NCBI GenBank assembly: GCA_964519985.1
Contig: CAZFMF010000011.1
Location: 6,695-70,694 of the forward strand
DNA from: an uncultured Pseudobdellovibrionaceae bacterium
GTDB lineage: Bacteria; Bdellovibrionota; FAC87; UBA2466
DNA length: 64,000 bases
Direction of reading: 5' to 3'
Below the pieces are notes generated by a model. That model ran no database searches. It was not told where the DNA came from and was given only the letters and a program-made list of their open reading frames with translations. Of this stretch, positions 1 through 64,000 are shown piece after piece (position 1 is the first letter of the stretch; each line of letters starts with the position of its first letter). The position numbers and the translations under genes are program-made.

Positions 1-515
1 GCGGTACGTCCGAAACCTATGCATCCTGTTGTGAACCTTACCTCGAAGGGAAAGCCCTACCCGACTCGGCGGAAAAACTCATGCGCTCCCGGTACACCGC
101 CTTCGCCAAGAATGAGATCGAGTATGTGAAAAAGACCCTGGCACCGGAGTCGCGCAAGGGCTTCGATGTCCAAGAAACGAAACGTTCGGCGAAGGAAGTC
201 AAATGGAAGCGATTGGAGATCTTGCGAACCGAACAGGGCGGTCCCCAGGAAGATGAAGGGATAGTGGAGTTCAAGGCCATCTATGAACTAAAAGGTGAAA
301 ACATCGAACACCACGAGGTTTCGACCTTCCGAAAGGACGAAGAGGGCCGCTGGCTCTTCGTGGATGGCGATGCCCACACGCACAAAGAAGGCGAAGGCCA
401 TCACCATCATCACGAACCGATTGAAACGGTTGTGCGAGAGTCACCTAAAGTCGGTCGTAATGATCCGTGTTCTTGCGGCAGCGGAAAAAAGTATAAAAAG
501 TGCTGCGCCGCTTAA
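1..515 (+). CDS. ychJ: YchJ-family (UPF0225) SEC-C motif protein. The 5' end is truncated by the window edge; the in-frame translation before the M at 81 continues the family N-terminus (..[27 protein letters not shown])
   Basis: C-terminal SEC-C metal-binding motif [16 protein letters not shown]. The N-terminal CC..PY..G......LMRSRY.AF pattern matches E. coli YchJ. The frame is open to position 1. Confidence 0.75.
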
Positions 516-516
516 T

Positions 517-2406
517 TCAGTATTCGACCATATCCCCTTGTTGCATCAACAAAACCAATCCCGCGGTGTGGAGGCGGTAGCGCCGAATGCGGCCCAAGCG
601 TTGGATGGCTTCCCGCGCCGCCCCCGCGAGCTTTTTCTCCCGCTGGGAGTCGATGCGGTCGAGGCAATCTCGAAAGTGGTTGAGCGCCGACCCGGGCAGG
701 CCAGCATCGGCATCGATGCGGCCAAGATAATAGTGAGCGAGACGCCGATAATGGTCGTCGGCCGAATTGAGTAGCCCCTTGAGCAACTGGGCCGCGGTGC
801 CGTTGGCTTTCGCCTTCAACGCCAACATTCCGCCCATAAACCGGTAGAGCGGGTTTACCGGATCGGACGCAATGGCATTTTGGATAAAGCCAAGCGCTTT
901 GCCCGCGTCCGATTCACTCTCAAAAGCCACCTTCGCCCGAATAAAGTGTTGCTCCGCCTGCATCTCCTTGGGAAAAAGCGCCCCGTAGTTGACATTGGAG
1001 TAACTGACCGTCGGAAAGACGCCAAAGACGGCTGGATCCGCGCGCTCAATCAGCGGAAGTTCGACGAAGTTAGAAATAGAAACCGGAGCGCGACCACTTC
1101 CCACGAGGATAGATCCGGAATCCGGTTTCACCACCACGCTAGTCATCGTTGTGTGATTCGCCACCGTGTTGCCCACGCCGCGCACCTTGCCATAGATCGG
1201 ATCAAATTTGTCCGCCAAGATGGCCATGGCTTCCCGATCGGTTAGCGTACCGGCGCTGTCGCGTAACATGCGTTCCACGCGATTGAAACGGCCCACCGTA
1301 TCGTCGTCGACGGAAACATTGACGTGCAAATAGTCCGGCGAGCGCTCGGGGGTGCGGAAGTGGTTGGTCTGAACGTGGTACTTGCCGCGGGCCGGCAGTA
1401 CCGTCATGCCGCCGTAGGAAAGTTCGAGACTCGCCACCTTCTTCTCACGGGTGCTTACCAAAAGATAAGTCCAACCCGCCGCGGTCTTAACCTTGGAGAA
1501 AAGTGCGACGGCCTCATCGAAGGTCTTCGCTTGGCGCAGCACCTCTTGGGCAAACATGAACGCGGGCACGCCGGACGTGGATACGTTCGACGATGGAATC
1601 GTGTGCACGCCGAGGTACAGACCGGATTCATTGAGTCCCACCACGCCGGCGGTGTGAAGGCCGGATGAAGTAATGGCGAGAACTTTCTGGGCCCCGTCCG
1701 TTGGCTCGTAGTAAATCGCGGCCGGGAACCGATCGAAGGTGCCGTTGAGCCCGTAATCCGTATTGCGGCCAATGAGCATCTCCCCATCCGCGGTCATATC
1801 GCCCCAAGCGGCGAAGGCGGAACACTGCGAACTCGGAGCCGCGACCGCACCGAGGAGCGAGGACTTCCCTAAGCGTTCGCCGATCATCGTTTGGAGGGAT
1901 TCCGGGCCCACCAACCCATTGAGCAGTTCGGAAACGGGTAGCCCCGCACCTTCGGACAGCCCATACGCTTCGAGCAGGATTCCATCCGGCGCGAGCTCCG
2001 GGTGTCGCATCATCGTTTCGAGGATGGTGTCCGGGTACTTTCGCTTGAAACGATTGATCACGATCGCACTGAGCACCGGCATCTGGGGGATTCCGTTCGT
2101 AACGGTCTTTTCAAAGAGCCTCGCCGCCGCCGGAAGCGCGCCTTCAACGACTTGATCCTTCAAGAGCCGTCCGTGCTGGAAGGCCATTTCAAACCGGTCG
2201 CCCTTTAAAAAGAGAACGTTCACACCGCCGCGCTCAAATTTGCGCGCTCGGTGAAACGAGACCGAACCATCCGCCTCGACCTTGGGCGTAAGAGAGTAGA
2301 GGTAGGCGTACTGCTTGCGCACCTTCGCGGGAACGCGCGTTGGAATCTCGGCTTGCAGCGAAACACTAATAAGACAGGCGGCGAGCAACAGTTTGCCGTA
2401 ACTCAT
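517..2406 (-). CDS. Secreted C45-like (acyl-CoA:6-aminopenicillanic-acid acyltransferase / choloylglycine-hydrolase-like Ntn) family protein with a C-terminal TPR-like region
   Basis: N-terminal signal peptide MSYGKLLLAACLISVSLQA. SSQCSAFAAWGDMTADGEMLIGRNTDYG resembles the Cys-nucleophile region of the C45 family. The C-terminus has TPR-like repeats. Confidence 0.45.
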   Translation of the reverse strand: MSYGKLLLAACLISVSLQAEIPTRVPAKVRKQYAYLYSLTPKVEADGSVSFHRARKFERGGVNVLFLKGDRFEMAFQHGRLLKDQVVEGALPAAARLFEKTVTNGIPQMPVLSAIVINRFKRKYPDTILETMMRHPELAPDGILLEAYGLSEGAGLPVSELLNGLVGPESLQTMIGERLGKSSLLGAVAAPSSQCSAFAAWGDMTADGEMLIGRNTDYGLNGTFDRFPAAIYYEPTDGAQKVLAITSSGLHTAGVVGLNESGLYLGVHTIPSSNVSTSGVPAFMFAQEVLRQAKTFDEAVALFSKVKTAAGWTYLLVSTREKKVASLELSYGGMTVLPARGKYHVQTNHFRTPERSPDYLHVNVSVDDDTVGRFNRVERMLRDSAGTLTDREAMAILADKFDPIYGKVRGVGNTVANHTTMTSVVVKPDSGSILVGSGRAPVSISNFVELPLIERADPAVFGVFPTVSYSNVNYGALFPKEMQAEQHFIRAKVAFESESDAGKALGFIQNAIASDPVNPLYRFMGGMLALKAKANGTAAQLLKGLLNSADDHYRRLAHYYLGRIDADAGLPGSALNHFRDCLDRIDSQREKKLAGAAREAIQRLGRIRRYRLHTAGLVLLMQQGDMVEY

Positions 2407-2419
2407 TTAATCCTCCCGT

Positions 2420-3841
2420 TTAGGTGTATAGACGCCCCAGTTTAAAAAGACGGCGAATCCTAGAAAGTTTGGCATCGGAATAAGGCGGATAGCGCAACGC
2501 TGTATCAAAGAAATGCGACTTCTTTAGAATGCTCTTGCGGTGCGAAAAAGTTCGAAAGCCGCTCTCACCGTGATAAGCACCAAGGCCACTCGTACCCGTA
2601 CCGCCGAACGGTAAATGTGCGCTGCTTAGGTGTAGTACCGTGTCGTTGATGCAACCGCCGCCAAAAGAATACCGCTTTAAAAAACGATCCTGATTGTGGC
2701 GGTCGGTTGAAAAAAAGTAAGCGGCGAGTGGCTTTTCCCGAAGGGTGAGCTGATTCAACACGATATCGAGATCGGTAAACTCCAAGACCGGTAGAACCGG
2801 CCCGAAAATTTCGTCCTGCATTGCCGGGTGATTCCAATCCACATCCCGTAGGACAGTAGGCGCCAAGTAGCGCGCCCCGCGATCGGCCTGACCGCCAAAT
2901 ACGATCCGGTCTTTTCCGACGAGCATTTGCAATCGATCGAAATGAGATTCGTTTACGATCCGGCCGTAACTACCGCTCGTGCGCGCGTCGGCCCCGAAAA
3001 ATCCCTCCACGGTTTGTTGCAACGCCCGTAGAAGGGGTTCCCTCACCGACTGGTGCACGTAAACATAGTCAGGGGCGACACAGGTTTGACCGGCATTGAG
3101 GAACTTTCCCCAAGCAATGCGCCGGGCCGCCAGCGCGATATCGGCGTCCGCGCAAACGATGGCCGGACTCTTTCCCCCGAGTTCCAAAGTCACCGGCGTG
3201 AGGTGTTTCGCGGCCGCTTGATAGACGATGCGTCCCACGCGGGTACTGCCGGTAAAGAAGATGTGATCGAAACGTTCTTCCAGTAGCTGGGAGGTTTCTT
3301 CCACTCCGCCGGTCACGAGACTGACGTATTGCTTGGGAAAGGTCTTGATGATGATACGCTCTAGAACCTCGGAAACGGCCGGGGTGAGCTCGGAAGGTTT
3401 TAATACCGCGCAGCACCCGGCGGCGATCGCGGCGATCAACGGACCGATAATGAGTTGTACCGGGTAGTTCCAGGGCCCGATGATCAGCGTGAGCCCCACC
3501 GGTTCGGAAAGAATGCGGCTCTTCGCCGGCCAAAGAAAAAGCGGCGTCCGCACGCGCCGTGGCCGCATCCAGTTTCTGAGATGCTTGCGGCAATAATGGA
3601 TCTCTTCGAGCAGGACCGCCAATTCGGTGGTAAACGCCTCCGTCCGCGACTTGCCGAGGCTCACTTTCAGCGCATCGAACAACGCTTCTTGGTGCTCAAG
3701 CAACGCTTTTTCCAAGCGATCGAGTTGCTCCAATCGGAACGCGAGGGGGCGAGTGGCACCCCCATTGAAGTAGGCCCTTTGCGTTTGGAGCAGTGCGCCG
3801 TAGGAGGTGCCGGTTGCGCGAGGTGTTGTTTGCATTGGCAC
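2420..3841 (-). CDS. NAD(P)+-dependent aldehyde dehydrogenase (ALDH3/fatty-aldehyde dehydrogenase-like)
   Basis: ALDH motifs ELGGKSP (catalytic Glu), FFTGSTRVGRIV and GQTCVAPDYVYV (catalytic Cys), about 470 aa. Confidence 0.9.
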   Translation of the reverse strand: MPMQTTPRATGTSYGALLQTQRAYFNGGATRPLAFRLEQLDRLEKALLEHQEALFDALKVSLGKSRTEAFTTELAVLLEEIHYCRKHLRNWMRPRRVRTPLFLWPAKSRILSEPVGLTLIIGPWNYPVQLIIGPLIAAIAAGCCAVLKPSELTPAVSEVLERIIIKTFPKQYVSLVTGGVEETSQLLEERFDHIFFTGSTRVGRIVYQAAAKHLTPVTLELGGKSPAIVCADADIALAARRIAWGKFLNAGQTCVAPDYVYVHQSVREPLLRALQQTVEGFFGADARTSGSYGRIVNESHFDRLQMLVGKDRIVFGGQADRGARYLAPTVLRDVDWNHPAMQDEIFGPVLPVLEFTDLDIVLNQLTLREKPLAAYFFSTDRHNQDRFLKRYSFGGGCINDTVLHLSSAHLPFGGTGTSGLGAYHGESGFRTFSHRKSILKKSHFFDTALRYPPYSDAKLSRIRRLFKLGRLYT

Positions 3842-3886
3842 TCCCTAGTACGCTCTCCGTTAGAGGGAAGCTGAACTCAAGATTCC

Positions 3887-4969
3887 ATGTCCTTTATATT
3901 ATTTCTCTTTTCCTTGAGTGACAACTGTCCCCGGGGCATGGCCGCAATTGGCGATCTCTGCCGTTATGAGACCGCTTACCTTGACTCGGTGCCCCTGACC
4001 GGGGCCCAGAAACCCTTTGATTTGAAACCGGCAACATTGTCCCCTCGGCTTATCGATTTGGGGCGCTATCTCTTCTTCGATCCGATTCTATCCGGGGATG
4101 GAAAGCTCGCTTGTGCCAGTTGCCACCAACCCGAAAAAAGTTTTACCGACGGAAGATCGCGAGCGATCGGCATGGGCGAGCAAATGGGTTCGCGCTCCAC
4201 GCCGACGCTCTGGAATGTGGCTTTTTCGGATACTTTCTTTTGGGACGGCCGCAGCCCTTCGTTGGAAGACCAAGCCCAGGGTCCCCTGTTCTCGCCGCAA
4301 GAAATGGGGGCCACGCGCGCCGGTCTAGAAAAAGCGTTGAACGCCAATGAAGTATACCGGCGCCTTTTTCAGATCGCCTACGGTGACCCCAAGCCGCGTC
4401 GGATCACCCTCCAACGCATCACGCGCGCTTTGGCGGAGTTCGAACGCTCGCTCGTGTCCTTGCGCAGCCGCTACGATGATTATGTTTTCGGCAAAGAAAA
4501 CGCGTTGAGCGAATCGGAGATTCGCGGGTTACAGGTCTTTCGATCCTTCGTCACCCGCTGCACCGAATGTCACACGCCTCCGCTTTTCACCAATTTCCAA
4601 GCGGCGATTATTGGCGCCCCCGAACCAGACGGATTGCCCCCCGACCCCGGAATGGCGAAAACTCAGGGATCCCCGGAAATGCGCGGGGCATTTAAAATAC
4701 CCTCGTTGCGCAATATCGCGCGAACCGCGCCTTACATGCACTCGGGGGCCTTGGTGTCGCTCACGGAGGTGGTTGACTTTTACAATCAGGGTGGGGGACG
4801 GCGAAAGCCGGTATACGATAGTCCCTACTTGCACTGGCATATCCGCGAAATGGGTTTGACGGCGACCGAGCGACGCGACTTAGTCGCTTTCCTCGGCAGC
4901 TTAACCGACGAAAGTACATTGCCGGAACGACCAGCGCGCCTGCCTTCGGAGATAGGAAAGATTCCATGA
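3887..4969 (+). CDS. Di-haem cytochrome c peroxidase (CCP/MauG family)
   Basis: Two CxxCH haem motifs (CASCHQ and CTECHT). The conserved stretch GRSRAIGMGEQMGSRSTPTLWNVAFSDTFFWDGR is typical of bacterial CCP. Confidence 0.85.
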   Translation: MSFILFLFSLSDNCPRGMAAIGDLCRYETAYLDSVPLTGAQKPFDLKPATLSPRLIDLGRYLFFDPILSGDGKLACASCHQPEKSFTDGRSRAIGMGEQMGSRSTPTLWNVAFSDTFFWDGRSPSLEDQAQGPLFSPQEMGATRAGLEKALNANEVYRRLFQIAYGDPKPRRITLQRITRALAEFERSLVSLRSRYDDYVFGKENALSESEIRGLQVFRSFVTRCTECHTPPLFTNFQAAIIGAPEPDGLPPDPGMAKTQGSPEMRGAFKIPSLRNIARTAPYMHSGALVSLTEVVDFYNQGGGRRKPVYDSPYLHWHIREMGLTATERRDLVAFLGSLTDESTLPERPARLPSEIGKIP

Positions 4970-6351
4970 TCCACTACTTTGCATTCGGCCTAATCCTCGT
5001 AGCGGGGGCAGCGCACGGGAAAACCACGGTCGTGCGCGCGGGCGCTTCCATCCAGGCCGCGCTAAAAGCCGCGCAACCCGGCGATACGATTGAAGTCGAA
5101 CCCGGCACTTACCGGGAAAGTCTGGTCGTCGACAAAACCAAAATTCGACTGATGGGAAAACCCAAACGGGGGCAATGGCCGATACTCGATGGCGAGGGAA
5201 AACTAAACGATGGGGTGATCGCCATCGGCTCCGGTTTCGAAATGGCGTATTTTCATTTGCGCAAATACAAGGGCAACGGGGTCACCACCCAAGCCGCCGA
5301 CGATGTTTACCTGCACCACCTGCGCGTCGAAGATGCGGGGATTTACGGCATTTATCCTACCCGTGGCAATCGCGTGCGCGTGGAAGACACCGTAACCTCC
5401 GGCATCGCCGATGCCGGCGTTTATATCGGAATGTGCAATGGGGTGGATGTTCGTCGCAACCAGGTGTTCCAAAGTGTGGCGGGCATCGAAATCGAAAATT
5501 CCCACGGCGCTTTGGTCGAGGACAATACGGTCTACGATAATACCGCCGGAATTCTCGTCTTCACCTTGCCCGGTTTGCCGGTAAAATCGGGTGAGAACGT
5601 CATCGTTCGGCGCAATATGGTGTACGAGAACAATCACGCAAACTTTGGCGCGGAAGGATCCATCGTTTCCAACGTGCCGTCGGGCACTGGCATGATTGTG
5701 ATGGCCGCCGACAAAGTGCGCCTGGAGCACAATGTCGTGCGCGGAAATAAAACGGCGGGGTTGATTCTCTCGGACACGGAATACATCGCCGATGCGAGTG
5801 CGCCGGATCCGGCGATCGATCCGCAGTTCGATGACAACCAGATCTTGGAAAACTTTTTTTACGATAATGGCCAAGCGCCCGTGGGAAAAATCAAACTGCT
5901 CTTGGCCGTGAAACACTTTACGCTGTCCGGAGCCGACATCGTTGCGTACGGCAAAGGCCGGCGAAACTGTCGGGCGGCAAATCTGCAAGCTAAGTTTCTC
6001 GGCGAGAAGCAGTTTACCCTTTGCCCTTCCGGGGCCACGACCCAATCGGTGGTGAGCATGCTCCAAGATCCAAAGGCCAATACTTTGTCTGCCGGCGCAC
6101 CCGCCCCGAAGCCGGGAGAGATGCTATTTAACGCCATTTGCGCGGGTTGCCACGGATTGGGCGTAAGGGTGATCGGGCCGCCGATCGAAGAAATACAGAC
6201 CAAGTATCGCGCGAACGCCAAAGGGATTGCGGATTTCGCCCTGGCGCCGAAGAAAGTGCGCTCCGACTATCCGGAGATGCCGGCCCAAAGCCACCTGGGA
6301 CGAGACAAGCTCATGGCCATTGCCGAGTACTTACTCAAACTGAAACAGTAA
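4966..6351 (+). CDS. Periplasmic right-handed parallel beta-helix (NosD/pectate-lyase-like) repeat protein with a C-terminal mono-haem cytochrome c domain
   Basis: Signal peptide. Repetitive beta-helix segments (NGVDVRRNQV.., NSHGALVEDNTVYDN.., NVIVRRNMVYEN..). C-terminal CAGCHG haem site. ATGA 4-nt overlap with the upstream CCP gene. Confidence 0.55.
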   Translation: MIHYFAFGLILVAGAAHGKTTVVRAGASIQAALKAAQPGDTIEVEPGTYRESLVVDKTKIRLMGKPKRGQWPILDGEGKLNDGVIAIGSGFEMAYFHLRKYKGNGVTTQAADDVYLHHLRVEDAGIYGIYPTRGNRVRVEDTVTSGIADAGVYIGMCNGVDVRRNQVFQSVAGIEIENSHGALVEDNTVYDNTAGILVFTLPGLPVKSGENVIVRRNMVYENNHANFGAEGSIVSNVPSGTGMIVMAADKVRLEHNVVRGNKTAGLILSDTEYIADASAPDPAIDPQFDDNQILENFFYDNGQAPVGKIKLLLAVKHFTLSGADIVAYGKGRRNCRAANLQAKFLGEKQFTLCPSGATTQSVVSMLQDPKANTLSAGAPAPKPGEMLFNAICAGCHGLGVRVIGPPIEEIQTKYRANAKGIADFALAPKKVRSDYPEMPAQSHLGRDKLMAIAEYLLKLKQ

Positions 6352-6447
6352 CGGTCATTAGCGAGGCGAAGCCGAAGCAATCTGGTCCGCGAATCCGTTT
6401 GACCACTGAAACCCCTATCGCTATAGCTGCCCGATGGAGGGGCAGTC

Positions 6448-7779
6448 ATGTTCTTGAAATCTCGGTTCGGGCTTGCTGGCATTATTCTGATCGCAACGGG
6501 GGCTCAGGGTAGCCCATTGAGCTTGCCATCGAGCTCGCTGATTCGTTCCCAAACCTTTGAACTATCCGGAAACTGCACGGACGGAACCGACGTCCTGCTC
6601 TCGGCGCCCGCTGGGCTAACGACCCCATCTTCCGTTCCCTGCCACGAGGGGCAATTTCGCTTTGCGGCTCGCGCCGACAAGAATGGGAAATATGATCTCG
6701 TCGCCAAACAAGAGACGGCGAACGGCCTGCTTTCCGCGACGCAAAACTATCATGTTTTAGAATTGAAACGGGTTGCGTCGATTCCGCTCGCCGGCGCCTT
6801 TGTGAACTTCGTGCGGGTTTACGGGGACTATCTCTTCGTCAGCAATCGCATCAAACGCGCTTGGCCGAAGAACCCAGGGGAGCGTTTTGATGTTTGGAAT
6901 ATTTCCGATCCCAAAGCCCCGAGAAAAGTTTTCTCCCTCAGCAATGAAGACGAAAACATTTCGACGCTCATCCCGGCCGGAAGATACCTTTATAAGATCG
7001 CCCAAGTCCCCAAAGTGTCTAGCTCCAACGAGGCAAAGCTGACGGTGCACGATCTCGAAAACTCGGGGCAAATCGTGAACGAGATGCCCTTTGGCGACGC
7101 CTGCGCCGGAGGGCACTGTCAGGTGCTCAAATTTCCAGAATCGATCCTCGTCGATGGGAACGTTTTGACCGTATTTCTCGACTGGATGTTCGGGATTGAA
7201 ACGGTGGACACCTCCGATCCGTTGCGACCCGATTTCTCTCCCTCCACGACGTTCCAGGGCTCCGTGGGCATCCCCCACGGTTTGAGAGGAATCGGCGACC
7301 TGGCTTTTACGACCTGGGGCTTGAGCCCGAACGAGATCTTGATTTCTAGGCGGGACACGGCAAACCGGCGGCGATACCTTCCCGTCGCGACATTGCCTTG
7401 CAACGGTGACCCCAAATCTCCTCTGTACGGTACGCGTTTCGATGGAAATACGTTCTTCGCCGTCACCCACGACGGGATCCTGCCGTTCGATATTTCCGAA
7501 CCCGCGAATCCGAAATCACTCCATTTCCGAAAGCTCAAGAACTCGACTTCGTTTGGCTATGCGCATGGCCTGTATTTCCATACGCCGCACTACGAGGCCG
7601 GACTTCGATACGACGTGTTTCGGGACGGAACCGATCCACTCGCCTCTCCCGAACCCCTGGCGAACGTAGGCACCAAAACAAACTATATCGGTTTCACGCC
7701 AATCAAAGGGCATATCATCGCCGTGGGCGAAAGAGCGACGTATCACAATCTCGATATCGACTTCTACGCGCTGGAATAG
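6448..7779 (+). CDS. Secreted hypothetical protein (probable beta-propeller fold)
   Basis: Signal peptide MFLKSRFGLAGIILIATGAQG. Long ORF with repeated hydrophobic and aromatic blades. No recognisable catalytic motif. Confidence 0.4.
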   Translation: MFLKSRFGLAGIILIATGAQGSPLSLPSSSLIRSQTFELSGNCTDGTDVLLSAPAGLTTPSSVPCHEGQFRFAARADKNGKYDLVAKQETANGLLSATQNYHVLELKRVASIPLAGAFVNFVRVYGDYLFVSNRIKRAWPKNPGERFDVWNISDPKAPRKVFSLSNEDENISTLIPAGRYLYKIAQVPKVSSSNEAKLTVHDLENSGQIVNEMPFGDACAGGHCQVLKFPESILVDGNVLTVFLDWMFGIETVDTSDPLRPDFSPSTTFQGSVGIPHGLRGIGDLAFTTWGLSPNEILISRRDTANRRRYLPVATLPCNGDPKSPLYGTRFDGNTFFAVTHDGILPFDISEPANPKSLHFRKLKNSTSFGYAHGLYFHTPHYEAGLRYDVFRDGTDPLASPEPLANVGTKTNYIGFTPIKGHIIAVGERATYHNLDIDFYALE

Positions 7780-7791
7780 CGGCGTCGGCGT

Positions 7792-8346
7792 TTAAAACTC
7801 CTGCGCCGCCAGGCTTTGCAGAGCTTTTCCCGATTGCTGATAGATCGTCCACTCGGTCTTCGGCTTGCTCCCCAGCTTTTCGTAAAAACGAATCGCGGGT
7901 TCATTCCACGTCAAAACCGACCACTCGAATCGCCCGCAACCGCGCTCCAACGCGAGGCGAGCCAGAAAAATAAAAACACTCTTACCGATACCGCGACTGC
8001 GGTACTCGGGTTCTACGTAAACATCTTCCAAGTAGATTCCGGGCGCGGCTAAAAACGTTGAGTAGTTTTGAAAAAACAGCGCAAACCCGACGGACTTGCC
8101 ATCGACCTCCAGGATCAAAACTTCAGCGCACGGCTTCTCCCCAAAAAGCGTTTGAGACACCGCAGCTTGGGTCGCCGTGACCTCCGCTAAACGTTTTTCG
8201 TACTCCGCGAGCTTGCGAATGAAATCTAAAACCAGTCCCGCGTCCGCGGGCTGCGCAAACCGGATGCCCAGTCCCGGAACCGCCGTCGATCGCACGATCA
8301 AATCCATCATGCTCGGAAAACTGACATACCGGCTTGACCCGATCAA
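7792..8346 (-). CDS. GNAT family N-acetyltransferase
   Basis: Acetyl-CoA binding motif region VYVEPEYRSRGIGKSVFIFLARLALERG. 184 aa. Confidence 0.85.
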   Translation of the reverse strand: MIGSSRYVSFPSMMDLIVRSTAVPGLGIRFAQPADAGLVLDFIRKLAEYEKRLAEVTATQAAVSQTLFGEKPCAEVLILEVDGKSVGFALFFQNYSTFLAAPGIYLEDVYVEPEYRSRGIGKSVFIFLARLALERGCGRFEWSVLTWNEPAIRFYEKLGSKPKTEWTIYQQSGKALQSLAAQEF

Positions 8347-8385
8347 TCCCCCAAACGCATACTTTCGCTGAAATGGGGGGTTCCG

Positions 8386-9531
8386 ATGGGGTTCTGGCGC
8401 GCTTTCCTTCTGGCTTTGGTTCTGGCCCTTCCCGGATGGGGAGCCGGTCTAGAGTTGGTACTCACGTTGCCGGTCGAAACCCAGCTTAAAAGCTTTTCCA
8501 TTCCGGCTACCGCCGACACCTGGCTGGAGTTGATCCGAACCGCTGCGGATCGAAATGACTCGATCGATATCGAACAGTTTTACATCAGCACCGCAAAGGG
8601 AGAACCGATGGAACCGGTCATTGCCGCCCTGCACGATGCGGCAAAAAAAGGCGTGCCCGTACGCGTGATCGTGGACAAGACGTTTCTCGCCAAGGAGGAC
8701 GGTGGCATCAAGGCCTTCCTCGGCGCAGACGGAATTGAAGTTCGTACCTTAGATTACGGCAAGATTGCCGATGGGGTGCAGCATTCGAAATTCCTGATCG
8801 TAAATCGGAAGCAAGCTTACTTAGGGAGCGCCAACTTCGATTGGCGGGCGCTTAAACATATTCACGAAACGGGATTGCGCATCACCGATACCCACATCGT
8901 GACCTCGCTCCAAGCGGTTTTCGATCGCGATTGGGATCGGGCAACTCCACAAGGGAGTTTCCAATTCCCGTCCACTCCGGTTACGCCGGTGACGGTCCCC
9001 CCGGCGGGTACCCACCGTTTTACCGCCTCACCCACGGGGGATATTCCCGCAAACGTTCCCTCCACGATTGATTCCTTCCTAAGGTTGATCGGCGGCGCGA
9101 AGCAATCGATCCGGCTCCAAACCATGGAATACTCCGAGAATGTTTTCGGTAAGAAGAAGGAAAAATGGACCGTGCTTCAGCAGGCGCTGATCGCGGCCGC
9201 CAAAAAAGTTTCCGTCCAGCTCTTGGTGGACGACAGCAAAAGCAAGGATGCCGCTTTGCGCGCCCTGGCCGAGGCGGGAGTCGAAGTGAAGGCGGTCAAA
9301 CTTCCCGAGCATTCCTCGGGCCCCATTCCTTTCGCGCGCTTGATTCACAGCAAGTTCATGGTGGTCGACGAAAAAGAATTTTGGCTCGGGACCGACAATT
9401 TTTCGAAAAGCTATTTCTACAATTCGCGCGGCGTAGGCGTGGTTTCCACCGATGCGAAAATCGCGAGTCAGCTGGGCGATCTCTTCCGCGATCTTTGGGA
9501 CAGTCGGTACAGCAAATCCATTGCCCACTAA
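8386..9531 (+). CDS. Secreted phospholipase D-like (HKD superfamily) hydrolase
   Basis: Signal peptide. Two HxKxxxxD motifs (HSKFLIVNRKQAYLGSANF and HSKFMVVDEKEFWLGTDNF). Confidence 0.85.
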   Translation: MGFWRAFLLALVLALPGWGAGLELVLTLPVETQLKSFSIPATADTWLELIRTAADRNDSIDIEQFYISTAKGEPMEPVIAALHDAAKKGVPVRVIVDKTFLAKEDGGIKAFLGADGIEVRTLDYGKIADGVQHSKFLIVNRKQAYLGSANFDWRALKHIHETGLRITDTHIVTSLQAVFDRDWDRATPQGSFQFPSTPVTPVTVPPAGTHRFTASPTGDIPANVPSTIDSFLRLIGGAKQSIRLQTMEYSENVFGKKKEKWTVLQQALIAAAKKVSVQLLVDDSKSKDAALRALAEAGVEVKAVKLPEHSSGPIPFARLIHSKFMVVDEKEFWLGTDNFSKSYFYNSRGVGVVSTDAKIASQLGDLFRDLWDSRYSKSIAH

Positions 9532-9597
9532 GTTTTAATAGCTGAGCTTGCCACCCTTCGCTTGAGGGAGCCTACCGCGTTCGGATAAAATCGCGGA

Positions 9598-9990
9598 ATG
9601 AATCAGCTTTGGATTGAGCCCGTTGGCAATATCATCATCGCGCGAATGCGCGGGATCCCCACCGAGGACCTTCTGCGGGAATGCCAAGAACGCCTTTTAC
9701 TTCTGGTGAAGGAGACCGGCAATGGCCGCATCCTGCACGATGTTTTAGAGATGGGCGTTCCGCCGGTTGAAGTTCCCCTTTTCCAGTGGCGACTCGACCA
9801 GCAATGCCCGCCCGTACCTTTGCGCCGGGCGATTGTCGTTCCCAACACCACGCTGGCGTACCTCGCTCGGCTGGCCTTTGGCGAAGGGGACTACCGGGTT
9901 TTTTATAATGACATGACCTCGGCGGTGAGCTGGTTGGGCCAAGAAGGGTTCCCGCAAGTCCACCCGCCCGCAGTGCTTCGAAGTCATTAA
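9598..9990 (+). CDS. Hypothetical protein
   Basis: 130-aa ORF in a gap otherwise free of genes. No recognisable motif. Confidence 0.3.
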   Translation: MNQLWIEPVGNIIIARMRGIPTEDLLRECQERLLLLVKETGNGRILHDVLEMGVPPVEVPLFQWRLDQQCPPVPLRRAIVVPNTTLAYLARLAFGEGDYRVFYNDMTSAVSWLGQEGFPQVHPPAVLRSH

Positions 9991-10023
9991 CGGCGCCGGC
10001 ACGAGTGCGGCTATAATGCTTCG

Positions 10024-11172
10024 ATGGGGCCACCTATGGTTCGCTTCTTCACCATCATTACGCTGCTTTTTCTCTATACGGGTTACAAGGCCAATCAACT
10101 CTGGCCTTCGCGCCGCGTCCTGACCGCATCTTTGACGTTGCTTCTATTCATCCTAATGTTGGGGGGAACGTTTTTTTACCGCACGAATCCGCAGGTGTTC
10201 AATGCGGCTTGGTTCCGCGTCATTGTCTGGTCCGGCGCCATCACGATGGGGTTTTGGGCCACCTTCGTTTTGTTGTCTTTGCCCTTTGACCTGATGCACC
10301 TAATGATGAACGCGTACCACCGCGTCGTGGACGGCAAGGCTTTCGATCCGGATCGACGCACTTTCTTTCGGGGTCTGTCCCTATCGGTCTTCGGCCTGTC
10401 CGGCGGGTTCGCCGCGGTGGGGCTCTTTCAAGCGTACCGGGGGCCGGACGTGAAACGCATCTCGGTTTCCGGTAAGAAAAAACACCCATCCTTAGTCGGC
10501 CTTAAAATCGCCCAGATCAGCGACCTTCACATCGGCCCGACATTGCGACAAGGCTACGTGGCAGAAGTCGTGCGGCGCACCAATGCATTGAATGTGGATC
10601 TGATCTTCATCACGGGCGATGTGGCCGATGCCCATGCGACTTCGCTGGCCGAACATCTGGAACCACTTCGAAGCCTCCAAGCCCGTTACGGCACGTACTA
10701 CGTGACCGGCAATCACGAATACTATTGGGGCGCCGCCGATCTCGTTACCGCGATGGCTGATCTCGGCATCATCCCGCTGATGAATGAAAACCGCGTCTTA
10801 AAAATAGGCGAAGCAAAAGTGCTCATCGCCGGAGTCACCGATCCCACCGGCGAGCGGGTGCCGGGTCATGCGCCGGATTTAAAGAAGGCACTGCACTCCC
10901 TCGACCCCGTCGACTATAAAATTCTTCTCGCCCATCGACCGCACACGGGCATCGAAGCGGAAAAACTGGGCGCCGATCTCCAGTTTTCGGGACATACTCA
11001 CTCCGGACAATTCTTTCCGTTCAGTCTACTGATTGACCTTGCCCACCGGTATTCGGCGGGACTGTACCAACGCGGCGAACTCTCAATTTACGTAAACCGC
11101 GGCACCGGTTACTGGGGGCCCGCTAACCGCTTTGGCGTCCCTTCGGAGATTTCCGAACTCACTGTGGTATAA
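10024..11172 (+). CDS. Membrane-anchored calcineurin-like metallophosphoesterase (YkuE-like)
   Basis: Three N-terminal transmembrane helices, then phosphoesterase motifs DLHIG, GDVADAH and GNHEYY. Confidence 0.85.
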   Translation: MGPPMVRFFTIITLLFLYTGYKANQLWPSRRVLTASLTLLLFILMLGGTFFYRTNPQVFNAAWFRVIVWSGAITMGFWATFVLLSLPFDLMHLMMNAYHRVVDGKAFDPDRRTFFRGLSLSVFGLSGGFAAVGLFQAYRGPDVKRISVSGKKKHPSLVGLKIAQISDLHIGPTLRQGYVAEVVRRTNALNVDLIFITGDVADAHATSLAEHLEPLRSLQARYGTYYVTGNHEYYWGAADLVTAMADLGIIPLMNENRVLKIGEAKVLIAGVTDPTGERVPGHAPDLKKALHSLDPVDYKILLAHRPHTGIEAEKLGADLQFSGHTHSGQFFPFSLLIDLAHRYSAGLYQRGELSIYVNRGTGYWGPANRFGVPSEISELTVV

Positions 11173-11182
11173 AGCCCGCCCC

Positions 11183-11446
11183 ATGGAAGAAAAGTCCGAC
11201 CTCATCGAAGTCCCCTACGAGCAGCTGGCCAGCGAAACGCTGCATGCGGTGATCGAAGCGTTCGTGCTGCGGGAGGGGACCAACTACGGCGCACCCGATG
11301 TTTCGCTCGAAACCCAAATCGAACAGGTGCGGGCGCAGTTGCGAGACCGGTCCGTGATCTTGGTCTTTGACCCTGACTCCGAGTCGTGCAGTCTCATCAC
11401 GCAACGCCAATTTCGTGACCGCAAGCTTCCGACGCCCGGAGCTTGA
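11183..11446 (+). CDS. yheU: YheU family (UPF0270) protein
   Basis: MEEKSDLIEVPYEQLASETLHAVIEAFVLREGTNYG matches the YheU pattern (..L..E.L..LIE.FVLREGTDYG). The track ORF begins 17 codons earlier at 11132; the internal ATG is preferred. Confidence 0.65.
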   Translation: MEEKSDLIEVPYEQLASETLHAVIEAFVLREGTNYGAPDVSLETQIEQVRAQLRDRSVILVFDPDSESCSLITQRQFRDRKLPTPGA

Positions 11447-11491
11447 AGGCGAGGCCCGACTCCCCTAGACTCTTGAGCTGGGGAGGGGATC

Positions 11492-12145
11492 GTGAATTTT
11501 TTTCAAATCGCACTAGTGCTCGGCGCGCTGGTTTCCACCGCCAATGGGAACTGGACCAAAATCGACGAGAATGAATACCAGGTAGGAAAACCGCCGGTCA
11601 CCGGTTCGGCGCAGCACCAGCAGGAACTGAAACTGCTTCATGATCACGAATCGACGCGAACAAAAACGGATTGCTCGCTCGCGGCAAAACAAACCTTTCC
11701 CACCTTCGATGCGTTTTTTGGCCCGGAAATGGGCCTGCTAACCAAGCAAGAAGCGCGGAAGGTGAAGCCTTTCATTTCCCGCGTCATGCGCTACACTGAG
11801 AAGATCACGACCAAATTCAAAAATATTTATCTGCGGCCCCGTCCGTACCGATCGGATCCCACCCTCAAACCGTGCGCCGTGAAACCTACGGGGAGCAAGT
11901 CATACCCGAGTTCTCACGCCTCAGCCGCCACCGCCGGTGCCTGCATCTTGGCCGAACTCTTTCCCGCCCAGACCCAAGCCCTCACCGCCCACGGCACGCG
12001 CTTAGGAGAGTTGCGGGTCATCTCGGGAGTGCATCACCCCAGCGACGTGGCCAGCGGTCAAGACCTGGCCGAGCAGATCTGCGAGCGGCTTTTGAAAGAA
12101 AAAGATTTCCGCGAAGAACTCGACGACGTTCGCGCCGAACTCTGA
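11492..12145 (+). CDS. Secreted PAP2 class A non-specific acid phosphatase
   Basis: Signal peptide. PAP2 motifs KIYLRPRP (KxxxxxxRP), PSSHAS (PSGH) and SGVHHPSDVASG (SRxxxxxHxxxD). Confidence 0.8.
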   Translation: MNFFQIALVLGALVSTANGNWTKIDENEYQVGKPPVTGSAQHQQELKLLHDHESTRTKTDCSLAAKQTFPTFDAFFGPEMGLLTKQEARKVKPFISRVMRYTEKITTKFKNIYLRPRPYRSDPTLKPCAVKPTGSKSYPSSHASAATAGACILAELFPAQTQALTAHGTRLGELRVISGVHHPSDVASGQDLAEQICERLLKEKDFREELDDVRAEL

Positions 12146-12183
12146 CGGTCGATCTCGCGCCAGAGAGACGCGAAATAAAAAAG

Positions 12184-12747
12184 CTATTGTTTGATACCCA
12201 GTAGCGGAACCTTGCGCGTCGTCTCGTCTTTCTCGAGGTCCGCCGCGAACTTATCAAAACACGCTTCCAGGAATTTGCCGTTCTCCGCATCCGGCGTCGT
12301 CACTTCCGTGTCTCCTCGCTGGGACAGCCGCAAAATGACCGAGTAGCCATTTTCCTGCATGCGAAAATCGCTATGGCAGGTCGTTTCCACATCCCCAATC
12401 TTGCCGTCCATGACCGAGCGGGGACCGACGGCGTTTTGCAAGAGGAAGGAACTCTCACTCGCCTGCAACACACTGGCCGGACCAATGATTCGAATTCCGT
12501 CCTCATCCTTGATCTCGAAACTTTGTTCAATCTGAATGATCGCGAGTCCCGGTCGGGTCACAATGCCGCTGCTCGATAGACCCAGCGCTTTTTCGGGCCG
12601 AACGACTTCCTTTTTTGCCTCTTTGGGCAATGCCGGATAAGTGCGTTCTACCACCACGAGGTTTCCGAGAAGGGCATTCTTGACTTCGCCGGATGCCGTC
12701 ACCGTCGCGAACATCACAAGACCCAAGACCAATGCACCGTGATTCAT
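12184..12747 (-). CDS. Secreted hypothetical protein
   Basis: Start placed at the internal ATG (MNHGALVLGLVMFATVTASG, a signal peptide), preceded by a GGAGG ribosome-binding site. The track ORF extends to 12981, probably read-through. Confidence 0.45.
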   Translation of the reverse strand: MNHGALVLGLVMFATVTASGEVKNALLGNLVVVERTYPALPKEAKKEVVRPEKALGLSSSGIVTRPGLAIIQIEQSFEIKDEDGIRIIGPASVLQASESSFLLQNAVGPRSVMDGKIGDVETTCHSDFRMQENGYSVILRLSQRGDTEVTTPDAENGKFLEACFDKFAADLEKDETTRKVPLLGIKQ

Positions 12748-12889
12748 AGCAACCTCCAATTTTCGGCGCGGAAGGTACCAAAACGACCGAAAACAATCTA
12801 GGGACAATAATCGGCACAGCTCGGCTGATTTTTTCACCCCCTCCTTCCGGTGAGAGTGGTATGACGGCGCCTGTTTTTGAGGGACCGAT

Positions 12890-13834
12890 ATGATTATCGC
12901 GGTAAGAAAACTGCTCTTAGGGATCGCAATTGCCTTAGCCGGGACTGCCGACGCGGTCGTTCCGGGGACGAGTTTCCCCATCGCATGGACCAGCGAACCG
13001 GGTCAATACGGCCAGGTCTACAAGCCCTGGGGAGGCGGCCCCCTTCGACTCTCCCCTCCCGGCTTTTCTCTACGCGGTTTGACCGGAATTTCTTTTCCTC
13101 TAACCGACGAGGGTCAGGAAATTTTGACCGAAGTCCTTGATGCCCGCAGTGATGAACCGCGTAAAGACTACCTTGTCCCGCTGACTGATGTTTCGTTCAG
13201 CGAAGCCGAAACCGCCGGATGGCTGCAACCGGCCTCCTTTACCGGGCGCACGCGCGCCGTCGAAAAACCGGAAGGTTACTCGGTTGAAATTCAACTGGAA
13301 GTTTCCGTGGTACAGGCGGGATTGTTCCCCGCCTATCTGAAATCCGATGGCGGAAAACCCGACCAATTTGCCTATCACTATCGACGCTCGTATGTCTGGC
13401 AAGACGTGAACGAGATTCGCCGGCTAGGCCACCCGAAGTTAGTCGCCTGGCGCCTCGCGGCTTCCTATCCCACCGCCGCTATCGAACTCGCGCACGACTC
13501 GGACGGATACACTTATTTGATTCCGGAACAATTGGTTCAACGACCGGACCGCGATATTCCGATTCTAAAACTCCCAAAGGTGGCATTGGTTTTCCCCGAA
13601 AGTGAGTCGGTTTTTCAAAACCTCCTGTTATCCCCGACCCGCGGCCAAATACTCCCCACTCGAATTCAGGCCTATTCTAAATTCATCATTGCCTCTTTCT
13701 CCCCGAGCAGCACCGAACGCACACAAATCATCGAACAAGCCGTTCACGTTTTGAAAAAGACTGCTCAAGTCATCCGCTCGTCGCACTGTCCTTTTTTACT
13801 CACTCAGCCCTATATCGATCGGCACCTTGAATAG
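12890..13834 (+). CDS. Secreted hypothetical protein
   Basis: Signal peptide MIIAVRKLLLGIAIALAGTADA. 314 aa. No known motif. Confidence 0.4.
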   Translation: MIIAVRKLLLGIAIALAGTADAVVPGTSFPIAWTSEPGQYGQVYKPWGGGPLRLSPPGFSLRGLTGISFPLTDEGQEILTEVLDARSDEPRKDYLVPLTDVSFSEAETAGWLQPASFTGRTRAVEKPEGYSVEIQLEVSVVQAGLFPAYLKSDGGKPDQFAYHYRRSYVWQDVNEIRRLGHPKLVAWRLAASYPTAAIELAHDSDGYTYLIPEQLVQRPDRDIPILKLPKVALVFPESESVFQNLLLSPTRGQILPTRIQAYSKFIIASFSPSSTERTQIIEQAVHVLKKTAQVIRSSHCPFLLTQPYIDRHLE

Positions 13835-13844
13835 CCGACACCGA

Positions 13845-14334
13845 ATGCCCGATATTTCCCTAATCATTATCTCAGGTGGCCAAACCGGAGTCGATCGAGC
13901 GGCGCTCGACGTAGCTGGAAATGGCGATCCCTTGTGGAGGGTGGTGCCCCCGGGGACGTCGAACCGAAGACGGACCGCTCGATCCGAAGTACCCACTAAA
14001 AGAGACACCCAGTGCGGAGTACGCTCAACGCACGCAATGGAATGTGCGGGATTCCGACGGTTCTCTCATTCTTACTCGTGGGAGGGTCTATGGTGGAACG
14101 GACCTGGCCGTCACTTCCGCGTCGGAGTATTCCCGGCCGATCTTGATCATCGATCTCAATCAACCGCCGGGCGAGACCACTATTCTTCGCTGGCTAGAAC
14201 GGGAAAAGATCCGAAGCCTTGGGATCGGCGGGCCGCGAGAAGAATCGGAACCCGGAATTTACCAAGAATCCGTCGTCTTCTTGAGAAAGCTTTTCACCGC
14301 TTTTCTGGAACATCTTCCGAAAGATGTTCGCTAG
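13845..14334 (+). pseudogene. Molybdenum-cofactor-carrier-like (YpsA/SLOG, PF12694-like) protein gene, apparently frameshifted near 13915-13925
   Basis: The N-terminus in frame 0 (MPDISLIIISGGQTGVDRAALDVAGN) continues in frame +1 (..IPCGGWCPRGRRTEDGPLDPKYPLKETPSAEYAQRTQWNVRDSDGSLIL), matching the family consensus ..GGQTG.DRAALD.A...GIP.GGWCP.GR..EDG. The two halves are separate track ORFs (13827.. and 13921..). Confidence 0.55.
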
Positions 14335-14454
14335 TTGGGTCATGGAGCGATCAATGCCGATTTCCATTGGCTCGGATGGATCAGCTTTCTAAATAGAGCT
14401 TCGTCATCCGTGAAGTGGAACTGTCGGTTAGTCCCCGCGTGATGCGCAGCCGCC

Positions 14455-14470
14455 ACTCCGGCGCCGGAGT
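14455..14470. repeat. REP-like 16-bp perfect palindrome ACTCCGGCGCCGGAGT (copy 1), between convergent genes
   Basis: Exact 16-mer, with flank CGCC..; one of five copies in the window. Confidence 0.8.
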
Positions 14471-14485
14471 TAACACGGTGAACGG

Positions 14486-15439
14486 CTAACGACCGTTCAA
14501 CCGCGCCCGATTGTCCAACTGACGCACCCGTAAGGCGGCCGCGGAGATTTCCTGGTCCTGAAAGAATTTCAGCCCTAAGTGATTTGCCACGTCGATACCA
14601 TCGCCGGTGAGGGTCAAACCGTCGTTGACGATATACCGAACATACTCTCCGTAACGCTCACCGGTTTGGGGATTGAAGGCAATGTGCGCGCGCAGTGAAA
14701 GGCTTTCCTCCGGATCGAACGCCTTGCCATTCGACCAACGCGTCGTTACCGGCCGACCATTCGAGAGGCGCGCAGACGTCGACAAAAACACGCCCAGCGA
14801 GGTCTTCTCATTTGAGCCGTCCAGCGCCAGGAGCTCGTACGTCTCGCTACCCAAAGAATGATCGAAGCAAGTCAATCGGTACGGTCGCCGATCCAGTTTT
14901 AATATCAGAGCAGTGTCTTCCAGGACTGAACCCCGCAGCTGCTCCTGCAGCACGGCCAAGTATTCCTTAATCAACGCCTGCGATTTTTCCCGTTTTCTCG
15001 GTTCCAGATTTCTAGCACCGGTGAGAGCCGAAGCGATTTGGTCCCGCAACGGCTCGAGTTGCAACCGGGAGATATCGTAAGCCCGTTGAACCTCCGATTG
15101 GAGTAGGAATAGATCCTTCTGCTCCGGCGCGTGAGCGAGTCGAGCACGCACTCGCCACACAAAGCCCCAAGCATCAATCACCTGCTCGGGGTCTTTTAAC
15201 AACTCGCCGACGCGATATCGTCTTTCACTATCTTGGTCGTTTTCGTATTTTCGCAGCAGCGGAAGCGCCTGTTCTCCCAAATCGAAAAGGCGCTGCGAGG
15301 CACTCGCTCGTTCCTCATAGGATTCGTCGCCTAGTTTCTCAATCAGGAGTTTGATATCGGTTTCTGAAACCGGCGGATCCGCGAAAAGCGGCGGCGTGAA
15401 GCCCAATACGAGGAGCGGCAGAACCCGAAATAGACTCAT
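14486..15439 (-). CDS. Secreted hypothetical protein (HEAT/PBS-lyase-like N-terminal repeats)
   Basis: Signal peptide MSLFRVLPLLVLGFTPPLFA. 317 aa. Confidence 0.4.
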   Translation of the reverse strand: MSLFRVLPLLVLGFTPPLFADPPVSETDIKLLIEKLGDESYEERASASQRLFDLGEQALPLLRKYENDQDSERRYRVGELLKDPEQVIDAWGFVWRVRARLAHAPEQKDLFLLQSEVQRAYDISRLQLEPLRDQIASALTGARNLEPRKREKSQALIKEYLAVLQEQLRGSVLEDTALILKLDRRPYRLTCFDHSLGSETYELLALDGSNEKTSLGVFLSTSARLSNGRPVTTRWSNGKAFDPEESLSLRAHIAFNPQTGERYGEYVRYIVNDGLTLTGDGIDVANHLGLKFFQDQEISAAALRVRQLDNRARLNGR

Positions 15440-15474
15440 GGCGGCACCCTACCACAAGTGCCCACGATTTTGCC

Positions 15475-16902
15475 CTAGCGTATCCCGCTGAAACCATCGG
15501 GCGTTTTGCAGCGTGAACTTTCCAAATGGAATCCCGCCATCTCCGGGTGGTAGAACTGGCCTTCCACCTTAAAATGCCCGGGGGGAATGAGGCACACATG
15601 GGAAATCTCGATCATCTGCAATTCGAGCTCGCAATTTCGTCCCTCCTGGTTGCCTTTCTTAAAGCAGGGCGACCCCTCTAACTGAATCTCCCCCTGCAGG
15701 GCTTTTTTCATTTTCTCGGGATCGTAAGTCGTCTTGAGCAGTTTTTTCAACGTATCGCTCTTGACGAAATCCTCCAAACCCTCAACTTTCCGCGGCGCGG
15801 GTCGCGTCACCGTTTTGGGCTTTTCAAGTTCCCAGTAGTATTTTCTATCAATCGTTTTTTTGAGCTTGCGCCGGGTTCCGTCCGGAAAATCGTGAAACGA
15901 TCTTTTTGAGGTTCGAAAAGCAACATCACTTTCCAATTTTGTAATCAGAGTGGGATCGATAATGTCCTCGCTATATACCTCGGAGTTAAAGGTCTCCGGT
16001 TTGCCGCTGACAAACGAATCGTAGGCGAGGGTCCAACGGGCCGATGCCGAAACCTCTTTCTCCGTACCGCCGTCCCTTTCGCACTCCGCACGCAAATTCT
16101 TTTGTGCCCGCTCTTTACAACGTTCGTCACCGCAGCCGGCATATCGCTCCGAAACAAATTCTTCTTTTTGCCCTGTCGATCGGATGTGATCGTCGAGCTC
16201 TTGCGCATCGAGTTTCCCATCCCCGTTGCGATCGGCGCTCCGCCAACGTTTACAGTCGCCGGAGTGGGCATCACACATGAGCTTGGCAATTTCATGAAAA
16301 GCGAAGAGCTTATTGTGGGCTACCTGATGAGCCTTACACTCACCTCCTATACAAGTGGATTTATCGAGCAACGAGCAAATCCCCGCGTGGCACGTGCCGA
16401 GCCAGAACTTTGATTTTTTTGCGACCGATACAGCTTCCTGCACCCACCGATCCCCATCAAAAAACTTCAAGGGCGAGTTTTCCGAGCCCACCTGATACCG
16501 AGAGGGACTTTCGTACCCTGGACTGCCGTGCGCATTGAGCAGGCCGAGATCATTGGGGCCCATGCGCTCGCTTTTGAGAACATCGGCAACCTGACCGAGG
16601 GGGACATCGTCGTGGTGCTTGACCTCAATCCCGCACGCTTTGAAGGGATCCAGATACGAGTTCACTTGCACGGCCCGATCTCGCGTTGTCTTCGTTGTCT
16701 CGACTTCAACCGTACTGTAACCGGACCGAATGACTTCGGTCTTTACCGTAACCTGTTCCTTTCGCCCGTAAGAGAACACCACGACCTTCGGAGCGGTGCG
16801 TATCCGACGACTCTCTTCCAATGTCTCGTGAAGTGGCTTTTTGATGTCTCGGGCTATGAGGTCCGCCGCGAAAAGCAGAAGGAGAAGCAAGAGATTGCGC
16901 AT
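15475..16902 (-). CDS. Secreted hypothetical protein with an EF-hand-like calcium-binding motif
   Basis: Signal peptide MRNLLLLLLLFAADLIA. DRNGDGKLDAQELDDH matches the EF-hand loop. Cys-rich central region. Confidence 0.45.
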   Translation of the reverse strand: MRNLLLLLLLFAADLIARDIKKPLHETLEESRRIRTAPKVVVFSYGRKEQVTVKTEVIRSGYSTVEVETTKTTRDRAVQVNSYLDPFKACGIEVKHHDDVPLGQVADVLKSERMGPNDLGLLNAHGSPGYESPSRYQVGSENSPLKFFDGDRWVQEAVSVAKKSKFWLGTCHAGICSLLDKSTCIGGECKAHQVAHNKLFAFHEIAKLMCDAHSGDCKRWRSADRNGDGKLDAQELDDHIRSTGQKEEFVSERYAGCGDERCKERAQKNLRAECERDGGTEKEVSASARWTLAYDSFVSGKPETFNSEVYSEDIIDPTLITKLESDVAFRTSKRSFHDFPDGTRRKLKKTIDRKYYWELEKPKTVTRPAPRKVEGLEDFVKSDTLKKLLKTTYDPEKMKKALQGEIQLEGSPCFKKGNQEGRNCELELQMIEISHVCLIPPGHFKVEGQFYHPEMAGFHLESSRCKTPDGFSGIR

Positions 16903-17050
16903 GAAAAGAATTTTACCATAGCCGGCAATTTGGCCGGTTTGCCAACCCGACCCTCCGCCGGATCAACTTCTTGACCTGCGTGAGGCGGCCCACCCGTGCC
17001 GGCCAGACGGTAAAGGCGTATATGCGTGGTATATACATCCCTGCCTTGCA

Positions 17051-17066
17051 ACTCCGGCGCCGGAGT
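17051..17066. repeat. REP-like palindrome ACTCCGGCGCCGGAGT (copy 2), between divergent genes
   Basis: Exact 16-mer. Confidence 0.8.
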
Positions 17067-17134
17067 CGATTCCAATTGGCCTTGTGTGGAATCAGATCGG
17101 CTGCTAAAAGCCCCGCTGAATTCCGGAGAGAGCG

Positions 17135-17941
17135 ATGCGGGCATGCGTACCGATTTTTGTTTGGGTCCTTTCAATCAGTGGCCTGGCGCGGGCGGGCGAA
17201 AGCTCATTGCCCGCCGGAATCACTCGGGTCAATTGTGTCGTCCGACTCTTGCCGAAGGGGCTCGACTCCTACCTTCTCTCGGCAAAACTGACTGGCACAA
17301 AAGGAGAGGGAAAATTTGAAGGAACCCACCCTAGGAAATTCCGAGTTGGCTCCGCAGGAACCTTACGGCTGGAGTTGGAGGGGTTCGTGGTCGTCCGCTA
17401 CACCGATCCCGAAAATGGAAACCAACCACTGACGGTGGCAGTGGAAAGTGTGGGCGATCCCCGCCGTCGAGCCGAGCAATCGCATCCCATCGAAACCGTT
17501 TCCTTCGAGCATAGGGCGATGACTCTTCTTACGACGGAAATTGCCGTTGGCTATTCTCTAGAGTTTTCTGAACACATGAATGCCTTGCGGGAGAGCTTAG
17601 CTCGGGCTTTTGGGTATCCGAACGTCGCCGTGCCCGCCGACTTTCTGCGAGTCGATGAATCCGAAGCCACCTTCACATCACGAATGCGACCTTTGAAGAA
17701 GCTTCCCCTCCCGCGTATGGGAATTGAAGCCTACCTCGCTCGCGCACGCGACTCCGAAGCGGCCAACCAGACCCGAGGAATTCTGAGCCATTTCGCGCGG
17801 TTTTTCGCGTCGGCGGCGGATAGTGAAGTCAAATCGACGCTTTTCTACGGTATCGATGACACCATGCAGGGCAGGATTTACTTAGAGTTTCACGATGTGG
17901 GCAGCCAGAGCACGTATCAGACTTACATAGAAGTTCGCTAG
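17135..17941 (+). CDS. Secreted hypothetical protein
   Basis: Signal peptide MRACVPIFVWVLSISGLARA. 268 aa. Confidence 0.4.
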   Translation: MRACVPIFVWVLSISGLARAGESSLPAGITRVNCVVRLLPKGLDSYLLSAKLTGTKGEGKFEGTHPRKFRVGSAGTLRLELEGFVVVRYTDPENGNQPLTVAVESVGDPRRRAEQSHPIETVSFEHRAMTLLTTEIAVGYSLEFSEHMNALRESLARAFGYPNVAVPADFLRVDESEATFTSRMRPLKKLPLPRMGIEAYLARARDSEAANQTRGILSHFARFFASAADSEVKSTLFYGIDDTMQGRIYLEFHDVGSQSTYQTYIEVR

Positions 17942-17971
17942 GGGGGCGTCGGCCATCCCCGTCCAACGGCA

Positions 17972-17989
17972 GATATCGGATATCCGATC
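17972..17989. repeat. GATATCGGATATCCGATC palindromic repeat, second copy, after the gene ending at 17941
   Basis: Shares GATATCGGATATCCGAT with the tRNA-adjacent hairpin. Confidence 0.6.
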
Positions 17990-18039
17990 TCTAACCGTGA
18001 TCTACTTTCCCCTGAAAGTCCTACAGCTTAACGACTTTT

Positions 18040-21000
18040 TTGCCGATACGGAGGCAGACGGGGGCCTCTTTGTCGGCAGTTCCGAAAATCAAAACCGAGT
18101 CGCTTCCCAGCGGCCTTGAGCTGCTAGAAGCGGTTGGCTCGGGGACTTCGAGCCTGGTGTACCGCGCGCGGCGGGACGGGAAGATCTACGCCGTCAAGAT
18201 GTCGAAAACGGCGGATCCGGATGGGCGTTTGCTCAAGGGCTTTCGAACGGAAGCGACGATTCTGGCGCAGATCAATCACCCGGCGCTCGTTCAAACCCAA
18301 GAAGTCGGTAGCCACCACGGTCATCCGTACATTGTGATGGAGTACCTCGAGGGTGAGCTGCTTTCTTCGCGGTTGAAGCGGGGCAAATTGCCCGGCGATG
18401 AAATCTATACCATCGCACTGAAACTCGCCGATGTTCTGCACAGCGTTCATAGCCACGGCGTCATCCACCAAGATTTGAAGCCCGAGAATATCTACTGGAA
18501 CCCGAAAACGGGTGTTCTCAAGCTATTCGACTTTGGGCTCGTGGGAACCCAAGGGCGAAATACCGCGGGACAGTCGATCGGCACGCTCGACTACATGTCA
18601 CCGGAGCAGTTGGGGATTCTCGATCGGCCCATTGATGCCCGTTCCGATTTGTATTCCCTGGGCGTCACCTTGCTCGAGTGCGTGGCCGAGCGAATGAATG
18701 TTCCGCAGATAGCCGGTCGCTCGGTCGAAGCGCAATTTCAGTACGAACCCACCGACATTCTCCGCCTCAACGAAGAGATCAAATACGAGTTTGCCAAGAT
18801 TCTTTGCACCCTACTGAAAAAAGATCCCGACGATCGGTTTGCATCGGCGGATGAACTTTTCACCGCCATCAACCGGAAAGTTTTTCACCGGCAGGATACC
18901 CTTTCCAAGCAGGAACACCTCGTCGGAAGAGAAAGTGAAAAAGAGCTTCTCTATAAGCATTGGGAGGACTGCCTTTCCGGTCGAGGCAGTTCCATCCTCG
19001 TAGAAGGAGAAGCAGGAGCGGGCAAAAGCGCACTGGTTTCGGATCTCGTGCGGCGCGCGCAATCGGACAACACCATCTCGCTTCGGGGCAAGTGCACGCA
19101 ACGCCTTCCCTTTGCCCCGCTGCGACGCTTTTTTGCCGAAATTCAAAAGACGATCTCCCACGGGCACCCGGCGTACAGCAAACTGGGTTCGAATTTCGTG
19201 GATAAGAGCGCGAGCATCCGTCGCATTAGCCCGGCGCTTGCCGATCATTTCGGACTCGGTGAGGGAGACATCGGCGGCAACCAAGATCGATTCTTTGAAG
19301 AGATAGCCGACGTCTTCGTCATTCTCTCGAGATACCTTCCCGTCATTTTGTTCATCGACGATATTCAATGGATCGATGCCGAGACCATGCGCACCCTTGA
19401 TTGCCTGTCGCCGAAACTGGCGGAGAACCGCATTCTGCTGGTCATGACCTCCCGAAGTAGCTTCGAATATCTCGACAGTCTTCAACTTTTTGAGGAACGA
19501 TTCAAAGTTTCTCGGAAAATTAGCTTGGGCTCTCTCACGCCGCAGGAAACAAATCTCCTCGTTCAAGCTTACTCCGGCAACCAAAGCATCGAAGAACGTT
19601 TTCTCACGCATGTCCATACCAGCACGGGTGGGCTGCCCTTCTCCGTTGGCGAGCTACTACGCAATATCAGTCTGAACGGTGTCCTCGCTCCGAACTGGGG
19701 AAAGCTCGAGGTCCAATGGGATCAGCTTTACAACTTGGACTTACCCTCGGATGTCATCGAGCTCGTTCGACGCCGTATTTCGAGTCTTTCGGAAACCACG
19801 CGCGAGGTACTGTGCACGGCTTCGATTGTGGGTGTTTCTTTCAACGTTGCCTTGTTGTCGAAGGTGACCGGAAAAAAAGAGTCGGTCGTCCTCGACGCCC
19901 TCACCCAGGGCCACCTCCAGTTTCTCGTGGAGCCGACGACCGAGGGCGAATACAAGTTCATACATGACCGAGTTCATGAAGCGTTTCGGGCGCAGCTAGA
20001 GGGATCCCGAAAGCGCGAGCTACATCAAAAGATCGCGCTCACACTGCTGGAGACCCGACCCACCGCGGCCCATGAAGTGTTTTCGATGGCGGATCACTTC
20101 TGGGATGGCTACCCGGAACAAAACACCAAGGAAGCTTACGAAATAAGCGTCGCGGCGGGGAAACTCGCGAGCGAGAGCCATGCGCTGGAAAAGGCCTACG
20201 AGTATTTCCTACGGGCCGAAGGCCTGGCCGCGAAGGCGGGACTGGACCCCGTCGACCCCGAATTGATCGGCGCTATCTGCACAAAGATTGGGAAGAAAGC
20301 GGAAGCCATTGAACGCTACCAAGCGGCGATTGATCGCACCTCCTCCAAGTGGTTGCGCGCCCGCATCTTGGGAAAAATGGCGGAAACTTACGTTACAAAT
20401 CTGGAGACGGCCGAAGGGCTCAAACTCATTGAACGGGCGTTCGCGGAAATCGATCTCGTTCCCCCTCACCCCGTCCGAACGATCGTTTCGATTGTTTGGG
20501 GGGTCGTAAGAGGGCTCTTTGGTTACTGGACCGGGATCGGTTATGGCAACGCGACCGGGGAAAAACGAGAACAGCTTAAGATCATCGTCAATCTGCATGC
20601 GCAATTCGGCTTCGTGAAGTTCTTCGACCTCCAGCCGCTTTACATGGTTTACTCGGGCCTAAGAAACTTGCACAACGTCAACCGAATCGGAGACAGCGCC
20701 GAATTGGTTAATCTCTACTGCAACCTCTATCTGGCGTTCGGGATTCTTAAGATTCGCCCGTTCTACGATAGCTTTTATCGCAGAGCTCGACTCGTTGCCG
20801 AACGGCTCGCCGATCCGCAACTTATCGCCCACGTCGAAGCGTACTATGCTTTCGCCATTGTCTATGCGGGAAAGGAAGTCCAGGCCGAGAACCGCGTCCG
20901 TCAGCTTCTCCATGACTATAAAAATTCCCTGATTACCGAGGACTACGTCTATCTATGCGGTGTTTACATGTCGAGCCTCGTGGTTCGAGGGTTCCCCGAA

Positions 21001-23037
21001 AAGGCTTTGAAATGTGCGCTGAGTGGGATTGAGCACCTGTCTGCCGGTTCGCAAGGATCGGAAGAACTACGTTCTCACTACATGACCTGGTGCCAATCTT
21101 ACGCGGTGGCGAGCCTCGTCATGATGGGTCGGAGCAGCGAGGCGCAGTACTACTTAGATGTCTTGAACGCCTACTTCCGAGAACACCCGAACGATAAATA
21201 CCATCTCGGAATTCACCTCAATAATCTCATTCAGGCTCACTTGGAGCAGGGAGAATACTCGGACGCGCCGGAACGAGAATTTTCCCGGCACAACGGACTC
21301 ATTCGAGTCTTCATCCCCTTGCTCCTGCTGCACTTGCGCCATTTTTACATCGCCAAGGCCTACCTTCGCTTTAACCAAATGCATTTTGCTCGCCGCGAAA
21401 ATACGCGCGAAAAAGAAAAGGCCTTTAAGAAGGCGCTGTGGGAATTGAAACTGGCTTGCGATAACCCCATGTTTAGCTCCCACTACTACACGCTGCGAGG
21501 GGCCTACCTGGCCTATAAGGGGAAGAATCGGCGAGCGCTGCGCTCCTTGAACAAAGCCGAGCGACTGGCCTTCATCTGCAATAATTCGACGGCACTGTAT
21601 TTTCAGCAGCTGACCAAGGCGCGGATGGAGAAGAAACAAGGAGGCGGTTCCGCAACTTCCATCGCCCAAACCGTCTACGCATTTTGCAAAAACCACGGCT
21701 GGGCGGGACGGCAATGGGAAATCGAAAAAGAGTTTGCCGATGTGCGCCTCGGCACAGGCACCGGCACGGAACCGGCGCAGCAAAGGGGCCGCCCTTCCGA
21801 CGAGGTCAATCAGTCTCAAGTCCAGGAAATGGATGCGTTGCTTACGATCAACCTCGCCTTGGCGAGTGCCCGTAATGATTCCGAGCGAGGGCAACTCGTT
21901 TTGGATAAAGTGATGCATGCCATTGGGGCGGAACGCGGAGCGTTCTTTCTCTGGGACGACGCCTCCAATCGCCTAAGCTTCTCGCTCGGCCAATCCAGCG
22001 ATGGAAAGTCATTCAATGAACTCAAGGGCTACAGCAGTACCGTGGTCGATAAAGTCTTCCGCACGCAACAACCCATTATCGTCAGTGGTACCGAAGAAGG
22101 CGAAGCGATGGGCAGCGCCAGCATCACGCTCTTCGACCTCCGAAGTATTATTGCCGCCCCCGTTAGCGTGAACGAGAAGCGTTTCGGAGTCATTTATCTG
22201 GATAGCCGTTTCGCCAAAGGAATTTTCAACGCCCGGGATCTCGATTTCCTGCGCGCCGTCGGTATCCAGATCGCCATTGGGATTGATAGCAATCGCAGCG
22301 CGCGCATCTCGGTGGAGAAAGTCCGCATCGAGAAAGAACTCGAATTGACCGGAGCCGTGCAACGGCTCTTAATTCCCAAATCCACCGATCTAGAAACCGA
22401 CCGCTTCCACCTGAGTTACTTTTTCCAAACCGCGAGCCAATCGGGCGGCGACTGGATCTGGTACCAGTCCGAAGAAAACGGAGACCTCACCATTCTGTTG
22501 GGGGATGTCGTGGGGCACGGTCCGGCCGCCGCCATGATCACGGCCATCGTTTCCGGTACGTACCACGCCCTCCGCGAGACCGCCGACACACCGGTGATCC
22601 TGGAGCGGATCGATCAAGTCCTAAAGGACATGATGAAGGGCGAATACTGGATTTCCCTACTCGTGGTCCGCGTGCTTAAGGACAAAATTGAAGTTTACAA
22701 CGCCGGCATGCCCTACTTCTCTTTCTTAAAGAAAGGCAAAGCGGTCGAGCAGATTGGCATTCCGTCCTGTGGGCCTCTGGGCCTGGATGTGAAGCCGGTC
22801 AAGAAAACCGAAATCCCGTTCGCAAAAGGCGACCGCTTCATGGTCTGCACCGACGGCGCCTTCGAATTCGCTCACAAAAACGGTATTTTTGGCGAACGCC
22901 GCCTCAACAAGCTCTTCTCATCGACCGCTGGTCTAGTACTGCCCGAGGCCCGGAACAAAATTGCCCAAACCGTCCTCTCCGAAATCGCGGGCCCCGTCCC
23001 TGATGACGTGGCGCTGGCGATCGTGGAAAAGAAGTAA
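18040..23037 (+). CDS. Giant multidomain Ser/Thr protein kinase (PknK-like): Hanks kinase, AAA_16/STAND ATPase, TPR/MalT-like region, GAF domain and C-terminal SpoIIE/PP2C phosphatase domain
   Basis: Kinase motifs GSGTSSLVY (Gly loop), AVK, HRDLKPEN-like HQDLKPENIY and DFGL. Walker A GEAGAGKS after the kinase. Long helical/TPR region. GAF-like segment near aa 1280-1430. PP2C/SpoIIE motifs GDVVGHGPAAAM and CTDGAFE at the C-terminus. The TTG start from the track is uncertain. Confidence 0.85.
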   Translation: MPIRRQTGASLSAVPKIKTESLPSGLELLEAVGSGTSSLVYRARRDGKIYAVKMSKTADPDGRLLKGFRTEATILAQINHPALVQTQEVGSHHGHPYIVMEYLEGELLSSRLKRGKLPGDEIYTIALKLADVLHSVHSHGVIHQDLKPENIYWNPKTGVLKLFDFGLVGTQGRNTAGQSIGTLDYMSPEQLGILDRPIDARSDLYSLGVTLLECVAERMNVPQIAGRSVEAQFQYEPTDILRLNEEIKYEFAKILCTLLKKDPDDRFASADELFTAINRKVFHRQDTLSKQEHLVGRESEKELLYKHWEDCLSGRGSSILVEGEAGAGKSALVSDLVRRAQSDNTISLRGKCTQRLPFAPLRRFFAEIQKTISHGHPAYSKLGSNFVDKSASIRRISPALADHFGLGEGDIGGNQDRFFEEIADVFVILSRYLPVILFIDDIQWIDAETMRTLDCLSPKLAENRILLVMTSRSSFEYLDSLQLFEERFKVSRKISLGSLTPQETNLLVQAYSGNQSIEERFLTHVHTSTGGLPFSVGELLRNISLNGVLAPNWGKLEVQWDQLYNLDLPSDVIELVRRRISSLSETTREVLCTASIVGVSFNVALLSKVTGKKESVVLDALTQGHLQFLVEPTTEGEYKFIHDRVHEAFRAQLEGSRKRELHQKIALTLLETRPTAAHEVFSMADHFWDGYPEQNTKEAYEISVAAGKLASESHALEKAYEYFLRAEGLAAKAGLDPVDPELIGAICTKIGKKAEAIERYQAAIDRTSSKWLRARILGKMAETYVTNLETAEGLKLIERAFAEIDLVPPHPVRTIVSIVWGVVRGLFGYWTGIGYGNATGEKREQLKIIVNLHAQFGFVKFFDLQPLYMVYSGLRNLHNVNRIGDSAELVNLYCNLYLAFGILKIRPFYDSFYRRARLVAERLADPQLIAHVEAYYAFAIVYAGKEVQAENRVRQLLHDYKNSLITEDYVYLCGVYMSSLVVRGFPEKALKCALSGIEHLSAGSQGSEELRSHYMTWCQSYAVASLVMMGRSSEAQYYLDVLNAYFREHPNDKYHLGIHLNNLIQAHLEQGEYSDAPEREFSRHNGLIRVFIPLLLLHLRHFYIAKAYLRFNQMHFARRENTREKEKAFKKALWELKLACDNPMFSSHYYTLRGAYLAYKGKNRRALRSLNKAERLAFICNNSTALYFQQLTKARMEKKQGGGSATSIAQTVYAFCKNHGWAGRQWEIEKEFADVRLGTGTGTEPAQQRGRPSDEVNQSQVQEMDALLTINLALASARNDSERGQLVLDKVMHAIGAERGAFFLWDDASNRLSFSLGQSSDGKSFNELKGYSSTVVDKVFRTQQPIIVSGTEEGEAMGSASITLFDLRSIIAAPVSVNEKRFGVIYLDSRFAKGIFNARDLDFLRAVGIQIAIGIDSNRSARISVEKVRIEKELELTGAVQRLLIPKSTDLETDRFHLSYFFQTASQSGGDWIWYQSEENGDLTILLGDVVGHGPAAAMITAIVSGTYHALRETADTPVILERIDQVLKDMMKGEYWISLLVVRVLKDKIEVYNAGMPYFSFLKKGKAVEQIGIPSCGPLGLDVKPVKKTEIPFAKGDRFMVCTDGAFEFAHKNGIFGERRLNKLFSSTAGLVLPEARNKIAQTVLSEIAGPVPDDVALAIVEKK

Positions 23038-23060
23038 CCGGCGTTTGAATATCGCCCTTC

Positions 23061-23076
23061 ACTCCGGCGCCGGAGT
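23061..23076. repeat. REP-like palindrome ACTCCGGCGCCGGAGT (copy 3), 24 nt after the giant kinase stop
   Basis: Exact 16-mer. Confidence 0.8.
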
Positions 23077-23139
23077 AGAGCCTATTTCTCACCGACGAGA
23101 CGTTCCAATTCGGGCCTACTCAATTTCACCGCTAGAGCG

Positions 23140-23185
23140 AACTTGTCTTTGCCTTCCATTTTGAAATGGGTCATAATTGGGTCAT
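23140..23185 (+). promoter_or_regulatory. Candidate vapBC operator/promoter region with a direct repeat GGGTCAT(A/G)A x2
   Basis: AAATGGGTCATAATTGGGTCATGAAAAGG lies immediately upstream of the antitoxin start. Type II antitoxins usually autoregulate via such repeats. Confidence 0.3.
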
Positions 23186-23462
23186 GAAAAGGTCACATTC
23201 TGGCGGTGGCGAAAAAGTGAGCATTGCAAACCTCAAAGCCAAACTTGCTTACTATCTCCGCAAAGTCCGCTTGGGAGAGGAAGTCATCGTCACCGAGCAT
23301 AAGCGACCCGTCGCCAAAATAGTTCAGCTGGAGCCCGAAGGGCTAGATATCATTCGAGCCAAAGGTTCCTTCGCGGAAGTTGCGGATACAAAACTGGAAC
23401 CTCTTGACCACGAAAAAGTAGACTCCCTATCGCACCTATTGAAGGAGCGAGGTAATCGTTAA
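23184..23462 (+). CDS. vapB: Type II antitoxin, Phd/YefM family (VapB-like)
   Basis: VSIANLKAKLAYYLRKVRLGEEVIVTEHKRPVAKIV is typical of Phd/YefM. The stop overlaps the ATG of the downstream PIN gene (TAATG). Confidence 0.7.
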   Translation: MKRSHSGGGEKVSIANLKAKLAYYLRKVRLGEEVIVTEHKRPVAKIVQLEPEGLDIIRAKGSFAEVADTKLEPLDHEKVDSLSHLLKERGNR

Positions 23463-23875
23463 TGATCGCCTACATCGACTCTTCGGTGCTACTTCGAGTT
23501 ATTTTTTCTGAGTCCAACTCGCTCAAGGAGTTTAAGAAGATCAAGGCGGCAGTATCGAGCGAACTGCTACGAGTGGAGTGCATGCGCACTATCGATCGTG
23601 TCCGCGTCACTAATAAGTTTTCCGATGAAGTTTATCTAGAGTATGTCCGACGCTTCTTTCTCTTCTTGGAAAAAATCGATCTCATTCCAATTCAACGAGA
23701 AATCCTGAATCGAGCCGCACAGCCTTTTTCCACCATCTTAGGTTCCTTAGACGCCATCCACCTCGCTTCCGCGATTTTGTACCGCGAAAGATATTCCTCC
23801 CGGCTTGTTCTTACGACCCACGATAAACAGCTATTTGGAGCTGCCCTCGCGTCTGGCTTCGAGGTGCTTGGTTAA
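23462..23875 (+). CDS. vapC: Type II toxin, PIN-domain ribonuclease VapC
   Basis: PIN signature: N-terminal IAYIDSSVLL (Asp), then conserved acidic residues. 137 aa, immediately downstream of the antitoxin. Confidence 0.8.
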   Translation: MIAYIDSSVLLRVIFSESNSLKEFKKIKAAVSSELLRVECMRTIDRVRVTNKFSDEVYLEYVRRFFLFLEKIDLIPIQREILNRAAQPFSTILGSLDAIHLASAILYRERYSSRLVLTTHDKQLFGAALASGFEVLG

Positions 23876-23972
23876 CATCTTGTGATCTAAAGCTAATTTC
23901 GCGCCTAAAAACTTGTCTTCTCGGCCTCGGATTGTGGTAGGAACTCGCCCACCTAAGTCCTGGAGTTCGTGT

Positions 23973-25655
23973 ATGCGATTTCTGACCTCAATCTTCCTAT
24001 TGGTAACCCTGAGTGGGGCCGCGTCCGCCTTAGCACTGCGCCCACTCACGAATGAAATGGTCTTGGAAGATCTCAACCAGCTCGTGAAAAACGTTCAGGC
24101 TTACTATGGGCCACTGGAGTACAAGTCCTCTAAGCTTGGATTCAAGCTGGACGACGCGGTGACGCTGGCGGAGAAGCAGATCCGAGCCGCCAAGTCGGAA
24201 GCGGAAGCGATTTCGGCGCTGGCGAAGTTCCTGGGGAAACTAGGCGACGGGCATGTGAGCATCCAGTTTCCCAATTACACCAGCAATACGTCTCAATACT
24301 CCATCCCGATCTTCGTCACTCCCGTGGAAGGCAAAGCGATTGTTGCGACGGTGGATCCTTCAATCACAAACCTGGGAATCGAAGTCGGTGACGAGCTTGT
24401 ATCCGTGGATGGCGAACCGACGATGACTTTCGCCGATAAGGTGAGTGCCTACCGTAGTTTCGGAAATCCGAAGAGCAATGCTCATCTCATCTACCAAGCG
24501 CTACGCCGCGATAGTTACATGGTGGAGCTCACTCCCAAACGTGCCGAGGCGACGCTCATCGTCGCTAAGGCCAATGGCAAAAAGTTAACCGTGAATGCAG
24601 TGTGGAGACCCCGCGCCCTCCACGATGCCGATGTAAAATTTGTGGCGTCTAAGGATCCTTCCGCGAGCTACTTGTTTCGGGGCGTCCGAGATTTTAACGA
24701 CGCCGCGGGGGCCGCTTCGCTTCAGGCAATGGGCGCCTCGGAGCCATTCTACTATACCGCTCAAGCGCGGGAGAAGTTCCGCATTACCCGAATCCACGCG
24801 AACGCCGACTTTTTGGCGAAGTTCAAAGTCGATCCCTTGAAAGTCCCGGACGTCTTTGCGGCGATGTTGAAATACGAAAACAAGAACATCCTCGTTCTGC
24901 GCATGCCCACGTACAGCCTCCCGGAAGGACAGTGGCAACCTTACATCCAGTTGTACAAGGCGATCTTGAACCAGTACGAACCCTTCGCCGATGTTCTCGT
25001 CGTCGATCAAACCCACAATCCCGGCGGTAACTCCAACTACCTCGAAGCCTTTTTGCAGCTTTTCATCAAAGAACGCGCGGCCAGCGTCGTTCAATTTATG
25101 CGGGCGGACCGAAAATGGATTCGGCACTACGAAGCAATGGCGGCGCAGGCCGACCCGAAGCTTGAATCCGAGCGTTCTCGACAGCTCATGCTGAGGGCTC
25201 GCATGATCGAAACGTCGCAGGACAAAGGTGAGTTTCTCACTAAGGAGCCTATTCCTTTGAACTGGGACTCCGAGCTCGATCCGAACCAAGATTACACCTG
25301 GAAAAAACCCATGCTGGTTCTCATCGATGAACTGGCCGGATCGTGTGGCGATATCTTTCCCATGGTGATCAAGCGGAACAACATCGCAAAACTTTTCGGG
25401 GAAGCAACCATGGGACTGGGGGGCAACGTGGAACCCATCGGAGAGCTCACCCATACCGGTGCCAGCGTCAATCTGACCCGCGGACTTTTTGCCGTCTATC
25501 GCGCCGACGGCAAATACGCGGACGCCGATCTTGCCGAAAACAACGGCCAGAAACCAGACTACCCCCACTCCATCTCATTGAACGATTTTCGAGCCGGTCT
25601 GGTCGGCTACGTCGAGGCCTTTGCCAAAGCGGCCGTTGAGCAACTGCCTAAGTGA
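23973..25655 (+). CDS. Secreted S41-like (C-terminal processing/tail-specific protease-like) peptidase with a PDZ-like segment
   Basis: Start moved to the internal ATG (MRFLTSIFLLVTLSGAASALA signal peptide) with a GGAG 8 nt upstream. PDZ-like GIEVGDELVSVDG. LVLIDELAGSCGDIFP resembles the S41 catalytic region. Confidence 0.5.
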   Translation: MRFLTSIFLLVTLSGAASALALRPLTNEMVLEDLNQLVKNVQAYYGPLEYKSSKLGFKLDDAVTLAEKQIRAAKSEAEAISALAKFLGKLGDGHVSIQFPNYTSNTSQYSIPIFVTPVEGKAIVATVDPSITNLGIEVGDELVSVDGEPTMTFADKVSAYRSFGNPKSNAHLIYQALRRDSYMVELTPKRAEATLIVAKANGKKLTVNAVWRPRALHDADVKFVASKDPSASYLFRGVRDFNDAAGAASLQAMGASEPFYYTAQAREKFRITRIHANADFLAKFKVDPLKVPDVFAAMLKYENKNILVLRMPTYSLPEGQWQPYIQLYKAILNQYEPFADVLVVDQTHNPGGNSNYLEAFLQLFIKERAASVVQFMRADRKWIRHYEAMAAQADPKLESERSRQLMLRARMIETSQDKGEFLTKEPIPLNWDSELDPNQDYTWKKPMLVLIDELAGSCGDIFPMVIKRNNIAKLFGEATMGLGGNVEPIGELTHTGASVNLTRGLFAVYRADGKYADADLAENNGQKPDYPHSISLNDFRAGLVGYVEAFAKAAVEQLPK

Positions 25656-25680
25656 CAGTCCTAACTTCATCCGAGGCTCT

Positions 25681-25696
25681 ACTCCGGCGCCGGAGT
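25681..25696. repeat. REP-like palindrome ACTCCGGCGCCGGAGT (copy 4), 26 nt after the peptidase stop
   Basis: Exact 16-mer. Confidence 0.8.
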
Positions 25697-25866
25697 CCGA
25701 CATGGCGGTACCGAGTTCGCAGGCGCGCAAAAACCCGCCATCTAGCTATGACCGGAATATCCAGAACTAAAACCGGTTGTTCCCATTTCCTATTCATGCT
25801 ATCAACTCCTCCCCCGCAAAGCGCACCTACGGTTCTTCACTCAGTTCGGGGTTGAGGAGAGTCGGC

Positions 25867-26646
25867 ATGGTCCTAACCATATTAAGCCATCTTGCCATTC
25901 CCATTTTGGCCTTCCTTTTCGTCAATCAGTCGGCACTTGCAACGGACAAAATTGGAAAGATTGGGAGATGCACGAAACAACTGCAGAAGATGTTAGAGGA
26001 ACGTTCTGCGGATCCCCGAATGATAGAAATTCTACTCGATCTGGATCGAAGAATAGGGCGCCTGGAATCGGAGAGAGGAGATCGGACGTTGCGGCGAACA
26101 CCTCGCGGCACTCTCCCGGCCGCCCACCCGATCTATCTTGTTGAATTACTAAAAACAATGGACCCGGAAGTTCTCAAGGCCAGGATACTTGCTTATCGAA
26201 AGCCCCGAAACAGCAAGCGAGTACCGAATAATGCGCCGAGCCTGTCCCCAATAATAAATATTCGAGATCGGACAGGAGCTATCCTTCGTTTGAGCTGGCT
26301 TACCGGAGAGTGGGGTGGCGATGCCACCATAGGTGAGCAACCACTGGGATCTTTGCTCGTAGGAATCGTGAATTTTGTAGGCGAAGAGTCGAAGAACTTC
26401 GATCCCGACCTTTGGGGCACTTACGTTGGCAAAGTCGTTCTCCAACGCCACGAGGAGATGGTTTATCGCCCTATCCGACTTGGCCACGAACTCCACGAGC
26501 GCGTCGAAACGATGGCGAAAGAGCTATTGGGCGGACAGCCAGGAAGCACGCAGGAAGTGATTATCGCCTCGATTCATTTGATTTGCGATGCCTTTGGAGC
26601 GCCCCCCGCCGACGAGCTCGAGCTAGTCTCGGCTGAGGAGCCCTAA
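25867..26646 (+). CDS. Secreted hypothetical protein
   Basis: Internal ATG with GGAGA ribosome-binding site and signal-like MVLTILSHLAIPILAFLFVNQSALA. The track ORF starts at 25777. Confidence 0.35.
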   Translation: MVLTILSHLAIPILAFLFVNQSALATDKIGKIGRCTKQLQKMLEERSADPRMIEILLDLDRRIGRLESERGDRTLRRTPRGTLPAAHPIYLVELLKTMDPEVLKARILAYRKPRNSKRVPNNAPSLSPIINIRDRTGAILRLSWLTGEWGGDATIGEQPLGSLLVGIVNFVGEESKNFDPDLWGTYVGKVVLQRHEEMVYRPIRLGHELHERVETMAKELLGGQPGSTQEVIIASIHLICDAFGAPPADELELVSAEEP

Positions 26647-26671
26647 GATAAAACCGGTTCCGGCATTCGGA

Positions 26672-26712
26672 TCTGATATCGGATATCCGATATCGAGCCA
26701 TCCGATATCAGA
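26672..26712. repeat. Hairpin/palindromic repeat TCTGATATCGGA-TATCCGATATCGAGCCA-TCCGATATCAGA immediately 3' of tRNA-Gly
   Basis: 12-bp perfect inverted arms. The loop itself contains a GATATC-based palindrome. A related copy lies at 17972-17989. Confidence 0.7.
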
Positions 26713-26718
26713 CTGAGT

Positions 26719-26794
26719 TGGAGCGGGTGAAGGGGTTCGAACCCTCGGCCCTCAGCTTGGGAAGCTGATGCTCTACCAACTGAGCTACACCCGC
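26719..26794 (-). tRNA. tRNA-Gly (anticodon CCC)
   Basis: The reverse complement reads GCGGGTGTAGCTCAGTTGGTAGAGCATCAGCTTCCCAAGCTGAGGGCCGAGGGTTCGAACCCCTTCACCCGCTCCA. It folds as a cloverleaf with a 7-bp acceptor stem, D-loop AGTTGGTA, anticodon loop TTCCCAA, T-loop TTCGAAC, discriminator U and an encoded CCA. Confidence 0.85.
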
Positions 26795-26889
26795 ATAATA
26801 AATAAAAGAACTGTTACTACGGATACTTAGCACGGCTTTCCAAAATCCGTCTACCGCGATTTTCTCGTCCATGGAACATTCGTGGAACA

Positions 26890-27102
26890 TTAATGAAATA
26901 GCCGGATTACCTGCTCCACCCCTTCGAGGTTGGAACCTCGATGATGGATGTAGCGCTCCGTAACCTTACTACCGCTGTGAGCGAAGAGCTGTCGGATATC
27001 GTCCCGAGTCGCTCCGTGAGAAAGGCACAACGCAGAAGTTGAGTGGCGAAGGCCATGAGTTCCGATCACAGGAATCTCAAGTTCCTTGCAGTATCGCCGC
27101 AA
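26890..27102 (-). pseudogene. Truncated tyrosine recombinase (phage-type integrase) C-terminal fragment
   Basis: HGLRHSTSALCLSHGATRDDIRQLFAHSGSKVTERYIH contains the integrase catalytic HxxR...Y box, but only about 70 aa remain. It lies next to tRNA-Gly. Confidence 0.7.
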
Positions 27103-27730
27103 CTTTCACGAATACCATTCATACGAGAGCATTCCGCCGACTGGCGAAGTCGCAACGAAAACACTCGAGACTCGTCCACTCTCGGCTCGCAGAACTTGCC
27201 AAGCTCGCCGGGTCAACCTTGGCTCTACTCTATTGGACCGGGGCCCCCCGAAGGAATCACGCTTCCCAAACGGTCTGGCGGAAATCAACCGGGGCGGGTA
27301 TCCTCTGTCCGTGAACTCCCTACAGGCGATCATCTTCCTCTCACTCCTACTTGCACCGGAGATTCTCTTGGGTCGCCGCCTACTCCGCTACGAACCGGCG
27401 ATCGTAGAGTGTCGCGGCAGGCTGCGGCTTGTCTATTTTCCGGGGTCGCCCAACTACCAGTCCATTAAAGATGGTGACAAACGTGAAGGAGTTTACATTT
27501 TGGAACTCGAAGAACCTTTCGATATAGCTGCTGCCAACGACCCCAATAAGCCACTTAATGATTCCGAGGGGTGGGGTAAAAACGTGCAACGCATCCAGCT
27601 CATTAGTGATGGAACTCTAGAAAAACGCGTTGGGAAAAAAGTTACCGTGAGGGGAATGTTGTTTGAAGCCATCTTTGGCCGCCATCACACCAGCGTGCTG
27701 ATGGAAGTGCTGAAAGTGACCGGGAAGTAA
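27086..27730 (+). CDS. DUF4431-like hypothetical protein (conserved HHT motif); true start probably internal (e.g. GTG near 27311, giving MNSLQAIIFLSLLLAPEILLG..)
   Basis: The C-terminal GMLFEAIFGRHHTSVLMEV fits the HHT signature of DUF4431. The first part of the track ORF overlaps the integrase fragment. Confidence 0.4.
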   Translation: MQYRRNFHEYHSYESIPPTGEVATKTLETRPLSARRTCQARRVNLGSTLLDRGPPKESRFPNGLAEINRGGYPLSVNSLQAIIFLSLLLAPEILLGRRLLRYEPAIVECRGRLRLVYFPGSPNYQSIKDGDKREGVYILELEEPFDIAAANDPNKPLNDSEGWGKNVQRIQLISDGTLEKRVGKKVTVRGMLFEAIFGRHHTSVLMEVLKVTGK

Positions 27731-27740
27731 ATGTATTCCC

Positions 27741-28397
27741 GTGCCATCAAAGGTGGTCGGCAGCGCCGTTATCTACATCGATGGCAAGGACCGTCTTGTA
27801 AAAATAGGCGGTGACCCGGCTTGGCGGAACAACAACCCGGGGAACCTTAAGAGCGGTGCCCACACGCGCATTCATGGCTCGATCGGAGTCGTGAACGGAT
27901 TTGCTGTGTTTCCGACCGAGGAGATCGGGACGGAAGCGAGGATTCGGCTGTTGAAGGGAAGCAAGTATCGAAACAAGACGATCATCGAGGCAGTGAAATC
28001 TTATGCGCCGAAGAGCGACGGCAATAATCCCGAGCGGTACGCGCGGCAGATCGAGTCGATTGCTGGCTTGAAGCGCAATCGAGTGTTGAAGGATCTTTCC
28101 GATGGCGAGTTTACGGCACTCGTCGCGGCCATGAAGCAAATCGAAGGAAATCGACCGGGACGAGAGGAAAAGTTTCGGGTTAAGGAGATAATAGATATTC
28201 GGGTAAACGAACGGAACGCTATTGTCGCCTACAACATTGAGGACTACGGTTGGTTGTCGAAGGCGGAGACGATCGCGCTCATCGAGCAGGGGCGTATCGA
28301 TGCTGTCGTGGTAACGGAGAAGGGGCGAACTTATGTTAGAACGCGGCCCGATCACGCGACATCAAACAATCTGTATGAGATGAAACCGCAAAAGTGA
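27741..28397 (+). CDS. Hypothetical protein (AWRNNNPGNL motif), function unknown
   Basis: 218-aa ORF 10 nt downstream of the DUF4431-like gene, same strand. No family recognised with confidence. Confidence 0.4.
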   Translation: MPSKVVGSAVIYIDGKDRLVKIGGDPAWRNNNPGNLKSGAHTRIHGSIGVVNGFAVFPTEEIGTEARIRLLKGSKYRNKTIIEAVKSYAPKSDGNNPERYARQIESIAGLKRNRVLKDLSDGEFTALVAAMKQIEGNRPGREEKFRVKEIIDIRVNERNAIVAYNIEDYGWLSKAETIALIEQGRIDAVVVTEKGRTYVRTRPDHATSNNLYEMKPQK

Positions 28398-28465
28398 AGA
28401 TCGGATCGGCTCAGAATGTCGCGTCTCGCAAATCGAAGCACAAAATAAACCAATCAAGGTCTGGA

Positions 28466-29314
28466 TTAGCTCCGATCGAGTTCGGCGAGAATCTCCAGTA
28501 GCGCCTTCCACTGATCATCGAATGACGGAGGGTCTTCTCCTAATTCTACACTCGGCCACGCGCCTCGCAGTATCGAAAGGTCAAATCTCTTGGCTTCCGA
28601 CAAAAAATATCTAGGCACTTCCGTATTCCTCCTCTCGAATGTCATTCGTATAGCGTTGAGCAGCGATGTTCTGTCCTGGCACCGTGCAAAGAGAAGCACG
28701 AGATCATAAACATCGCGGGAGCGAGAGTTGGCCGATCCGCGTCGGTAGAGAGTCTGCAATTTTTCCGCAAACATGCTCTCCAGTGGATACACTCGCCACG
28801 ACACCGATTGACCCCGCCCCAGTATGGATTCCATAGTCTGCGACTTTGGCTTAGCTGGGAGCGCATCACCAAATCCAATATCCATCTGTATCCGAGATAG
28901 TTTTTTGACCTTACTGGCTGAAGGTTCTTCGCCGATCTGAAAGGCGACGCTGAAGCGAATTCCTTCGTAATCACCCTGGTGCTCCAGCGGTTCATTTTTC
29001 AGGTCACCGTACCAAAGTCCATCATCCAAATTTTTTGAAAGTGCCGACTCCATCAGGGCCGGAATCTTTTGCGCTGATAGCTCGTGGGCGAGGGCGTCAA
29101 CATCGCGGGTAAATCTGGGACTATCAATAAGCTTGAATAGAACAAACCCGCCTTTGAACACCAAGTGCTTGAAGAGAATGGGATGCGCTTCGATGCGGGC
29201 GATCGCCCGTTCAAGGGCAACAATGATTCTCAGCTCATTGATATCTCGAGAGGAATCCGCATCCGCAATTTTCTTGAGGGCGCTCATGACAGCCCGGCCC
29301 CTTTCCACGTTCAT
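28466..29314 (-). CDS. abiEii: Type IV toxin-antitoxin/abortive-infection toxin AbiEii-like nucleotidyltransferase (DUF1814)
   Basis: About 280 aa with the HLVFKGGFVLFKL..RFTRDVDAL region (a nucleotidyltransferase GG/DxD-like fold). The 4-nt overlap with the upstream AbiEi-like gene is the canonical abiE arrangement. Confidence 0.65.
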   Translation of the reverse strand: MNVERGRAVMSALKKIADADSSRDINELRIIVALERAIARIEAHPILFKHLVFKGGFVLFKLIDSPRFTRDVDALAHELSAQKIPALMESALSKNLDDGLWYGDLKNEPLEHQGDYEGIRFSVAFQIGEEPSASKVKKLSRIQMDIGFGDALPAKPKSQTMESILGRGQSVSWRVYPLESMFAEKLQTLYRRGSANSRSRDVYDLVLLFARCQDRTSLLNAIRMTFERRNTEVPRYFLSEAKRFDLSILRGAWPSVELGEDPPSFDDQWKALLEILAELDRS

Positions 29315-29880
29315 GCGAGGGCCTCGAGATAGGGTTGGACTCGATGGTAGACGTCTAACTCTTTCGCTACATCGGCAATACGCCCGAGATTTACGGAGCC
29401 TTTGATAGCTCTTCGTAAGGCTTCCATCGCGATATTAGTGCCGATCAGATTTCGGAACAGGATGGCATCTACCAGAGTGCGTTCGATAGAGGTTATCCAA
29501 TACTGTTTCTTTTTTTCGATTCCAATCTTCCATTGAGGGTTTCGCGTTCGCAACAGTCGAATATTGCGATGCTGTGTGCGTTTGGCAGCTTCGACCATCA
29601 GCCAAACTTTTTTCGGAATCGCGTCGGTTAAGTGGTAATGCGCTAACGCGGATACGAGGCACACGGCATTGGGACGCCCAATCTGCGCCGAGGCTGCGGC
29701 AAAGGACTCTTCTTCCGAATAATCGGCGTCGCCTGTCTGATAGAGTCCTCGGCCGACCTTACGCAGCGTTCCGTCCGTCACCATCTTCTTGAGGCAATAG
29801 AAGGTAATGCCAGCTTTTGCCGCTTCCTGGGTCGAAAATGGCCGGTTCTTGAAAGACCTTGGAATTTTTGCCTGGCCCAT
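29311..29880 (-). CDS. abiEi: AbiEi-family antitoxin/transcriptional regulator (winged-helix N-terminus plus C-terminal AbiEi_4-like domain)
   Basis: 189 aa. QEAAKAGITFYCLKKMVTDGTLRKVGRGLY is typical of the AbiEi N-terminal winged helix. It overlaps the AbiEii-like gene. Confidence 0.65.
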   Translation of the reverse strand: MGQAKIPRSFKNRPFSTQEAAKAGITFYCLKKMVTDGTLRKVGRGLYQTGDADYSEEESFAAASAQIGRPNAVCLVSALAHYHLTDAIPKKVWLMVEAAKRTQHRNIRLLRTRNPQWKIGIEKKKQYWITSIERTLVDAILFRNLIGTNIAMEALRRAIKGSVNLGRIADVAKELDVYHRVQPYLEALA

Positions 29881-29990
29881 TTAAATAAAATGACACGATT
29901 TCAATTTTGTGTCAATTTACATAATTTTTCAAGAGAGCGCCAAACCCCAATTGGCCTGTTATGAGACGGATCGGCGGGTGACCGGAGGGA

Positions 29991-30701
29991 CTAGTCCTCC
30001 AGTACCTCCGTCAGAGCCTTGGCCTTTTGCGCAATTGCGTTCTTGTGTTCCTGCGCCGTCAGCGCCCGCTCCAGCGCCGCCGTCGTTTCGTCGATTGCGG
30101 CAAACCGGGACGGGTCCTCGTTCGTATCGACCAGCGCGGTTTTGAGCCAATGCGCCAGATCCGCAAACTGCGTATCGACCGACTTCTTGGTCTGCTCCAA
30201 ATCCTCGCCCGTCAAAACGCTTTTCGGGATCAGTTCGTGTAGCGACATGAGCTGTTTTTCATGGGTTTCCTCGTAGAGCCGCGAGACCTCCGGCGCAAAC
30301 AGCTCCTGATTGTGCAATCGCCAGCACGTCAGATCCCGAATATCCGAGAGCAAACCGCTCAGCGCCACCGCCGTATCGTACCCCAGGTAGTGGAATGTAC
30401 CGGGCGCAGAGGCCTTCACCTGCTCCTTCGACGACGTCAGCGCAAGTTTTAGCTCATCCTGAAACCCGACCTCGTGGCGACGGATTTCGGCCACGATCCA
30501 ATCCTGCGCCAAAGTCGAAAGGGTGCCCGGGTTGAAAATCGCATCACCATCCACTTCAAAATACCGAGCCAAAACGGGAAATAGTTTCTTGTCCATTTCG
30601 GCCGGATCCATCCGCGGCGGCTCATAGTAGCCAACGGATTTGCGCGGCCCGCGGTTGAAATCACTTGGATCTTCGGCATCGATGTAGAAATCACTCCGCA
30701 A
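29991..30701 (-). CDS. Hypothetical protein
   Basis: 236-aa acidic ORF with a TTG start in the track and no clear ribosome-binding site. It may be spurious or start downstream. Confidence 0.3.
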   Translation of the reverse strand: MRSDFYIDAEDPSDFNRGPRKSVGYYEPPRMDPAEMDKKLFPVLARYFEVDGDAIFNPGTLSTLAQDWIVAEIRRHEVGFQDELKLALTSSKEQVKASAPGTFHYLGYDTAVALSGLLSDIRDLTCWRLHNQELFAPEVSRLYEETHEKQLMSLHELIPKSVLTGEDLEQTKKSVDTQFADLAHWLKTALVDTNEDPSRFAAIDETTAALERALTAQEHKNAIAQKAKALTEVLED

Positions 30702-31093
30702 ATCGAATCGAATTTTGGGGTGAGAGATGACGCTCGTCTTTACCGTTCCTTCAAAATCCGATGCACTCAGACGCAGAGCAAGACCGGGCTTGTAGTAAAA
30801 GATCCCATTCTTTCGGGATCGCGTGTTCGAAAGCGTATCTTCGCTCCAGTGGGTATCCAGCTCAGTGGCATATTGGATGGGCCGCAGACCCGAGTTTTTT
30901 CGGATGAAACTCAGCAGCCGAAGTTCCGGGCCTCGCGTGGTGTCTCAAATTCGAAGGGTTTGCGTCTCAACCAAGAGACTTCCTTCAAAGGTGAGAAACG
31001 ACTAGCCGATGAGTCCGCTACGAACGCTGTCCCACAGGCTATTGAATCCCAAGGGTTCTTGCCGTCTATACAAAAATAAGACATACCCAACGC

Positions 31094-31309
31094 ATGGGAA
31101 CAACGAGGAGGAAGGCTGGGCGTCCGAAGCGCGTTCTTCCCATGAAAATGGTTGGAATTCGACTTCAAGAATCTCTCATTGAGAGACTTAGAAGACTCGC
31201 ATCTCAGGAAGGCCTCCCGTACCAAACTTACCTCCGAAAAGTAGTCTGGGATCACGCTTTTAAGCGCGAAACTTTGATCGGCGAAACGGGCAATGGAACA
31301 AAGGCCTAA
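31094..31309 (+). CDS. CopG/ribbon-helix-helix DNA-binding protein, BrnA-antitoxin-like
   Basis: GRPKRVLPMKMVGIRLQESLIERLRRLASQEGLPYQTYLRKVV matches the BrnA (COG3514) pattern GRP...........IRLD.D.L..FK......GYQT.IN..LR. No BrnT partner was detected upstream. Confidence 0.45.
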   Translation: MGTTRRKAGRPKRVLPMKMVGIRLQESLIERLRRLASQEGLPYQTYLRKVVWDHAFKRETLIGETGNGTKA

Positions 31310-34300
31310 CCGCAATAAGCCAAGCACTAGCCCTGGCGAAAGACTCCTTTACTGGCATCTGGGAAAATATCCAAAAGCAGTCCAGTGGGCTGTCCCGTCG
31401 CTTCTTGTCATAGGAGCCCTTGTTACCCAGCATTTTCTCCGACCGGTAATTGGAGAGCGCAGTTTTCTTCTCCTCTATCCGACCGTCTTTTTTAGCGCTT
31501 TGATCAGCGGCAGCCTCGGGCCTGGCGTTCTTGCAAGTTTCATTGCGACCATCGGCGCTTGGTACTTCTTTGTTCCCACTATTTACTCGTTCACTATCAC
31601 CCGGGTGGGCGATTTATTTGGCCTCGTCACGTTTGCATTCACCGGACTTAGCTTCAGTCTGATTAGCGGAAAGCTTCGTTCCATTCAAGGCGCGGAAAGT
31701 GAAGTTGCACAGCTCAGTGCCATCATTACCTCGAGCGATGATGCTATTATCAGTAAGACTCTGAATGGAACGATTCTGACCTGGAATCCGGGAGCAGAAA
31801 AAATATTCGGGTACTCTGCAGATGAGATGCAAGGGAAAAGCATCTTCTCAATTATCCCTGCAGATAAGCATGAAGAAGAGCGCAGAATATTGGATAGGCT
31901 GTCGCGAGGAAGCAGTCTCGTGCAATACGAGACCACTCGGATTCGAAAAGACGGCACGCTGGTCGAAATCGCTTCCACGATTTCTCCGATCAAAGACGAG
32001 AAAGGGAACGTCATTGGTGCCTGCAAAATCGGCAGGGACGTCACGGAAAAAAAAGCAACCGAAAGAAATATTCAGGAGCTTCTGAATACCACCTCCGTGA
32101 TCAACGAGGTCTACGCAAGAATGCGCGGAGAACCAACTACCAAGGAGCTCGCCGAAAATGTCCTCACCTACCTGGCCCATTCCCTAAAGGCTCATGTCGG
32201 GGCGTTTTATCGAGTAAATGAAGAGCGCCTGATACGCCTGGCTGGATTTGCCCTTCCCCATGAAACGAATATTCCATTTCCAGAAATGTTTCACAGGGGG
32301 CAAGGGCTTCTTGGACAGGCAGTAAAATCCGGGGAGCCCTTTATCCTTGCGACGATCCCTGAGAATTACCTCACCATCCGATCCGCACTCGGAGAAACAA
32401 AGCCAGCCTCTTTGCTATTCGTCCCCATTCAGCACGAAGGGAAGGTAATCGCGGCAATTGAGTTTGGGACGCTTAGTGGGTTCGCGGAAGAGCATCGGGT
32501 TCTTGTCAAGAATATCTCGGAGATTATCGGGGTTGGGCTTTTCTCGGCCGACACCCGGGAACAGCTAAAGCAGCTTTTAGAGGAAACGCGCGCTCAGCAA
32601 GATGAACTTCAGGCATCGAACGAGGAATTGGAAAATACAACCAACGAGCTACAAACCCAGCAAGAGGAACTAAAGCAGGCCAACGAAGAGCTGCAAGAGC
32701 AGAGGACGGCTCTCGAGGAACAAAAGGAATCTCTGGAGAAAACAAATCGCAAAGCGGAGGAAGCCCGCTCTGAGGTGCAACGAAAGGCCGAAGCTCTGGA
32801 GACGGCCGGCAAATACAAATCTGAGTTTCTCGCAAATATGTCGCATGAGCTCAGGACCCCATTAAACAGCATTCTCCTTCTTTCCAAAGCCATGTCCGAA
32901 AATTTGGAAGGGAATTTGAATTCCAATCAATTGGAATCAGCGCACACCATTCACTCTTCCGGAACGGATCTACTGAACCTGATTAACGATATCTTAGACC
33001 TTTCCAAGGTCGAAGCGGGTAAGCTTGAAATCAGAATTTCGGACGTCGAAATCTCGGAGCTGGTCGTGGCCCTCAAGAACCAATTCCGTGCCCAGATGGA
33101 GGCTAAGGATCTTTCCTTCGAGATCGAAATCGCCGAGCTCTGTCCCGAAGAAATTACTACGGATCGATTGCGGCTCGAGCAGATCCTGAAGAATTTTCTT
33201 TCTAACGCAATTAAGTTCACGGAAAAAGGCTTCGTCAAAGTCATTTTCCATGCGGTTCCTCATGACAATTCCTCAATTGCTATCACGGTCAAAGATACCG
33301 GAATCGGCATTCCGGAAGCACAAAGATCGCTCATTTTTGAAGCTTTCGAACAAGGCGACAACTCAATCAGTCGAAGATATGGAGGTACGGGATTGGGGTT
33401 GACGATCGCAAGGGAGCTCGGCGGTCTCCTGGGCGGAGAAATACAAGTCCATAGCGAGGAAGGCAAAGGGAGTGAGTTTACGCTCGTACTCCCCATTCAC
33501 TTCGATGAAGGCAGGACCGTGACCGCCATTAGTTCGCGGGCGCCTTCTGTGGACGTGACGCCTAGTGAACCCGCTCCCGCTGCCAAGGTTCGCAAAAATG
33601 GTTCGGAACGAGTGGATGATCGACGAAAGATTGATAAGGGTGACCGAGTCCTCCTTATCATTGAGGACGATCCTCATTTTGCCAAGATTCTCCTGGGACT
33701 TTGTCGAGGTCGCGGATTTAAATGCTTGCTCGCCACGAATGGTGAAGCGGGACTAACCGATGCCGATGAGTTCCAACCCGATGCTATCATTTTGGATTTG
33801 AGACTTCCCGCCATGAGCGGGATGACGGTTCTGGGAAGGCTTAAGAAAAATCTTCGGACCAGGCATATCCCAGTACATGTTATGTCGGTCGAAGAGAAAC
33901 GTAACGAGGTCCTCCAAATGGGAGCCGTGGGGTTTCTTTCAAAACCCGCCGATAAAGAACGACTCGAGGACGCTCTAAAGCGTATCGAAACAACGATTAG
34001 CACCAAAGCGAGGAGTGTTCTTGTCGTCGAAGATCGTAAAGTTGAGCGAGAGGCCATTCTCAAGCTTATCGGTAACGGAGACGTCACTTCCGTCGGTGCC
34101 GAGACTGGAGAAGAAGCGCTTCAATTACTCAGGACCAGAGTCTTCGACTGCATGATTCTCGATATAAAGCTCCCCGATTTTTCGGGGTTCGATCTATTGG
34201 ATAAAATGGAGAAGGACGAGACTCTTTCTCGGCCCGCCGTCATCATCTATACGGGACGAGATCTCACCAAAGATGAAATTGTGCGCTTAAATAAGTTTTC

Positions 34301-34817
34301 ACAGACCATTATTATAAAGGGCGTGAAATCAGAAGATCGCCTCTTCGACGAAGTCGCTCTCTTCCTTCATCGTGTCGTAGCGGACCTGCCCGAATCGAAA
34401 CAGCGTACCTTAGAACGTGTTCGACACCGCGAAGGGCTCTTCGAGGGAAAGAAAATATTGGTAGTCGATGATGACATGCGAAATGTCTTTGCGCTCCGAA
34501 GCCTTCTGCAAGGCAGAGGCTTTGAAATCTTTGCCGCTAAGACGGGTAAGGAAGCGCTGCGACACCTGGACGAACACTCGGACGTCGATATTGTCCTCAT
34601 GGATATCATGATGCCCGAAATGGACGGTTTTGAGGCCATGCGAAAAATAAGGGCCCAGGAAAAATTCATGAAACTCCCGATTATTGCCCTCACCGCGAAG
34701 GCAATGGTTGGAGACCGGGATAAATGCTTAGAGGCGGGAGCCAATGACTATCTCTCGAAGCCCATCGACGGCGAAAGTTTGCTCTCTTTGTTAAGAGTTT
34801 GGTTAACCAGAGCGTAA
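31293..34817 (+). CDS. Hybrid sensor histidine kinase: N-terminal membrane sensor domain (DUF4118/KdpD-like), PAS, GAF, long Glu/Gln-rich coiled coil, HisKA, HATPase_c and three C-terminal receiver domains
   Basis: H-box ANMSHELRTPLN. N/G boxes GTGLGLTIARELGGLLGGEI. Three REC signatures (LLIIEDDP...DAIILDLRLP, VLVVEDRK...DCMILDIKLPDFSG, ILVVDDDM...DIVLMDIMMPEMDG). Confidence 0.9.
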   Translation: MEQRPNRNKPSTSPGERLLYWHLGKYPKAVQWAVPSLLVIGALVTQHFLRPVIGERSFLLLYPTVFFSALISGSLGPGVLASFIATIGAWYFFVPTIYSFTITRVGDLFGLVTFAFTGLSFSLISGKLRSIQGAESEVAQLSAIITSSDDAIISKTLNGTILTWNPGAEKIFGYSADEMQGKSIFSIIPADKHEEERRILDRLSRGSSLVQYETTRIRKDGTLVEIASTISPIKDEKGNVIGACKIGRDVTEKKATERNIQELLNTTSVINEVYARMRGEPTTKELAENVLTYLAHSLKAHVGAFYRVNEERLIRLAGFALPHETNIPFPEMFHRGQGLLGQAVKSGEPFILATIPENYLTIRSALGETKPASLLFVPIQHEGKVIAAIEFGTLSGFAEEHRVLVKNISEIIGVGLFSADTREQLKQLLEETRAQQDELQASNEELENTTNELQTQQEELKQANEELQEQRTALEEQKESLEKTNRKAEEARSEVQRKAEALETAGKYKSEFLANMSHELRTPLNSILLLSKAMSENLEGNLNSNQLESAHTIHSSGTDLLNLINDILDLSKVEAGKLEIRISDVEISELVVALKNQFRAQMEAKDLSFEIEIAELCPEEITTDRLRLEQILKNFLSNAIKFTEKGFVKVIFHAVPHDNSSIAITVKDTGIGIPEAQRSLIFEAFEQGDNSISRRYGGTGLGLTIARELGGLLGGEIQVHSEEGKGSEFTLVLPIHFDEGRTVTAISSRAPSVDVTPSEPAPAAKVRKNGSERVDDRRKIDKGDRVLLIIEDDPHFAKILLGLCRGRGFKCLLATNGEAGLTDADEFQPDAIILDLRLPAMSGMTVLGRLKKNLRTRHIPVHVMSVEEKRNEVLQMGAVGFLSKPADKERLEDALKRIETTISTKARSVLVVEDRKVEREAILKLIGNGDVTSVGAETGEEALQLLRTRVFDCMILDIKLPDFSGFDLLDKMEKDETLSRPAVIIYTGRDLTKDEIVRLNKFSQTIIIKGVKSEDRLFDEVALFLHRVVADLPESKQRTLERVRHREGLFEGKKILVVDDDMRNVFALRSLLQGRGFEIFAAKTGKEALRHLDEHSDVDIVLMDIMMPEMDGFEAMRKIRAQEKFMKLPIIALTAKAMVGDRDKCLEAGANDYLSKPIDGESLLSLLRVWLTRA

Positions 34818-34822
34818 ACTCC

Positions 34823-35662
34823 ATGAGCTTAAAAGCCATTCAAGCGACGGATTACGAAAACCTTGAAATGAAACTTCTGATTGATGCCGTATACCAAAAG
34901 TACGGCTATGACTTTCGCAACTACGCGCACGCGAGCTTTAAGCGAAGGCTCGTAAAGGCCCGAATCAAACATGACTGCAAGAATATTGCGGAGATTCTTT
35001 ACCGAACGTTAACCGAACCCGATTTTTTTTCCGTTCTTATTAACGATCTCACCGTCACCGTAACTGAGTTATTTCGAGATCCTTCCGTTTACCGTGCCGT
35101 CCGGGAAGAGATTGTGCCACATTTAAAAACCTATCCCGAGATAAAGGTTTGGTGCGCAGGCTGCGCTGCGGGGGAAGAGGTTTTCTCATTAGCCATTCTT
35201 CTTGAAGAAGAAGGACTGTACAACCACTCGATCCTCTACGGAACCGATATCAATCCTTTGGCTTTGGAGTGTGCTCGTGACGGGATTGTATCGCTCGCCA
35301 AGATTAAAGACGGCACGAAGAACTATTTTGAAGCGGGCGGTAAGCAATCTCTCACTAGTTATTACACAGCGGAATACGATGCGGCTCTTCTAAGATCCGA
35401 ATTAAGAGAAAACCTTGTCTTCTCCGATCATAATTTGGCTACGGATGGGGTTTTTGGAGAAATGCAGCTGATCTTCTGCAGAAACACGCTCATCTACTTC
35501 AATCGAGATCTTCAGGACCGGGCGATCGGCTTGTTTCGAGAAAGTCTTTGCCCGGGTGGTTTCCTGTGTTTGGGAGCGAAAGAGAGCCTGAGCCTATCGA
35601 AGTATAGACGGGACTTTGAGGAAATTGGGCCTTCAAAAAAAATTTATCGAAAGAAATGGTGA
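34823..35662 (+). CDS. cheR: Chemotaxis protein methyltransferase CheR
   Basis: CheR SAM-binding region VWCAGCAAGEEVFSLAILLEE..YGTDINPLALECARDG and C-terminal LIFCRNTLIYFNRDLQ. Start placed at the ATG just after the kinase stop; the track ORF begins at 34799. Confidence 0.9.
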   Translation: MSLKAIQATDYENLEMKLLIDAVYQKYGYDFRNYAHASFKRRLVKARIKHDCKNIAEILYRTLTEPDFFSVLINDLTVTVTELFRDPSVYRAVREEIVPHLKTYPEIKVWCAGCAAGEEVFSLAILLEEEGLYNHSILYGTDINPLALECARDGIVSLAKIKDGTKNYFEAGGKQSLTSYYTAEYDAALLRSELRENLVFSDHNLATDGVFGEMQLIFCRNTLIYFNRDLQDRAIGLFRESLCPGGFLCLGAKESLSLSKYRRDFEEIGPSKKIYRKKW

Positions 35663-35666
35663 TTCC

Positions 35667-36257
35667 ATGGGGGAGAAAAATTACCAGGCAATCACTGTCG
35701 GCACTTCTCTCGGTGGCTTTCGTGCTTTGGAAGTCATTCTGCTGGGACTGCCGCGCGGATTTGGGGTTCCTATCCTTATCGTCCAGCACTTAGATCCAAA
35801 TTCCGACGGATTAGTTCCTTCGCTCCTGTCCGAAAAATGCGCTATTCGGATCAAGGAAGCGGATGACAAAGAGGCGATTGAGTCAGGAACTGTCTACGTT
35901 GCTCCGCCCAATTACCACCTTCTGGTTGAGCCCGATAGGACGCTATCGCTTTCCATCGATGAAAAGGAAAACTATTCTAGACCCTCCATTGACGTTCTCT
36001 TTGAATCCGCCGCGGAGGCCTATAAGGGGTCCCTAATCGGGATTGTCCTGACCGGCGCCAGTCACGACGGCGCCCGGGGGCTCGAGAAAATTAAGGCGAT
36101 GGGAGGACTCACGATCGTTCAGGATCCGGAAACCGCCGAAAGCAGGATTATGCCGGTAGCCGCGATTCGACAGGCAAAGGCAGACTATATTCTGCCGCTA
36201 CCAGAAATCACGGATTTCATAGTGCGTTGTTGTGAGGGAGAGGGAACAATCGTATGA
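35667..36257 (+). CDS. cheB: Chemotaxis protein-glutamate methylesterase CheB, catalytic domain only (no receiver domain)
   Basis: CheB_methylest motifs TVGTSLGGFRAL (Ser), VQHLDPN (His) and GIVLTGASHDGARGL (Asp). About 197 aa. The stop overlaps the next gene's start (ATGA). Confidence 0.85.
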   Translation: MGEKNYQAITVGTSLGGFRALEVILLGLPRGFGVPILIVQHLDPNSDGLVPSLLSEKCAIRIKEADDKEAIESGTVYVAPPNYHLLVEPDRTLSLSIDEKENYSRPSIDVLFESAAEAYKGSLIGIVLTGASHDGARGLEKIKAMGGLTIVQDPETAESRIMPVAAIRQAKADYILPLPEITDFIVRCCEGEGTIV

Positions 36258-37831
36258 AAGAGATCGTCAACGTTCTTGCTGTAGATGACAAGCCATCAAA
36301 TCTTCTGGCTCTCGAAAACACTCTTCAAGGACATAAAATCAATTTTGTTAAAGCTGGCACCGGTAATGAAGCTTTAGCCAGGCTCTTAGAAATGGAGTTC
36401 GCGTGTGTTTTGCTTGATGTAAAGCTCCCCGATATCGACGGATTTGAACTTGCCCGAATTATTCGCGGCGACGAGAAGACAAAATATCTCCCGATAATTT
36501 TCGTAAGTGGCCATCGGATTGGGCAAGATGACATTTTCACGGGCTACGAGATCGGAGCCTTTGACTACCTCCTCAAGCCGATCGACCCCACGATCGTCAG
36601 GAGCAAGGTAAATATATTTGCCGAGATGTATCGAAAAGAGACCGAGCGTAAACTCACACAACGAGCTCTCGAGGCAAGTGAAAAACACACACGCATGATT
36701 ATCGAGAACGCTACCGATGCTTTTGTGGCGATTGATGCCCAAGGAGTCATAACCGCCTGGAACCAATCCGCGGAACTTACATTCGGTTGGAGTAAGGACG
36801 AGATTGTTGGAAAACCGGTGGCCGAAACACTCATCCCCTCGCGCTATCGACCCGCCCACCAGAAAGGATTGGATCATTACTTCAAGACGGGAGAGGGTGC
36901 GGTCTTGAATAAACGTCTCGAGCTCTCGGCTCTGCACAAGGACGGCAGGGAGTTTCCCATTGAAATTTCCATCTCGGACGCTGCGGTAAAAGATGGAATC
37001 GCGTTCTTTGCCTTCATTCATGACATCTCGGAGCGCAAACGTGCCGAAAATGCAATCCGCAAAGCAAAAGAAGATCTGGAAGGACGCGTAAAAGAGAGAA
37101 CAATGGAACTAACGCTGCAAACGGAGGAGCTGAAGCGATCCAACGAAGAGTTGGCAAGATTCGCCTATATCTCTTCTCACGACCTCAAAGAGCCCCTCCG
37201 GATGATTTCGATGTATACCCAGATCCTGGAGGCAAGACATGCCGGACAGCTGAGTCAGGAGGCCAGGGACTGTATGGATATCGTAGTCGAGGGAGCTTCG
37301 AGAATGCGCACCCTCATTGACGATCTTCTTACGTATGCCCGGGTGGGACGAGGAGAAGAGAATTTTATAATGGTCGATACGAGCAAGGTCGTGGATAAGG
37401 TTATTGGCAATCTCAAGGCGTTAACCACCGAGACTGGCGCCGAGATCGATTGCGGGCGACTTCCGTCACTTGAAGCTCAAGAGGCTCAGATTACCCAGGT
37501 GTTTCAAAACCTGATCAGTAACGCGATTAAGTTTCGTGGGGCGGCGGCGCCCAAGATCAAGATCGAAGCCAAGGAAGTGGATGGATTTTATCAATTTTCA
37601 GTTCGAGACTTCGGTATCGGAATTCGTCCGGAATACCACGCCAAGTTGTTTAAGATTTTCCAAAGGCTCCATACCAAGGAAAAGTATCCAGGAACCGGGA
37701 TCGGTCTCTCCGTGTGCAAAAAGATAGTTGAGATTCACGGAGGCAAGATTTGGGTGGAGTCCGAAGAAGAAAAAGGGGCGACGTTTCATTTTACACTCCC
37801 CAAGACACAACCGACGGGAGTTAGACTTTAG
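36254..37831 (+). CDS. Response-regulator/sensor histidine kinase hybrid (REC-PAS-HisKA-HATPase_c), HWE/bacteriophytochrome-type H-box
   Basis: N-terminal REC (LAVDDKPSN...VLLDVKLPDIDG). PAS domain. H-box SSHDLKEPLRMI. ATP-binding GTGIGLSVCKKIVEIHGG. Confidence 0.9.
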   Translation: MKEIVNVLAVDDKPSNLLALENTLQGHKINFVKAGTGNEALARLLEMEFACVLLDVKLPDIDGFELARIIRGDEKTKYLPIIFVSGHRIGQDDIFTGYEIGAFDYLLKPIDPTIVRSKVNIFAEMYRKETERKLTQRALEASEKHTRMIIENATDAFVAIDAQGVITAWNQSAELTFGWSKDEIVGKPVAETLIPSRYRPAHQKGLDHYFKTGEGAVLNKRLELSALHKDGREFPIEISISDAAVKDGIAFFAFIHDISERKRAENAIRKAKEDLEGRVKERTMELTLQTEELKRSNEELARFAYISSHDLKEPLRMISMYTQILEARHAGQLSQEARDCMDIVVEGASRMRTLIDDLLTYARVGRGEENFIMVDTSKVVDKVIGNLKALTTETGAEIDCGRLPSLEAQEAQITQVFQNLISNAIKFRGAAAPKIKIEAKEVDGFYQFSVRDFGIGIRPEYHAKLFKIFQRLHTKEKYPGTGIGLSVCKKIVEIHGGKIWVESEEEKGATFHFTLPKTQPTGVRL

Positions 37832-37838
37832 GCGGCTT

Positions 37839-38294
37839 ATGAAGGTCAGCAACGAAATATTGGTCGTCGACGATAATAATGCGGATGTGAAGATCCTAAG
37901 AGACTTCTGGCCGGCGGAACTGGGAGCCTACCATTTCGTCGTAGCGGAAGACGGTGAGCAGGCACTTAACTACATTCACAAACGAGGAAGGTATTCGGGA
38001 CGAACAGCACCCTGCATCGTGTTCTTGGATCTTAACCTACCGAGAAAAAGCGGCACCGAAGTCCTGACCGAGATCAAAAAGCACCCCGAGTTCAAAAACG
38101 TCACCGTTATCGTCTTATCGGGTTCGGATGATCCAAGAGACAAAGCGCAGTGTCTCGCGCTGGGGGCCGAGCGGTTCTTCACCAAACCAAGTAATTTGGA
38201 AGGTCTCGGGGCCTTTTTTTCCGTAATGAAATCTTATCTCCGCAAGGATTGTGGAAACGAATCTGCGGGTGAGATAGGAGGAGACAAGGAATGA
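37839..38294 (+). CDS. Single-domain response regulator (CheY-like receiver)
   Basis: ILVVDDNNAD...IVFLDLNLPRKSG...VIVLSGSDDP receiver signature. Start placed at the internal ATG (MKVSNEILVVDD); the track ORF begins at 37728 and overlaps the upstream gene. Confidence 0.8.
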   Translation: MKVSNEILVVDDNNADVKILRDFWPAELGAYHFVVAEDGEQALNYIHKRGRYSGRTAPCIVFLDLNLPRKSGTEVLTEIKKHPEFKNVTVIVLSGSDDPRDKAQCLALGAERFFTKPSNLEGLGAFFSVMKSYLRKDCGNESAGEIGGDKE

Positions 38295-40228
38295 GTATCG
38301 CTAAATCATATGTTCTCTGTGTGGACGATGATCCCAGAAACCTCCTGGCTTTGAAGGCCGTACTCGCCAATGTGGGGGCCAATCTCGTCATGGCCCGTTC
38401 CGGAGCCGAGGCGCTTGAAGCAGCCGGGGAACGTGAGTTTGCGGTGATTCTCCTCGACGTCATGATGCCCGACATGGACGGGATCGAGACGGCAAAACGG
38501 CTTCGCGAACTGGAAAACGCGAAGCATAGCCCGATCGTATTCGTTACCGCCTACCCATTGGATGAGATGCGAACCTTTCGCGGTTATGCCTTGGGCGCCG
38601 TAGATTACATCCACAAACCAATTGGTACGGAAATTCTACAGTCTAAAGTTCGGGCATTCGTTCAACTCTTCGAGCTCCGTGAGCAGGTTAAAGAGCAGGC
38701 GATCAATGAGATGCGGCAACGTTGGGAAACGATGCGCCTTCGGGAAGAGTTTGAACGTGAGGCGTTACTTCATCTTTTCGTCGATAATGTAAAAGATTAC
38801 GGCGTTTTTTTTATCGATCCTGAAGGAGGCATCCACAACTGGAACCCGGCGTGCGAAAGTATCTTTGGATATCAGGAATCGGAAATTCTGGGGCGGGATT
38901 TTTCGACTATCTTCGTACCCGAAGATGTGAATAAGAGGGTGCACCTTTTGGAGCTTGAAAAAGCGAAAGAAAAAGGTCGAGCGGAGGATGAGCGATGGCA
39001 TCTGCGGAAAGACGGCACACGTTTTTGGGCGGACGGAGTGGTGACCCCGCTAAGAGACAAGAATGGAGAGCTACGAGGATTTTGTAAGCTGGTGCGTGAC
39101 AATACTCGGCGGAAAGAGTGGGAGGAGACACTTAAAAGAAGTGAAGATCGCTTTAGAATGGCGGTCGACTCCGCGCGATTAGGCACGTGGGACTACGATC
39201 CGAAGACGGGTAGCCTCGAGTGGTCCGATCGGGCGAAAGAGCTAGCCGGCCTCCCCGAGAATTCCACGGTAACTTACGAAACCTTTCTAGCTTCACTACA
39301 CCCTGAAGATCGCCCTCGCGTCGAGCAAAGAATAGCAGAAGCCCTGAGCGGAAAAGCCGACGGGCAATACGCGATTGAGTACCGAACGGTGGGTTTAGTC
39401 GATAAGATCATGCGGTGGCTCTATGTAAGGGGGAAAGTTTACACGGACGAGCAAGGCCTACCCACTCGTTTCATTGGAACGGTGATGGACATTACCGATG
39501 AAAAAAGAGCGGAAGAAGAACGAACGGCACTGATCGATAGCCTTAAGGGCTCGAATCGAGAGCTGGAAAGTTTTGCTTCTACGGCCTCGCATGATCTCCA
39601 GGAGCCACTCCGAATGATCTCTATGTATCTTTCGCTTCTCGAACGTCGCTTTCAAGGAAGATTGGGAGAAGACGAAAAAGAATACATGCATTCGGTTGTG
39701 AATGCCTCAGATAGAATGAAGCGTCTCACAACGGATCTACTTAGTTATTCGAGGCTATTCGGTGAGAAAATCGACTCAGGGCCAGTAGACCTGAACTCCG
39801 CGCTGGAGAAGGCTCTGGAGAATCTAAGTCTGGCGATTGAGGAAAGTGGCGCCAGAATTACGCGAGACCGACTCCCAATGATTCGCGGGAACGGCACGCA
39901 GTTAGTCCAGCTTTTCCAAAATCTTATCTCGAACGCAATCAAGTACCAAACGAGAAAATCCCTTCCGGAAATTTCTATATCGGCAATGCGACAAGACCAA
40001 CAATGGATAATTGCAGTTAAAGACAATGGTATAGGTTTCGATATGGAGCACTCCGGGAAGATTTTTGACGTCTTTCAACGTCTTCATTCCCGCACGGAAT
40101 ATGCTGGATCAGGACTTGGTCTCTCCACTTGTAGAAAAATCGTGGAGCATCATCAGGGAAGAATCTGGGCGGAGTCAGCGCCAGCCGATGGCTCGACATT
40201 TTACGTTGCCCTTCCCGTTTCCGAGTGA
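38291..40228 (+). CDS. Response-regulator/sensor histidine kinase hybrid (REC-PAS-PAS-HisKA-HATPase_c)
   Basis: REC (VLCVDDDPRN..ILLDVMMPDMDG). Two PAS blocks. H-box ASHDLQEPLRMI. ATP-binding GSGLGLSTCRKIVEHHQG. Confidence 0.9.
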   Translation: MSIAKSYVLCVDDDPRNLLALKAVLANVGANLVMARSGAEALEAAGEREFAVILLDVMMPDMDGIETAKRLRELENAKHSPIVFVTAYPLDEMRTFRGYALGAVDYIHKPIGTEILQSKVRAFVQLFELREQVKEQAINEMRQRWETMRLREEFEREALLHLFVDNVKDYGVFFIDPEGGIHNWNPACESIFGYQESEILGRDFSTIFVPEDVNKRVHLLELEKAKEKGRAEDERWHLRKDGTRFWADGVVTPLRDKNGELRGFCKLVRDNTRRKEWEETLKRSEDRFRMAVDSARLGTWDYDPKTGSLEWSDRAKELAGLPENSTVTYETFLASLHPEDRPRVEQRIAEALSGKADGQYAIEYRTVGLVDKIMRWLYVRGKVYTDEQGLPTRFIGTVMDITDEKRAEEERTALIDSLKGSNRELESFASTASHDLQEPLRMISMYLSLLERRFQGRLGEDEKEYMHSVVNASDRMKRLTTDLLSYSRLFGEKIDSGPVDLNSALEKALENLSLAIEESGARITRDRLPMIRGNGTQLVQLFQNLISNAIKYQTRKSLPEISISAMRQDQQWIIAVKDNGIGFDMEHSGKIFDVFQRLHSRTEYAGSGLGLSTCRKIVEHHQGRIWAESAPADGSTFYVALPVSE

Positions 40229-40274
40229 CGGCACGGGACCGAATCTTCCCATTGCTTTCGAACGAGGTAGTAAG

Positions 40275-40298
40275 CGCCACTCCGGCGCCGGAGTGGCG
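40275..40298. repeat. REP-like palindrome, extended 24-bp form CGCCACTCCGGCGCCGGAGTGGCG (copy 5), after the histidine kinase stop and before ung
   Basis: Exact 16-mer core with a 4-bp perfectly complementary extension on each side. Confidence 0.8.
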
Positions 40299-40368
40299 AT
40301 TCGGCAGGGTGCCGCGCCGCGATTCCTTCGCTTGTCGGGTCACCATCCACGGCGCTATACCGGAATTC

Positions 40369-41079
40369 ATGAATGAAACGTCCGGCACCGCGCGATTTCC
40401 CCAGAACCTTCCGCCCCAATGGCGTAGCCACCTCTCGGCGGAGGCGGAAAAGGACTACTTCACCGGGCTAACCCGATTCCTGCGTTCGGAATACCAGAGC
40501 GGAAAGAAGATCTTTCCATCGCGCGATCACATTTTGCGGGCGCTGCAGGCAATTGATTACGATCGGGTGAAGGTCGTCATCCTGGGACAGGATCCCTATC
40601 ACGGCGATGGTCAGGCGATTGGCCTTTGTTTCGCCGTTCCAAATTCCTTAAAGCCCAAGCCACCGAGCCTGATGAACATCTTCAAGGAGATTACTTCCGA
40701 TCTCGGCAAGCCGGTAAACCCGCAAGAGTCGGAACTTTCCCACTGGGTGGATCAAGGGGTTTTGCTCCTCAATACCGTGCTTTCCGTTCGCCAGGGACAA
40801 GCGCACTCGCACAAGGAAAAAGGTTGGGAGTGCTTTACCGACCGAGTCATCACCCTGCTCAACGAACGCGAAAAGCCCTTGGTCTTTATCCTTTGGGGCT
40901 CGCCGGCTCGGAAGAAAAAAGCCCTGATCACCAATCCCAAGCACCGCATCTTGGAATCGGCTCACCCTTCTCCCCTTTCGGCTTACGCGGGCTTCTTCGG
41001 TAGCCGTCCCTTTTCCCGCGCCAATGCGATTCTGGAAAGCTGGGGCGAGACGCCGATCGACTGGGAAATCACGCGCTAA
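40369..41079 (+). CDS. ung: Uracil-DNA glycosylase, family 1 (Ung)
   Basis: Catalytic water-activating motif VVILGQDPYHGDGQAIGLCFAV. HPSPLSA motif. N-terminal W..L..E..YF..L. Start placed at 40369 (MNETSG..). The track ORF starts at a GTG at 40225, but that extension contains the intergenic palindrome at 40279-40294. Confidence 0.9.
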   Translation: MNETSGTARFPQNLPPQWRSHLSAEAEKDYFTGLTRFLRSEYQSGKKIFPSRDHILRALQAIDYDRVKVVILGQDPYHGDGQAIGLCFAVPNSLKPKPPSLMNIFKEITSDLGKPVNPQESELSHWVDQGVLLLNTVLSVRQGQAHSHKEKGWECFTDRVITLLNEREKPLVFILWGSPARKKKALITNPKHRILESAHPSPLSAYAGFFGSRPFSRANAILESWGETPIDWEITR

Positions 41080-41188
41080 CGGTCCCCTTCTGACACCGCC
41101 CCTCGGCAAAAGATCCCAACTCGCCACCACCCTTCGTGCCTGAAGTCGGTGGCAAGTCTTTTGCTCTACCACCCCTCGGGGAGGGCCA

Positions 41189-42058
41189 ATGCCTAAGAAC
41201 AAAAGTTCACGGTTTGGGTTCGAGTTTGGATTTGAGTTTGGGAAAGTCGCACTATTGGGACTTCACTTGGTGGGGACGGCGCAACTGCTGGCGGAAGTCG
41301 CGGGGACGTCGTCCGCGGAAGTGACCGCACCGACGAGTAAAGCGGTAGCGGGCGTCGATATTCGCCCGTCGTGGGATCCGGCAACGGGGGTGCTGCGCTC
41401 AGAAGACTCGGTGGAGTTGGGGTACCAGTTTCGTCCGGGACGGCAGGTGACTTACGTTCAGGCGTTCAATACCCATTTAACGACTCCGGGGTCGGAACAA
41501 CGCTTCGGTTCCAAGCTAGACCGCGGCTATATCCGAACGTCGCTCAGCAAGCTTGCCGAGGACGCATCGTTGGGACTGAGTCTCAGTTACCAAAACCGAA
41601 TTTATCTGCCGACCGCCGACTATGATCAGGCGGCCGGCATGATCACCTTGGTACGTAACTACGTTACGCTTACCAAGGTGATTTCGGATCGGGTCTCGGT
41701 TTCGCTCGTGGAAATGCCTATTCTGCAAGCGTATAGCCGCGCGGGCACGGTAGGGGCGACGGGAGCGTCGGCAAACTCGATCTTCGAAAACCGGGTTTAT
41801 CTCATCGGATATTTCAAACTCAGTTCGAAGTTCTCGCTCTCGGTACCGCTGATGTTCCACCAAACCCGCTACGCGGATTTTCAGGCGGGGGCGAAGAACA
41901 ATGCGGCGTGGACGCTGTTTCTGTGGACGTATCCAGAACTCACCTACAGCCTCACCGACACCACTTCGCTAGGGCTTGCCTATTACAGCGGAGACTTGCT
42001 GAAGGCGGAGGGGTGGAAAACGGGGACGTTCCAGTTTGCCGTGACCGCCTATCTTTAA
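41189..42058 (+). CDS. Hypothetical exported/outer-membrane protein (C-terminal aromatic residue, beta-strand-rich)
   Basis: 289 aa ending FQFAVTAYL, consistent with a beta-barrel terminal signature. The N-terminus has an FGFEFGFEFG tandem repeat, so the start is uncertain. Confidence 0.35.
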   Translation: MPKNKSSRFGFEFGFEFGKVALLGLHLVGTAQLLAEVAGTSSAEVTAPTSKAVAGVDIRPSWDPATGVLRSEDSVELGYQFRPGRQVTYVQAFNTHLTTPGSEQRFGSKLDRGYIRTSLSKLAEDASLGLSLSYQNRIYLPTADYDQAAGMITLVRNYVTLTKVISDRVSVSLVEMPILQAYSRAGTVGATGASANSIFENRVYLIGYFKLSSKFSLSVPLMFHQTRYADFQAGAKNNAAWTLFLWTYPELTYSLTDTTSLGLAYYSGDLLKAEGWKTGTFQFAVTAYL

Positions 42059-42107
42059 AGACTTAAGGGGGACGATGACCACGCTGGGCGCCTCTTGCCC
42101 GGCGTGG

Positions 42108-43604
42108 TTATTTGACTGGAACGTAATAGCATTTCCCGGTGGCTTTGTTGCAAACTCTTCGGGTCGCCCGAGTGGGGACCGGGGCTCCGACTTGCGGAAC
42201 CCGACATCCCGCACCACTACAAGCGGGAACGGCGACCTGCGGAACGCCACAAGCCCCGCCTTGGCAAACAGGTTGGACGGTCGTCGAATGGCTTTGGGCG
42301 GATTTCTGGACGGACTGCTCTTCGAGCCGTTTCTGATAATAGCTTTCCGTGCCGGGCTCACTGAGAATTTGCCCCAGCCCAATCGCCGGGGACTGACTCG
42401 AGAGGGACCAACCATCGGGCGCGCTCGCCGTCGGTGATTTTGTCACCGTGGCGCTCATATAGACCGTACCCGAATCACCGCTTACCCGCGCAATCTCCTG
42501 CCGGTAGAAAGCCGAATAGTCTTTGCCCCTTTCCGTATTGGCCAATTTGGACTCCGCATGCCTAAAGAAATCCTCCACCTCGCGCACATCCCGAAACTGA
42601 AGTGGAACCCCATCCTTGCCCGTGAAGTATTTCGAGGGGATGGAATGCAGCTGGGACATTGCGGAAGGCGGGCCGGCCACCGTCATCACCGCGGATGGGT
42701 TACGCGCACTCACCGCCCAGTTGCCCCAGGACGTCGGCCTCCCAAATTTTTCTACCATTTTTGGATCGTTGGGAGCCCCAGCCCTGACCCAATCATTGAA
42801 TTGCTTCATGTGCGGTAAAGAAGTGCCCTCCCAATGCTCACCGAAAGCTCGAGTAAACGCGTCATTGGGAAGGAGACGGGCTTGAAGGTTTTTCGTGAAC
42901 AGCGCCTTCTCTTTGGTCGCCGCTTTTTCAAAATATTCGGAAAGCGCGTAGCTGCCCGCTTTCGTCTTCAATGTCGTGGCGAGTTCTTGGCGATCGCGTA
43001 GCGTGGACATCAGCTCCGACATCGCGCGGCCGGCCCCAGCGGGGTCCGCTTTAAGGAGATTTTGAATTTTCTGTAGTCGCAACGCCGCCGCATCGGCGCT
43101 CTCCCCCGTGCGCGCCGCAATTTCTTTGGCGGCGAGTCCGTGCTGCCGGGTGTTTCCTTGAATCAATTCCTCGGTTCCCTTGGGAAGATTCCCGGCTTTG
43201 ATCGCCTTGATGTTTTCCTTAAAAAACCTACCGAAGTCTTTTTGGTAGGTATAGATATTCGACAACGCTTTCGCGTCACTCCCGACAAGTTTTTGCACCT
43301 CATCGAGTTTTCCGCTCTCGAGCGCTTGCTTCAGATCGGGGTGCTCCTCCAAACCGCTCAAGTCCCCCTTAGGATCCGCGATGGTTTTTTTCGCCCATTC
43401 GGCCGATTTCCGCTTCAGCGCTTCAAGCTTCTGACGCTCCACTTCTTCGGCTGAAGGCGCCGCATTACGGTCGACCGTGGTGGTGTTTGGGCCGGTGGGC
43501 TCGCTCCCATAGTTCGCTTCGGGTTCAGCGTGCTTCTTTTCATCGGCCGTCGCGCTTAGCGCAATGCATAAAAAAAAGGCAAAGAAGATTGGAACGGATC
43601 TCAT
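42108..43604 (-). CDS. Secreted hypothetical protein with a Cys-rich C-terminus
   Basis: Signal peptide MRSVPIFFAFFLCIALSATA. Lys/Glu-rich helical body. C-terminal CQGGACGVPQVAVPACSGAGCRVPQV..CNKATGKCYYVPVK. Confidence 0.45.
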   Translation of the reverse strand: MRSVPIFFAFFLCIALSATADEKKHAEPEANYGSEPTGPNTTTVDRNAAPSAEEVERQKLEALKRKSAEWAKKTIADPKGDLSGLEEHPDLKQALESGKLDEVQKLVGSDAKALSNIYTYQKDFGRFFKENIKAIKAGNLPKGTEELIQGNTRQHGLAAKEIAARTGESADAAALRLQKIQNLLKADPAGAGRAMSELMSTLRDRQELATTLKTKAGSYALSEYFEKAATKEKALFTKNLQARLLPNDAFTRAFGEHWEGTSLPHMKQFNDWVRAGAPNDPKMVEKFGRPTSWGNWAVSARNPSAVMTVAGPPSAMSQLHSIPSKYFTGKDGVPLQFRDVREVEDFFRHAESKLANTERGKDYSAFYRQEIARVSGDSGTVYMSATVTKSPTASAPDGWSLSSQSPAIGLGQILSEPGTESYYQKRLEEQSVQKSAQSHSTTVQPVCQGGACGVPQVAVPACSGAGCRVPQVGAPVPTRATRRVCNKATGKCYYVPVK

Positions 43605-43635
43605 TCCCGCATTGTAACACCCGCCACGAAGCGGT

Positions 43636-44514
43636 TCAGCGATCCCATCGCGTTTGGACGAGCAGGCTCACCGACCGCGAGAGCGGAACGCCGCGAGACG
43701 GCAAAAGCGTCGCATCCGAATAGAGCGCCCCCACGGAAAGCGTTTCGGCGGCGAGATAGGAAAGCTGGGCGGTAATGGGAGCGGAAAACTGGCTCGAACT
43801 CGCGGCCGTGATCAAACCCGTAGTCCGCACCGGCCCTTCGAAAACCGCCGAGAGCATTAAACCAAACCGAAAATCCTCGTAGCTCCATCCCCCGCCGAAC
43901 GAAACCGAGGCCCCAAGCGCCGGCGCCAGGTGCAGTGTACCGGCCGACGTTTCCCAATCGCGCGCGATCGGCTGATGCGCTTCACCCAGCAAAACCGCAT
44001 CCCAGCTTCCCCAGGTTTTTTGCGCCAGCGCCCCGAGTGTGAGTGTCCAGTAGCCGCGACCGAGAGCATCGACTTGGTAGAGCGAAGCGGAATGAAAGGG
44101 GGCGCGCCCAGTGGGCAGCGTGACGCTCGCGAAAGCCACCACCTTTGGTTTCCAGCGCGAATAACTCCAGAGCGGAACGGCTTCATAACCCACCATCAAA
44201 CCCGCATCGCCGAGACCGAGCGCTTCGGCCGAGGAACCATTGCGCGATCGCGCCCGCCGCGCGACGGGAACGCTCACCCCCAGTTGCCAACGATCGGAAA
44301 TCAACGTCGCAAAATCCAGCCGCAAAGTTTGGCGCGTTTCCGAATCACCGGCGCCGCGGGGAACAAAAGCGCCTACGTCGGAAGCTTCGCCCACTACGCT
44401 TGCCAATAGCGTGGTGGCGGTGAGCTGCATCCGCTCATCGCCCGAGATCAGCGCCGGAAAAAGATTACCGGACCCGCAGCAGGCGGCGGCTAATAGCAGC
44501 CGGGGAGCCGTCAT
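43636..44514 (-). CDS. Putative outer-membrane beta-barrel protein
   Basis: Start moved to MTAPRLLLAAACCGS (signal-like). The first ~34 codons of the track ORF (to 44616) are translated from a dispersed MITE-like repeat copy and are probably not coding. Confidence 0.35.
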   Translation of the reverse strand: MTAPRLLLAAACCGSGNLFPALISGDERMQLTATTLLASVVGEASDVGAFVPRGAGDSETRQTLRLDFATLISDRWQLGVSVPVARRARSRNGSSAEALGLGDAGLMVGYEAVPLWSYSRWKPKVVAFASVTLPTGRAPFHSASLYQVDALGRGYWTLTLGALAQKTWGSWDAVLLGEAHQPIARDWETSAGTLHLAPALGASVSFGGGWSYEDFRFGLMLSAVFEGPVRTTGLITAASSSQFSAPITAQLSYLAAETLSVGALYSDATLLPSRGVPLSRSVSLLVQTRWDR

Positions 44515-44555
44515 GGCCAGCCCTATCGCAACGGCGACCGCGCGGCTTCGCCGTG

Positions 44556-44612
44556 TGGGATTGCTTCGGGCCTGAAGGCGCTCGCAATGACGGAAAGCTC
44601 GCAAAGACTGTT
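44556..44612. repeat. MITE-like dispersed repeat, partial copy C (TTGCTTCGGGCCTG..GCGCTCGCAATGACGG)
   Basis: Matches the right arm of copy A. Lies in the gap between the lipoprotein gene and the outer-membrane protein gene. Confidence 0.6.
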
Positions 44613-45107
44613 TCACTGGACCACGAGATCGATGGAGCTGCGATCCGCGGCGGGACCTTTGCCCAATTGGATATAAAGGATGTACTCACCCGGAGCCAGG
44701 CGAATATCCTCCGCCCGATAGGCCCCACCGATTTCCCGTAAGTCGAGATTGGTGACCGTTTTACAACACTTCATCACGACGAATGCCTGTGGCGGAGCGT
44801 GAGGGGCCACGGCAGTGCGGGTCGCATCCGCTTTCGGCCAGAATCGGACTTCAAACGCGGCCGGTTGATCCGCCGTAATCGGCGCATCCCATTGGATATC
44901 GCCCGAGAGCGCAGCCACCTTAAAACTCAAGTCGGGTGCACGATAGGCCGGCGTCGCGCCTTCGACGACCTTCGGCGCCCCGGCTTCCGTCGAGACCGGC
45001 GCCGGAGCGACCGGAAAATCGATGCTATCGCGATGAGCGATTTTCTCCCCCCCGCAACCTAAGAACAGCAAAAGTCCGAGGACAAAAAACGAGATAGGCC
45101 GCTTCAT
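44613..45107 (-). CDS. Lipoprotein, function unknown
   Basis: Start at MKRPISFFVLGLLLFLGCGG (lipobox LFLGC) with a GGAGA ribosome-binding site. The track ORF begins at 45188. Confidence 0.45.
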   Translation of the reverse strand: MKRPISFFVLGLLLFLGCGGEKIAHRDSIDFPVAPAPVSTEAGAPKVVEGATPAYRAPDLSFKVAALSGDIQWDAPITADQPAAFEVRFWPKADATRTAVAPHAPPQAFVVMKCCKTVTNLDLREIGGAYRAEDIRLAPGEYILYIQLGKGPAADRSSIDLVVQ

Positions 45108-45108
45108 C

Positions 45109-45624
45109 TTATCTCCTAATCGCGCAACCCACCGCGCGCGCTTCCGCTTTGGCGACTTTACGGCCGGCCAGTACATCGCCCAAGGCATCCCGCAAATAGT
45201 GCCGATTAGCCCGCTCTACGTCACGACTATCATCTACACCGCCGCGATAGACAACCTCGCCTTGGGCGATCACGAAAGCGTGGGGCGTGTTCAATGCGTC
45301 AAACGCATCGGCCCAGGCGTGCTCCCTTTCGGCGATCACCGGAAAGGGCAAACTGCCGTTGCGAAAATGCGCCGGCGCATCGGGCGCGTCGCCCGACACC
45401 ACGCCCAAAAAGCGCACCCTCGGATTTTGCTGGGCCAAAGTGGCCAACGCCGACTCGTGACCACGAGAACAGGGGCAAGACGGGGATAAAAAAACGACCA
45501 CGCTGGGTCCGGCCTGCGCGCTCCAACTCAGCGCTTTTCCGTTGCGCAGGTCGATGCCGCTAAAATCCAACGGCACCGCGTGCGCGGACAGCACCGTGGT
45601 GATCGCGAGCAGCAGAAGTCTCAT
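45109..45624 (-). CDS. Thioredoxin-fold (redoxin/TlpA-like) periplasmic protein
   Basis: Signal peptide MRLLLLAITTVLSAHA. Redox-cysteine region VVFLSPSCPCSRGHESAL. The start ATG overlaps the stop of the upstream epimerase gene (ATGA). Confidence 0.5.
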   Translation of the reverse strand: MRLLLLAITTVLSAHAVPLDFSGIDLRNGKALSWSAQAGPSVVVFLSPSCPCSRGHESALATLAQQNPRVRFLGVVSGDAPDAPAHFRNGSLPFPVIAEREHAWADAFDALNTPHAFVIAQGEVVYRGGVDDSRDVERANRHYLRDALGDVLAGRKVAKAEARAVGCAIRR

Positions 45625-46526
45625 CCCCCGGTTTCCTCGAGCCATTGCACGTAGTCCTTCACCGCGGCGGTAAAGCCCCACTGGGCTTCAAACCCTAACC
45701 GCGCTTTGGCTAATGCGATATCCGCGTGGGTATTGCCCTGGTACGTCGCGGTGTCATAGGGCATCGGAAAATATTCGGGCTTCAGCGAACGCCCCATCGC
45801 TTCGCTCAGCGCCGCGACGAGCTCATTAAACGTCGTCGCCACTCCGGAACCGACGTTGTAAACGCCGCTGGGTGCCGTCAGTGCCGCCAGATTCGCGCGC
45901 ACGACATCTTTGACGTAGATGAAGTCGCGCTTTTGCTCGCCCCACTCAAAGATTCGAGGGGGCTTTCCGGCTTTCACTTGCCGGTACAGGTGGTAAACCA
46001 TCGAAGCCGCCCGCCCCTTCGCGGCTTCCCGTGGGCCGAAAACATTGAAATACCGCAATCCGATGACGTCCGCTTCACGGCCGTAACGCAACGCAATTTC
46101 GTCCATCTGCCATTTCGATCTTCCGTAAGCGGTCAGCAGATGCTTTTCCTGGTCTTCGCGCATCGGCGTCGGACCGTTGCCGTACAGACCCGCGGTGGAA
46201 GCGTAAACGAGCCGGCACTTTGCCTTCAAACTGATATCGAGCAGGCGCTGAAACCCCGCGACATTTTTTTCGAGGACTTCGGCGTCATTCGGGTGGCGGG
46301 GATCGGTGATGTCACCATGGTGAAAGACCGCATCCCAAGGCCCTTCGGCGGCAAAAGCTTGGGTCACATCGGCCTCGATCAGACGGCCGCGAAAGCCGGC
46401 CAGGTTTGCCCGCGACCCCGTCTTAAAGGAGTCGACGGCCACCACTTCCGCGCCCTGCGCTTCGAGCTCCAAAACCAGATTCGAGCCGATGAAACCCGAA
46501 CCGCCGGAAACCAAATATCTGGGCAT
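45621..46526 (-). CDS. hldD: NAD-dependent epimerase/dehydratase, ADP-L-glycero-D-manno-heptose-6-epimerase-like
   Basis: Rossmann motif VSGGSGFIGSNL. Catalytic YxxxK region (YGRSKWQMDE). About 300 aa, typical of HldD/RfaD. The exact specificity is inferred. Confidence 0.7.
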   Translation of the reverse strand: MPRYLVSGGSGFIGSNLVLELEAQGAEVVAVDSFKTGSRANLAGFRGRLIEADVTQAFAAEGPWDAVFHHGDITDPRHPNDAEVLEKNVAGFQRLLDISLKAKCRLVYASTAGLYGNGPTPMREDQEKHLLTAYGRSKWQMDEIALRYGREADVIGLRYFNVFGPREAAKGRAASMVYHLYRQVKAGKPPRIFEWGEQKRDFIYVKDVVRANLAALTAPSGVYNVGSGVATTFNELVAALSEAMGRSLKPEYFPMPYDTATYQGNTHADIALAKARLGFEAQWGFTAAVKDYVQWLEETGG

Positions 46527-46729
46527 AACCCTCTGCTATCACATCGAAATCCCGATGCAAAGGCCATCGCCGACGGGTGTCCACTGCCTGTACACGCTAA
46601 CCCATTGAAAACAGGGCCGTTGCCCCTCGCGCGGAAAAACCCCCGTGAGCGGGCAGTCAAAAAGCCATTCAACACCCTGCGTAAACCGCAGGCCTCTGAC
46701 TTGCAAAATAGCGAGGTAGGGAGACACCA

Positions 46730-46990
46730 ATGAAACTCAACCAGGCTTTCTACTTCGTGACGCTTCTCACCTTGGCGACGCTTCCTGTGCTCGCGGAGCA
46801 AAAGGAAAACAAGCAAGCGAACTGCGAACTGCGGCTAGTTAGCAGCGCCGGAGCCGGCGAGATTTTCATGTCGATCTTCACCCGCAACGAAGAGGAATGC
46901 CTCTCGAAATCGGACCAAACCGTGGAAGCCAAATTCCATAAACGCAGCAATCTCGTTATCAAGCGCGGCGGCGCTGGTCCCCAGCAGTAA
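46730..46990 (+). CDS. Small secreted hypothetical protein
   Basis: Signal peptide MKLNQAFYFVTLLTLATLPVLA. 86 aa. Ends just before a MITE-like repeat. Confidence 0.3.
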   Translation: MKLNQAFYFVTLLTLATLPVLAEQKENKQANCELRLVSSAGAGEIFMSIFTRNEEECLSKSDQTVEAKFHKRSNLVIKRGGAGPQQ

Positions 46991-46992
46991 CT

Positions 46993-47129
46993 GTGTTGCT
47001 GCGAGCGTAGCTTGGCAGCCCCGCATCGCTTCGTCATTCCGAGCGTAGCGAAGGAATCCCGCATCGCTTCGCGATGCGAGGTTGCTTCGGGCCTGGCGGC
47101 CCTCGCAATGACGGCCCTCGCAATGACGG
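46993..47129. repeat. MITE-like dispersed repeat (GTCATTCCGAGCGTAGCGAAGGAATCCCGCATCGC core, with two terminal CCTCGCAATGACGG units), copy A
   Basis: Shares motifs of more than 25 nt with the copy at 63688-63800 and partially with 44560-44612. Contains the internal palindrome GCATCGCTTCGCGATGC. Confidence 0.75.
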
Positions 47130-47167
47130 AACTTGCCCTAAATCCGAGCAAAAGCTAATCTCCGGGC

Positions 47168-47611
47168 ATGCCTCGCCAGGAAGAAGAAGCTGCGCATTTT
47201 AAGCGCCTTTTAGATGCCAAGGGCCTCAAGCTCACCCACGAGCGCCAGCAGCTCCTGGAAGAGATTCTCAAAATCAAACACCACTTCGATGCCGATGGGC
47301 TCTACGAGCTTCTTAAGGAAAAGGGCTTACGGATTTCGCGCGACACCGTCTACCGCACCCTTCCCCTTTTTCTGGAGTGCGGCGTCGTGCAAAAAAGCGT
47401 GGGCGATGGCCGGCGCGAATACTTCGAGCGCATCGGCTCCAAAGGCCATCACGATCATATGATCTGCATTCAGTGCAGCCGAATTATCGAATTCAAGTCC
47501 GATGAAATCGAACGCATTCAGGATCAAGTCTGCAAAGACCACGGCTTTCGTCTCATCTTTCACGACCACCGCTTATTCGGCTATTGCCGTGATTGCCAAT
47601 CTCGGAGCTAG
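47168..47611 (+). CDS. fur: Fur-family metalloregulator (Fur/Zur/PerR)
   Basis: DNA-binding helix region. Metal sites HHDHMICIQC, CKDHGF and HRLFGYCRDCQ (two CxxC pairs). Confidence 0.85.
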   Translation: MPRQEEEAAHFKRLLDAKGLKLTHERQQLLEEILKIKHHFDADGLYELLKEKGLRISRDTVYRTLPLFLECGVVQKSVGDGRREYFERIGSKGHHDHMICIQCSRIIEFKSDEIERIQDQVCKDHGFRLIFHDHRLFGYCRDCQSRS

Positions 47612-47614
47612 AAA

Positions 47615-48163
47615 TTGGAAACGCTCTACTCTTGGGACTTGGGAGTTTACCGCTTCATCAATACGCATCTCACTGCGACTTGGTTAGATCCGACGATCTC
47701 CCTGCTCTCGTCCACCCTCTTCTGGACGGTCCTAATGGCACTCGCGTTCGGCGTGGCCGCGACGTTGCGCAAAACGCGCGCACTCAAACTGCTTGCCGCC
47801 ATCGCCGTGGCGATTGCGATCAGCGATGCGACGACGACCTACCTTTTGAAACCAAAGTTCAATCGCGTGCGCCCCTGCCACTACCTCGAAGGAGCGCGGC
47901 GGGTGGGAAACATTTGCGGCAGCCGCGAAGGCATGCCTTCCAATCACGCGGCCAACGGAATGGCCGCCGCGATCTTGGTCGGGATCTTTGCGTCTCAAAG
48001 CTGGTTTGTACTGGCCCTCTTCTTCGCTTTGATCGTAGGCTTCACCCGTATTTACCTGGGGGTGCACTACCCTACCGATATTCTGGTGGGCTACCTCTTC
48101 GGGACGGGCTTTGGCGCCCTGGTCGCCCTTTTCTTTAGGCCATTATTGGGGAGAAAAACATGA
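47615..48163 (+). CDS. Membrane PAP2-family phosphatase
   Basis: PAP2 motifs KPKFNRVRP, PSNHA and LGVHYPTDILVG within a multi-TM protein. Confidence 0.8.
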   Translation: METLYSWDLGVYRFINTHLTATWLDPTISLLSSTLFWTVLMALAFGVAATLRKTRALKLLAAIAVAIAISDATTTYLLKPKFNRVRPCHYLEGARRVGNICGSREGMPSNHAANGMAAAILVGIFASQSWFVLALFFALIVGFTRIYLGVHYPTDILVGYLFGTGFGALVALFFRPLLGRKT

Positions 48164-48477
48164 GTTGGGAAATCACACCGCGGGAGCTGAAAGAACGCCT
48201 GGACCAAGGCGACGCCCTACAGGTGGTCGATGTGCGCGATGCGGAAGAATTGAAAATCGCCAGTCTCGGCGCGATCCACATCCCGCTGACTGACCTGGTG
48301 ATGCGCTATCGCGAACTCGATCCGGAGCGAGAGACCGTATTGGTCTGCCACCACGGCATCCGCAGCGCGCAGGCGACACTCTTGCTCTCGCAACTGGGGT
48401 TCGACAAAGTGAAGAACCTTTCGGGTGGCATTGATCGCTGGTCGACCGACGTCGACCCCTTGGTGCCGAAATACTGA
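48160..48477 (+). CDS. Rhodanese-like sulfurtransferase domain protein
   Basis: Active-site loop VLVCHHGIRSAQA (CxxGxR). VVDVRDAEE. 105 aa. Confidence 0.85.
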   Translation: MSWEITPRELKERLDQGDALQVVDVRDAEELKIASLGAIHIPLTDLVMRYRELDPERETVLVCHHGIRSAQATLLLSQLGFDKVKNLSGGIDRWSTDVDPLVPKY

Positions 48478-48765
48478 TTAGCGTGCGGCGTAGTCGCAGA
48501 ATAAGAAGATAAAGCCGATCGCCAGGCCCACCAGACCACTGCAGATCGTAATCCAGATCATCTTAGAAGCTTCCCGCACGTGCATGAAGATCCAGACGAC
48601 TAAGACGGCCTTGAACGTCGCGATGCCCATCGCGATGACGTTCGCGGCCGCGCCGAAGTCGTGGTACGCGACCCAGACCGTCGCCACCAACCCCAACATC
48701 AAAATGGCATAGACCACGTAGTACGCGAAGGTGGAATGCCCATGTTCGTGAGTGTGCGCTGCCAT
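48478..48765 (-). CDS. coxD: Cytochrome c oxidase subunit IV (prokaryotic caa3-type)
   Basis: 95 aa with two transmembrane helices. Sits directly downstream of coxIII. The N-terminus ([23 protein letters not shown]) is typical of bacterial subunit IV. Confidence 0.65.
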   Translation of the reverse strand: MAAHTHEHGHSTFAYYVVYAILMLGLVATVWVAYHDFGAAANVIAMGIATFKAVLVVWIFMHVREASKMIWITICSGLVGLAIGFIFLFCDYAAR

Positions 48766-49406
48766 CAGTATCGTCCTATGAGATAGAAAAGCGGGAACAC
48801 GTAGATCCAGATCAAGTCCACAAAGTGCCAGTAAAGGCCGACCATCTCCACGCGCTGGTAGCGTTCCTTCGGATACGCGCCGCGCGCCGCTTGGACCGTG
48901 AACCAGGCCAAGATCCCCACCCCAATCAAAACGTGAAACCCGTGCAATCCCGTTGCGCCAAAGTACAGGCTGTAGAAAAGCTGGGCTTCGTTGCCGTACG
49001 GGGTGTCGAAGTGCCAGAGTTTTCCCGGCACGGAGCCCACGTGGAATTTGTGGGCATACTCGAAATACTTAATAACCAAGAAGGCGATTCCGGCTGACAT
49101 CGTGACGCCCAACAAAAAGGTCAGGCGTTTTTTGAGTCCGCGCTGGGCCGCGTTCACCGCCAACGCCATGGTCAAACTGCTCGTGAGCAGAATGCCGGTG
49201 TTCAGTGTCCCGAGCTGCACATCCAGGTGGTGGCTCATGTCGTGGAACATCTGCGGGTGCAAGTACCGGTAAATCGTGTACGAGAAAAAGATCCCGCCGA
49301 AGAACATGATTTCGGTCAGCAGAAACACCCACATCCCCAGACTGACGGATTCCCGTTGCTGGACGATGTCGTCGAAATGGTGCGCTAGATACGGGTTCGC
49401 GCTCAT
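48765..49406 (-). CDS. coxC: Cytochrome c oxidase subunit III
   Basis: Start at [13 protein letters not shown]... overlapping the coxI stop (ATGA). Conserved HHFD..QQ...LGMW, FFGG.F..Y and HGFH motifs. Confidence 0.9.
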
Positions 49407-51016
49407 GTACTGGCCCTCACTGGGTACGCGTAGGCATCTTCCGTCACCACCACGGGGGAAGTGAAGTTTTCCGTGGGCGGCGGCGAGGGAATCTGCCATT
49501 CCAGCCCCTTCGCGCCCCACGGATTCGCCGGTGACTTTTCGCCCTTAAACAAAGAGTACATCAAGTAGATCACCGGCAAGACGTACCCGATCCCCAGCAC
49601 GGTCGACCCGAGTGTCGACATCACGTGGTAGATCTGAAACTCCGGCGGATAGTAATGATACCGGCGCGGATTGCCGAGATAGCCCACGATAAACTGCGGG
49701 AAGAAGGTAAAGTTGAAGCCTACGAAGACCAGGATCGCAGCAATCTTCGCCCAGAACTCGTTGTAAAGGCGCCCGGTCATCTTCGGCCACCAGAAGTGCA
49801 GGCCACCCAGATAACCCATCAGCGCACCGCCCACCATGATGTAGTGGAAGTGCGCGACCACGAAGTAAGTGTCATGCAAGTGCACGTCGGTCGCGAGCGT
49901 CGACAAGAAGATTCCCGTCAAACCGCCGATGACAAACAACCCAATGAAGCCCAACGCGAAGAGCATCGGCGAATCGAGCGAAATAGAGCCCTTGTAGAGC
50001 GTCGCGGTATAGTTGAACGTCTTAATCGCGGACGGAACCGCCACCAAGAAACTGATCAGCGAGAAGACAACGCCGAGGTACGGCGATTGGCTACTCACAA
50101 ACATATGGTGGCCCCAGACCAGGAAACCCAAAACCGCGATCGCGATACTCGAAAACGCCACAAACCGGTAACCGAACATACGTTTGCGGGCAAAGGCCGT
50201 GACCAATTCCGCGATGACGCCGAGTGAGGGCAGAATCATGATGTAAACCGCGGGGTGCGAATAGAACCAGAAAAGATGTTGGAACAGCACCGGATCGCCA
50301 CCCTTGGCCGGATCGAAGATGCCAAAACCAAGCAGACGCTCAAGTGTCGCCAAGAAGAGCGTCACCGCGAGCACCGGCGTCGCCAGCACCATGATCAAGG
50401 ACGTCGCGTACTGCGCCCAAATAAAGAGCGGCATCCGGAACCACGTCATGCCCGGCGCGCGCATCTTGTGGATCGTGACGATGAAATTGAAACCGGTAAA
50501 AATCGACGAGAAACCCGCAATGAAAGCCCCGATCAGGGTCATTGCCACATGGCTCTTCGCAAACGCCGTGCTGTACGGGGTGTAGAAGGTCCAGCCCGTG
50601 TCGACACCGCCGGCGAGGATCGCGTACAGGATGCAGGCGCCGCCCGCCATGTACAAGTACCAGCTCAAAAGGTTGATCTTCGGAAAGGCCAAATCCCGCG
50701 CGCCCACCATTATGGGCACCAGAAAGTTTCCGAGCGTCGCCGGAATGGATGGCACCAAAAAGGCGAAGACCATGATCACGCCGTGCATGGTAAAAAGACG
50801 ATTGTAAGTATCCGACTGCAACAAGTCGCCCTGCGGGGTCAGCAGATCCAAACGGAAAATGAACGCCGCCAAACCGCCCAAGAAAAAGAAAAAGGAAATC
50901 GACACGAGGTACAAGATCGCGATGCGCTTGTGATCCACGGTCAGCAGCCACGACCGAATCGTGTGGCCGTTGTTCAGATAATTCTTAGGCTCTTCCGCCG
51001 AATACACCGCACTCAT
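49403..51016 (-). CDS. coxA: Cytochrome c oxidase subunit I (haem-copper oxidase catalytic subunit)
   Basis: Canonical subunit I sequence (GHPEVYILILP-like [22 protein letters not shown]). 12 transmembrane helices. Confidence 0.95.
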
Positions 51017-52023
51017 TTATGACTCCCAGAGGTCGACTTAATGTAGTCGATGACCTGCTTGATCTCGTCTTCCTTAATCACGCCCTGGTAGGGCGGCATC
51101 ACGGGGTTGTACCCCTTCACTACTTTCGCCGTGGACATCAAGATGGATTCTCGGATGTAGTTTTCGTCGACCGTCACGGACGCACCATTGGCCAAAGCCA
51201 CTTTGGTGCCGAAAATACCTTCTAGCTGCGGGGCCAATGTCGTGTTGCCGATCTGGTGGCACGCCCGGCACCCCTGCGACTCCAGCACCGCTTTGCCGGC
51301 GGCGCCCGGATCATTCGAAGAGACCACCACGGCCGCCGTGCCGCCCGCCGCGTTCACGGGCGTCCCGTCCCGATTCGGCCCGCCCTCGATCACCGGGCTC
51401 GCGAGCCAAGCTTCATAGTCCGCCACCGACATCACGATCACCTTGCCGACCATGCGGGAGTGCTCGGTGCCGCAGTATTCCGCGCAGAAAAGATGGTAAA
51501 CACCGGCTTTCGTCGGTTCGAACCAGGTCGAACTGTAGCGCATGGGCAAAACATCCTGCTTAATACGGAAGGCCGGGACGTAGAAACTGTGGATCACGTC
51601 CTGGGAAATCATCGTCATCTTCACCGCCTTGCCCACCGGCAAGTGCAGCTCGTTGATTTCACGACGGCCATCGGGATGCTGGAATTTCCACATCCACTGC
51701 TTGCCGACGGCGAAGATCTCCATCGTGCCGGTCGGGGGCGGATGATAGATGCCCAAGAAAAGTTTGGCGCCCCAAGCAAACAAAACCAATCCGATGAAAA
51801 GTGGGATGAGCGACCAGCCGACTTCCATCAAATGGTGTTCATGCACTTCCTGCGCAACCTCATTGCCCGGACGGCGGCGATACTTGATGGCGAAGATCAC
51901 GATCAGAGCGGAAATGACGACGACAAAGAACAGGCTCACCGCGATGAGCGCGAAGTAAAGCAAGTCAATATGGGGAGCGAGTTTAGACGCCTGCTCCGGG
52001 AAAAAACTAAACTTTCCGTACAC
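51013..52023 (-). CDS. coxB: Cytochrome c oxidase subunit II fused to a C-terminal cytochrome c domain (caa3-type)
   Basis: CuA site HSFYVPAF...[13 protein letters not shown]-terminal CRACHQ haem site. Confidence 0.9.
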
Positions 52024-52852
52024 TGTCTTCCTCTTCGCGTTTGCGTTGCTTTCGCTCGCGGCGCAGCATCGCCCAGATAAAGCCGCCGAGCGCCGTCACC
52101 GTCAGGCCGCTGAGACCGCGGACTACGCTCATGATGACAAAACCGTACTTCCCCTGCGTGGGATCGTATTTGTAGCAATACAGTAGAAGGTGATCCGCCA
52201 GCGTCCCGATCTTGTTCTCGCTCGCTTCCACCATCCCCAAGCGCAAATCGTTCGGGTTGTAATGAATCCCGTAGAGATAGCGCGAGATTTTACCTTTGGG
52301 CGTTGCGATCAAGATCCCGCTCGGATGAACGTATTCGCCCGTGCTGGGATCGTAGCGGTAAGTAAACCCGATGCTATCCGCCACTTTCTTGATCTGGCTT
52401 TCCTCGCCGGTCAGAAAGAAAGTGCCCGACTCGAGGTCGGGGCGATTGTAGGTATGCAGATAGGTTTTGCGCTTCTTCGCGGCCGCCTCCGGCGTTTCCG
52501 CCGGATCGATGCTGATAAAAACAACCCGGTAGGCTTCCGGAACATTGAAGCGCACGCGGGAAAGCGCTTGGAAAGTTTCACGGTAAATCACCGTGCACAT
52601 ATTCGGGCATCGGGCGTAAGCCATGGCGAGCACGACCGGGCCCTTGCCAAAGACTTCCCCCAGCTTCATTTCCTTGCCGTCACTATTGGTGAAAACGGCA
52701 TCCATCGGAAGCTGCGCGTTCAGCTTTTGGTCAAAGGCCAGCCCTTGAATAATCGTCTGGGTGGTATTGTACGCCCCACCGGTCGGGCGAAACCCGCCCT
52801 CGGCGAATCCGAGACTCGAAGCCAAGAGCAGAATGGGAAACACGGCCCTCAC
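52007..52852 (-). CDS. SCO1/SenC family copper chaperone
   Basis: Signal/anchor. CxxxC motif MAYARCPNMCT. Conserved downstream His region. Thioredoxin fold. Positioned next to the oxidase genes. Confidence 0.85.
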   Translation of the reverse strand: MRAVFPILLLASSLGFAEGGFRPTGGAYNTTQTIIQGLAFDQKLNAQLPMDAVFTNSDGKEMKLGEVFGKGPVVLAMAYARCPNMCTVIYRETFQALSRVRFNVPEAYRVVFISIDPAETPEAAAKKRKTYLHTYNRPDLESGTFFLTGEESQIKKVADSIGFTYRYDPSTGEYVHPSGILIATPKGKISRYLYGIHYNPNDLRLGMVEASENKIGTLADHLLLYCYKYDPTQGKYGFVIMSVVRGLSGLTVTALGGFIWAMLRRERKQRKREEEDSVRKV

Positions 52853-53217
52853 TTCGAGCCCCCTCGAGCCGGAAGGCCTTTGTCGATAACGAGATTCATC
52901 GCGCGCTGGATCGGAATGCGCACCACTCCCTGCGGTCGGTTCACCCAGCCGTACGTCGACAGATGCTCGAGCTGAGCCTTCTTAAAGGCGGCCATTTCGT
53001 CCTGCGGCCGCGATTGGAGCGGAGGAAACGTCATGGGCCGCTTCAAAACCAATTCCGGATCCGGGTGCATATGCGGCGTACCGTAAACATAGAAAACGAA
53101 CGCACAGGTGGCGCCGATCATCGCAAAAAGCCCAATGGCCCACAGGAACAGCCCCTTAAGCGGCAGGTCCTTTTCGTAGTAATCGATCGTCGTCGAAGTT
53201 TCGGAGTGTTTTTGCAT
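52849..53217 (-). CDS. Small single-TM membrane protein of unknown function between actF and SCO1 (possibly an accessory ACIII/oxidase subunit)
   Basis: Start at MQKHSETSTTIDYYEK.. (ATG overlaps the actF stop, TAATG). One transmembrane helix LFLWAIGLFAMIGATCAFVFYVYG. The track ORF extends to 53580 by read-through. Confidence 0.4.
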   Translation of the reverse strand: MQKHSETSTTIDYYEKDLPLKGLFLWAIGLFAMIGATCAFVFYVYGTPHMHPDPELVLKRPMTFPPLQSRPQDEMAAFKKAQLEHLSTYGWVNRPQGVVRIPIQRAMNLVIDKGLPARGGSK

Positions 53218-54422
53218 TAGTGCTTCTTCTCCGTATGGGGTTTGTCTTGCGGACCCCCGTGCGACCCACCATGCGGATGGTGCGCCAGTGCGTGAGCGGG
53301 ATCGGGAATGCCCGCGCTTCTCCCCAAGAAAGCAAAGTAAAGGGCAGCCCAGAGACTGCCTAATGCCACTGGGGCCACGACGTCCATCCACTGGACGGGG
53401 AACGTGCCGATACGCACGCCCGGGGCGATGAGCCAGATCTGCTCGAACGCCCGGCCGAAGAGCAGGAAGAAAGCCACGCAAACGAGGAAGCGCGGATTCT
53501 TCTTGGCCCGAGCCGAGAGCAGTAGGCAGAACGGGATGGCCCATTGCAGCAGCGGCAGGATCGTACTCATCACCGGCCAACCGCCGATGCTACGCTCGTA
53601 GTACCAGAACGTTTCTTCCGGCAAGTTCCCCGACCAGATGATGAGGAACTGGGAAAGACTCATGTAGCCCCAGAGCATGATGCACATGAAAAGGAACTTG
53701 CCCAAGTCATGCAGATTCTTTTCATTCAACCAGGGGTTCGGAGTGGTCTTCGCCATCGCCACGAGACTGATGACAGAAATCGAAAAGGCGGACATCGCGC
53801 AGCCCACTAGCGTAATGGCACCGAAGATACTCGAAAACCAGTGCGGCTCGACCGACATCACCCAATCAATGGCGGCAAAACTGACCGTGAGGACGAAGAG
53901 CAAAAGACCGCCCGCGCTCAGGCGCTGCACGCGATGCACTTTGGACCAATCCGTGCTCCCCGGATTCGGAATCAGCCACCGGCGCAACCACCAGGCGAGA
54001 ATAATCCAGAACACGAAATAACCCGCCGAGCGGATCATCCACCAATGAGCATTGAGATAAATCGCTTTACTCTGTAGCGCGGCGTCGTGGGCCACCAGTT
54101 CGTGATTGGTCCACGGGTAGATCACGTTCATTCCTACCGCGATGGGCAGAAACAAGATCGCCATCGCCGGTAACGTGCACATCCCCGCTTCGAGGAATGG
54201 GCGAATGGTCCAACCCCAGCGTCCGCCGGACAGGTTGTGCACCATGGTCAACCCAAGGCAACCCAGTGGAATCGCGATCGCAAAGGCATAGCCTTGCAAA
54301 TACGAAAGAAAAAACTGCGGCCGATTCATCAGGAAACCGAAGACCAGCAGTCCGGCGCCGATCACGGCCGGCAGTACCATCATGCGCTTATAGGAAGCCG
54401 CGCCTGAAAACGCCAAACTCAT
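53217..54422 (-). CDS. actF: Alternative complex III subunit ActF (NrfD-like polytopic membrane protein)
   Basis: About 400-aa multi-TM protein homologous in layout to ActC. Position after actE in an actABCDEF-ordered cluster. Confidence 0.7.
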   Translation of the reverse strand: MSLAFSGAASYKRMMVLPAVIGAGLLVFGFLMNRPQFFLSYLQGYAFAIAIPLGCLGLTMVHNLSGGRWGWTIRPFLEAGMCTLPAMAILFLPIAVGMNVIYPWTNHELVAHDAALQSKAIYLNAHWWMIRSAGYFVFWIILAWWLRRWLIPNPGSTDWSKVHRVQRLSAGGLLLFVLTVSFAAIDWVMSVEPHWFSSIFGAITLVGCAMSAFSISVISLVAMAKTTPNPWLNEKNLHDLGKFLFMCIMLWGYMSLSQFLIIWSGNLPEETFWYYERSIGGWPVMSTILPLLQWAIPFCLLLSARAKKNPRFLVCVAFFLLFGRAFEQIWLIAPGVRIGTFPVQWMDVVAPVALGSLWAALYFAFLGRSAGIPDPAHALAHHPHGGSHGGPQDKPHTEKKH

Positions 54423-55012
54423 TTCATCGCCTCCAGCTTCGCGCGCTCTTCAGACGGAACGTCGGAAATCCGCGCGTCCTGGCTCAGTTGGAGCGCCCGA
54501 ACGTACGCGATGATCGCCCAGCGATCCTCCGCCTTCACCTGCGCGCCGTAGCCCGACATCATTCCGATGCCATTGGTAATCACGTTAAAGAAGTGGCTGA
54601 CCGGAGCGGCTTTGAGCCGCGCTTCGGTGAACGCCGGTGGGCGTTTGAAACCACGCTGAACCACCATGCCCCAACCGTCGCCGGTGCGACTGTGGCAGGG
54701 AGAGCAGTAAATATTGTAACGGTTCATCCCGCGCTCGATTTCCTTGCGGGTAATGGGAAACGGAAAGTCCGTCACCGGCTTGCCGTCGACGATCCCCAGA
54801 TTCAAATGGTCGTCTTGATGGTGGTGGGGCACCGTTCCCGGCACCAACGGTCGAGACTCGCGCTTATCATCGAAGAAGTCCGATTTCCCAAAGGGACGGG
54901 ACTTCTCCTGCTTGTACATCGCTTGCCGGCGCGAACAGGCTCCCAGCCCGATCACGACAATCAGCGCCAAGGCGCCGGCGAAAATGCGAGTCTGCTTAGG
55001 GCTGCACTTCAT
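54419..55012 (-). CDS. actE: Alternative complex III subunit ActE (membrane-anchored mono-haem cytochrome c)
   Basis: Single CxxCH (CSPCHS). Signal/lipo-like N-terminus (LGACS). About 197 aa. Confidence 0.7.
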   Translation of the reverse strand: MKCSPKQTRIFAGALALIVVIGLGACSRRQAMYKQEKSRPFGKSDFFDDKRESRPLVPGTVPHHHQDDHLNLGIVDGKPVTDFPFPITRKEIERGMNRYNIYCSPCHSRTGDGWGMVVQRGFKRPPAFTEARLKAAPVSHFFNVITNGIGMMSGYGAQVKAEDRWAIIAYVRALQLSQDARISDVPSEERAKLEAMK

Positions 55013-55541
55013 GGACGCCTCGCGGATTCAAACTCTTCAGAAATGCTTTGGTCTGACTCAAATCAAACTTCGGATCCGTTGCTTCAATGCCGATGAAGAA
55101 CGCGTCCTTCGAAGCGCGCGCAAATTCGGGGACATTGAAAAGTGGGTGGTAGTGTCGCGGCAACCCGTTTAAACCAATCATGCCAAATACGGCCGTGAAG
55201 CCCGAGAGCAAAACGGTGAGCTCAAACATGATCGGAAAATACATCGGCCAGCTGAAAAGCGGGCGACCGCCCACGTTGATCGGATAATCAATGGCCGAAA
55301 TCCAAAACATCATGGCAAACGCCGTCAGCAAACCGGTGATTCCGCCCCCGAGAATGAGAAAGCCAATCCTCGAATGGTGCTTGCCCAACGCTTCAATGAG
55401 CCCTTCCACGGGAAAGGGCGAATAAGCGTCGGTCTTGGAATACCCCGCGGCGTGGACCTTACCCGCGGCTTCGATCAAGCTTTCCACCGTCGGGAATTCG
55501 GCGATGAGGCCGAAAGTCGTCGGCTCCTTTGCCTTATCCAT
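54996..55541 (-). CDS. actD: Alternative complex III subunit ActD (DUF3341 membrane protein)
   Basis: About 181 aa with two transmembrane helices. Conserved position between actC and actE. Confidence 0.65.
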   Translation of the reverse strand: MDKAKEPTTFGLIAEFPTVESLIEAAGKVHAAGYSKTDAYSPFPVEGLIEALGKHHSRIGFLILGGGITGLLTAFAMMFWISAIDYPINVGGRPLFSWPMYFPIMFELTVLLSGFTAVFGMIGLNGLPRHYHPLFNVPEFARASKDAFFIGIEATDPKFDLSQTKAFLKSLNPRGVHEVQP

Positions 55542-56913
55542 GATGGGCTCCCTTTTTCTTATGATCCTCTTCCGTCACGAGCACCCGCATTTCGAAGACC
55601 GAAATCAGCGGCAAGACCCGGATGAAAATAAAGAGCAAGCTAAAGAAGAGTCCAATCGTTCCGAGGAACATCGACCAGTCAAAGGCCGTCGGGTAGTACA
55701 TGCCCCAGTTGGCCGGCAGAAAATCGGCGGACAAGCTGACCACGATAATCACAAAGCGCTCCAGCCACATCCCGGTATTGACCACTAAGGACATGAGGAA
55801 CAGGAAGGGAATATTGCGCCGCAAGCGACGGAACCAGAGCAGCTGCGGAATCGCCACATTGCACGCGAGCAATGCGTAGTACAGGTATTTGTAGGGCCCG
55901 ATGAAACGATTGAGCAGCATGTATTTTTCGTATTCGCTGCCGCTATACCACCCGATGAACCCTTCGATCAGGTAGCCGTAGGCCACGATCAAACCGGTGA
56001 GCAACATGACTTTCGCCATATTGTTCAAGTGGCGCATCGTGATGAAGTCTTGGAGTTTGAAGATAGCGCGCGTCGGGATCATCAACGTCAAAACCATTGC
56101 GAACCCGGAATAAATCGCACCGGCCACAAAGTACGGCGGGAAAATCGTCGTGTGCCAACCCGGCACGATGCCCACCGCGAAGTCGAAGCTCACGATCGTA
56201 TGGACCGAAAGCACGAGCGGCGTGGCCAACCCGGCCAGGATCAAATAAATGGTTTCGTAGCGGTTCCAATGGACGGCCGAACCGCGCCACCCGATGGCCA
56301 GCACGCCGTAGATCATGCGCTGCCATTTATGCGGCGAATGATCGCGCAGGGTGGCGAAGTCGGGAATCAAACCGACCAACCAAAACAGCAATGACGTCAG
56401 CCCGTACGTCGAAATCGCAAAAACGTCCCACATTAGGGGGCTGCGAAACTGCGGCCAAATCGACATCACATTGGGATACGGCAGCACCCAGTAGGCTCCG
56501 ACTTCCGGACGACCCATGTGCAAGATGGGAAAGAGCGCGGCGCAAGCCACCGCGAAGAGCGTCATCGCTTCGGCGAAACGGTTAATCGACGTGCGCCAGT
56601 CTTGACGGAACAAAAGCAAAATCGCCGAAATCAAAGTTCCGGCGTGGCCGATCCCGATCCACCAAACGAAATTGATGATGTCGAAACCCCAACCGACCGG
56701 GATGTTGATCCCCCAGATCCCGACGCAATATTTAAAGAGCATGCCGACGGTATAGAGCATGCCCATTAAGAGCGTGAAGGCGATCGAGAAACCAAAGAGC
56801 CAACCCGGACGGATCTTTTCCTTAACGACGATGTCGTTGATCTTGTCGGTAACCGTAGCCAGCGTCTGGCGACCGCCCAATACGGATTCAGGAGCTAGCT
56901 TGGATTGACTCAT
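55534..56913 (-). CDS. actC: Alternative complex III subunit ActC (NrfD/PsrC-like quinol-interacting membrane subunit)
   Basis: 459-aa polytopic protein with NrfD-like helices, immediately downstream of the molybdopterin/FeS subunit. Confidence 0.8.
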   Translation of the reverse strand: MSQSKLAPESVLGGRQTLATVTDKINDIVVKEKIRPGWLFGFSIAFTLLMGMLYTVGMLFKYCVGIWGINIPVGWGFDIINFVWWIGIGHAGTLISAILLLFRQDWRTSINRFAEAMTLFAVACAALFPILHMGRPEVGAYWVLPYPNVMSIWPQFRSPLMWDVFAISTYGLTSLLFWLVGLIPDFATLRDHSPHKWQRMIYGVLAIGWRGSAVHWNRYETIYLILAGLATPLVLSVHTIVSFDFAVGIVPGWHTTIFPPYFVAGAIYSGFAMVLTLMIPTRAIFKLQDFITMRHLNNMAKVMLLTGLIVAYGYLIEGFIGWYSGSEYEKYMLLNRFIGPYKYLYYALLACNVAIPQLLWFRRLRRNIPFLFLMSLVVNTGMWLERFVIIVVSLSADFLPANWGMYYPTAFDWSMFLGTIGLFFSLLFIFIRVLPLISVFEMRVLVTEEDHKKKGAHHG

Positions 56914-59852
56914 GCGGGCTTCTCCGATTCGAGCGCCGGGTTCGGATTCGTCACCTTGCCTAAATATGTGGTTCGCGGCTTGGTATTGAGCTCACCCAGA
57001 AGCGAGTAATTCTGCTCCGCCGCCTTTAGCTTCGAAACCAGACTGCCCGCATCGGAGATATCGCCGAACGTGATCGACTTGGTTGGGCAGGCCGCCTGGC
57101 ACGCCGTAACCACTTCCCCGTCCCGAATTTTGCGGTTCTCGTTCTTGGCGGTGATGCGCGCTTCGCTGATGCGCTGCACGCAGTACGTGCATTTTTCCAT
57201 CACCCCGCGACTGCGAACCGTCACATCGGGGTTTTGCACCATCTTCGTCGTGGGCGTGATGGTGTTGGTGTATTCGTAGAAATTGAAGTGCCGTACTTTG
57301 TACGGGCAGTTGTTGGAGCAGTACTTTGTGCCCACGCAACGGTTGTAGACCATGTTGTTCAGGCCTTCGTTGTCGTGAACGGTCGCGCCAACCGGACAAA
57401 CGATTTCGCACGGCGCCGTTTCGCAATGCACGCAAGCCACGGGCTGTTGCAGCGTCTTGGGATTTTCCGGATCACCCTCGTAGTAGCGGTCAATGCGCAA
57501 CCACTGCATTTCACGACCGCGCGACGCTTCGATTTTGCCCACCACCGGAATATTGTTCTCGGCCTGACAAGCGACGACGCACGCATTGCAACCATTGCAG
57601 GTCGTCAGATCGATCGCCATGCCCCACTGGTGATCCGCGGGTCCCACCGGCGCAATCGGTCCGCCGGCGGTGCCGACGTCCTTGCCTTCAAGGGCCTTGG
57701 GACCATGCATGTGAATCTGCGCCCAATGCGGGTGGTGTTTATGGGTTTCGAGGGTTGCCGTGCGCACAATCGCCCGGCCTTCCATCGAGCCGTGGTTCTG
57801 GGTGCAGGCAATCTTGTAATACCGATCCGTCTTTTGGACTTCCACGCCCTGGTAGTGCCAGGTGGAGCCGGAGAGCCGGAACGGGAACGCGTTAAAACCA
57901 ATTCCGGTCCCGAGTTTGCCGGCATGCGTTCGGCCGTAGCCAAAGTTCATCGTAACGGTGTTGTCGGCCTGACCAGGAGTGATCCATGTCGCCGCGTCGA
58001 CGGCCTTTTCACCCCAAACGATCCGGGCCATGTGCTCCGACTTCAGGCCCAAACGCCCCGCCGCCGCCGGCGCCACATACGCGGCGTTGTCCCAAACGAC
58101 TTTGGTCATCGGCTTGGGCAACTCCTGCAGCCAACCGTTATTGGCGAAGCGCCCATCAAAAATCGTCGGATCCGGACGGAAGATCACTTCAATGGCTTGC
58201 GCGCTGGCGGGGCGACCGACCTTGGCCCAATCGGATCCCTTCACGGCCACGCGTTTGTCCGCCGCGGCCGAACCGGCAATAAAGCCCTGATTCAACGCCT
58301 TCTTCCACCAGACTTCGAAATCCCCACTCGCCTTGCCCTTCCAGTAGGCCCGCACGATATCGTAGCCCGTGGAAGTCGTATCGCCCATCAGCGCCGCTAG
58401 GACTTCGTGGTGCGACTTGCCGTTGTAAAGCGGCGCAATCAGTGGCTGCACAATTCCGACCGTGCCATCGAACGCCTTCGCATCACTCCATTGCTCAAGG
58501 TAATGCGCTTCCGGAATATGGTAATTGCAACGGGAACCGGTTTCGTCGACATACAGGCCGCAGTGGATGCGGTTCTTCACCTTTTCCATCGCCGCTACGA
58601 ATTCGAGATCGGTGGGCGCGTTGTACGCGGGATTGCCGCCTAAGATAATGAGCGTGTCGACCTTGCCGGAACGCATGTCCAACGCGAGCGATTTGATCGA
58701 ATCGTTTTGAGCAACCGAATTCACCATCACCGGCGCGGTGTAGCGCACCGTCTTGCCCACATTGCCCAGCCGAGCATTGATCGCATGCGCCAACGCGTGC
58801 ACCAGCGGTGACTGCCAAAGCCCCGCCGCCACGACACCCGCTCCGCCGTTCGCCTTAAGATCGGCCGCCGCCGCTTTCACCCACGCCTGGTGCACCGGCG
58901 ACAGTTCCACTTTACCGGAAACGGAAACGCCGCATTCTTGCGCCAGTGCCGCCGCGATAAACTCGATATCGGACGCGCGCGCGACAATTTTATGATCCGC
59001 GCTGCCCCCGGTAACCGAGGGCGTCGGCTCTACCGCGTAAAGACGATTCATTTCTTTGCGGCCGCCGGTGAGTCGACGGGCGTTGGCAAAGTCATGGGCA
59101 TAGCGCGGGGTCGCCGGCTCGGTCATGAAATCACTATCGAGCGCCACGACCACCTTGGCTTTGTCGAAGGCGTAAATCGTCGCGACGTCTTCACCGAAGG
59201 CTAAGATCGCGCCTTGGCGTTCGGTATCCCGGTGCACAGGCTCAAACTGATGCCACTGCGCCGACGGATATTTTTTTAGGAAATCTTGGATCTGCGCGGC
59301 CAGCGTCGGCGAAATCACCGGCTGGGTGAGGATGCGCATCCCTTCGCCTTTTTTGGCGGCATGGCTTGCGGCAATATTGCTGAGGTTCGCGGCGTACCCG
59401 GCCCAAAAAGCCAAATTGCCCTGTGACGAAAGGCTCTGCGAGCGATCCGGATCATAGATATCGAGCACCGAGGCTTGCGCGTAGGCGTCGGTCGTTCCCA
59501 GACTCGCCGGGTGATCGGGATTGCCCTCAACCTTGGTCGGACGGCCCATATGGCTTTCCACCAAAAGGCCAATCGCGCGTCCGTTCAAAGCCATCGACGT
59601 GGCGAAAAACATCGGTTTACCCGGAATCATCTGCTCCGGGGACTTCACGTAGGGAACGATTTTTTGTTGGGGCATGCGCGTGCACGCCGAAGCGCCCAGC
59701 ACGGCCACCATTCCGCTCGTCCACTCCATGAACTCACGACGGCTCAAAAAATCATTGTTAAACGGGTTGAAACGCTCGGGCGCCTTGGGGCCCGAGGTCC
59801 GCTCTTCCAGACTGCGCCACTGTTTCTTGTCTTGCTCGCTCATCGATGACAC
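56910..59852 (-). CDS. actB: Alternative complex III subunit ActB (TAT-exported molybdopterin-oxidoreductase-like domain fused to a 4Fe-4S ferredoxin domain)
   Basis: TAT motif SRREFMEWTSGMVAVLGASA. Multiple CxxCxxCxxxCP ferredoxin clusters in the C-terminal third (CNGCNACVVAC, CVHCETAPCEIVCP, CSNNCPYKVRHF). 980 aa. Confidence 0.9.
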   Translation of the reverse strand: MSSMSEQDKKQWRSLEERTSGPKAPERFNPFNNDFLSRREFMEWTSGMVAVLGASACTRMPQQKIVPYVKSPEQMIPGKPMFFATSMALNGRAIGLLVESHMGRPTKVEGNPDHPASLGTTDAYAQASVLDIYDPDRSQSLSSQGNLAFWAGYAANLSNIAASHAAKKGEGMRILTQPVISPTLAAQIQDFLKKYPSAQWHQFEPVHRDTERQGAILAFGEDVATIYAFDKAKVVVALDSDFMTEPATPRYAHDFANARRLTGGRKEMNRLYAVEPTPSVTGGSADHKIVARASDIEFIAAALAQECGVSVSGKVELSPVHQAWVKAAAADLKANGGAGVVAAGLWQSPLVHALAHAINARLGNVGKTVRYTAPVMVNSVAQNDSIKSLALDMRSGKVDTLIILGGNPAYNAPTDLEFVAAMEKVKNRIHCGLYVDETGSRCNYHIPEAHYLEQWSDAKAFDGTVGIVQPLIAPLYNGKSHHEVLAALMGDTTSTGYDIVRAYWKGKASGDFEVWWKKALNQGFIAGSAAADKRVAVKGSDWAKVGRPASAQAIEVIFRPDPTIFDGRFANNGWLQELPKPMTKVVWDNAAYVAPAAAGRLGLKSEHMARIVWGEKAVDAATWITPGQADNTVTMNFGYGRTHAGKLGTGIGFNAFPFRLSGSTWHYQGVEVQKTDRYYKIACTQNHGSMEGRAIVRTATLETHKHHPHWAQIHMHGPKALEGKDVGTAGGPIAPVGPADHQWGMAIDLTTCNGCNACVVACQAENNIPVVGKIEASRGREMQWLRIDRYYEGDPENPKTLQQPVACVHCETAPCEIVCPVGATVHDNEGLNNMVYNRCVGTKYCSNNCPYKVRHFNFYEYTNTITPTTKMVQNPDVTVRSRGVMEKCTYCVQRISEARITAKNENRKIRDGEVVTACQAACPTKSITFGDISDAGSLVSKLKAAEQNYSLLGELNTKPRTTYLGKVTNPNPALESEKPA

Positions 59853-60508
59853 ACCGCGCAGTTAGTTAGCTGGAGAACCTGCATGGATTTCTTCTCCGGA
59901 ATTCCGTAATGCGCCAACTTGTTCGTTTTTTTCCACTCTTCATCCGGATGCCAATCCATGTCCGTGATGTTTTCTTGCGGACGCAAATTCGGTCCCGGAT
60001 TGCGATGGCACTCCAAGCACCATCCCATATAAAGCGTGTTTTCTTTGCGCATCAGCGGCATCTCGTCCACGCGGCCGTGGCAGGCCTGACAGGAGACGCC
60101 GTTGTTCACGTGCGCACTGTGATTGAAATAAGCAAATTCCGGAAGCATGTGAACCCGGTTCCACTCAAACGGCTTGCCGTCTTTGAAGGCATCGCGCACC
60201 GGCTTGAGCATTGATTGATCGCCCCAAACCATTTTGTGGCAGTTCATGCAGGTCGAAACCGGGGGGATGCCCGCCGTGTTCGAAACTTCCACGGAGGTGT
60301 GGCAGTAGCGGCAATCGATGCCGAGACCTTGCACGTGGTGTTGGTGACTGAAAGGCACATCCTGTTGGATGAAGTTATTTACCTGCGTCACATAGTAGGA
60401 ACTCTGAACGACATATAGAGTCGCTACGGCCGTACCGCCCAGTAGGAGCAAGACGGCGATGCTCAGTAGTGCCAGGGTGTTCGCGCTGCGACCAAAAAGC
60501 TGCGGCAT
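59840..60508 (-). CDS. actA: Alternative complex III subunit ActA (penta-haem cytochrome c, NrfB/NapC-like)
   Basis: Five CxxCH motifs (CRYCHT, CMNCHK, CQACHG, CLECHR, CAVCHR). N-terminal membrane anchor. Confidence 0.85.
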   Translation of the reverse strand: MPQLFGRSANTLALLSIAVLLLLGGTAVATLYVVQSSYYVTQVNNFIQQDVPFSHQHHVQGLGIDCRYCHTSVEVSNTAGIPPVSTCMNCHKMVWGDQSMLKPVRDAFKDGKPFEWNRVHMLPEFAYFNHSAHVNNGVSCQACHGRVDEMPLMRKENTLYMGWCLECHRNPGPNLRPQENITDMDWHPDEEWKKTNKLAHYGIPEKKSMQVLQLTNCAVCHR

Positions 60509-60591
60509 GAATTCGCTTTCGACTCTCGTTCGTCAAATCAAAGTTGAATGGTCAAATTTGTGCCTATTATTCGGGACGATAAGCCGATCCG

Positions 60592-61875
60592 TCAATTTGA
60601 AATATGCGGCAAAAACCAAAATGCCGTCATCGCAACGGCGGTGGGAATCAGTGCCCCTAATAAAAGTCCGAGTGGACTGACACCTTCTTTTCCGAACGAT
60701 CGCTGAAGAACCGAATAACCAGCGGGATTCGGAGCATTGGCGATCACCGTAAGCCCTCCGCCCACCACCGCGCCGGCGACGAGTGCATACTTCATTGAAT
60801 CAGACACGGTCTGAACTTGTGAACCCAAATACGTCAACGCCGCATTATCCGTTACCGCGGTGAGGGCCGTCGCTCCCAGATAAAGCGAGAGATCAGAAAA
60901 AGAAGTGAGCAGCGGCTCCAACCACCACTCCTGCGGACGACCGAGCACCACGAGCCCGCCGAGGAACGCTGCCACGAGCAAGCTCTCCTTCAGTTTCAAC
61001 GGGGATTGGTATTCACGGGTCACATCGGCGACCCCCAGGAAGAACAGAAAAATCCCGAAAAAAACGGGCAAATGGTGGGCGGATAGTACGACGCCAGCGA
61101 GCACCGCCATATGGACGAGACTCAACCATGCCGGGCCGACTTTCACTCGCAAAGGTGTCGTCTTTTTGGCTTTGGCCAACGCTTTTCCGCCCAATGCCAC
61201 CAAGAGCGCGGCGTTCGCAATCACCGCCACGACGGCTTTGTAGCCGAAGTGGGTCATCATAAAGTGCACATCCCAGTTCCACGTCTTTGCCACCATCAAA
61301 ACCGGGGGTGCCGCGTACGGGGTCAATACGCCGCCGATCGAGACATTCACGAACAAAACGCCCAACGCCAAATATTTCACGCGGCGTTCAATCGCGGGAT
61401 TATCGAAAAGCCGATCCTTGAGGATGAGCGCGGTGACCGTCATCGCCGCCGGCTCCGTAATCAGACTGCCGAGCAACGGGCCCACGACCAAGGCGGTAAA
61501 AAGAAAGGCCGATTCTCCGGGGAGCGGCAGTAGGCGGCCCATGACCGCGATCAATCCGTTGGCGGCCTCAATTACCGGGCGCGTAGCCGCGATCGCCATC
61601 ACCACGAAAACAAAAGCCGGTTCGGTGAAGTCCAACGTCTCAATGTAGATAACGGTTTCCTTCGCGCCCAGGAGCCAGAGCATCGCCACGAGCAATAGCC
61701 CCGCCCAGAACGCGAAAACAACTTCCACTTCCGCCAGCAGATGGAAAACGTTTTCGCCGACACTCCCCGATTTCAAGTTCTCGGCGATATGCGCGAAGCG
61801 CTTCACGCAGAATGTGTGGAGGACGGCTAGCGCAAAAAGGATGGTTGCCGCGAGTTCAATCGGAGTTGGATGCAT
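60592..61875 (-). CDS. Polytopic membrane permease (ion-transporter superfamily, ArsB/NhaD-like)
   Basis: 427 aa with about 11-12 hydrophobic helices and a duplicated internal architecture. No ATP-binding motif. Family assignment is tentative. Confidence 0.45.
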   Translation of the reverse strand: MHPTPIELAATILFALAVLHTFCVKRFAHIAENLKSGSVGENVFHLLAEVEVVFAFWAGLLLVAMLWLLGAKETVIYIETLDFTEPAFVFVVMAIAATRPVIEAANGLIAVMGRLLPLPGESAFLFTALVVGPLLGSLITEPAAMTVTALILKDRLFDNPAIERRVKYLALGVLFVNVSIGGVLTPYAAPPVLMVAKTWNWDVHFMMTHFGYKAVVAVIANAALLVALGGKALAKAKKTTPLRVKVGPAWLSLVHMAVLAGVVLSAHHLPVFFGIFLFFLGVADVTREYQSPLKLKESLLVAAFLGGLVVLGRPQEWWLEPLLTSFSDLSLYLGATALTAVTDNAALTYLGSQVQTVSDSMKYALVAGAVVGGGLTVIANAPNPAGYSVLQRSFGKEGVSPLGLLLGALIPTAVAMTAFWFLPHISN

Positions 61876-61894
61876 GGTTGAAGTCTCCCGCCGA

Positions 61895-63664
61895 CTATTC
61901 TCGTTGAGAATCGCCGGAGTTGGAACGAGGAAATCGGCAAAAGAACGTACTGCCCGCGCCCGGAGAACTTTCTACCCAAACCGCGCCTTCGTGGCGCTGC
62001 ATGATGTGTTTCACGATCGCCAGCCCCAGCCCGGTGCCGCCCTGTTCGCGGCTACGCGCTTTGTCGACGCGGTAAAACCGTTCAAAAAGTCGCGAATGGT
62101 GTTCGACCGGAATTCCCGGCCCCGAATCGCGCACGCGAAGCACGGTTGCACCGGCGTCGTTGGCCCACCCGATGCTCACCTTTCCGCCGGCCGGCGTGTA
62201 CTTGTTCGCATTCGAAAGCAAATTCACCAAAACCTGTTCGAGCCGAGGCATATCCGCTACGACGGTCTTTTCCTCGTAGCTGGTCTCAATCGTCTGCGCT
62301 TTGGTGTCGAAGGCGCCCTTTAACTGCTTCAAGATCCGCTGCGTGACTTCCTCGGTGCTGAGCGGGTCCTTCTGGATAATACTGTCCGACTCCAATGAGG
62401 AGAGATCCAAAAGGTCGTTCATCAAATTCATCAGCCGATCGCTGTTGCGAGCAATGCTATTGAGATGTTCCAGCCCTTCGACGTCTTTCTTTTTGAAATC
62501 TTCAATGAGCGTGTCCGCGTACCCTTTGATCACGGTGAGCGGCGTGCGCAACTCATGCGAAACGTTGGCCACAAAATCGATGCGCATTTGTTCAGCGGCT
62601 TTCAATTCCGTCACGTCGTGGAAAATTCCCAACGCGCCGTAGATCGCGCCGTCCTGCCGGCGTAGCGGAGAAACGGAAAGGGTGAAGTAACGGCGCGGTC
62701 CCTGCTTCTGGTCGAGCGGAATCGCCTTAGTCGCGCCGGTCCGCCCTTCCTTCAACGCGGCTTCGAAGGTGCTGAGAATGTCCGGATCCCGGAATATCCC
62801 CCAGAGTTTGATATTGCGCTTGCGCAAGCCCTCGTTGCCAAAAACCATTTCGAAGCGACTATTGAAGAAGAGCGGCCCGCCTTCGGGATCCACCGCCAAG
62901 ATCGCATCGGAAATGGATCCCATCAGTGTGTCCAGCTCGACCTGTTCCATCGAAAGGCTCTGGGTCTTGGCGGCGAGGTCGCGCTTCAGGCGATCGATAT
63001 TGGATTCCAGGTCCGCCCACTCATCGAAGACTTCCTGGGTCAGATCGTCTTTAGAGACGACTTCGGGTTGTTGCGAGACCAGTCGCTGGGTCTTGAGGAT
63101 CAGCCGTCCCAAGGGGAACACCAGCCGGCGCGCCAACCAGATGGCCAAAATGCCGAGGATGAGCGCCACGACGGCCAACGCGATCCCGAACGAGGTGTCA
63201 AAGACACGCAAGGTTTCTACAAGCGCGGTCAACGGGATGGCGGCACGCAGCACCGGGCCACCTTCCGAAACGCGCAAGGCGGCAAAGAGGCGATCCGGTT
63301 CGCGTTCGTAGACGACCCGCCCCGCCGCCGCCCCCAGAAACTCCCGGCGCTGGCTCAAATCGCCGCTCTGCCCATCGGAGTCGCAAGCGATCGCGCCATT
63401 TGGGTGGATCCAAGTAAAGCGCAGGCCCGTGGCTTTTGCGTACTCGCGGCACCATTCGGAGGGCGCGGTGGGCCCCAATTTTAAAGAAGCCGAAATGAGG
63501 ACATCGTGCAGTCGCTCTTCAATCTGCACCACAAACTGCCGCTTCAGCAGCTCCCGCGCCACCAACCCCGAACTCGCCAACGCCACCAGGATAAAAAACG
63601 ACTGAAAAATAGCGACGCGGTAAAAAATCCGCCAAGGAAAAAGCTTTGGAGCCGCACCCGCCAT
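61895..63664 (-). CDS. Membrane sensor histidine kinase (periplasmic sensor, HAMP, PAS, HisKA, HATPase_c)
   Basis: Two transmembrane helices flank a periplasmic domain. H-box VSHELRTPLTVI. N box LLSNANKYT. G boxes RDSGPGIP and GGTGLGLAIVKHI. Confidence 0.85.
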   Translation of the reverse strand: MAGAAPKLFPWRIFYRVAIFQSFFILVALASSGLVARELLKRQFVVQIEERLHDVLISASLKLGPTAPSEWCREYAKATGLRFTWIHPNGAIACDSDGQSGDLSQRREFLGAAAGRVVYEREPDRLFAALRVSEGGPVLRAAIPLTALVETLRVFDTSFGIALAVVALILGILAIWLARRLVFPLGRLILKTQRLVSQQPEVVSKDDLTQEVFDEWADLESNIDRLKRDLAAKTQSLSMEQVELDTLMGSISDAILAVDPEGGPLFFNSRFEMVFGNEGLRKRNIKLWGIFRDPDILSTFEAALKEGRTGATKAIPLDQKQGPRRYFTLSVSPLRRQDGAIYGALGIFHDVTELKAAEQMRIDFVANVSHELRTPLTVIKGYADTLIEDFKKKDVEGLEHLNSIARNSDRLMNLMNDLLDLSSLESDSIIQKDPLSTEEVTQRILKQLKGAFDTKAQTIETSYEEKTVVADMPRLEQVLVNLLSNANKYTPAGGKVSIGWANDAGATVLRVRDSGPGIPVEHHSRLFERFYRVDKARSREQGGTGLGLAIVKHIMQRHEGAVWVESSPGAGSTFFCRFPRSNSGDSQRE

Positions 63665-63687
63665 CCGCCCACGTTACCTCGGGTTTT

Positions 63688-63800
63688 CGGTCATTGCGAG
63701 GCCTTCCGTCATTGCGAGGGCGCAGCCCGAAGCAACCTCGCATCGCCGTCATTCCGAGCGCAGCGAAGGAATCTCGCATCGCGTAGCGATGCGACCCCCG
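63688..63800. repeat. MITE-like dispersed repeat, copy B (two CCGTCATTGCGAGG units, then GTCATTCCGAGCGCAGCGAAGGAATCTCGCATCGC core)
   Basis: Same core as copy A. The terminal GTCATTGCGAGG units are in inverted orientation relative to copy A, implying terminal inverted repeats in the full element. Confidence 0.75.
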
Positions 63801-64000
63801 CCGCCCCGCTCGCCCGGGCCGAGTCTGCCCGGTCGGCGGGTCGAGAGCGTTGAGAGATTTTCTACGGGGCGACTCATCCCCGCCGATCTCCCATTCGCGC
63901 CGCCAAGGGTGTTTTTGAAAAACTGGTCCTGGACCACTTTTCATGGTCGTGCTGCATTCGATGGTGTTCCGAACATAGGGTCGTTAGCTTATCTACCGCA

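Follow-up and report, generated by a model that had tools for sequence, protein, structure and literature searches.

CGTC-tagged hairpin units in three intergenic loci of a 64-kb bacterial DNA stretch, a modest variant within a known class of repeats

The superfamily of CGTC-tagged REPs includes the dRS3-type repeats of Neisseria and some Rickettsia palindromic elements (Di Nocera, De Gregorio and Rocco 2013, BMC Genomics 14:522; PMC3733652). The tag is also found as TGTC or CCTC, the repeats mostly form inverted HH dimers, the opposite orientation being rare, and families 1-4 possess a contiguous stem of 8-9 bp with a loop of 4-5 nt (PMC3733652). A Neisseria hairpin with the same tag, the NTS CGTCATTCCCGCG..GCGGGAATC, is bound and cut by SsnA, a GIY-YIG protein of 94 aa, solely as single-stranded DNA (Chenal et al. 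2025, Nat Commun 16:2388; PMC11893778). SsnA requires GTC for cleavage and the C after the palindrome for binding, while the loop is dispensable; RNA is not bound, and ssn genes carry hairpins of their own on their flanks (PMC11893778). Judged from their sequence, the three repeat loci in the 64-kb stretch of DNA analysed here (the window) are a variant of this known and widespread class of CGTC-tagged REPs and Ssn-related motifs. Because the unit belongs to a known class, it does not constitute a new type of transposon.

Anatomy of the tagged hairpin unit

Three repeat loci were located in the window, copy C (44509-44609), copy A (46991-47130) and copy B (63689-63794), each of them intergenic. 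The motif GTCATTGCGAGG with at most one mismatch occurred five times compared to 0.33 expected occurrences, a count that none of 100 shuffles reached, and the 26-nt core GTCATTCCGAGCGYAGCGAAGGAATC was present at 47033 and 63748 with 0 expected. The three intergenic copies described in an earlier note on this DNA are thus real, and their extents were corrected to the inserted block 46991-47130 for copy A and to 44509-44609 for copy C. The core of more than 40 nt with an internal palindrome that the note ascribed to copies A and B was also confirmed: the copies share 92% identity over 48 nt (47032-47079 and 63747-63794). The palindrome reads GCATCGC-TTC-GCGATGC in copy A and has the loop GTA in copy B. 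In addition, positions 47071-47092 of copy A form a perfect 22-nt inverted match with 63725-63746 of copy B, and two Logan contigs terminate within the core common to both copies.

The repeated entity is a tagged hairpin unit of 27-35 nt. It consists of a CGTC tag, a 5-bp stem, a GA/GAA purine internal loop and a variable mini-hairpin closed by G...C, followed by a conserved C. The stem is either ATTGC/GCAAT or the double-compensated ATTCC/GGAAT; its first two bases, A and T, pair with A-T at the 3' end. The modules of the three copies are as follows, with the kind of evidence in brackets.

44509..44533, + strand: degenerate unit C2, CGTCATGGCCAGCCCTATCGCAAC (head with two mismatches)
44538..44558, no strand: spacer hairpin of copy C, CCGCGCGGC-TTC-GCCGTGTGG (sequence, folding)
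44559..44592, - strand: complete unit C1, CGTC-ATTGC-GA-GCGCCTTCAGGCCC-GAA-GCAAT-C (sequence, predicted fold)
44598..44609, - strand: degenerate half-head C0, AGTCTTTGCGAG (motif match)
46991..47130, no strand: whole inserted block of copy A, from the stop codon of ORF 46730-46990 to the ACTTGCC... leader of fur
46992..47029, + strand: degenerate unit A1, TGTGTTGCTGCGAGCGTAGCTTGGCAGCC, with tail CCGCATCGC (67% identity to the reference core)
47032..47058, + strand: complete unit A2, CGTC-ATTCC-GA-GCGTAGC-GAA-GGAAT-C, with the compensatory ATTCC/GGAAT stem (sequence, predicted fold)
47060..47078, no strand: apex hairpin of copy A, CGCATCGC-TTC-GCGATGCG, separating the inverted units A2 and A3 (sequence, folding)
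47080..47113, - strand: complete unit A3, CGTC-ATTGC-GA-GGGCCGCCAGGCCC-GAA-GCAAC-C, in a tags-outward pair with A2 (sequence, predicted fold)
47115..47128, - strand: half-head A4, CGTCATTGCGAGGG, without the 3' half (motif match)
63689..63701, + strand: half-head B1, GGTCATTGCGAGG (motif match)
63707..63746, + strand: complete unit B2, CGTC-ATTGC-GA-GGGCGCAGCCC-GAA-GCAAC-C, with tail TCGCATCGC (sequence, predicted fold)
63747..63773, + strand: complete unit B3, CGTC-ATTCC-GA-GCGCAGC-GAA-GGAAT-C (sequence, predicted fold)
63774..63794, no strand: hairpin of copy B, TCGCATCGC-GTA-GCGATGCGA, with no inverted unit after it (sequence, folding)
44580-44591 (-), 47101-47112 (-), 47116-47127 (-), 63690-63701 (+) and 63708-63719 (+): matches to GTCATTGCGAGG with at most one mismatch

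The units occur in inverted pairs with the tags outward, in direct repetition and, frequently, as half-heads, and their number and order differ among the copies. On its right side copy A carries an arm in inverted orientation, and on its left a degenerate unit; copy B is devoid of the right arm, and copy C combines one degenerate inverted unit with a spacer hairpin, a further unit and a half-head. The spacer hairpin of copy C and the apex hairpin of copy A are equal in position and in their TTC loop and differ in stem sequence. Doubled heads at both ends were found in no copy; therefore the full element that had been proposed, palindromic overall and with terminal inverted repeats, is a composite of two different copies. 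Copy A was predicted to fold as a long DNA hairpin, with z-scores of -3.0 (+ strand) and -3.5 (- strand). Under nearest-neighbour DNA parameters single units folded no better than shuffles (z between +0.7 and -1.4), and the Neisseria NTS reached z = -4.0.

In all complete units of the window GTC lies directly 5' and C directly 3' of the palindrome. The tag is CGTC in six of the eight clear heads, the exceptions being GGTC in B1 and AGTC in C0, and in 193 units of other contigs GTC is preceded by C in 90 cases and by T in 95. Tails read CCC or CTC in the window; C+CAG and C+TCA are common in the wider set, and the consensus of CGTC REPs is CCA. Among 114 distinct inner segments 105 are closed by G...C, and the inner hairpin spans 5-25 nt. 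These segments contain on average 2.36 nested Watson-Crick pairs, compared to 0.41 in shuffles, and many compensatory swaps, e.g. GGC-GAA-GCC versus GCC-GAA-GGC. Anatomy and covariation are direct observations: the foot of the unit is conserved and its interior hypervariable.

Unit C2 overlaps a gene: the minus-strand gene 43636-44514 begins with an ATG that corresponds to the CAT of this unit at 44512-44514. The earlier suggestion that the repeat spuriously extends ORF 43636-44616 (-) was correct: as indicated by a predicted lipoprotein-type signal peptide, which a homologue in a relative (L226) matches, the true start is the ATG at 44514.

Distribution and insertion of the units

The pattern GTCATTSCGAGS-N3-18-GAAGSAAYC yielded at least 120 matches in IMG/VR, on contigs of 31-72% GC. 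True units were also present in genomes of Omnitrophota, Ignavibacteriales, Chloroflexia/Anaerolineae and Rhodospirillales and on plasmids of Novosphingobium, Methylobacterium, Methylosinus, Legionella and Aulosira. The extra YCGCATCGC module of the window copies is lineage-specific and was found in none of 193 viral units. Adjacent units were oriented tags-outward in 20 pairs, directly in five and tags-inward in none; the tags-outward pairs of the window are A2/A3 in copy A and C2/C1 in copy C.

Insertion polymorphism was directly observed. The site of copy A is empty in four syntenic relatives (L226, L227, L323/L324 and L327), in which the stop codon is followed within 0-12 nt by the ACTTGCC/CTTGCCC block without any element. 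One of them, L226, encodes a Fur protein with 80% identity, is syntenic across 43630-49675 of the window and lacks copy C as well. In L327 the apparent counterparts of the genes around copy C overlap by 4 nt, possibly a second empty site. In a family of related phage contigs the portal-gene spacer is filled in four members and empty in four. Because relatives have empty sites, the units are regarded as insertions into intergenic spacers, and these are recent, since relatives with COX1 at least 90% identical, L327 among them, contained no unit within 21.6 kb each. The repeat class has recently expanded in this lineage. Clear target-site duplications, which the earlier note proposed to look for, were not found: copy A offers an ambiguous A/AAC, and CTCA accompanies three of four phage insertions.

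The position of the units could also reflect a function in RNA, as transcription terminators, as protection of 3' ends or in translation control of flanking genes such as fur or the lipoprotein gene. Units are located between co-directional genes, often 15-30 nt past the stop codon, the spacer hairpin of copy C has a stem with G-U pairing on one strand only, and such roles were proposed for REPs in the CGTC survey (PMC3733652). This explanation is nonetheless unlikely. The units lack a T-run, and single units in co-directional gaps displayed no strand bias, with 27 in the same and 24 in the opposite sense by crude gene calls. Close relatives lack the elements at equal sites, and SsnA does not bind RNA (PMC11893778). 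Only a tRNA exceeded the Rfam gathering threshold in the window, and no Rfam family matched the elements even at E <= 10. A secondary effect of the units on mRNA is possible.

Even less likely, the loci would be decayed copies that have outlived their mobilising enzyme, a fate that Di Nocera et al. describe as 'going extinct'. The degenerate units A1 and C2, the half-heads and the lack of an enzyme gene in the window are in line with such relics, but copies A and B retain the 48-nt and 22-nt segments at 92% and 100% identity, and the unit-free relatives speak for recent insertion.

Association with ssn nuclease genes

Homologues of ssn (PF01541) were identified with 45% identity to gonococcal SsnA (E = 1e-28). 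In four places such genes are flanked on both sides by GA-loop units:

L239, Planktothrix agardhii p1: ssn flanked by GA-loop units
L242, metagenomic contig: ssn flanked by GA-loop units
L252, metagenomic contig: pairs of CGTCATTGCGAGAAGGAACGACGAAGCAATC on either side of ssn
L340, Spirosoma oryzicola: ssn flanked by GA-loop units

The tie of this unit type to ssn, encoding a cd10448 GIY-YIG protein of about 95 aa, is thus observed directly in other genomes. Classical CGTC hairpins lie beside ssn in Neisseria, Azospirillum, Novosphingobium and Rhizobium and at 38 of 80 ssn loci on viral contigs. The 64-kb window contains no ssn homologue, and among the loci retrieved with the unit pattern the only one beside units is a frameshifted ssn (L088), which is flanked by another hairpin type. 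The published SRM motif, HGTCWYN(0-2)YYVSBRHN(0-5)WNVSBRGN(0-2)RNCYNB, matched 0 of 208 units; its sole match in the window, 31484-31518, is unrelated to the elements.

Two other mobilisers were considered. REPs and REPINs of the GTAG type are moved by RAYT, an IS200-family Y1 HUH transposase. The units follow the same logic, with a tag and hairpin foot, inverted doublets, mosaics and insertions without clear duplication, so that a RAYT could in principle act on them. This reading appears more doubtful still than that of relics. The tag is CGTC or TGTC and not GT[AG]G, and tblastn with 14 RAYT/TIRYT queries against the window and 224 loci gave no hit at E <= 0.01. The gene that this unit type does flank codes for a GIY-YIG nuclease, and no CGTC repeat is reported to flank a tyrosine transposase gene (PMC3733652).

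Least probable is a classical MITE, i.e. one element of about 140 nt with doubled GTCATTGCGAGG ends as terminal inverted repeats, mobilised in trans by a related insertion sequence through its DDE transposase: copy A does contain inverted units that fold into a long hairpin, and the copies are intergenic insertions, but no copy has both doubled ends, module number and order vary, single 26-35-nt units insert alone elsewhere, the duplications are ambiguous, and of the clustered neighbour ORFs of 129 element-bearing loci the ten clusters compared with Pfam yielded only phage structural genes. The label MITE-like given in the earlier note therefore holds for a small, non-coding, multi-copy, hairpin-forming, non-autonomous and inserted sequence and fails for the terminal repeats and the DDE transposase; the search for a cognate transposase found neither a RAYT/TIRYT nor, in the ten neighbour clusters compared with Pfam, anything besides the phage genes.

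Proposed origin and relation to known systems

Taken together, the three loci are probably BIME-like clusters of a unit of the CGTC-tagged REP class that is Ssn-related and resembles the NTS. According to this model, the unit would fold when DNA becomes single-stranded, during replication or repair or as incoming DNA. A small Ssn-family nuclease with a single GIY-YIG domain, presumably encoded elsewhere in the genome, would recognise the tag together with the stem foot and the next C. This enzyme would cut a few nucleotides to the 5' side of the tag. The units would then represent selfish non-autonomous elements recently inserted into intergenic spacers of the lineage. The cognate Ssn in this genome, the cutting of the units by it and the copying mode are inferred.

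More tentatively, the unit with the GA/GAA bulge, YGTC-ATTGC-GA-[variable hairpin]-GAA-GCAAT-C, might form a distinct subfamily of Ssn targets, spread across phyla and phage-like contigs, which neither the SRM motif nor any of the four CGTC families captures and which still actively inserts without clear duplication. In that case the cleanly filled or empty sites, like the half-heads that recur, would be traces left by the way the units are copied, and the multiplication of CGTC repeats, including the GIY-YIG nuclease as mobiliser, would become directly testable.

Like MITEs such as Correia, Nezha and ERIC, the elements of the window are small, non-autonomous, intergenic and foldable, but the hallmarks of MITEs, namely terminal inverted repeats that are well defined, a constant length and clear target-site duplications, were not seen in them. 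With the REP/BIME sequences of E. coli and the REPINs of Pseudomonas they share mosaic clusters of alternating tagged palindromes in which inverted doublets are commonest; those systems, however, combine a GTAG tag with the Y1 HUH transposase RAYT, whereas the window tag is CGTC.

The resemblance to CGTC-tagged REPs (PMC3733652) extends to the unpaired CGTC/TGTC tag, the A-T start of the stem, the intergenic position, the occurrence in many phyla, the prevalence of inverted (HH) dimers, the lack of an adjoining transposase gene and perhaps the short tail. The unit differs from families 1-4 in its 5-bp stem, the GA/GAA loop and the variable inner hairpin of 5-25 nt, and from CGTC-tagged REPs in its frequent half units and the YCGCATCGC module added in the window copies. 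A CGTC-1 subtype of Bradyrhizobium may be the identical unit. Unlike SRM and NTS sequences, units of the window type fail the SRM motif, and they are predicted to form a far weaker hairpin than the NTS does. The foot of the Neisseria NTS, CGTC plus ATTCC...GGAAT plus C, is in turn identical letter for letter to that of the units with the ATTCC/GGAAT stem, and the loop region that is dispensable in the NTS is the variable part of the window-type unit (Chenal et al. 2025; PMC11893778).

The repeat unit and its three loci

The repeats claimed in the earlier note are real: GTCATTGCGAGG occurred five times in the window at up to one mismatch against an expected 0.33, a 26-nt core occurred twice against an expectation of zero, and the sequences are as described there. 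Copies A and B have 48 nt in common at 92% identity, as well as a 22-nt perfect inverted match. The intergenic placing of all three copies was confirmed from their flanking genes. The loci are mosaics of a unit, a tagged hairpin of 27-35 nt, and not three copies of a single element; a half-head consists of the tag and the 5' half alone.

Units and half-heads in the window
Copy A, between a small secreted-protein ORF (46730-46990) and fur (47168-47611)
46992-47029, degenerate unit
47032-47058, plus strand, complete unit
47080-47113, minus strand, complete unit
47115-47128, minus strand, half-head
Copy B, upstream of a PAS histidine kinase
63689-63701, half-head
63707-63737, plus strand, complete unit
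63747-63773, plus strand, complete unit
Copy C, between two minus-strand genes
44509-44533, degenerate unit
44559-44592, minus strand, complete unit
44598-44609, minus strand, half-head

The unit opens with the tag CGTC, followed by a 5-bp stem of ATTGC/GCAAT or ATTCC/GGAAT, two versions in which both sides are altered and the pairing is kept. Its interior holds GA on the 5' side, GAA on the 3' side and an inner hairpin with G-C closure, and a C stands at the end. The module YCGCATCGC is present at each locus and forms with its inverted copy an apex hairpin in copies A and B; the apex hairpin of copy C has the same position and loop with a different stem sequence. A2/A3 and C2/C1 (units numbered within their copies) form inverted pairs with tags outward and copy B has no right arm, so that the full element of the earlier note, palindromic overall and bounded by terminal inverted repeats, is a composite of different copies.

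At every window locus a half-head precedes a full unit by 15-18 nt, and half-heads were found again in unrelated contigs. They correspond to YGTCATTGCGAG without the 3' half and, in the window and in the comparison contigs L239 (1810-1880), L033, L006 and L058, precede a full unit by 15-28 nt. The spacer is often rich in pyrimidines, and some half-heads form tandem arrays; they also adjoin an ssn gene.

The suspected spurious ORF extension held up as well, since the gene called at 43636-44616 truly begins at ATG 44514 according to its homologue in L226, a metagenomic contig syntenic with window positions 43630-49675. The signal peptide after this ATG is MTAPRLLLAAACC. The start codon (44512-44514) of this lipoprotein-like gene (43636-44514, minus strand) sits within CCATGACGG, the degenerate inverted head of C2 (44509-44533). 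The N-terminus of the L226 homologue differs (VKPRGF...), which makes the repeat a possible source of the start codon now in use. At window positions 47055 and 63777, inside the core common to copies A and B, two Logan contigs assembled from short reads of the same organism come to an end, as expected of an assembler meeting a repeat. Units of this kind should be masked in annotation, because false 5' ORF extensions such as 43636-44616 arise from them; they also break short-read assemblies and seed spurious 'hypothetical proteins' in many phyla.

The window holds a second short repeat family, the 16-nt palindrome aCTCCGGCGCCGGAGt, with five perfect copies (14456, 17052, 23062, 25682 and 40280) and degenerate copies near 14109 and 45837. 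Three copies lie 20-50 nt past the stop codons of ORFs 18040-23037, 23913-25655 and 38291-40228, with no T-run behind them; an operator and a further REP-like element are possible readings of the palindrome. A respiratory gene cluster at 49403-59852 places an alternative complex III next to a haem-copper oxidase. Its gene order is kept in the related contigs L323 and L327. Named relatives of COX1 are at the closest only 70-74% identical and carry the labels Planctomycetota, Acidobacteriota or Kiritimatiellia.

Genes of the respiratory cluster
49403-51016, COX1, haem-copper oxidase
55534-56913, NrfD, alternative complex III
56910-59852, ActB-like, alternative complex III

Filled and empty sites in related contigs

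Filled and empty junctions were read by eye, the MAFFT alignment of filled versus empty sites not being clean. At the copy A site of L226 (Fur 80% identical), the stop codon of the small ORF directly joins ACTTGCC..., 37 nt before fur, whereas 140 nt (46991-47130) separate TAA and ACTTGCC in the window. The site is also empty in L227 (Fur 73% identical) and in L323/L324 and L327, whose COX1 is at least 90% identical. Where the window has copy C, the two genes abut in L226 (GTGAAGTGA), and in L327 two ORFs after the epimerase, putative counterparts of the window genes, overlap by 4 nt. Neither L323 nor L327 contains a unit in 21.6 kb each. Because the sites of relatives are empty and L323 and L327 are free of units, the insertions in the window are recent and lineage-specific; an inactive relic has a low probability. 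The check for insertion-site duplications gave no convincing target-site duplication, the copy A junctions sharing only an ambiguous A/AAC, and a DDE-type MITE is likewise of low probability.

An independent insertion series was found in a phage family of eight related contigs with portal proteins 61-92% identical. Four of the eight have an empty spacer from the portal gene to the next gene; in three others the spacer contains one unit, which bears extra CCCCC/GGGGG arms and is bordered by CTCA at either end, and in the last a different unit sits at a different point. This pattern indicates that units occur in phage-like contigs and that the portal spacer is a hot spot. One unit each is present in L033, L047, L102 and L058 and none in L003, L037, L055 and L115, in a spacer of 20-25 nt after the portal gene, with at least two independent insertions. 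A functional placement near capsid or portal genes was rejected, the occurrence being a presence/absence polymorphism in one phage family.

Distribution, covariation and folding

A degenerate unit pattern gave at least 120 matches in IMG/VR, in contigs of 31-72% GC among the matches listed; the exact ATTCC core of the window had none there. Genomes with true units belong to Omnitrophota, Ignavibacteriales, Chloroflexota and Rhodospirillales; plasmids or chromids with true units come from Novosphingobium (40 or more places on a single replicon), Methylobacterium, Methylosinus, Legionella and Aulosira. The only scan of genome contigs used GAAGSAAYCYCGCATCGC, a pattern not specific enough for 596 Gb: true elements made up about 9 of the 103 loci, and all 12 matches in viral contigs arose by chance. 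In the Rhodospirillales MAG GFS_5624 (L154, L170 and L215), perfect inverted unit pairs lie within a longer conserved repeat, over 150 nt in length, and the sequence to either side of them is conserved; the pair may travel inside this larger repeat or target it.

Among the matches listed (217 instances), tag and foot are near-invariant and the flanks show no conservation. C or T precedes GTC in 185 of 193 listed IMG/VR units. The listed instances comprise 114 different inner segments with numerous compensatory changes; G...C closure is present in 105 and the form G-GA-[stem-loop]-GA-C in 36, and nested Watson-Crick pairs average 2.36 per segment versus 0.41 after shuffling. Listed neighbours at most 150 nt apart stand with tags outward in 20 cases, typically with a gap of 22-28 nt, directly repeated in five and with tags inward in none. 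Single units were predicted to fold as drawn, yet with nearest-neighbour DNA parameters they reached z = +0.7 to -1.4 against shuffles; the Neisseria repeat NTS gave z = -4.0. Since single units fold no better than shuffles, the case for structure stands on covariation and on purine-purine pairs, which the energy model does not credit and which would lend it further support.

Gene context was assessed from crude greedy ORF calls, in which 85 clusters fell 'inside' ORFs, most likely because these calls were over-extended; the sole statistic used from them was that single units in co-directional gaps have no strand bias. A purely RNA-level element is of low probability. Clustering of neighbouring ORFs was rejected as a gene association: of ten ORF clusters checked, eight were phage structural genes (two had no Pfam match), because the collection is viral.

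Relation to CGTC-tagged repeats and Ssn nucleases

Rfam gave no match, and a full-text literature search with an 11-mer returned primer lists only. No RAYT/TIRYT homologue was found in the window or in the 224 loci searched, and a REPIN driven by RAYT, the tyrosine transposase of GTAG-type REPs, has a low probability. The published degenerate motif for Ssn-related repeats (SRM) matched none of 208 units among the matches listed, and ssn genes were therefore searched directly. Simple GIY-YIG regular expressions on neighbouring ORFs gave no match. Gonococcal SsnA was recovered, its Y6, Y17 and E64 being the residues mutated by Chenal et al. (2025, PMC11893778), together with homologues on plasmids and in viral contigs. 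In Neisseria, Azospirillum, Novosphingobium and Rhizobium, and at 38 of the 80 ssn loci from viral contigs, ssn is flanked by CGTC hairpins of the classical type. Units of the GA-loop architecture flank it at four places; the proteins encoded there match Pfam GIY-YIG, and that of L252 shares 45% identity with gonococcal SsnA.

Places where GA-loop units flank ssn
Plasmid p1 of Planktothrix agardhii, on both sides TGTCATTCTGAGTGAAACGAAGAATCTC pairs and half-heads in tandem
Contig L252, CGTCATTGCGAGAAGGAACGACGAAGCAATC pairs on both sides, the ATTGC type of the window
Contig L242, GA-loop units
Spirosoma oryzicola, TGTCATCCCGAGGAACGAGGGATC

A frameshifted ssn homologue in the Erythrobacteraceae-like viral contig L088 (10596-10892) has CGTC-type hairpins of another subtype (CGTCAGCCCGGGCTTGACCCGGGC) on both sides, and one head of the window's unit type lies at 8354 of that contig. 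The 64-kb window itself contains no ssn homologue.

In the best-supported reading, the clusters at the window loci are built from a hairpin repeat that is Ssn-related, carries the CGTC tag, belongs to a GA-bulged subtype and was recently inserted in this lineage. The class identity rests on tested features. We infer that the genome of the window encodes a cognate Ssn, which would cut the window units and may have a part in their spread. The unit type lies outside the published search motif yet flanks ssn, so that the range of Ssn-hairpin pairs is wider than currently defined. The window presents a recent, lineage-specific burst of a hairpin repeat whose best-studied relative is the target of a nuclease that is site-specific, acts on single-stranded DNA and limits recombination of incoming DNA, and its natural pairs of filled and empty sites are useful for asking how such repeats spread. 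The finding is useful, but it extends known work without surprise and defines no new kind of element.

The CGTC-tagged REP superfamily is characterized by an unpaired CGTC/TGTC tag, an A-T stem start, a short tail and mostly HH dimers, and has no associated transposase (Di Nocera et al. 2013, PMC3733652). The window unit fits this anatomy, but the published stems have 8-9 bp and loops of 4-5 nt, whereas the window unit has 5 bp, a GA/GAA loop and a variable hairpin. The Neisseria member of the class is NTS (CGTCATTCCCGCGMAVGCGGGAATCYRG), which the 94-aa single-domain GIY-YIG nuclease SsnA binds and cuts solely as single-stranded DNA, a few nucleotides 5' of the motif; GTC is required for cleavage and the C past the palindrome for binding, but the loop is not needed (Chenal et al. 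2025, PMC11893778). Their own hairpins typically flank ssn genes, Ssn is encoded by 81% of the genomes in which motifs number more than 200, and in Neisseria the NTS/SsnA system reduces integration of transforming DNA (PMC11893778). CGTC, ATTCC...GGAAT and the C are common to NTS and the window unit.
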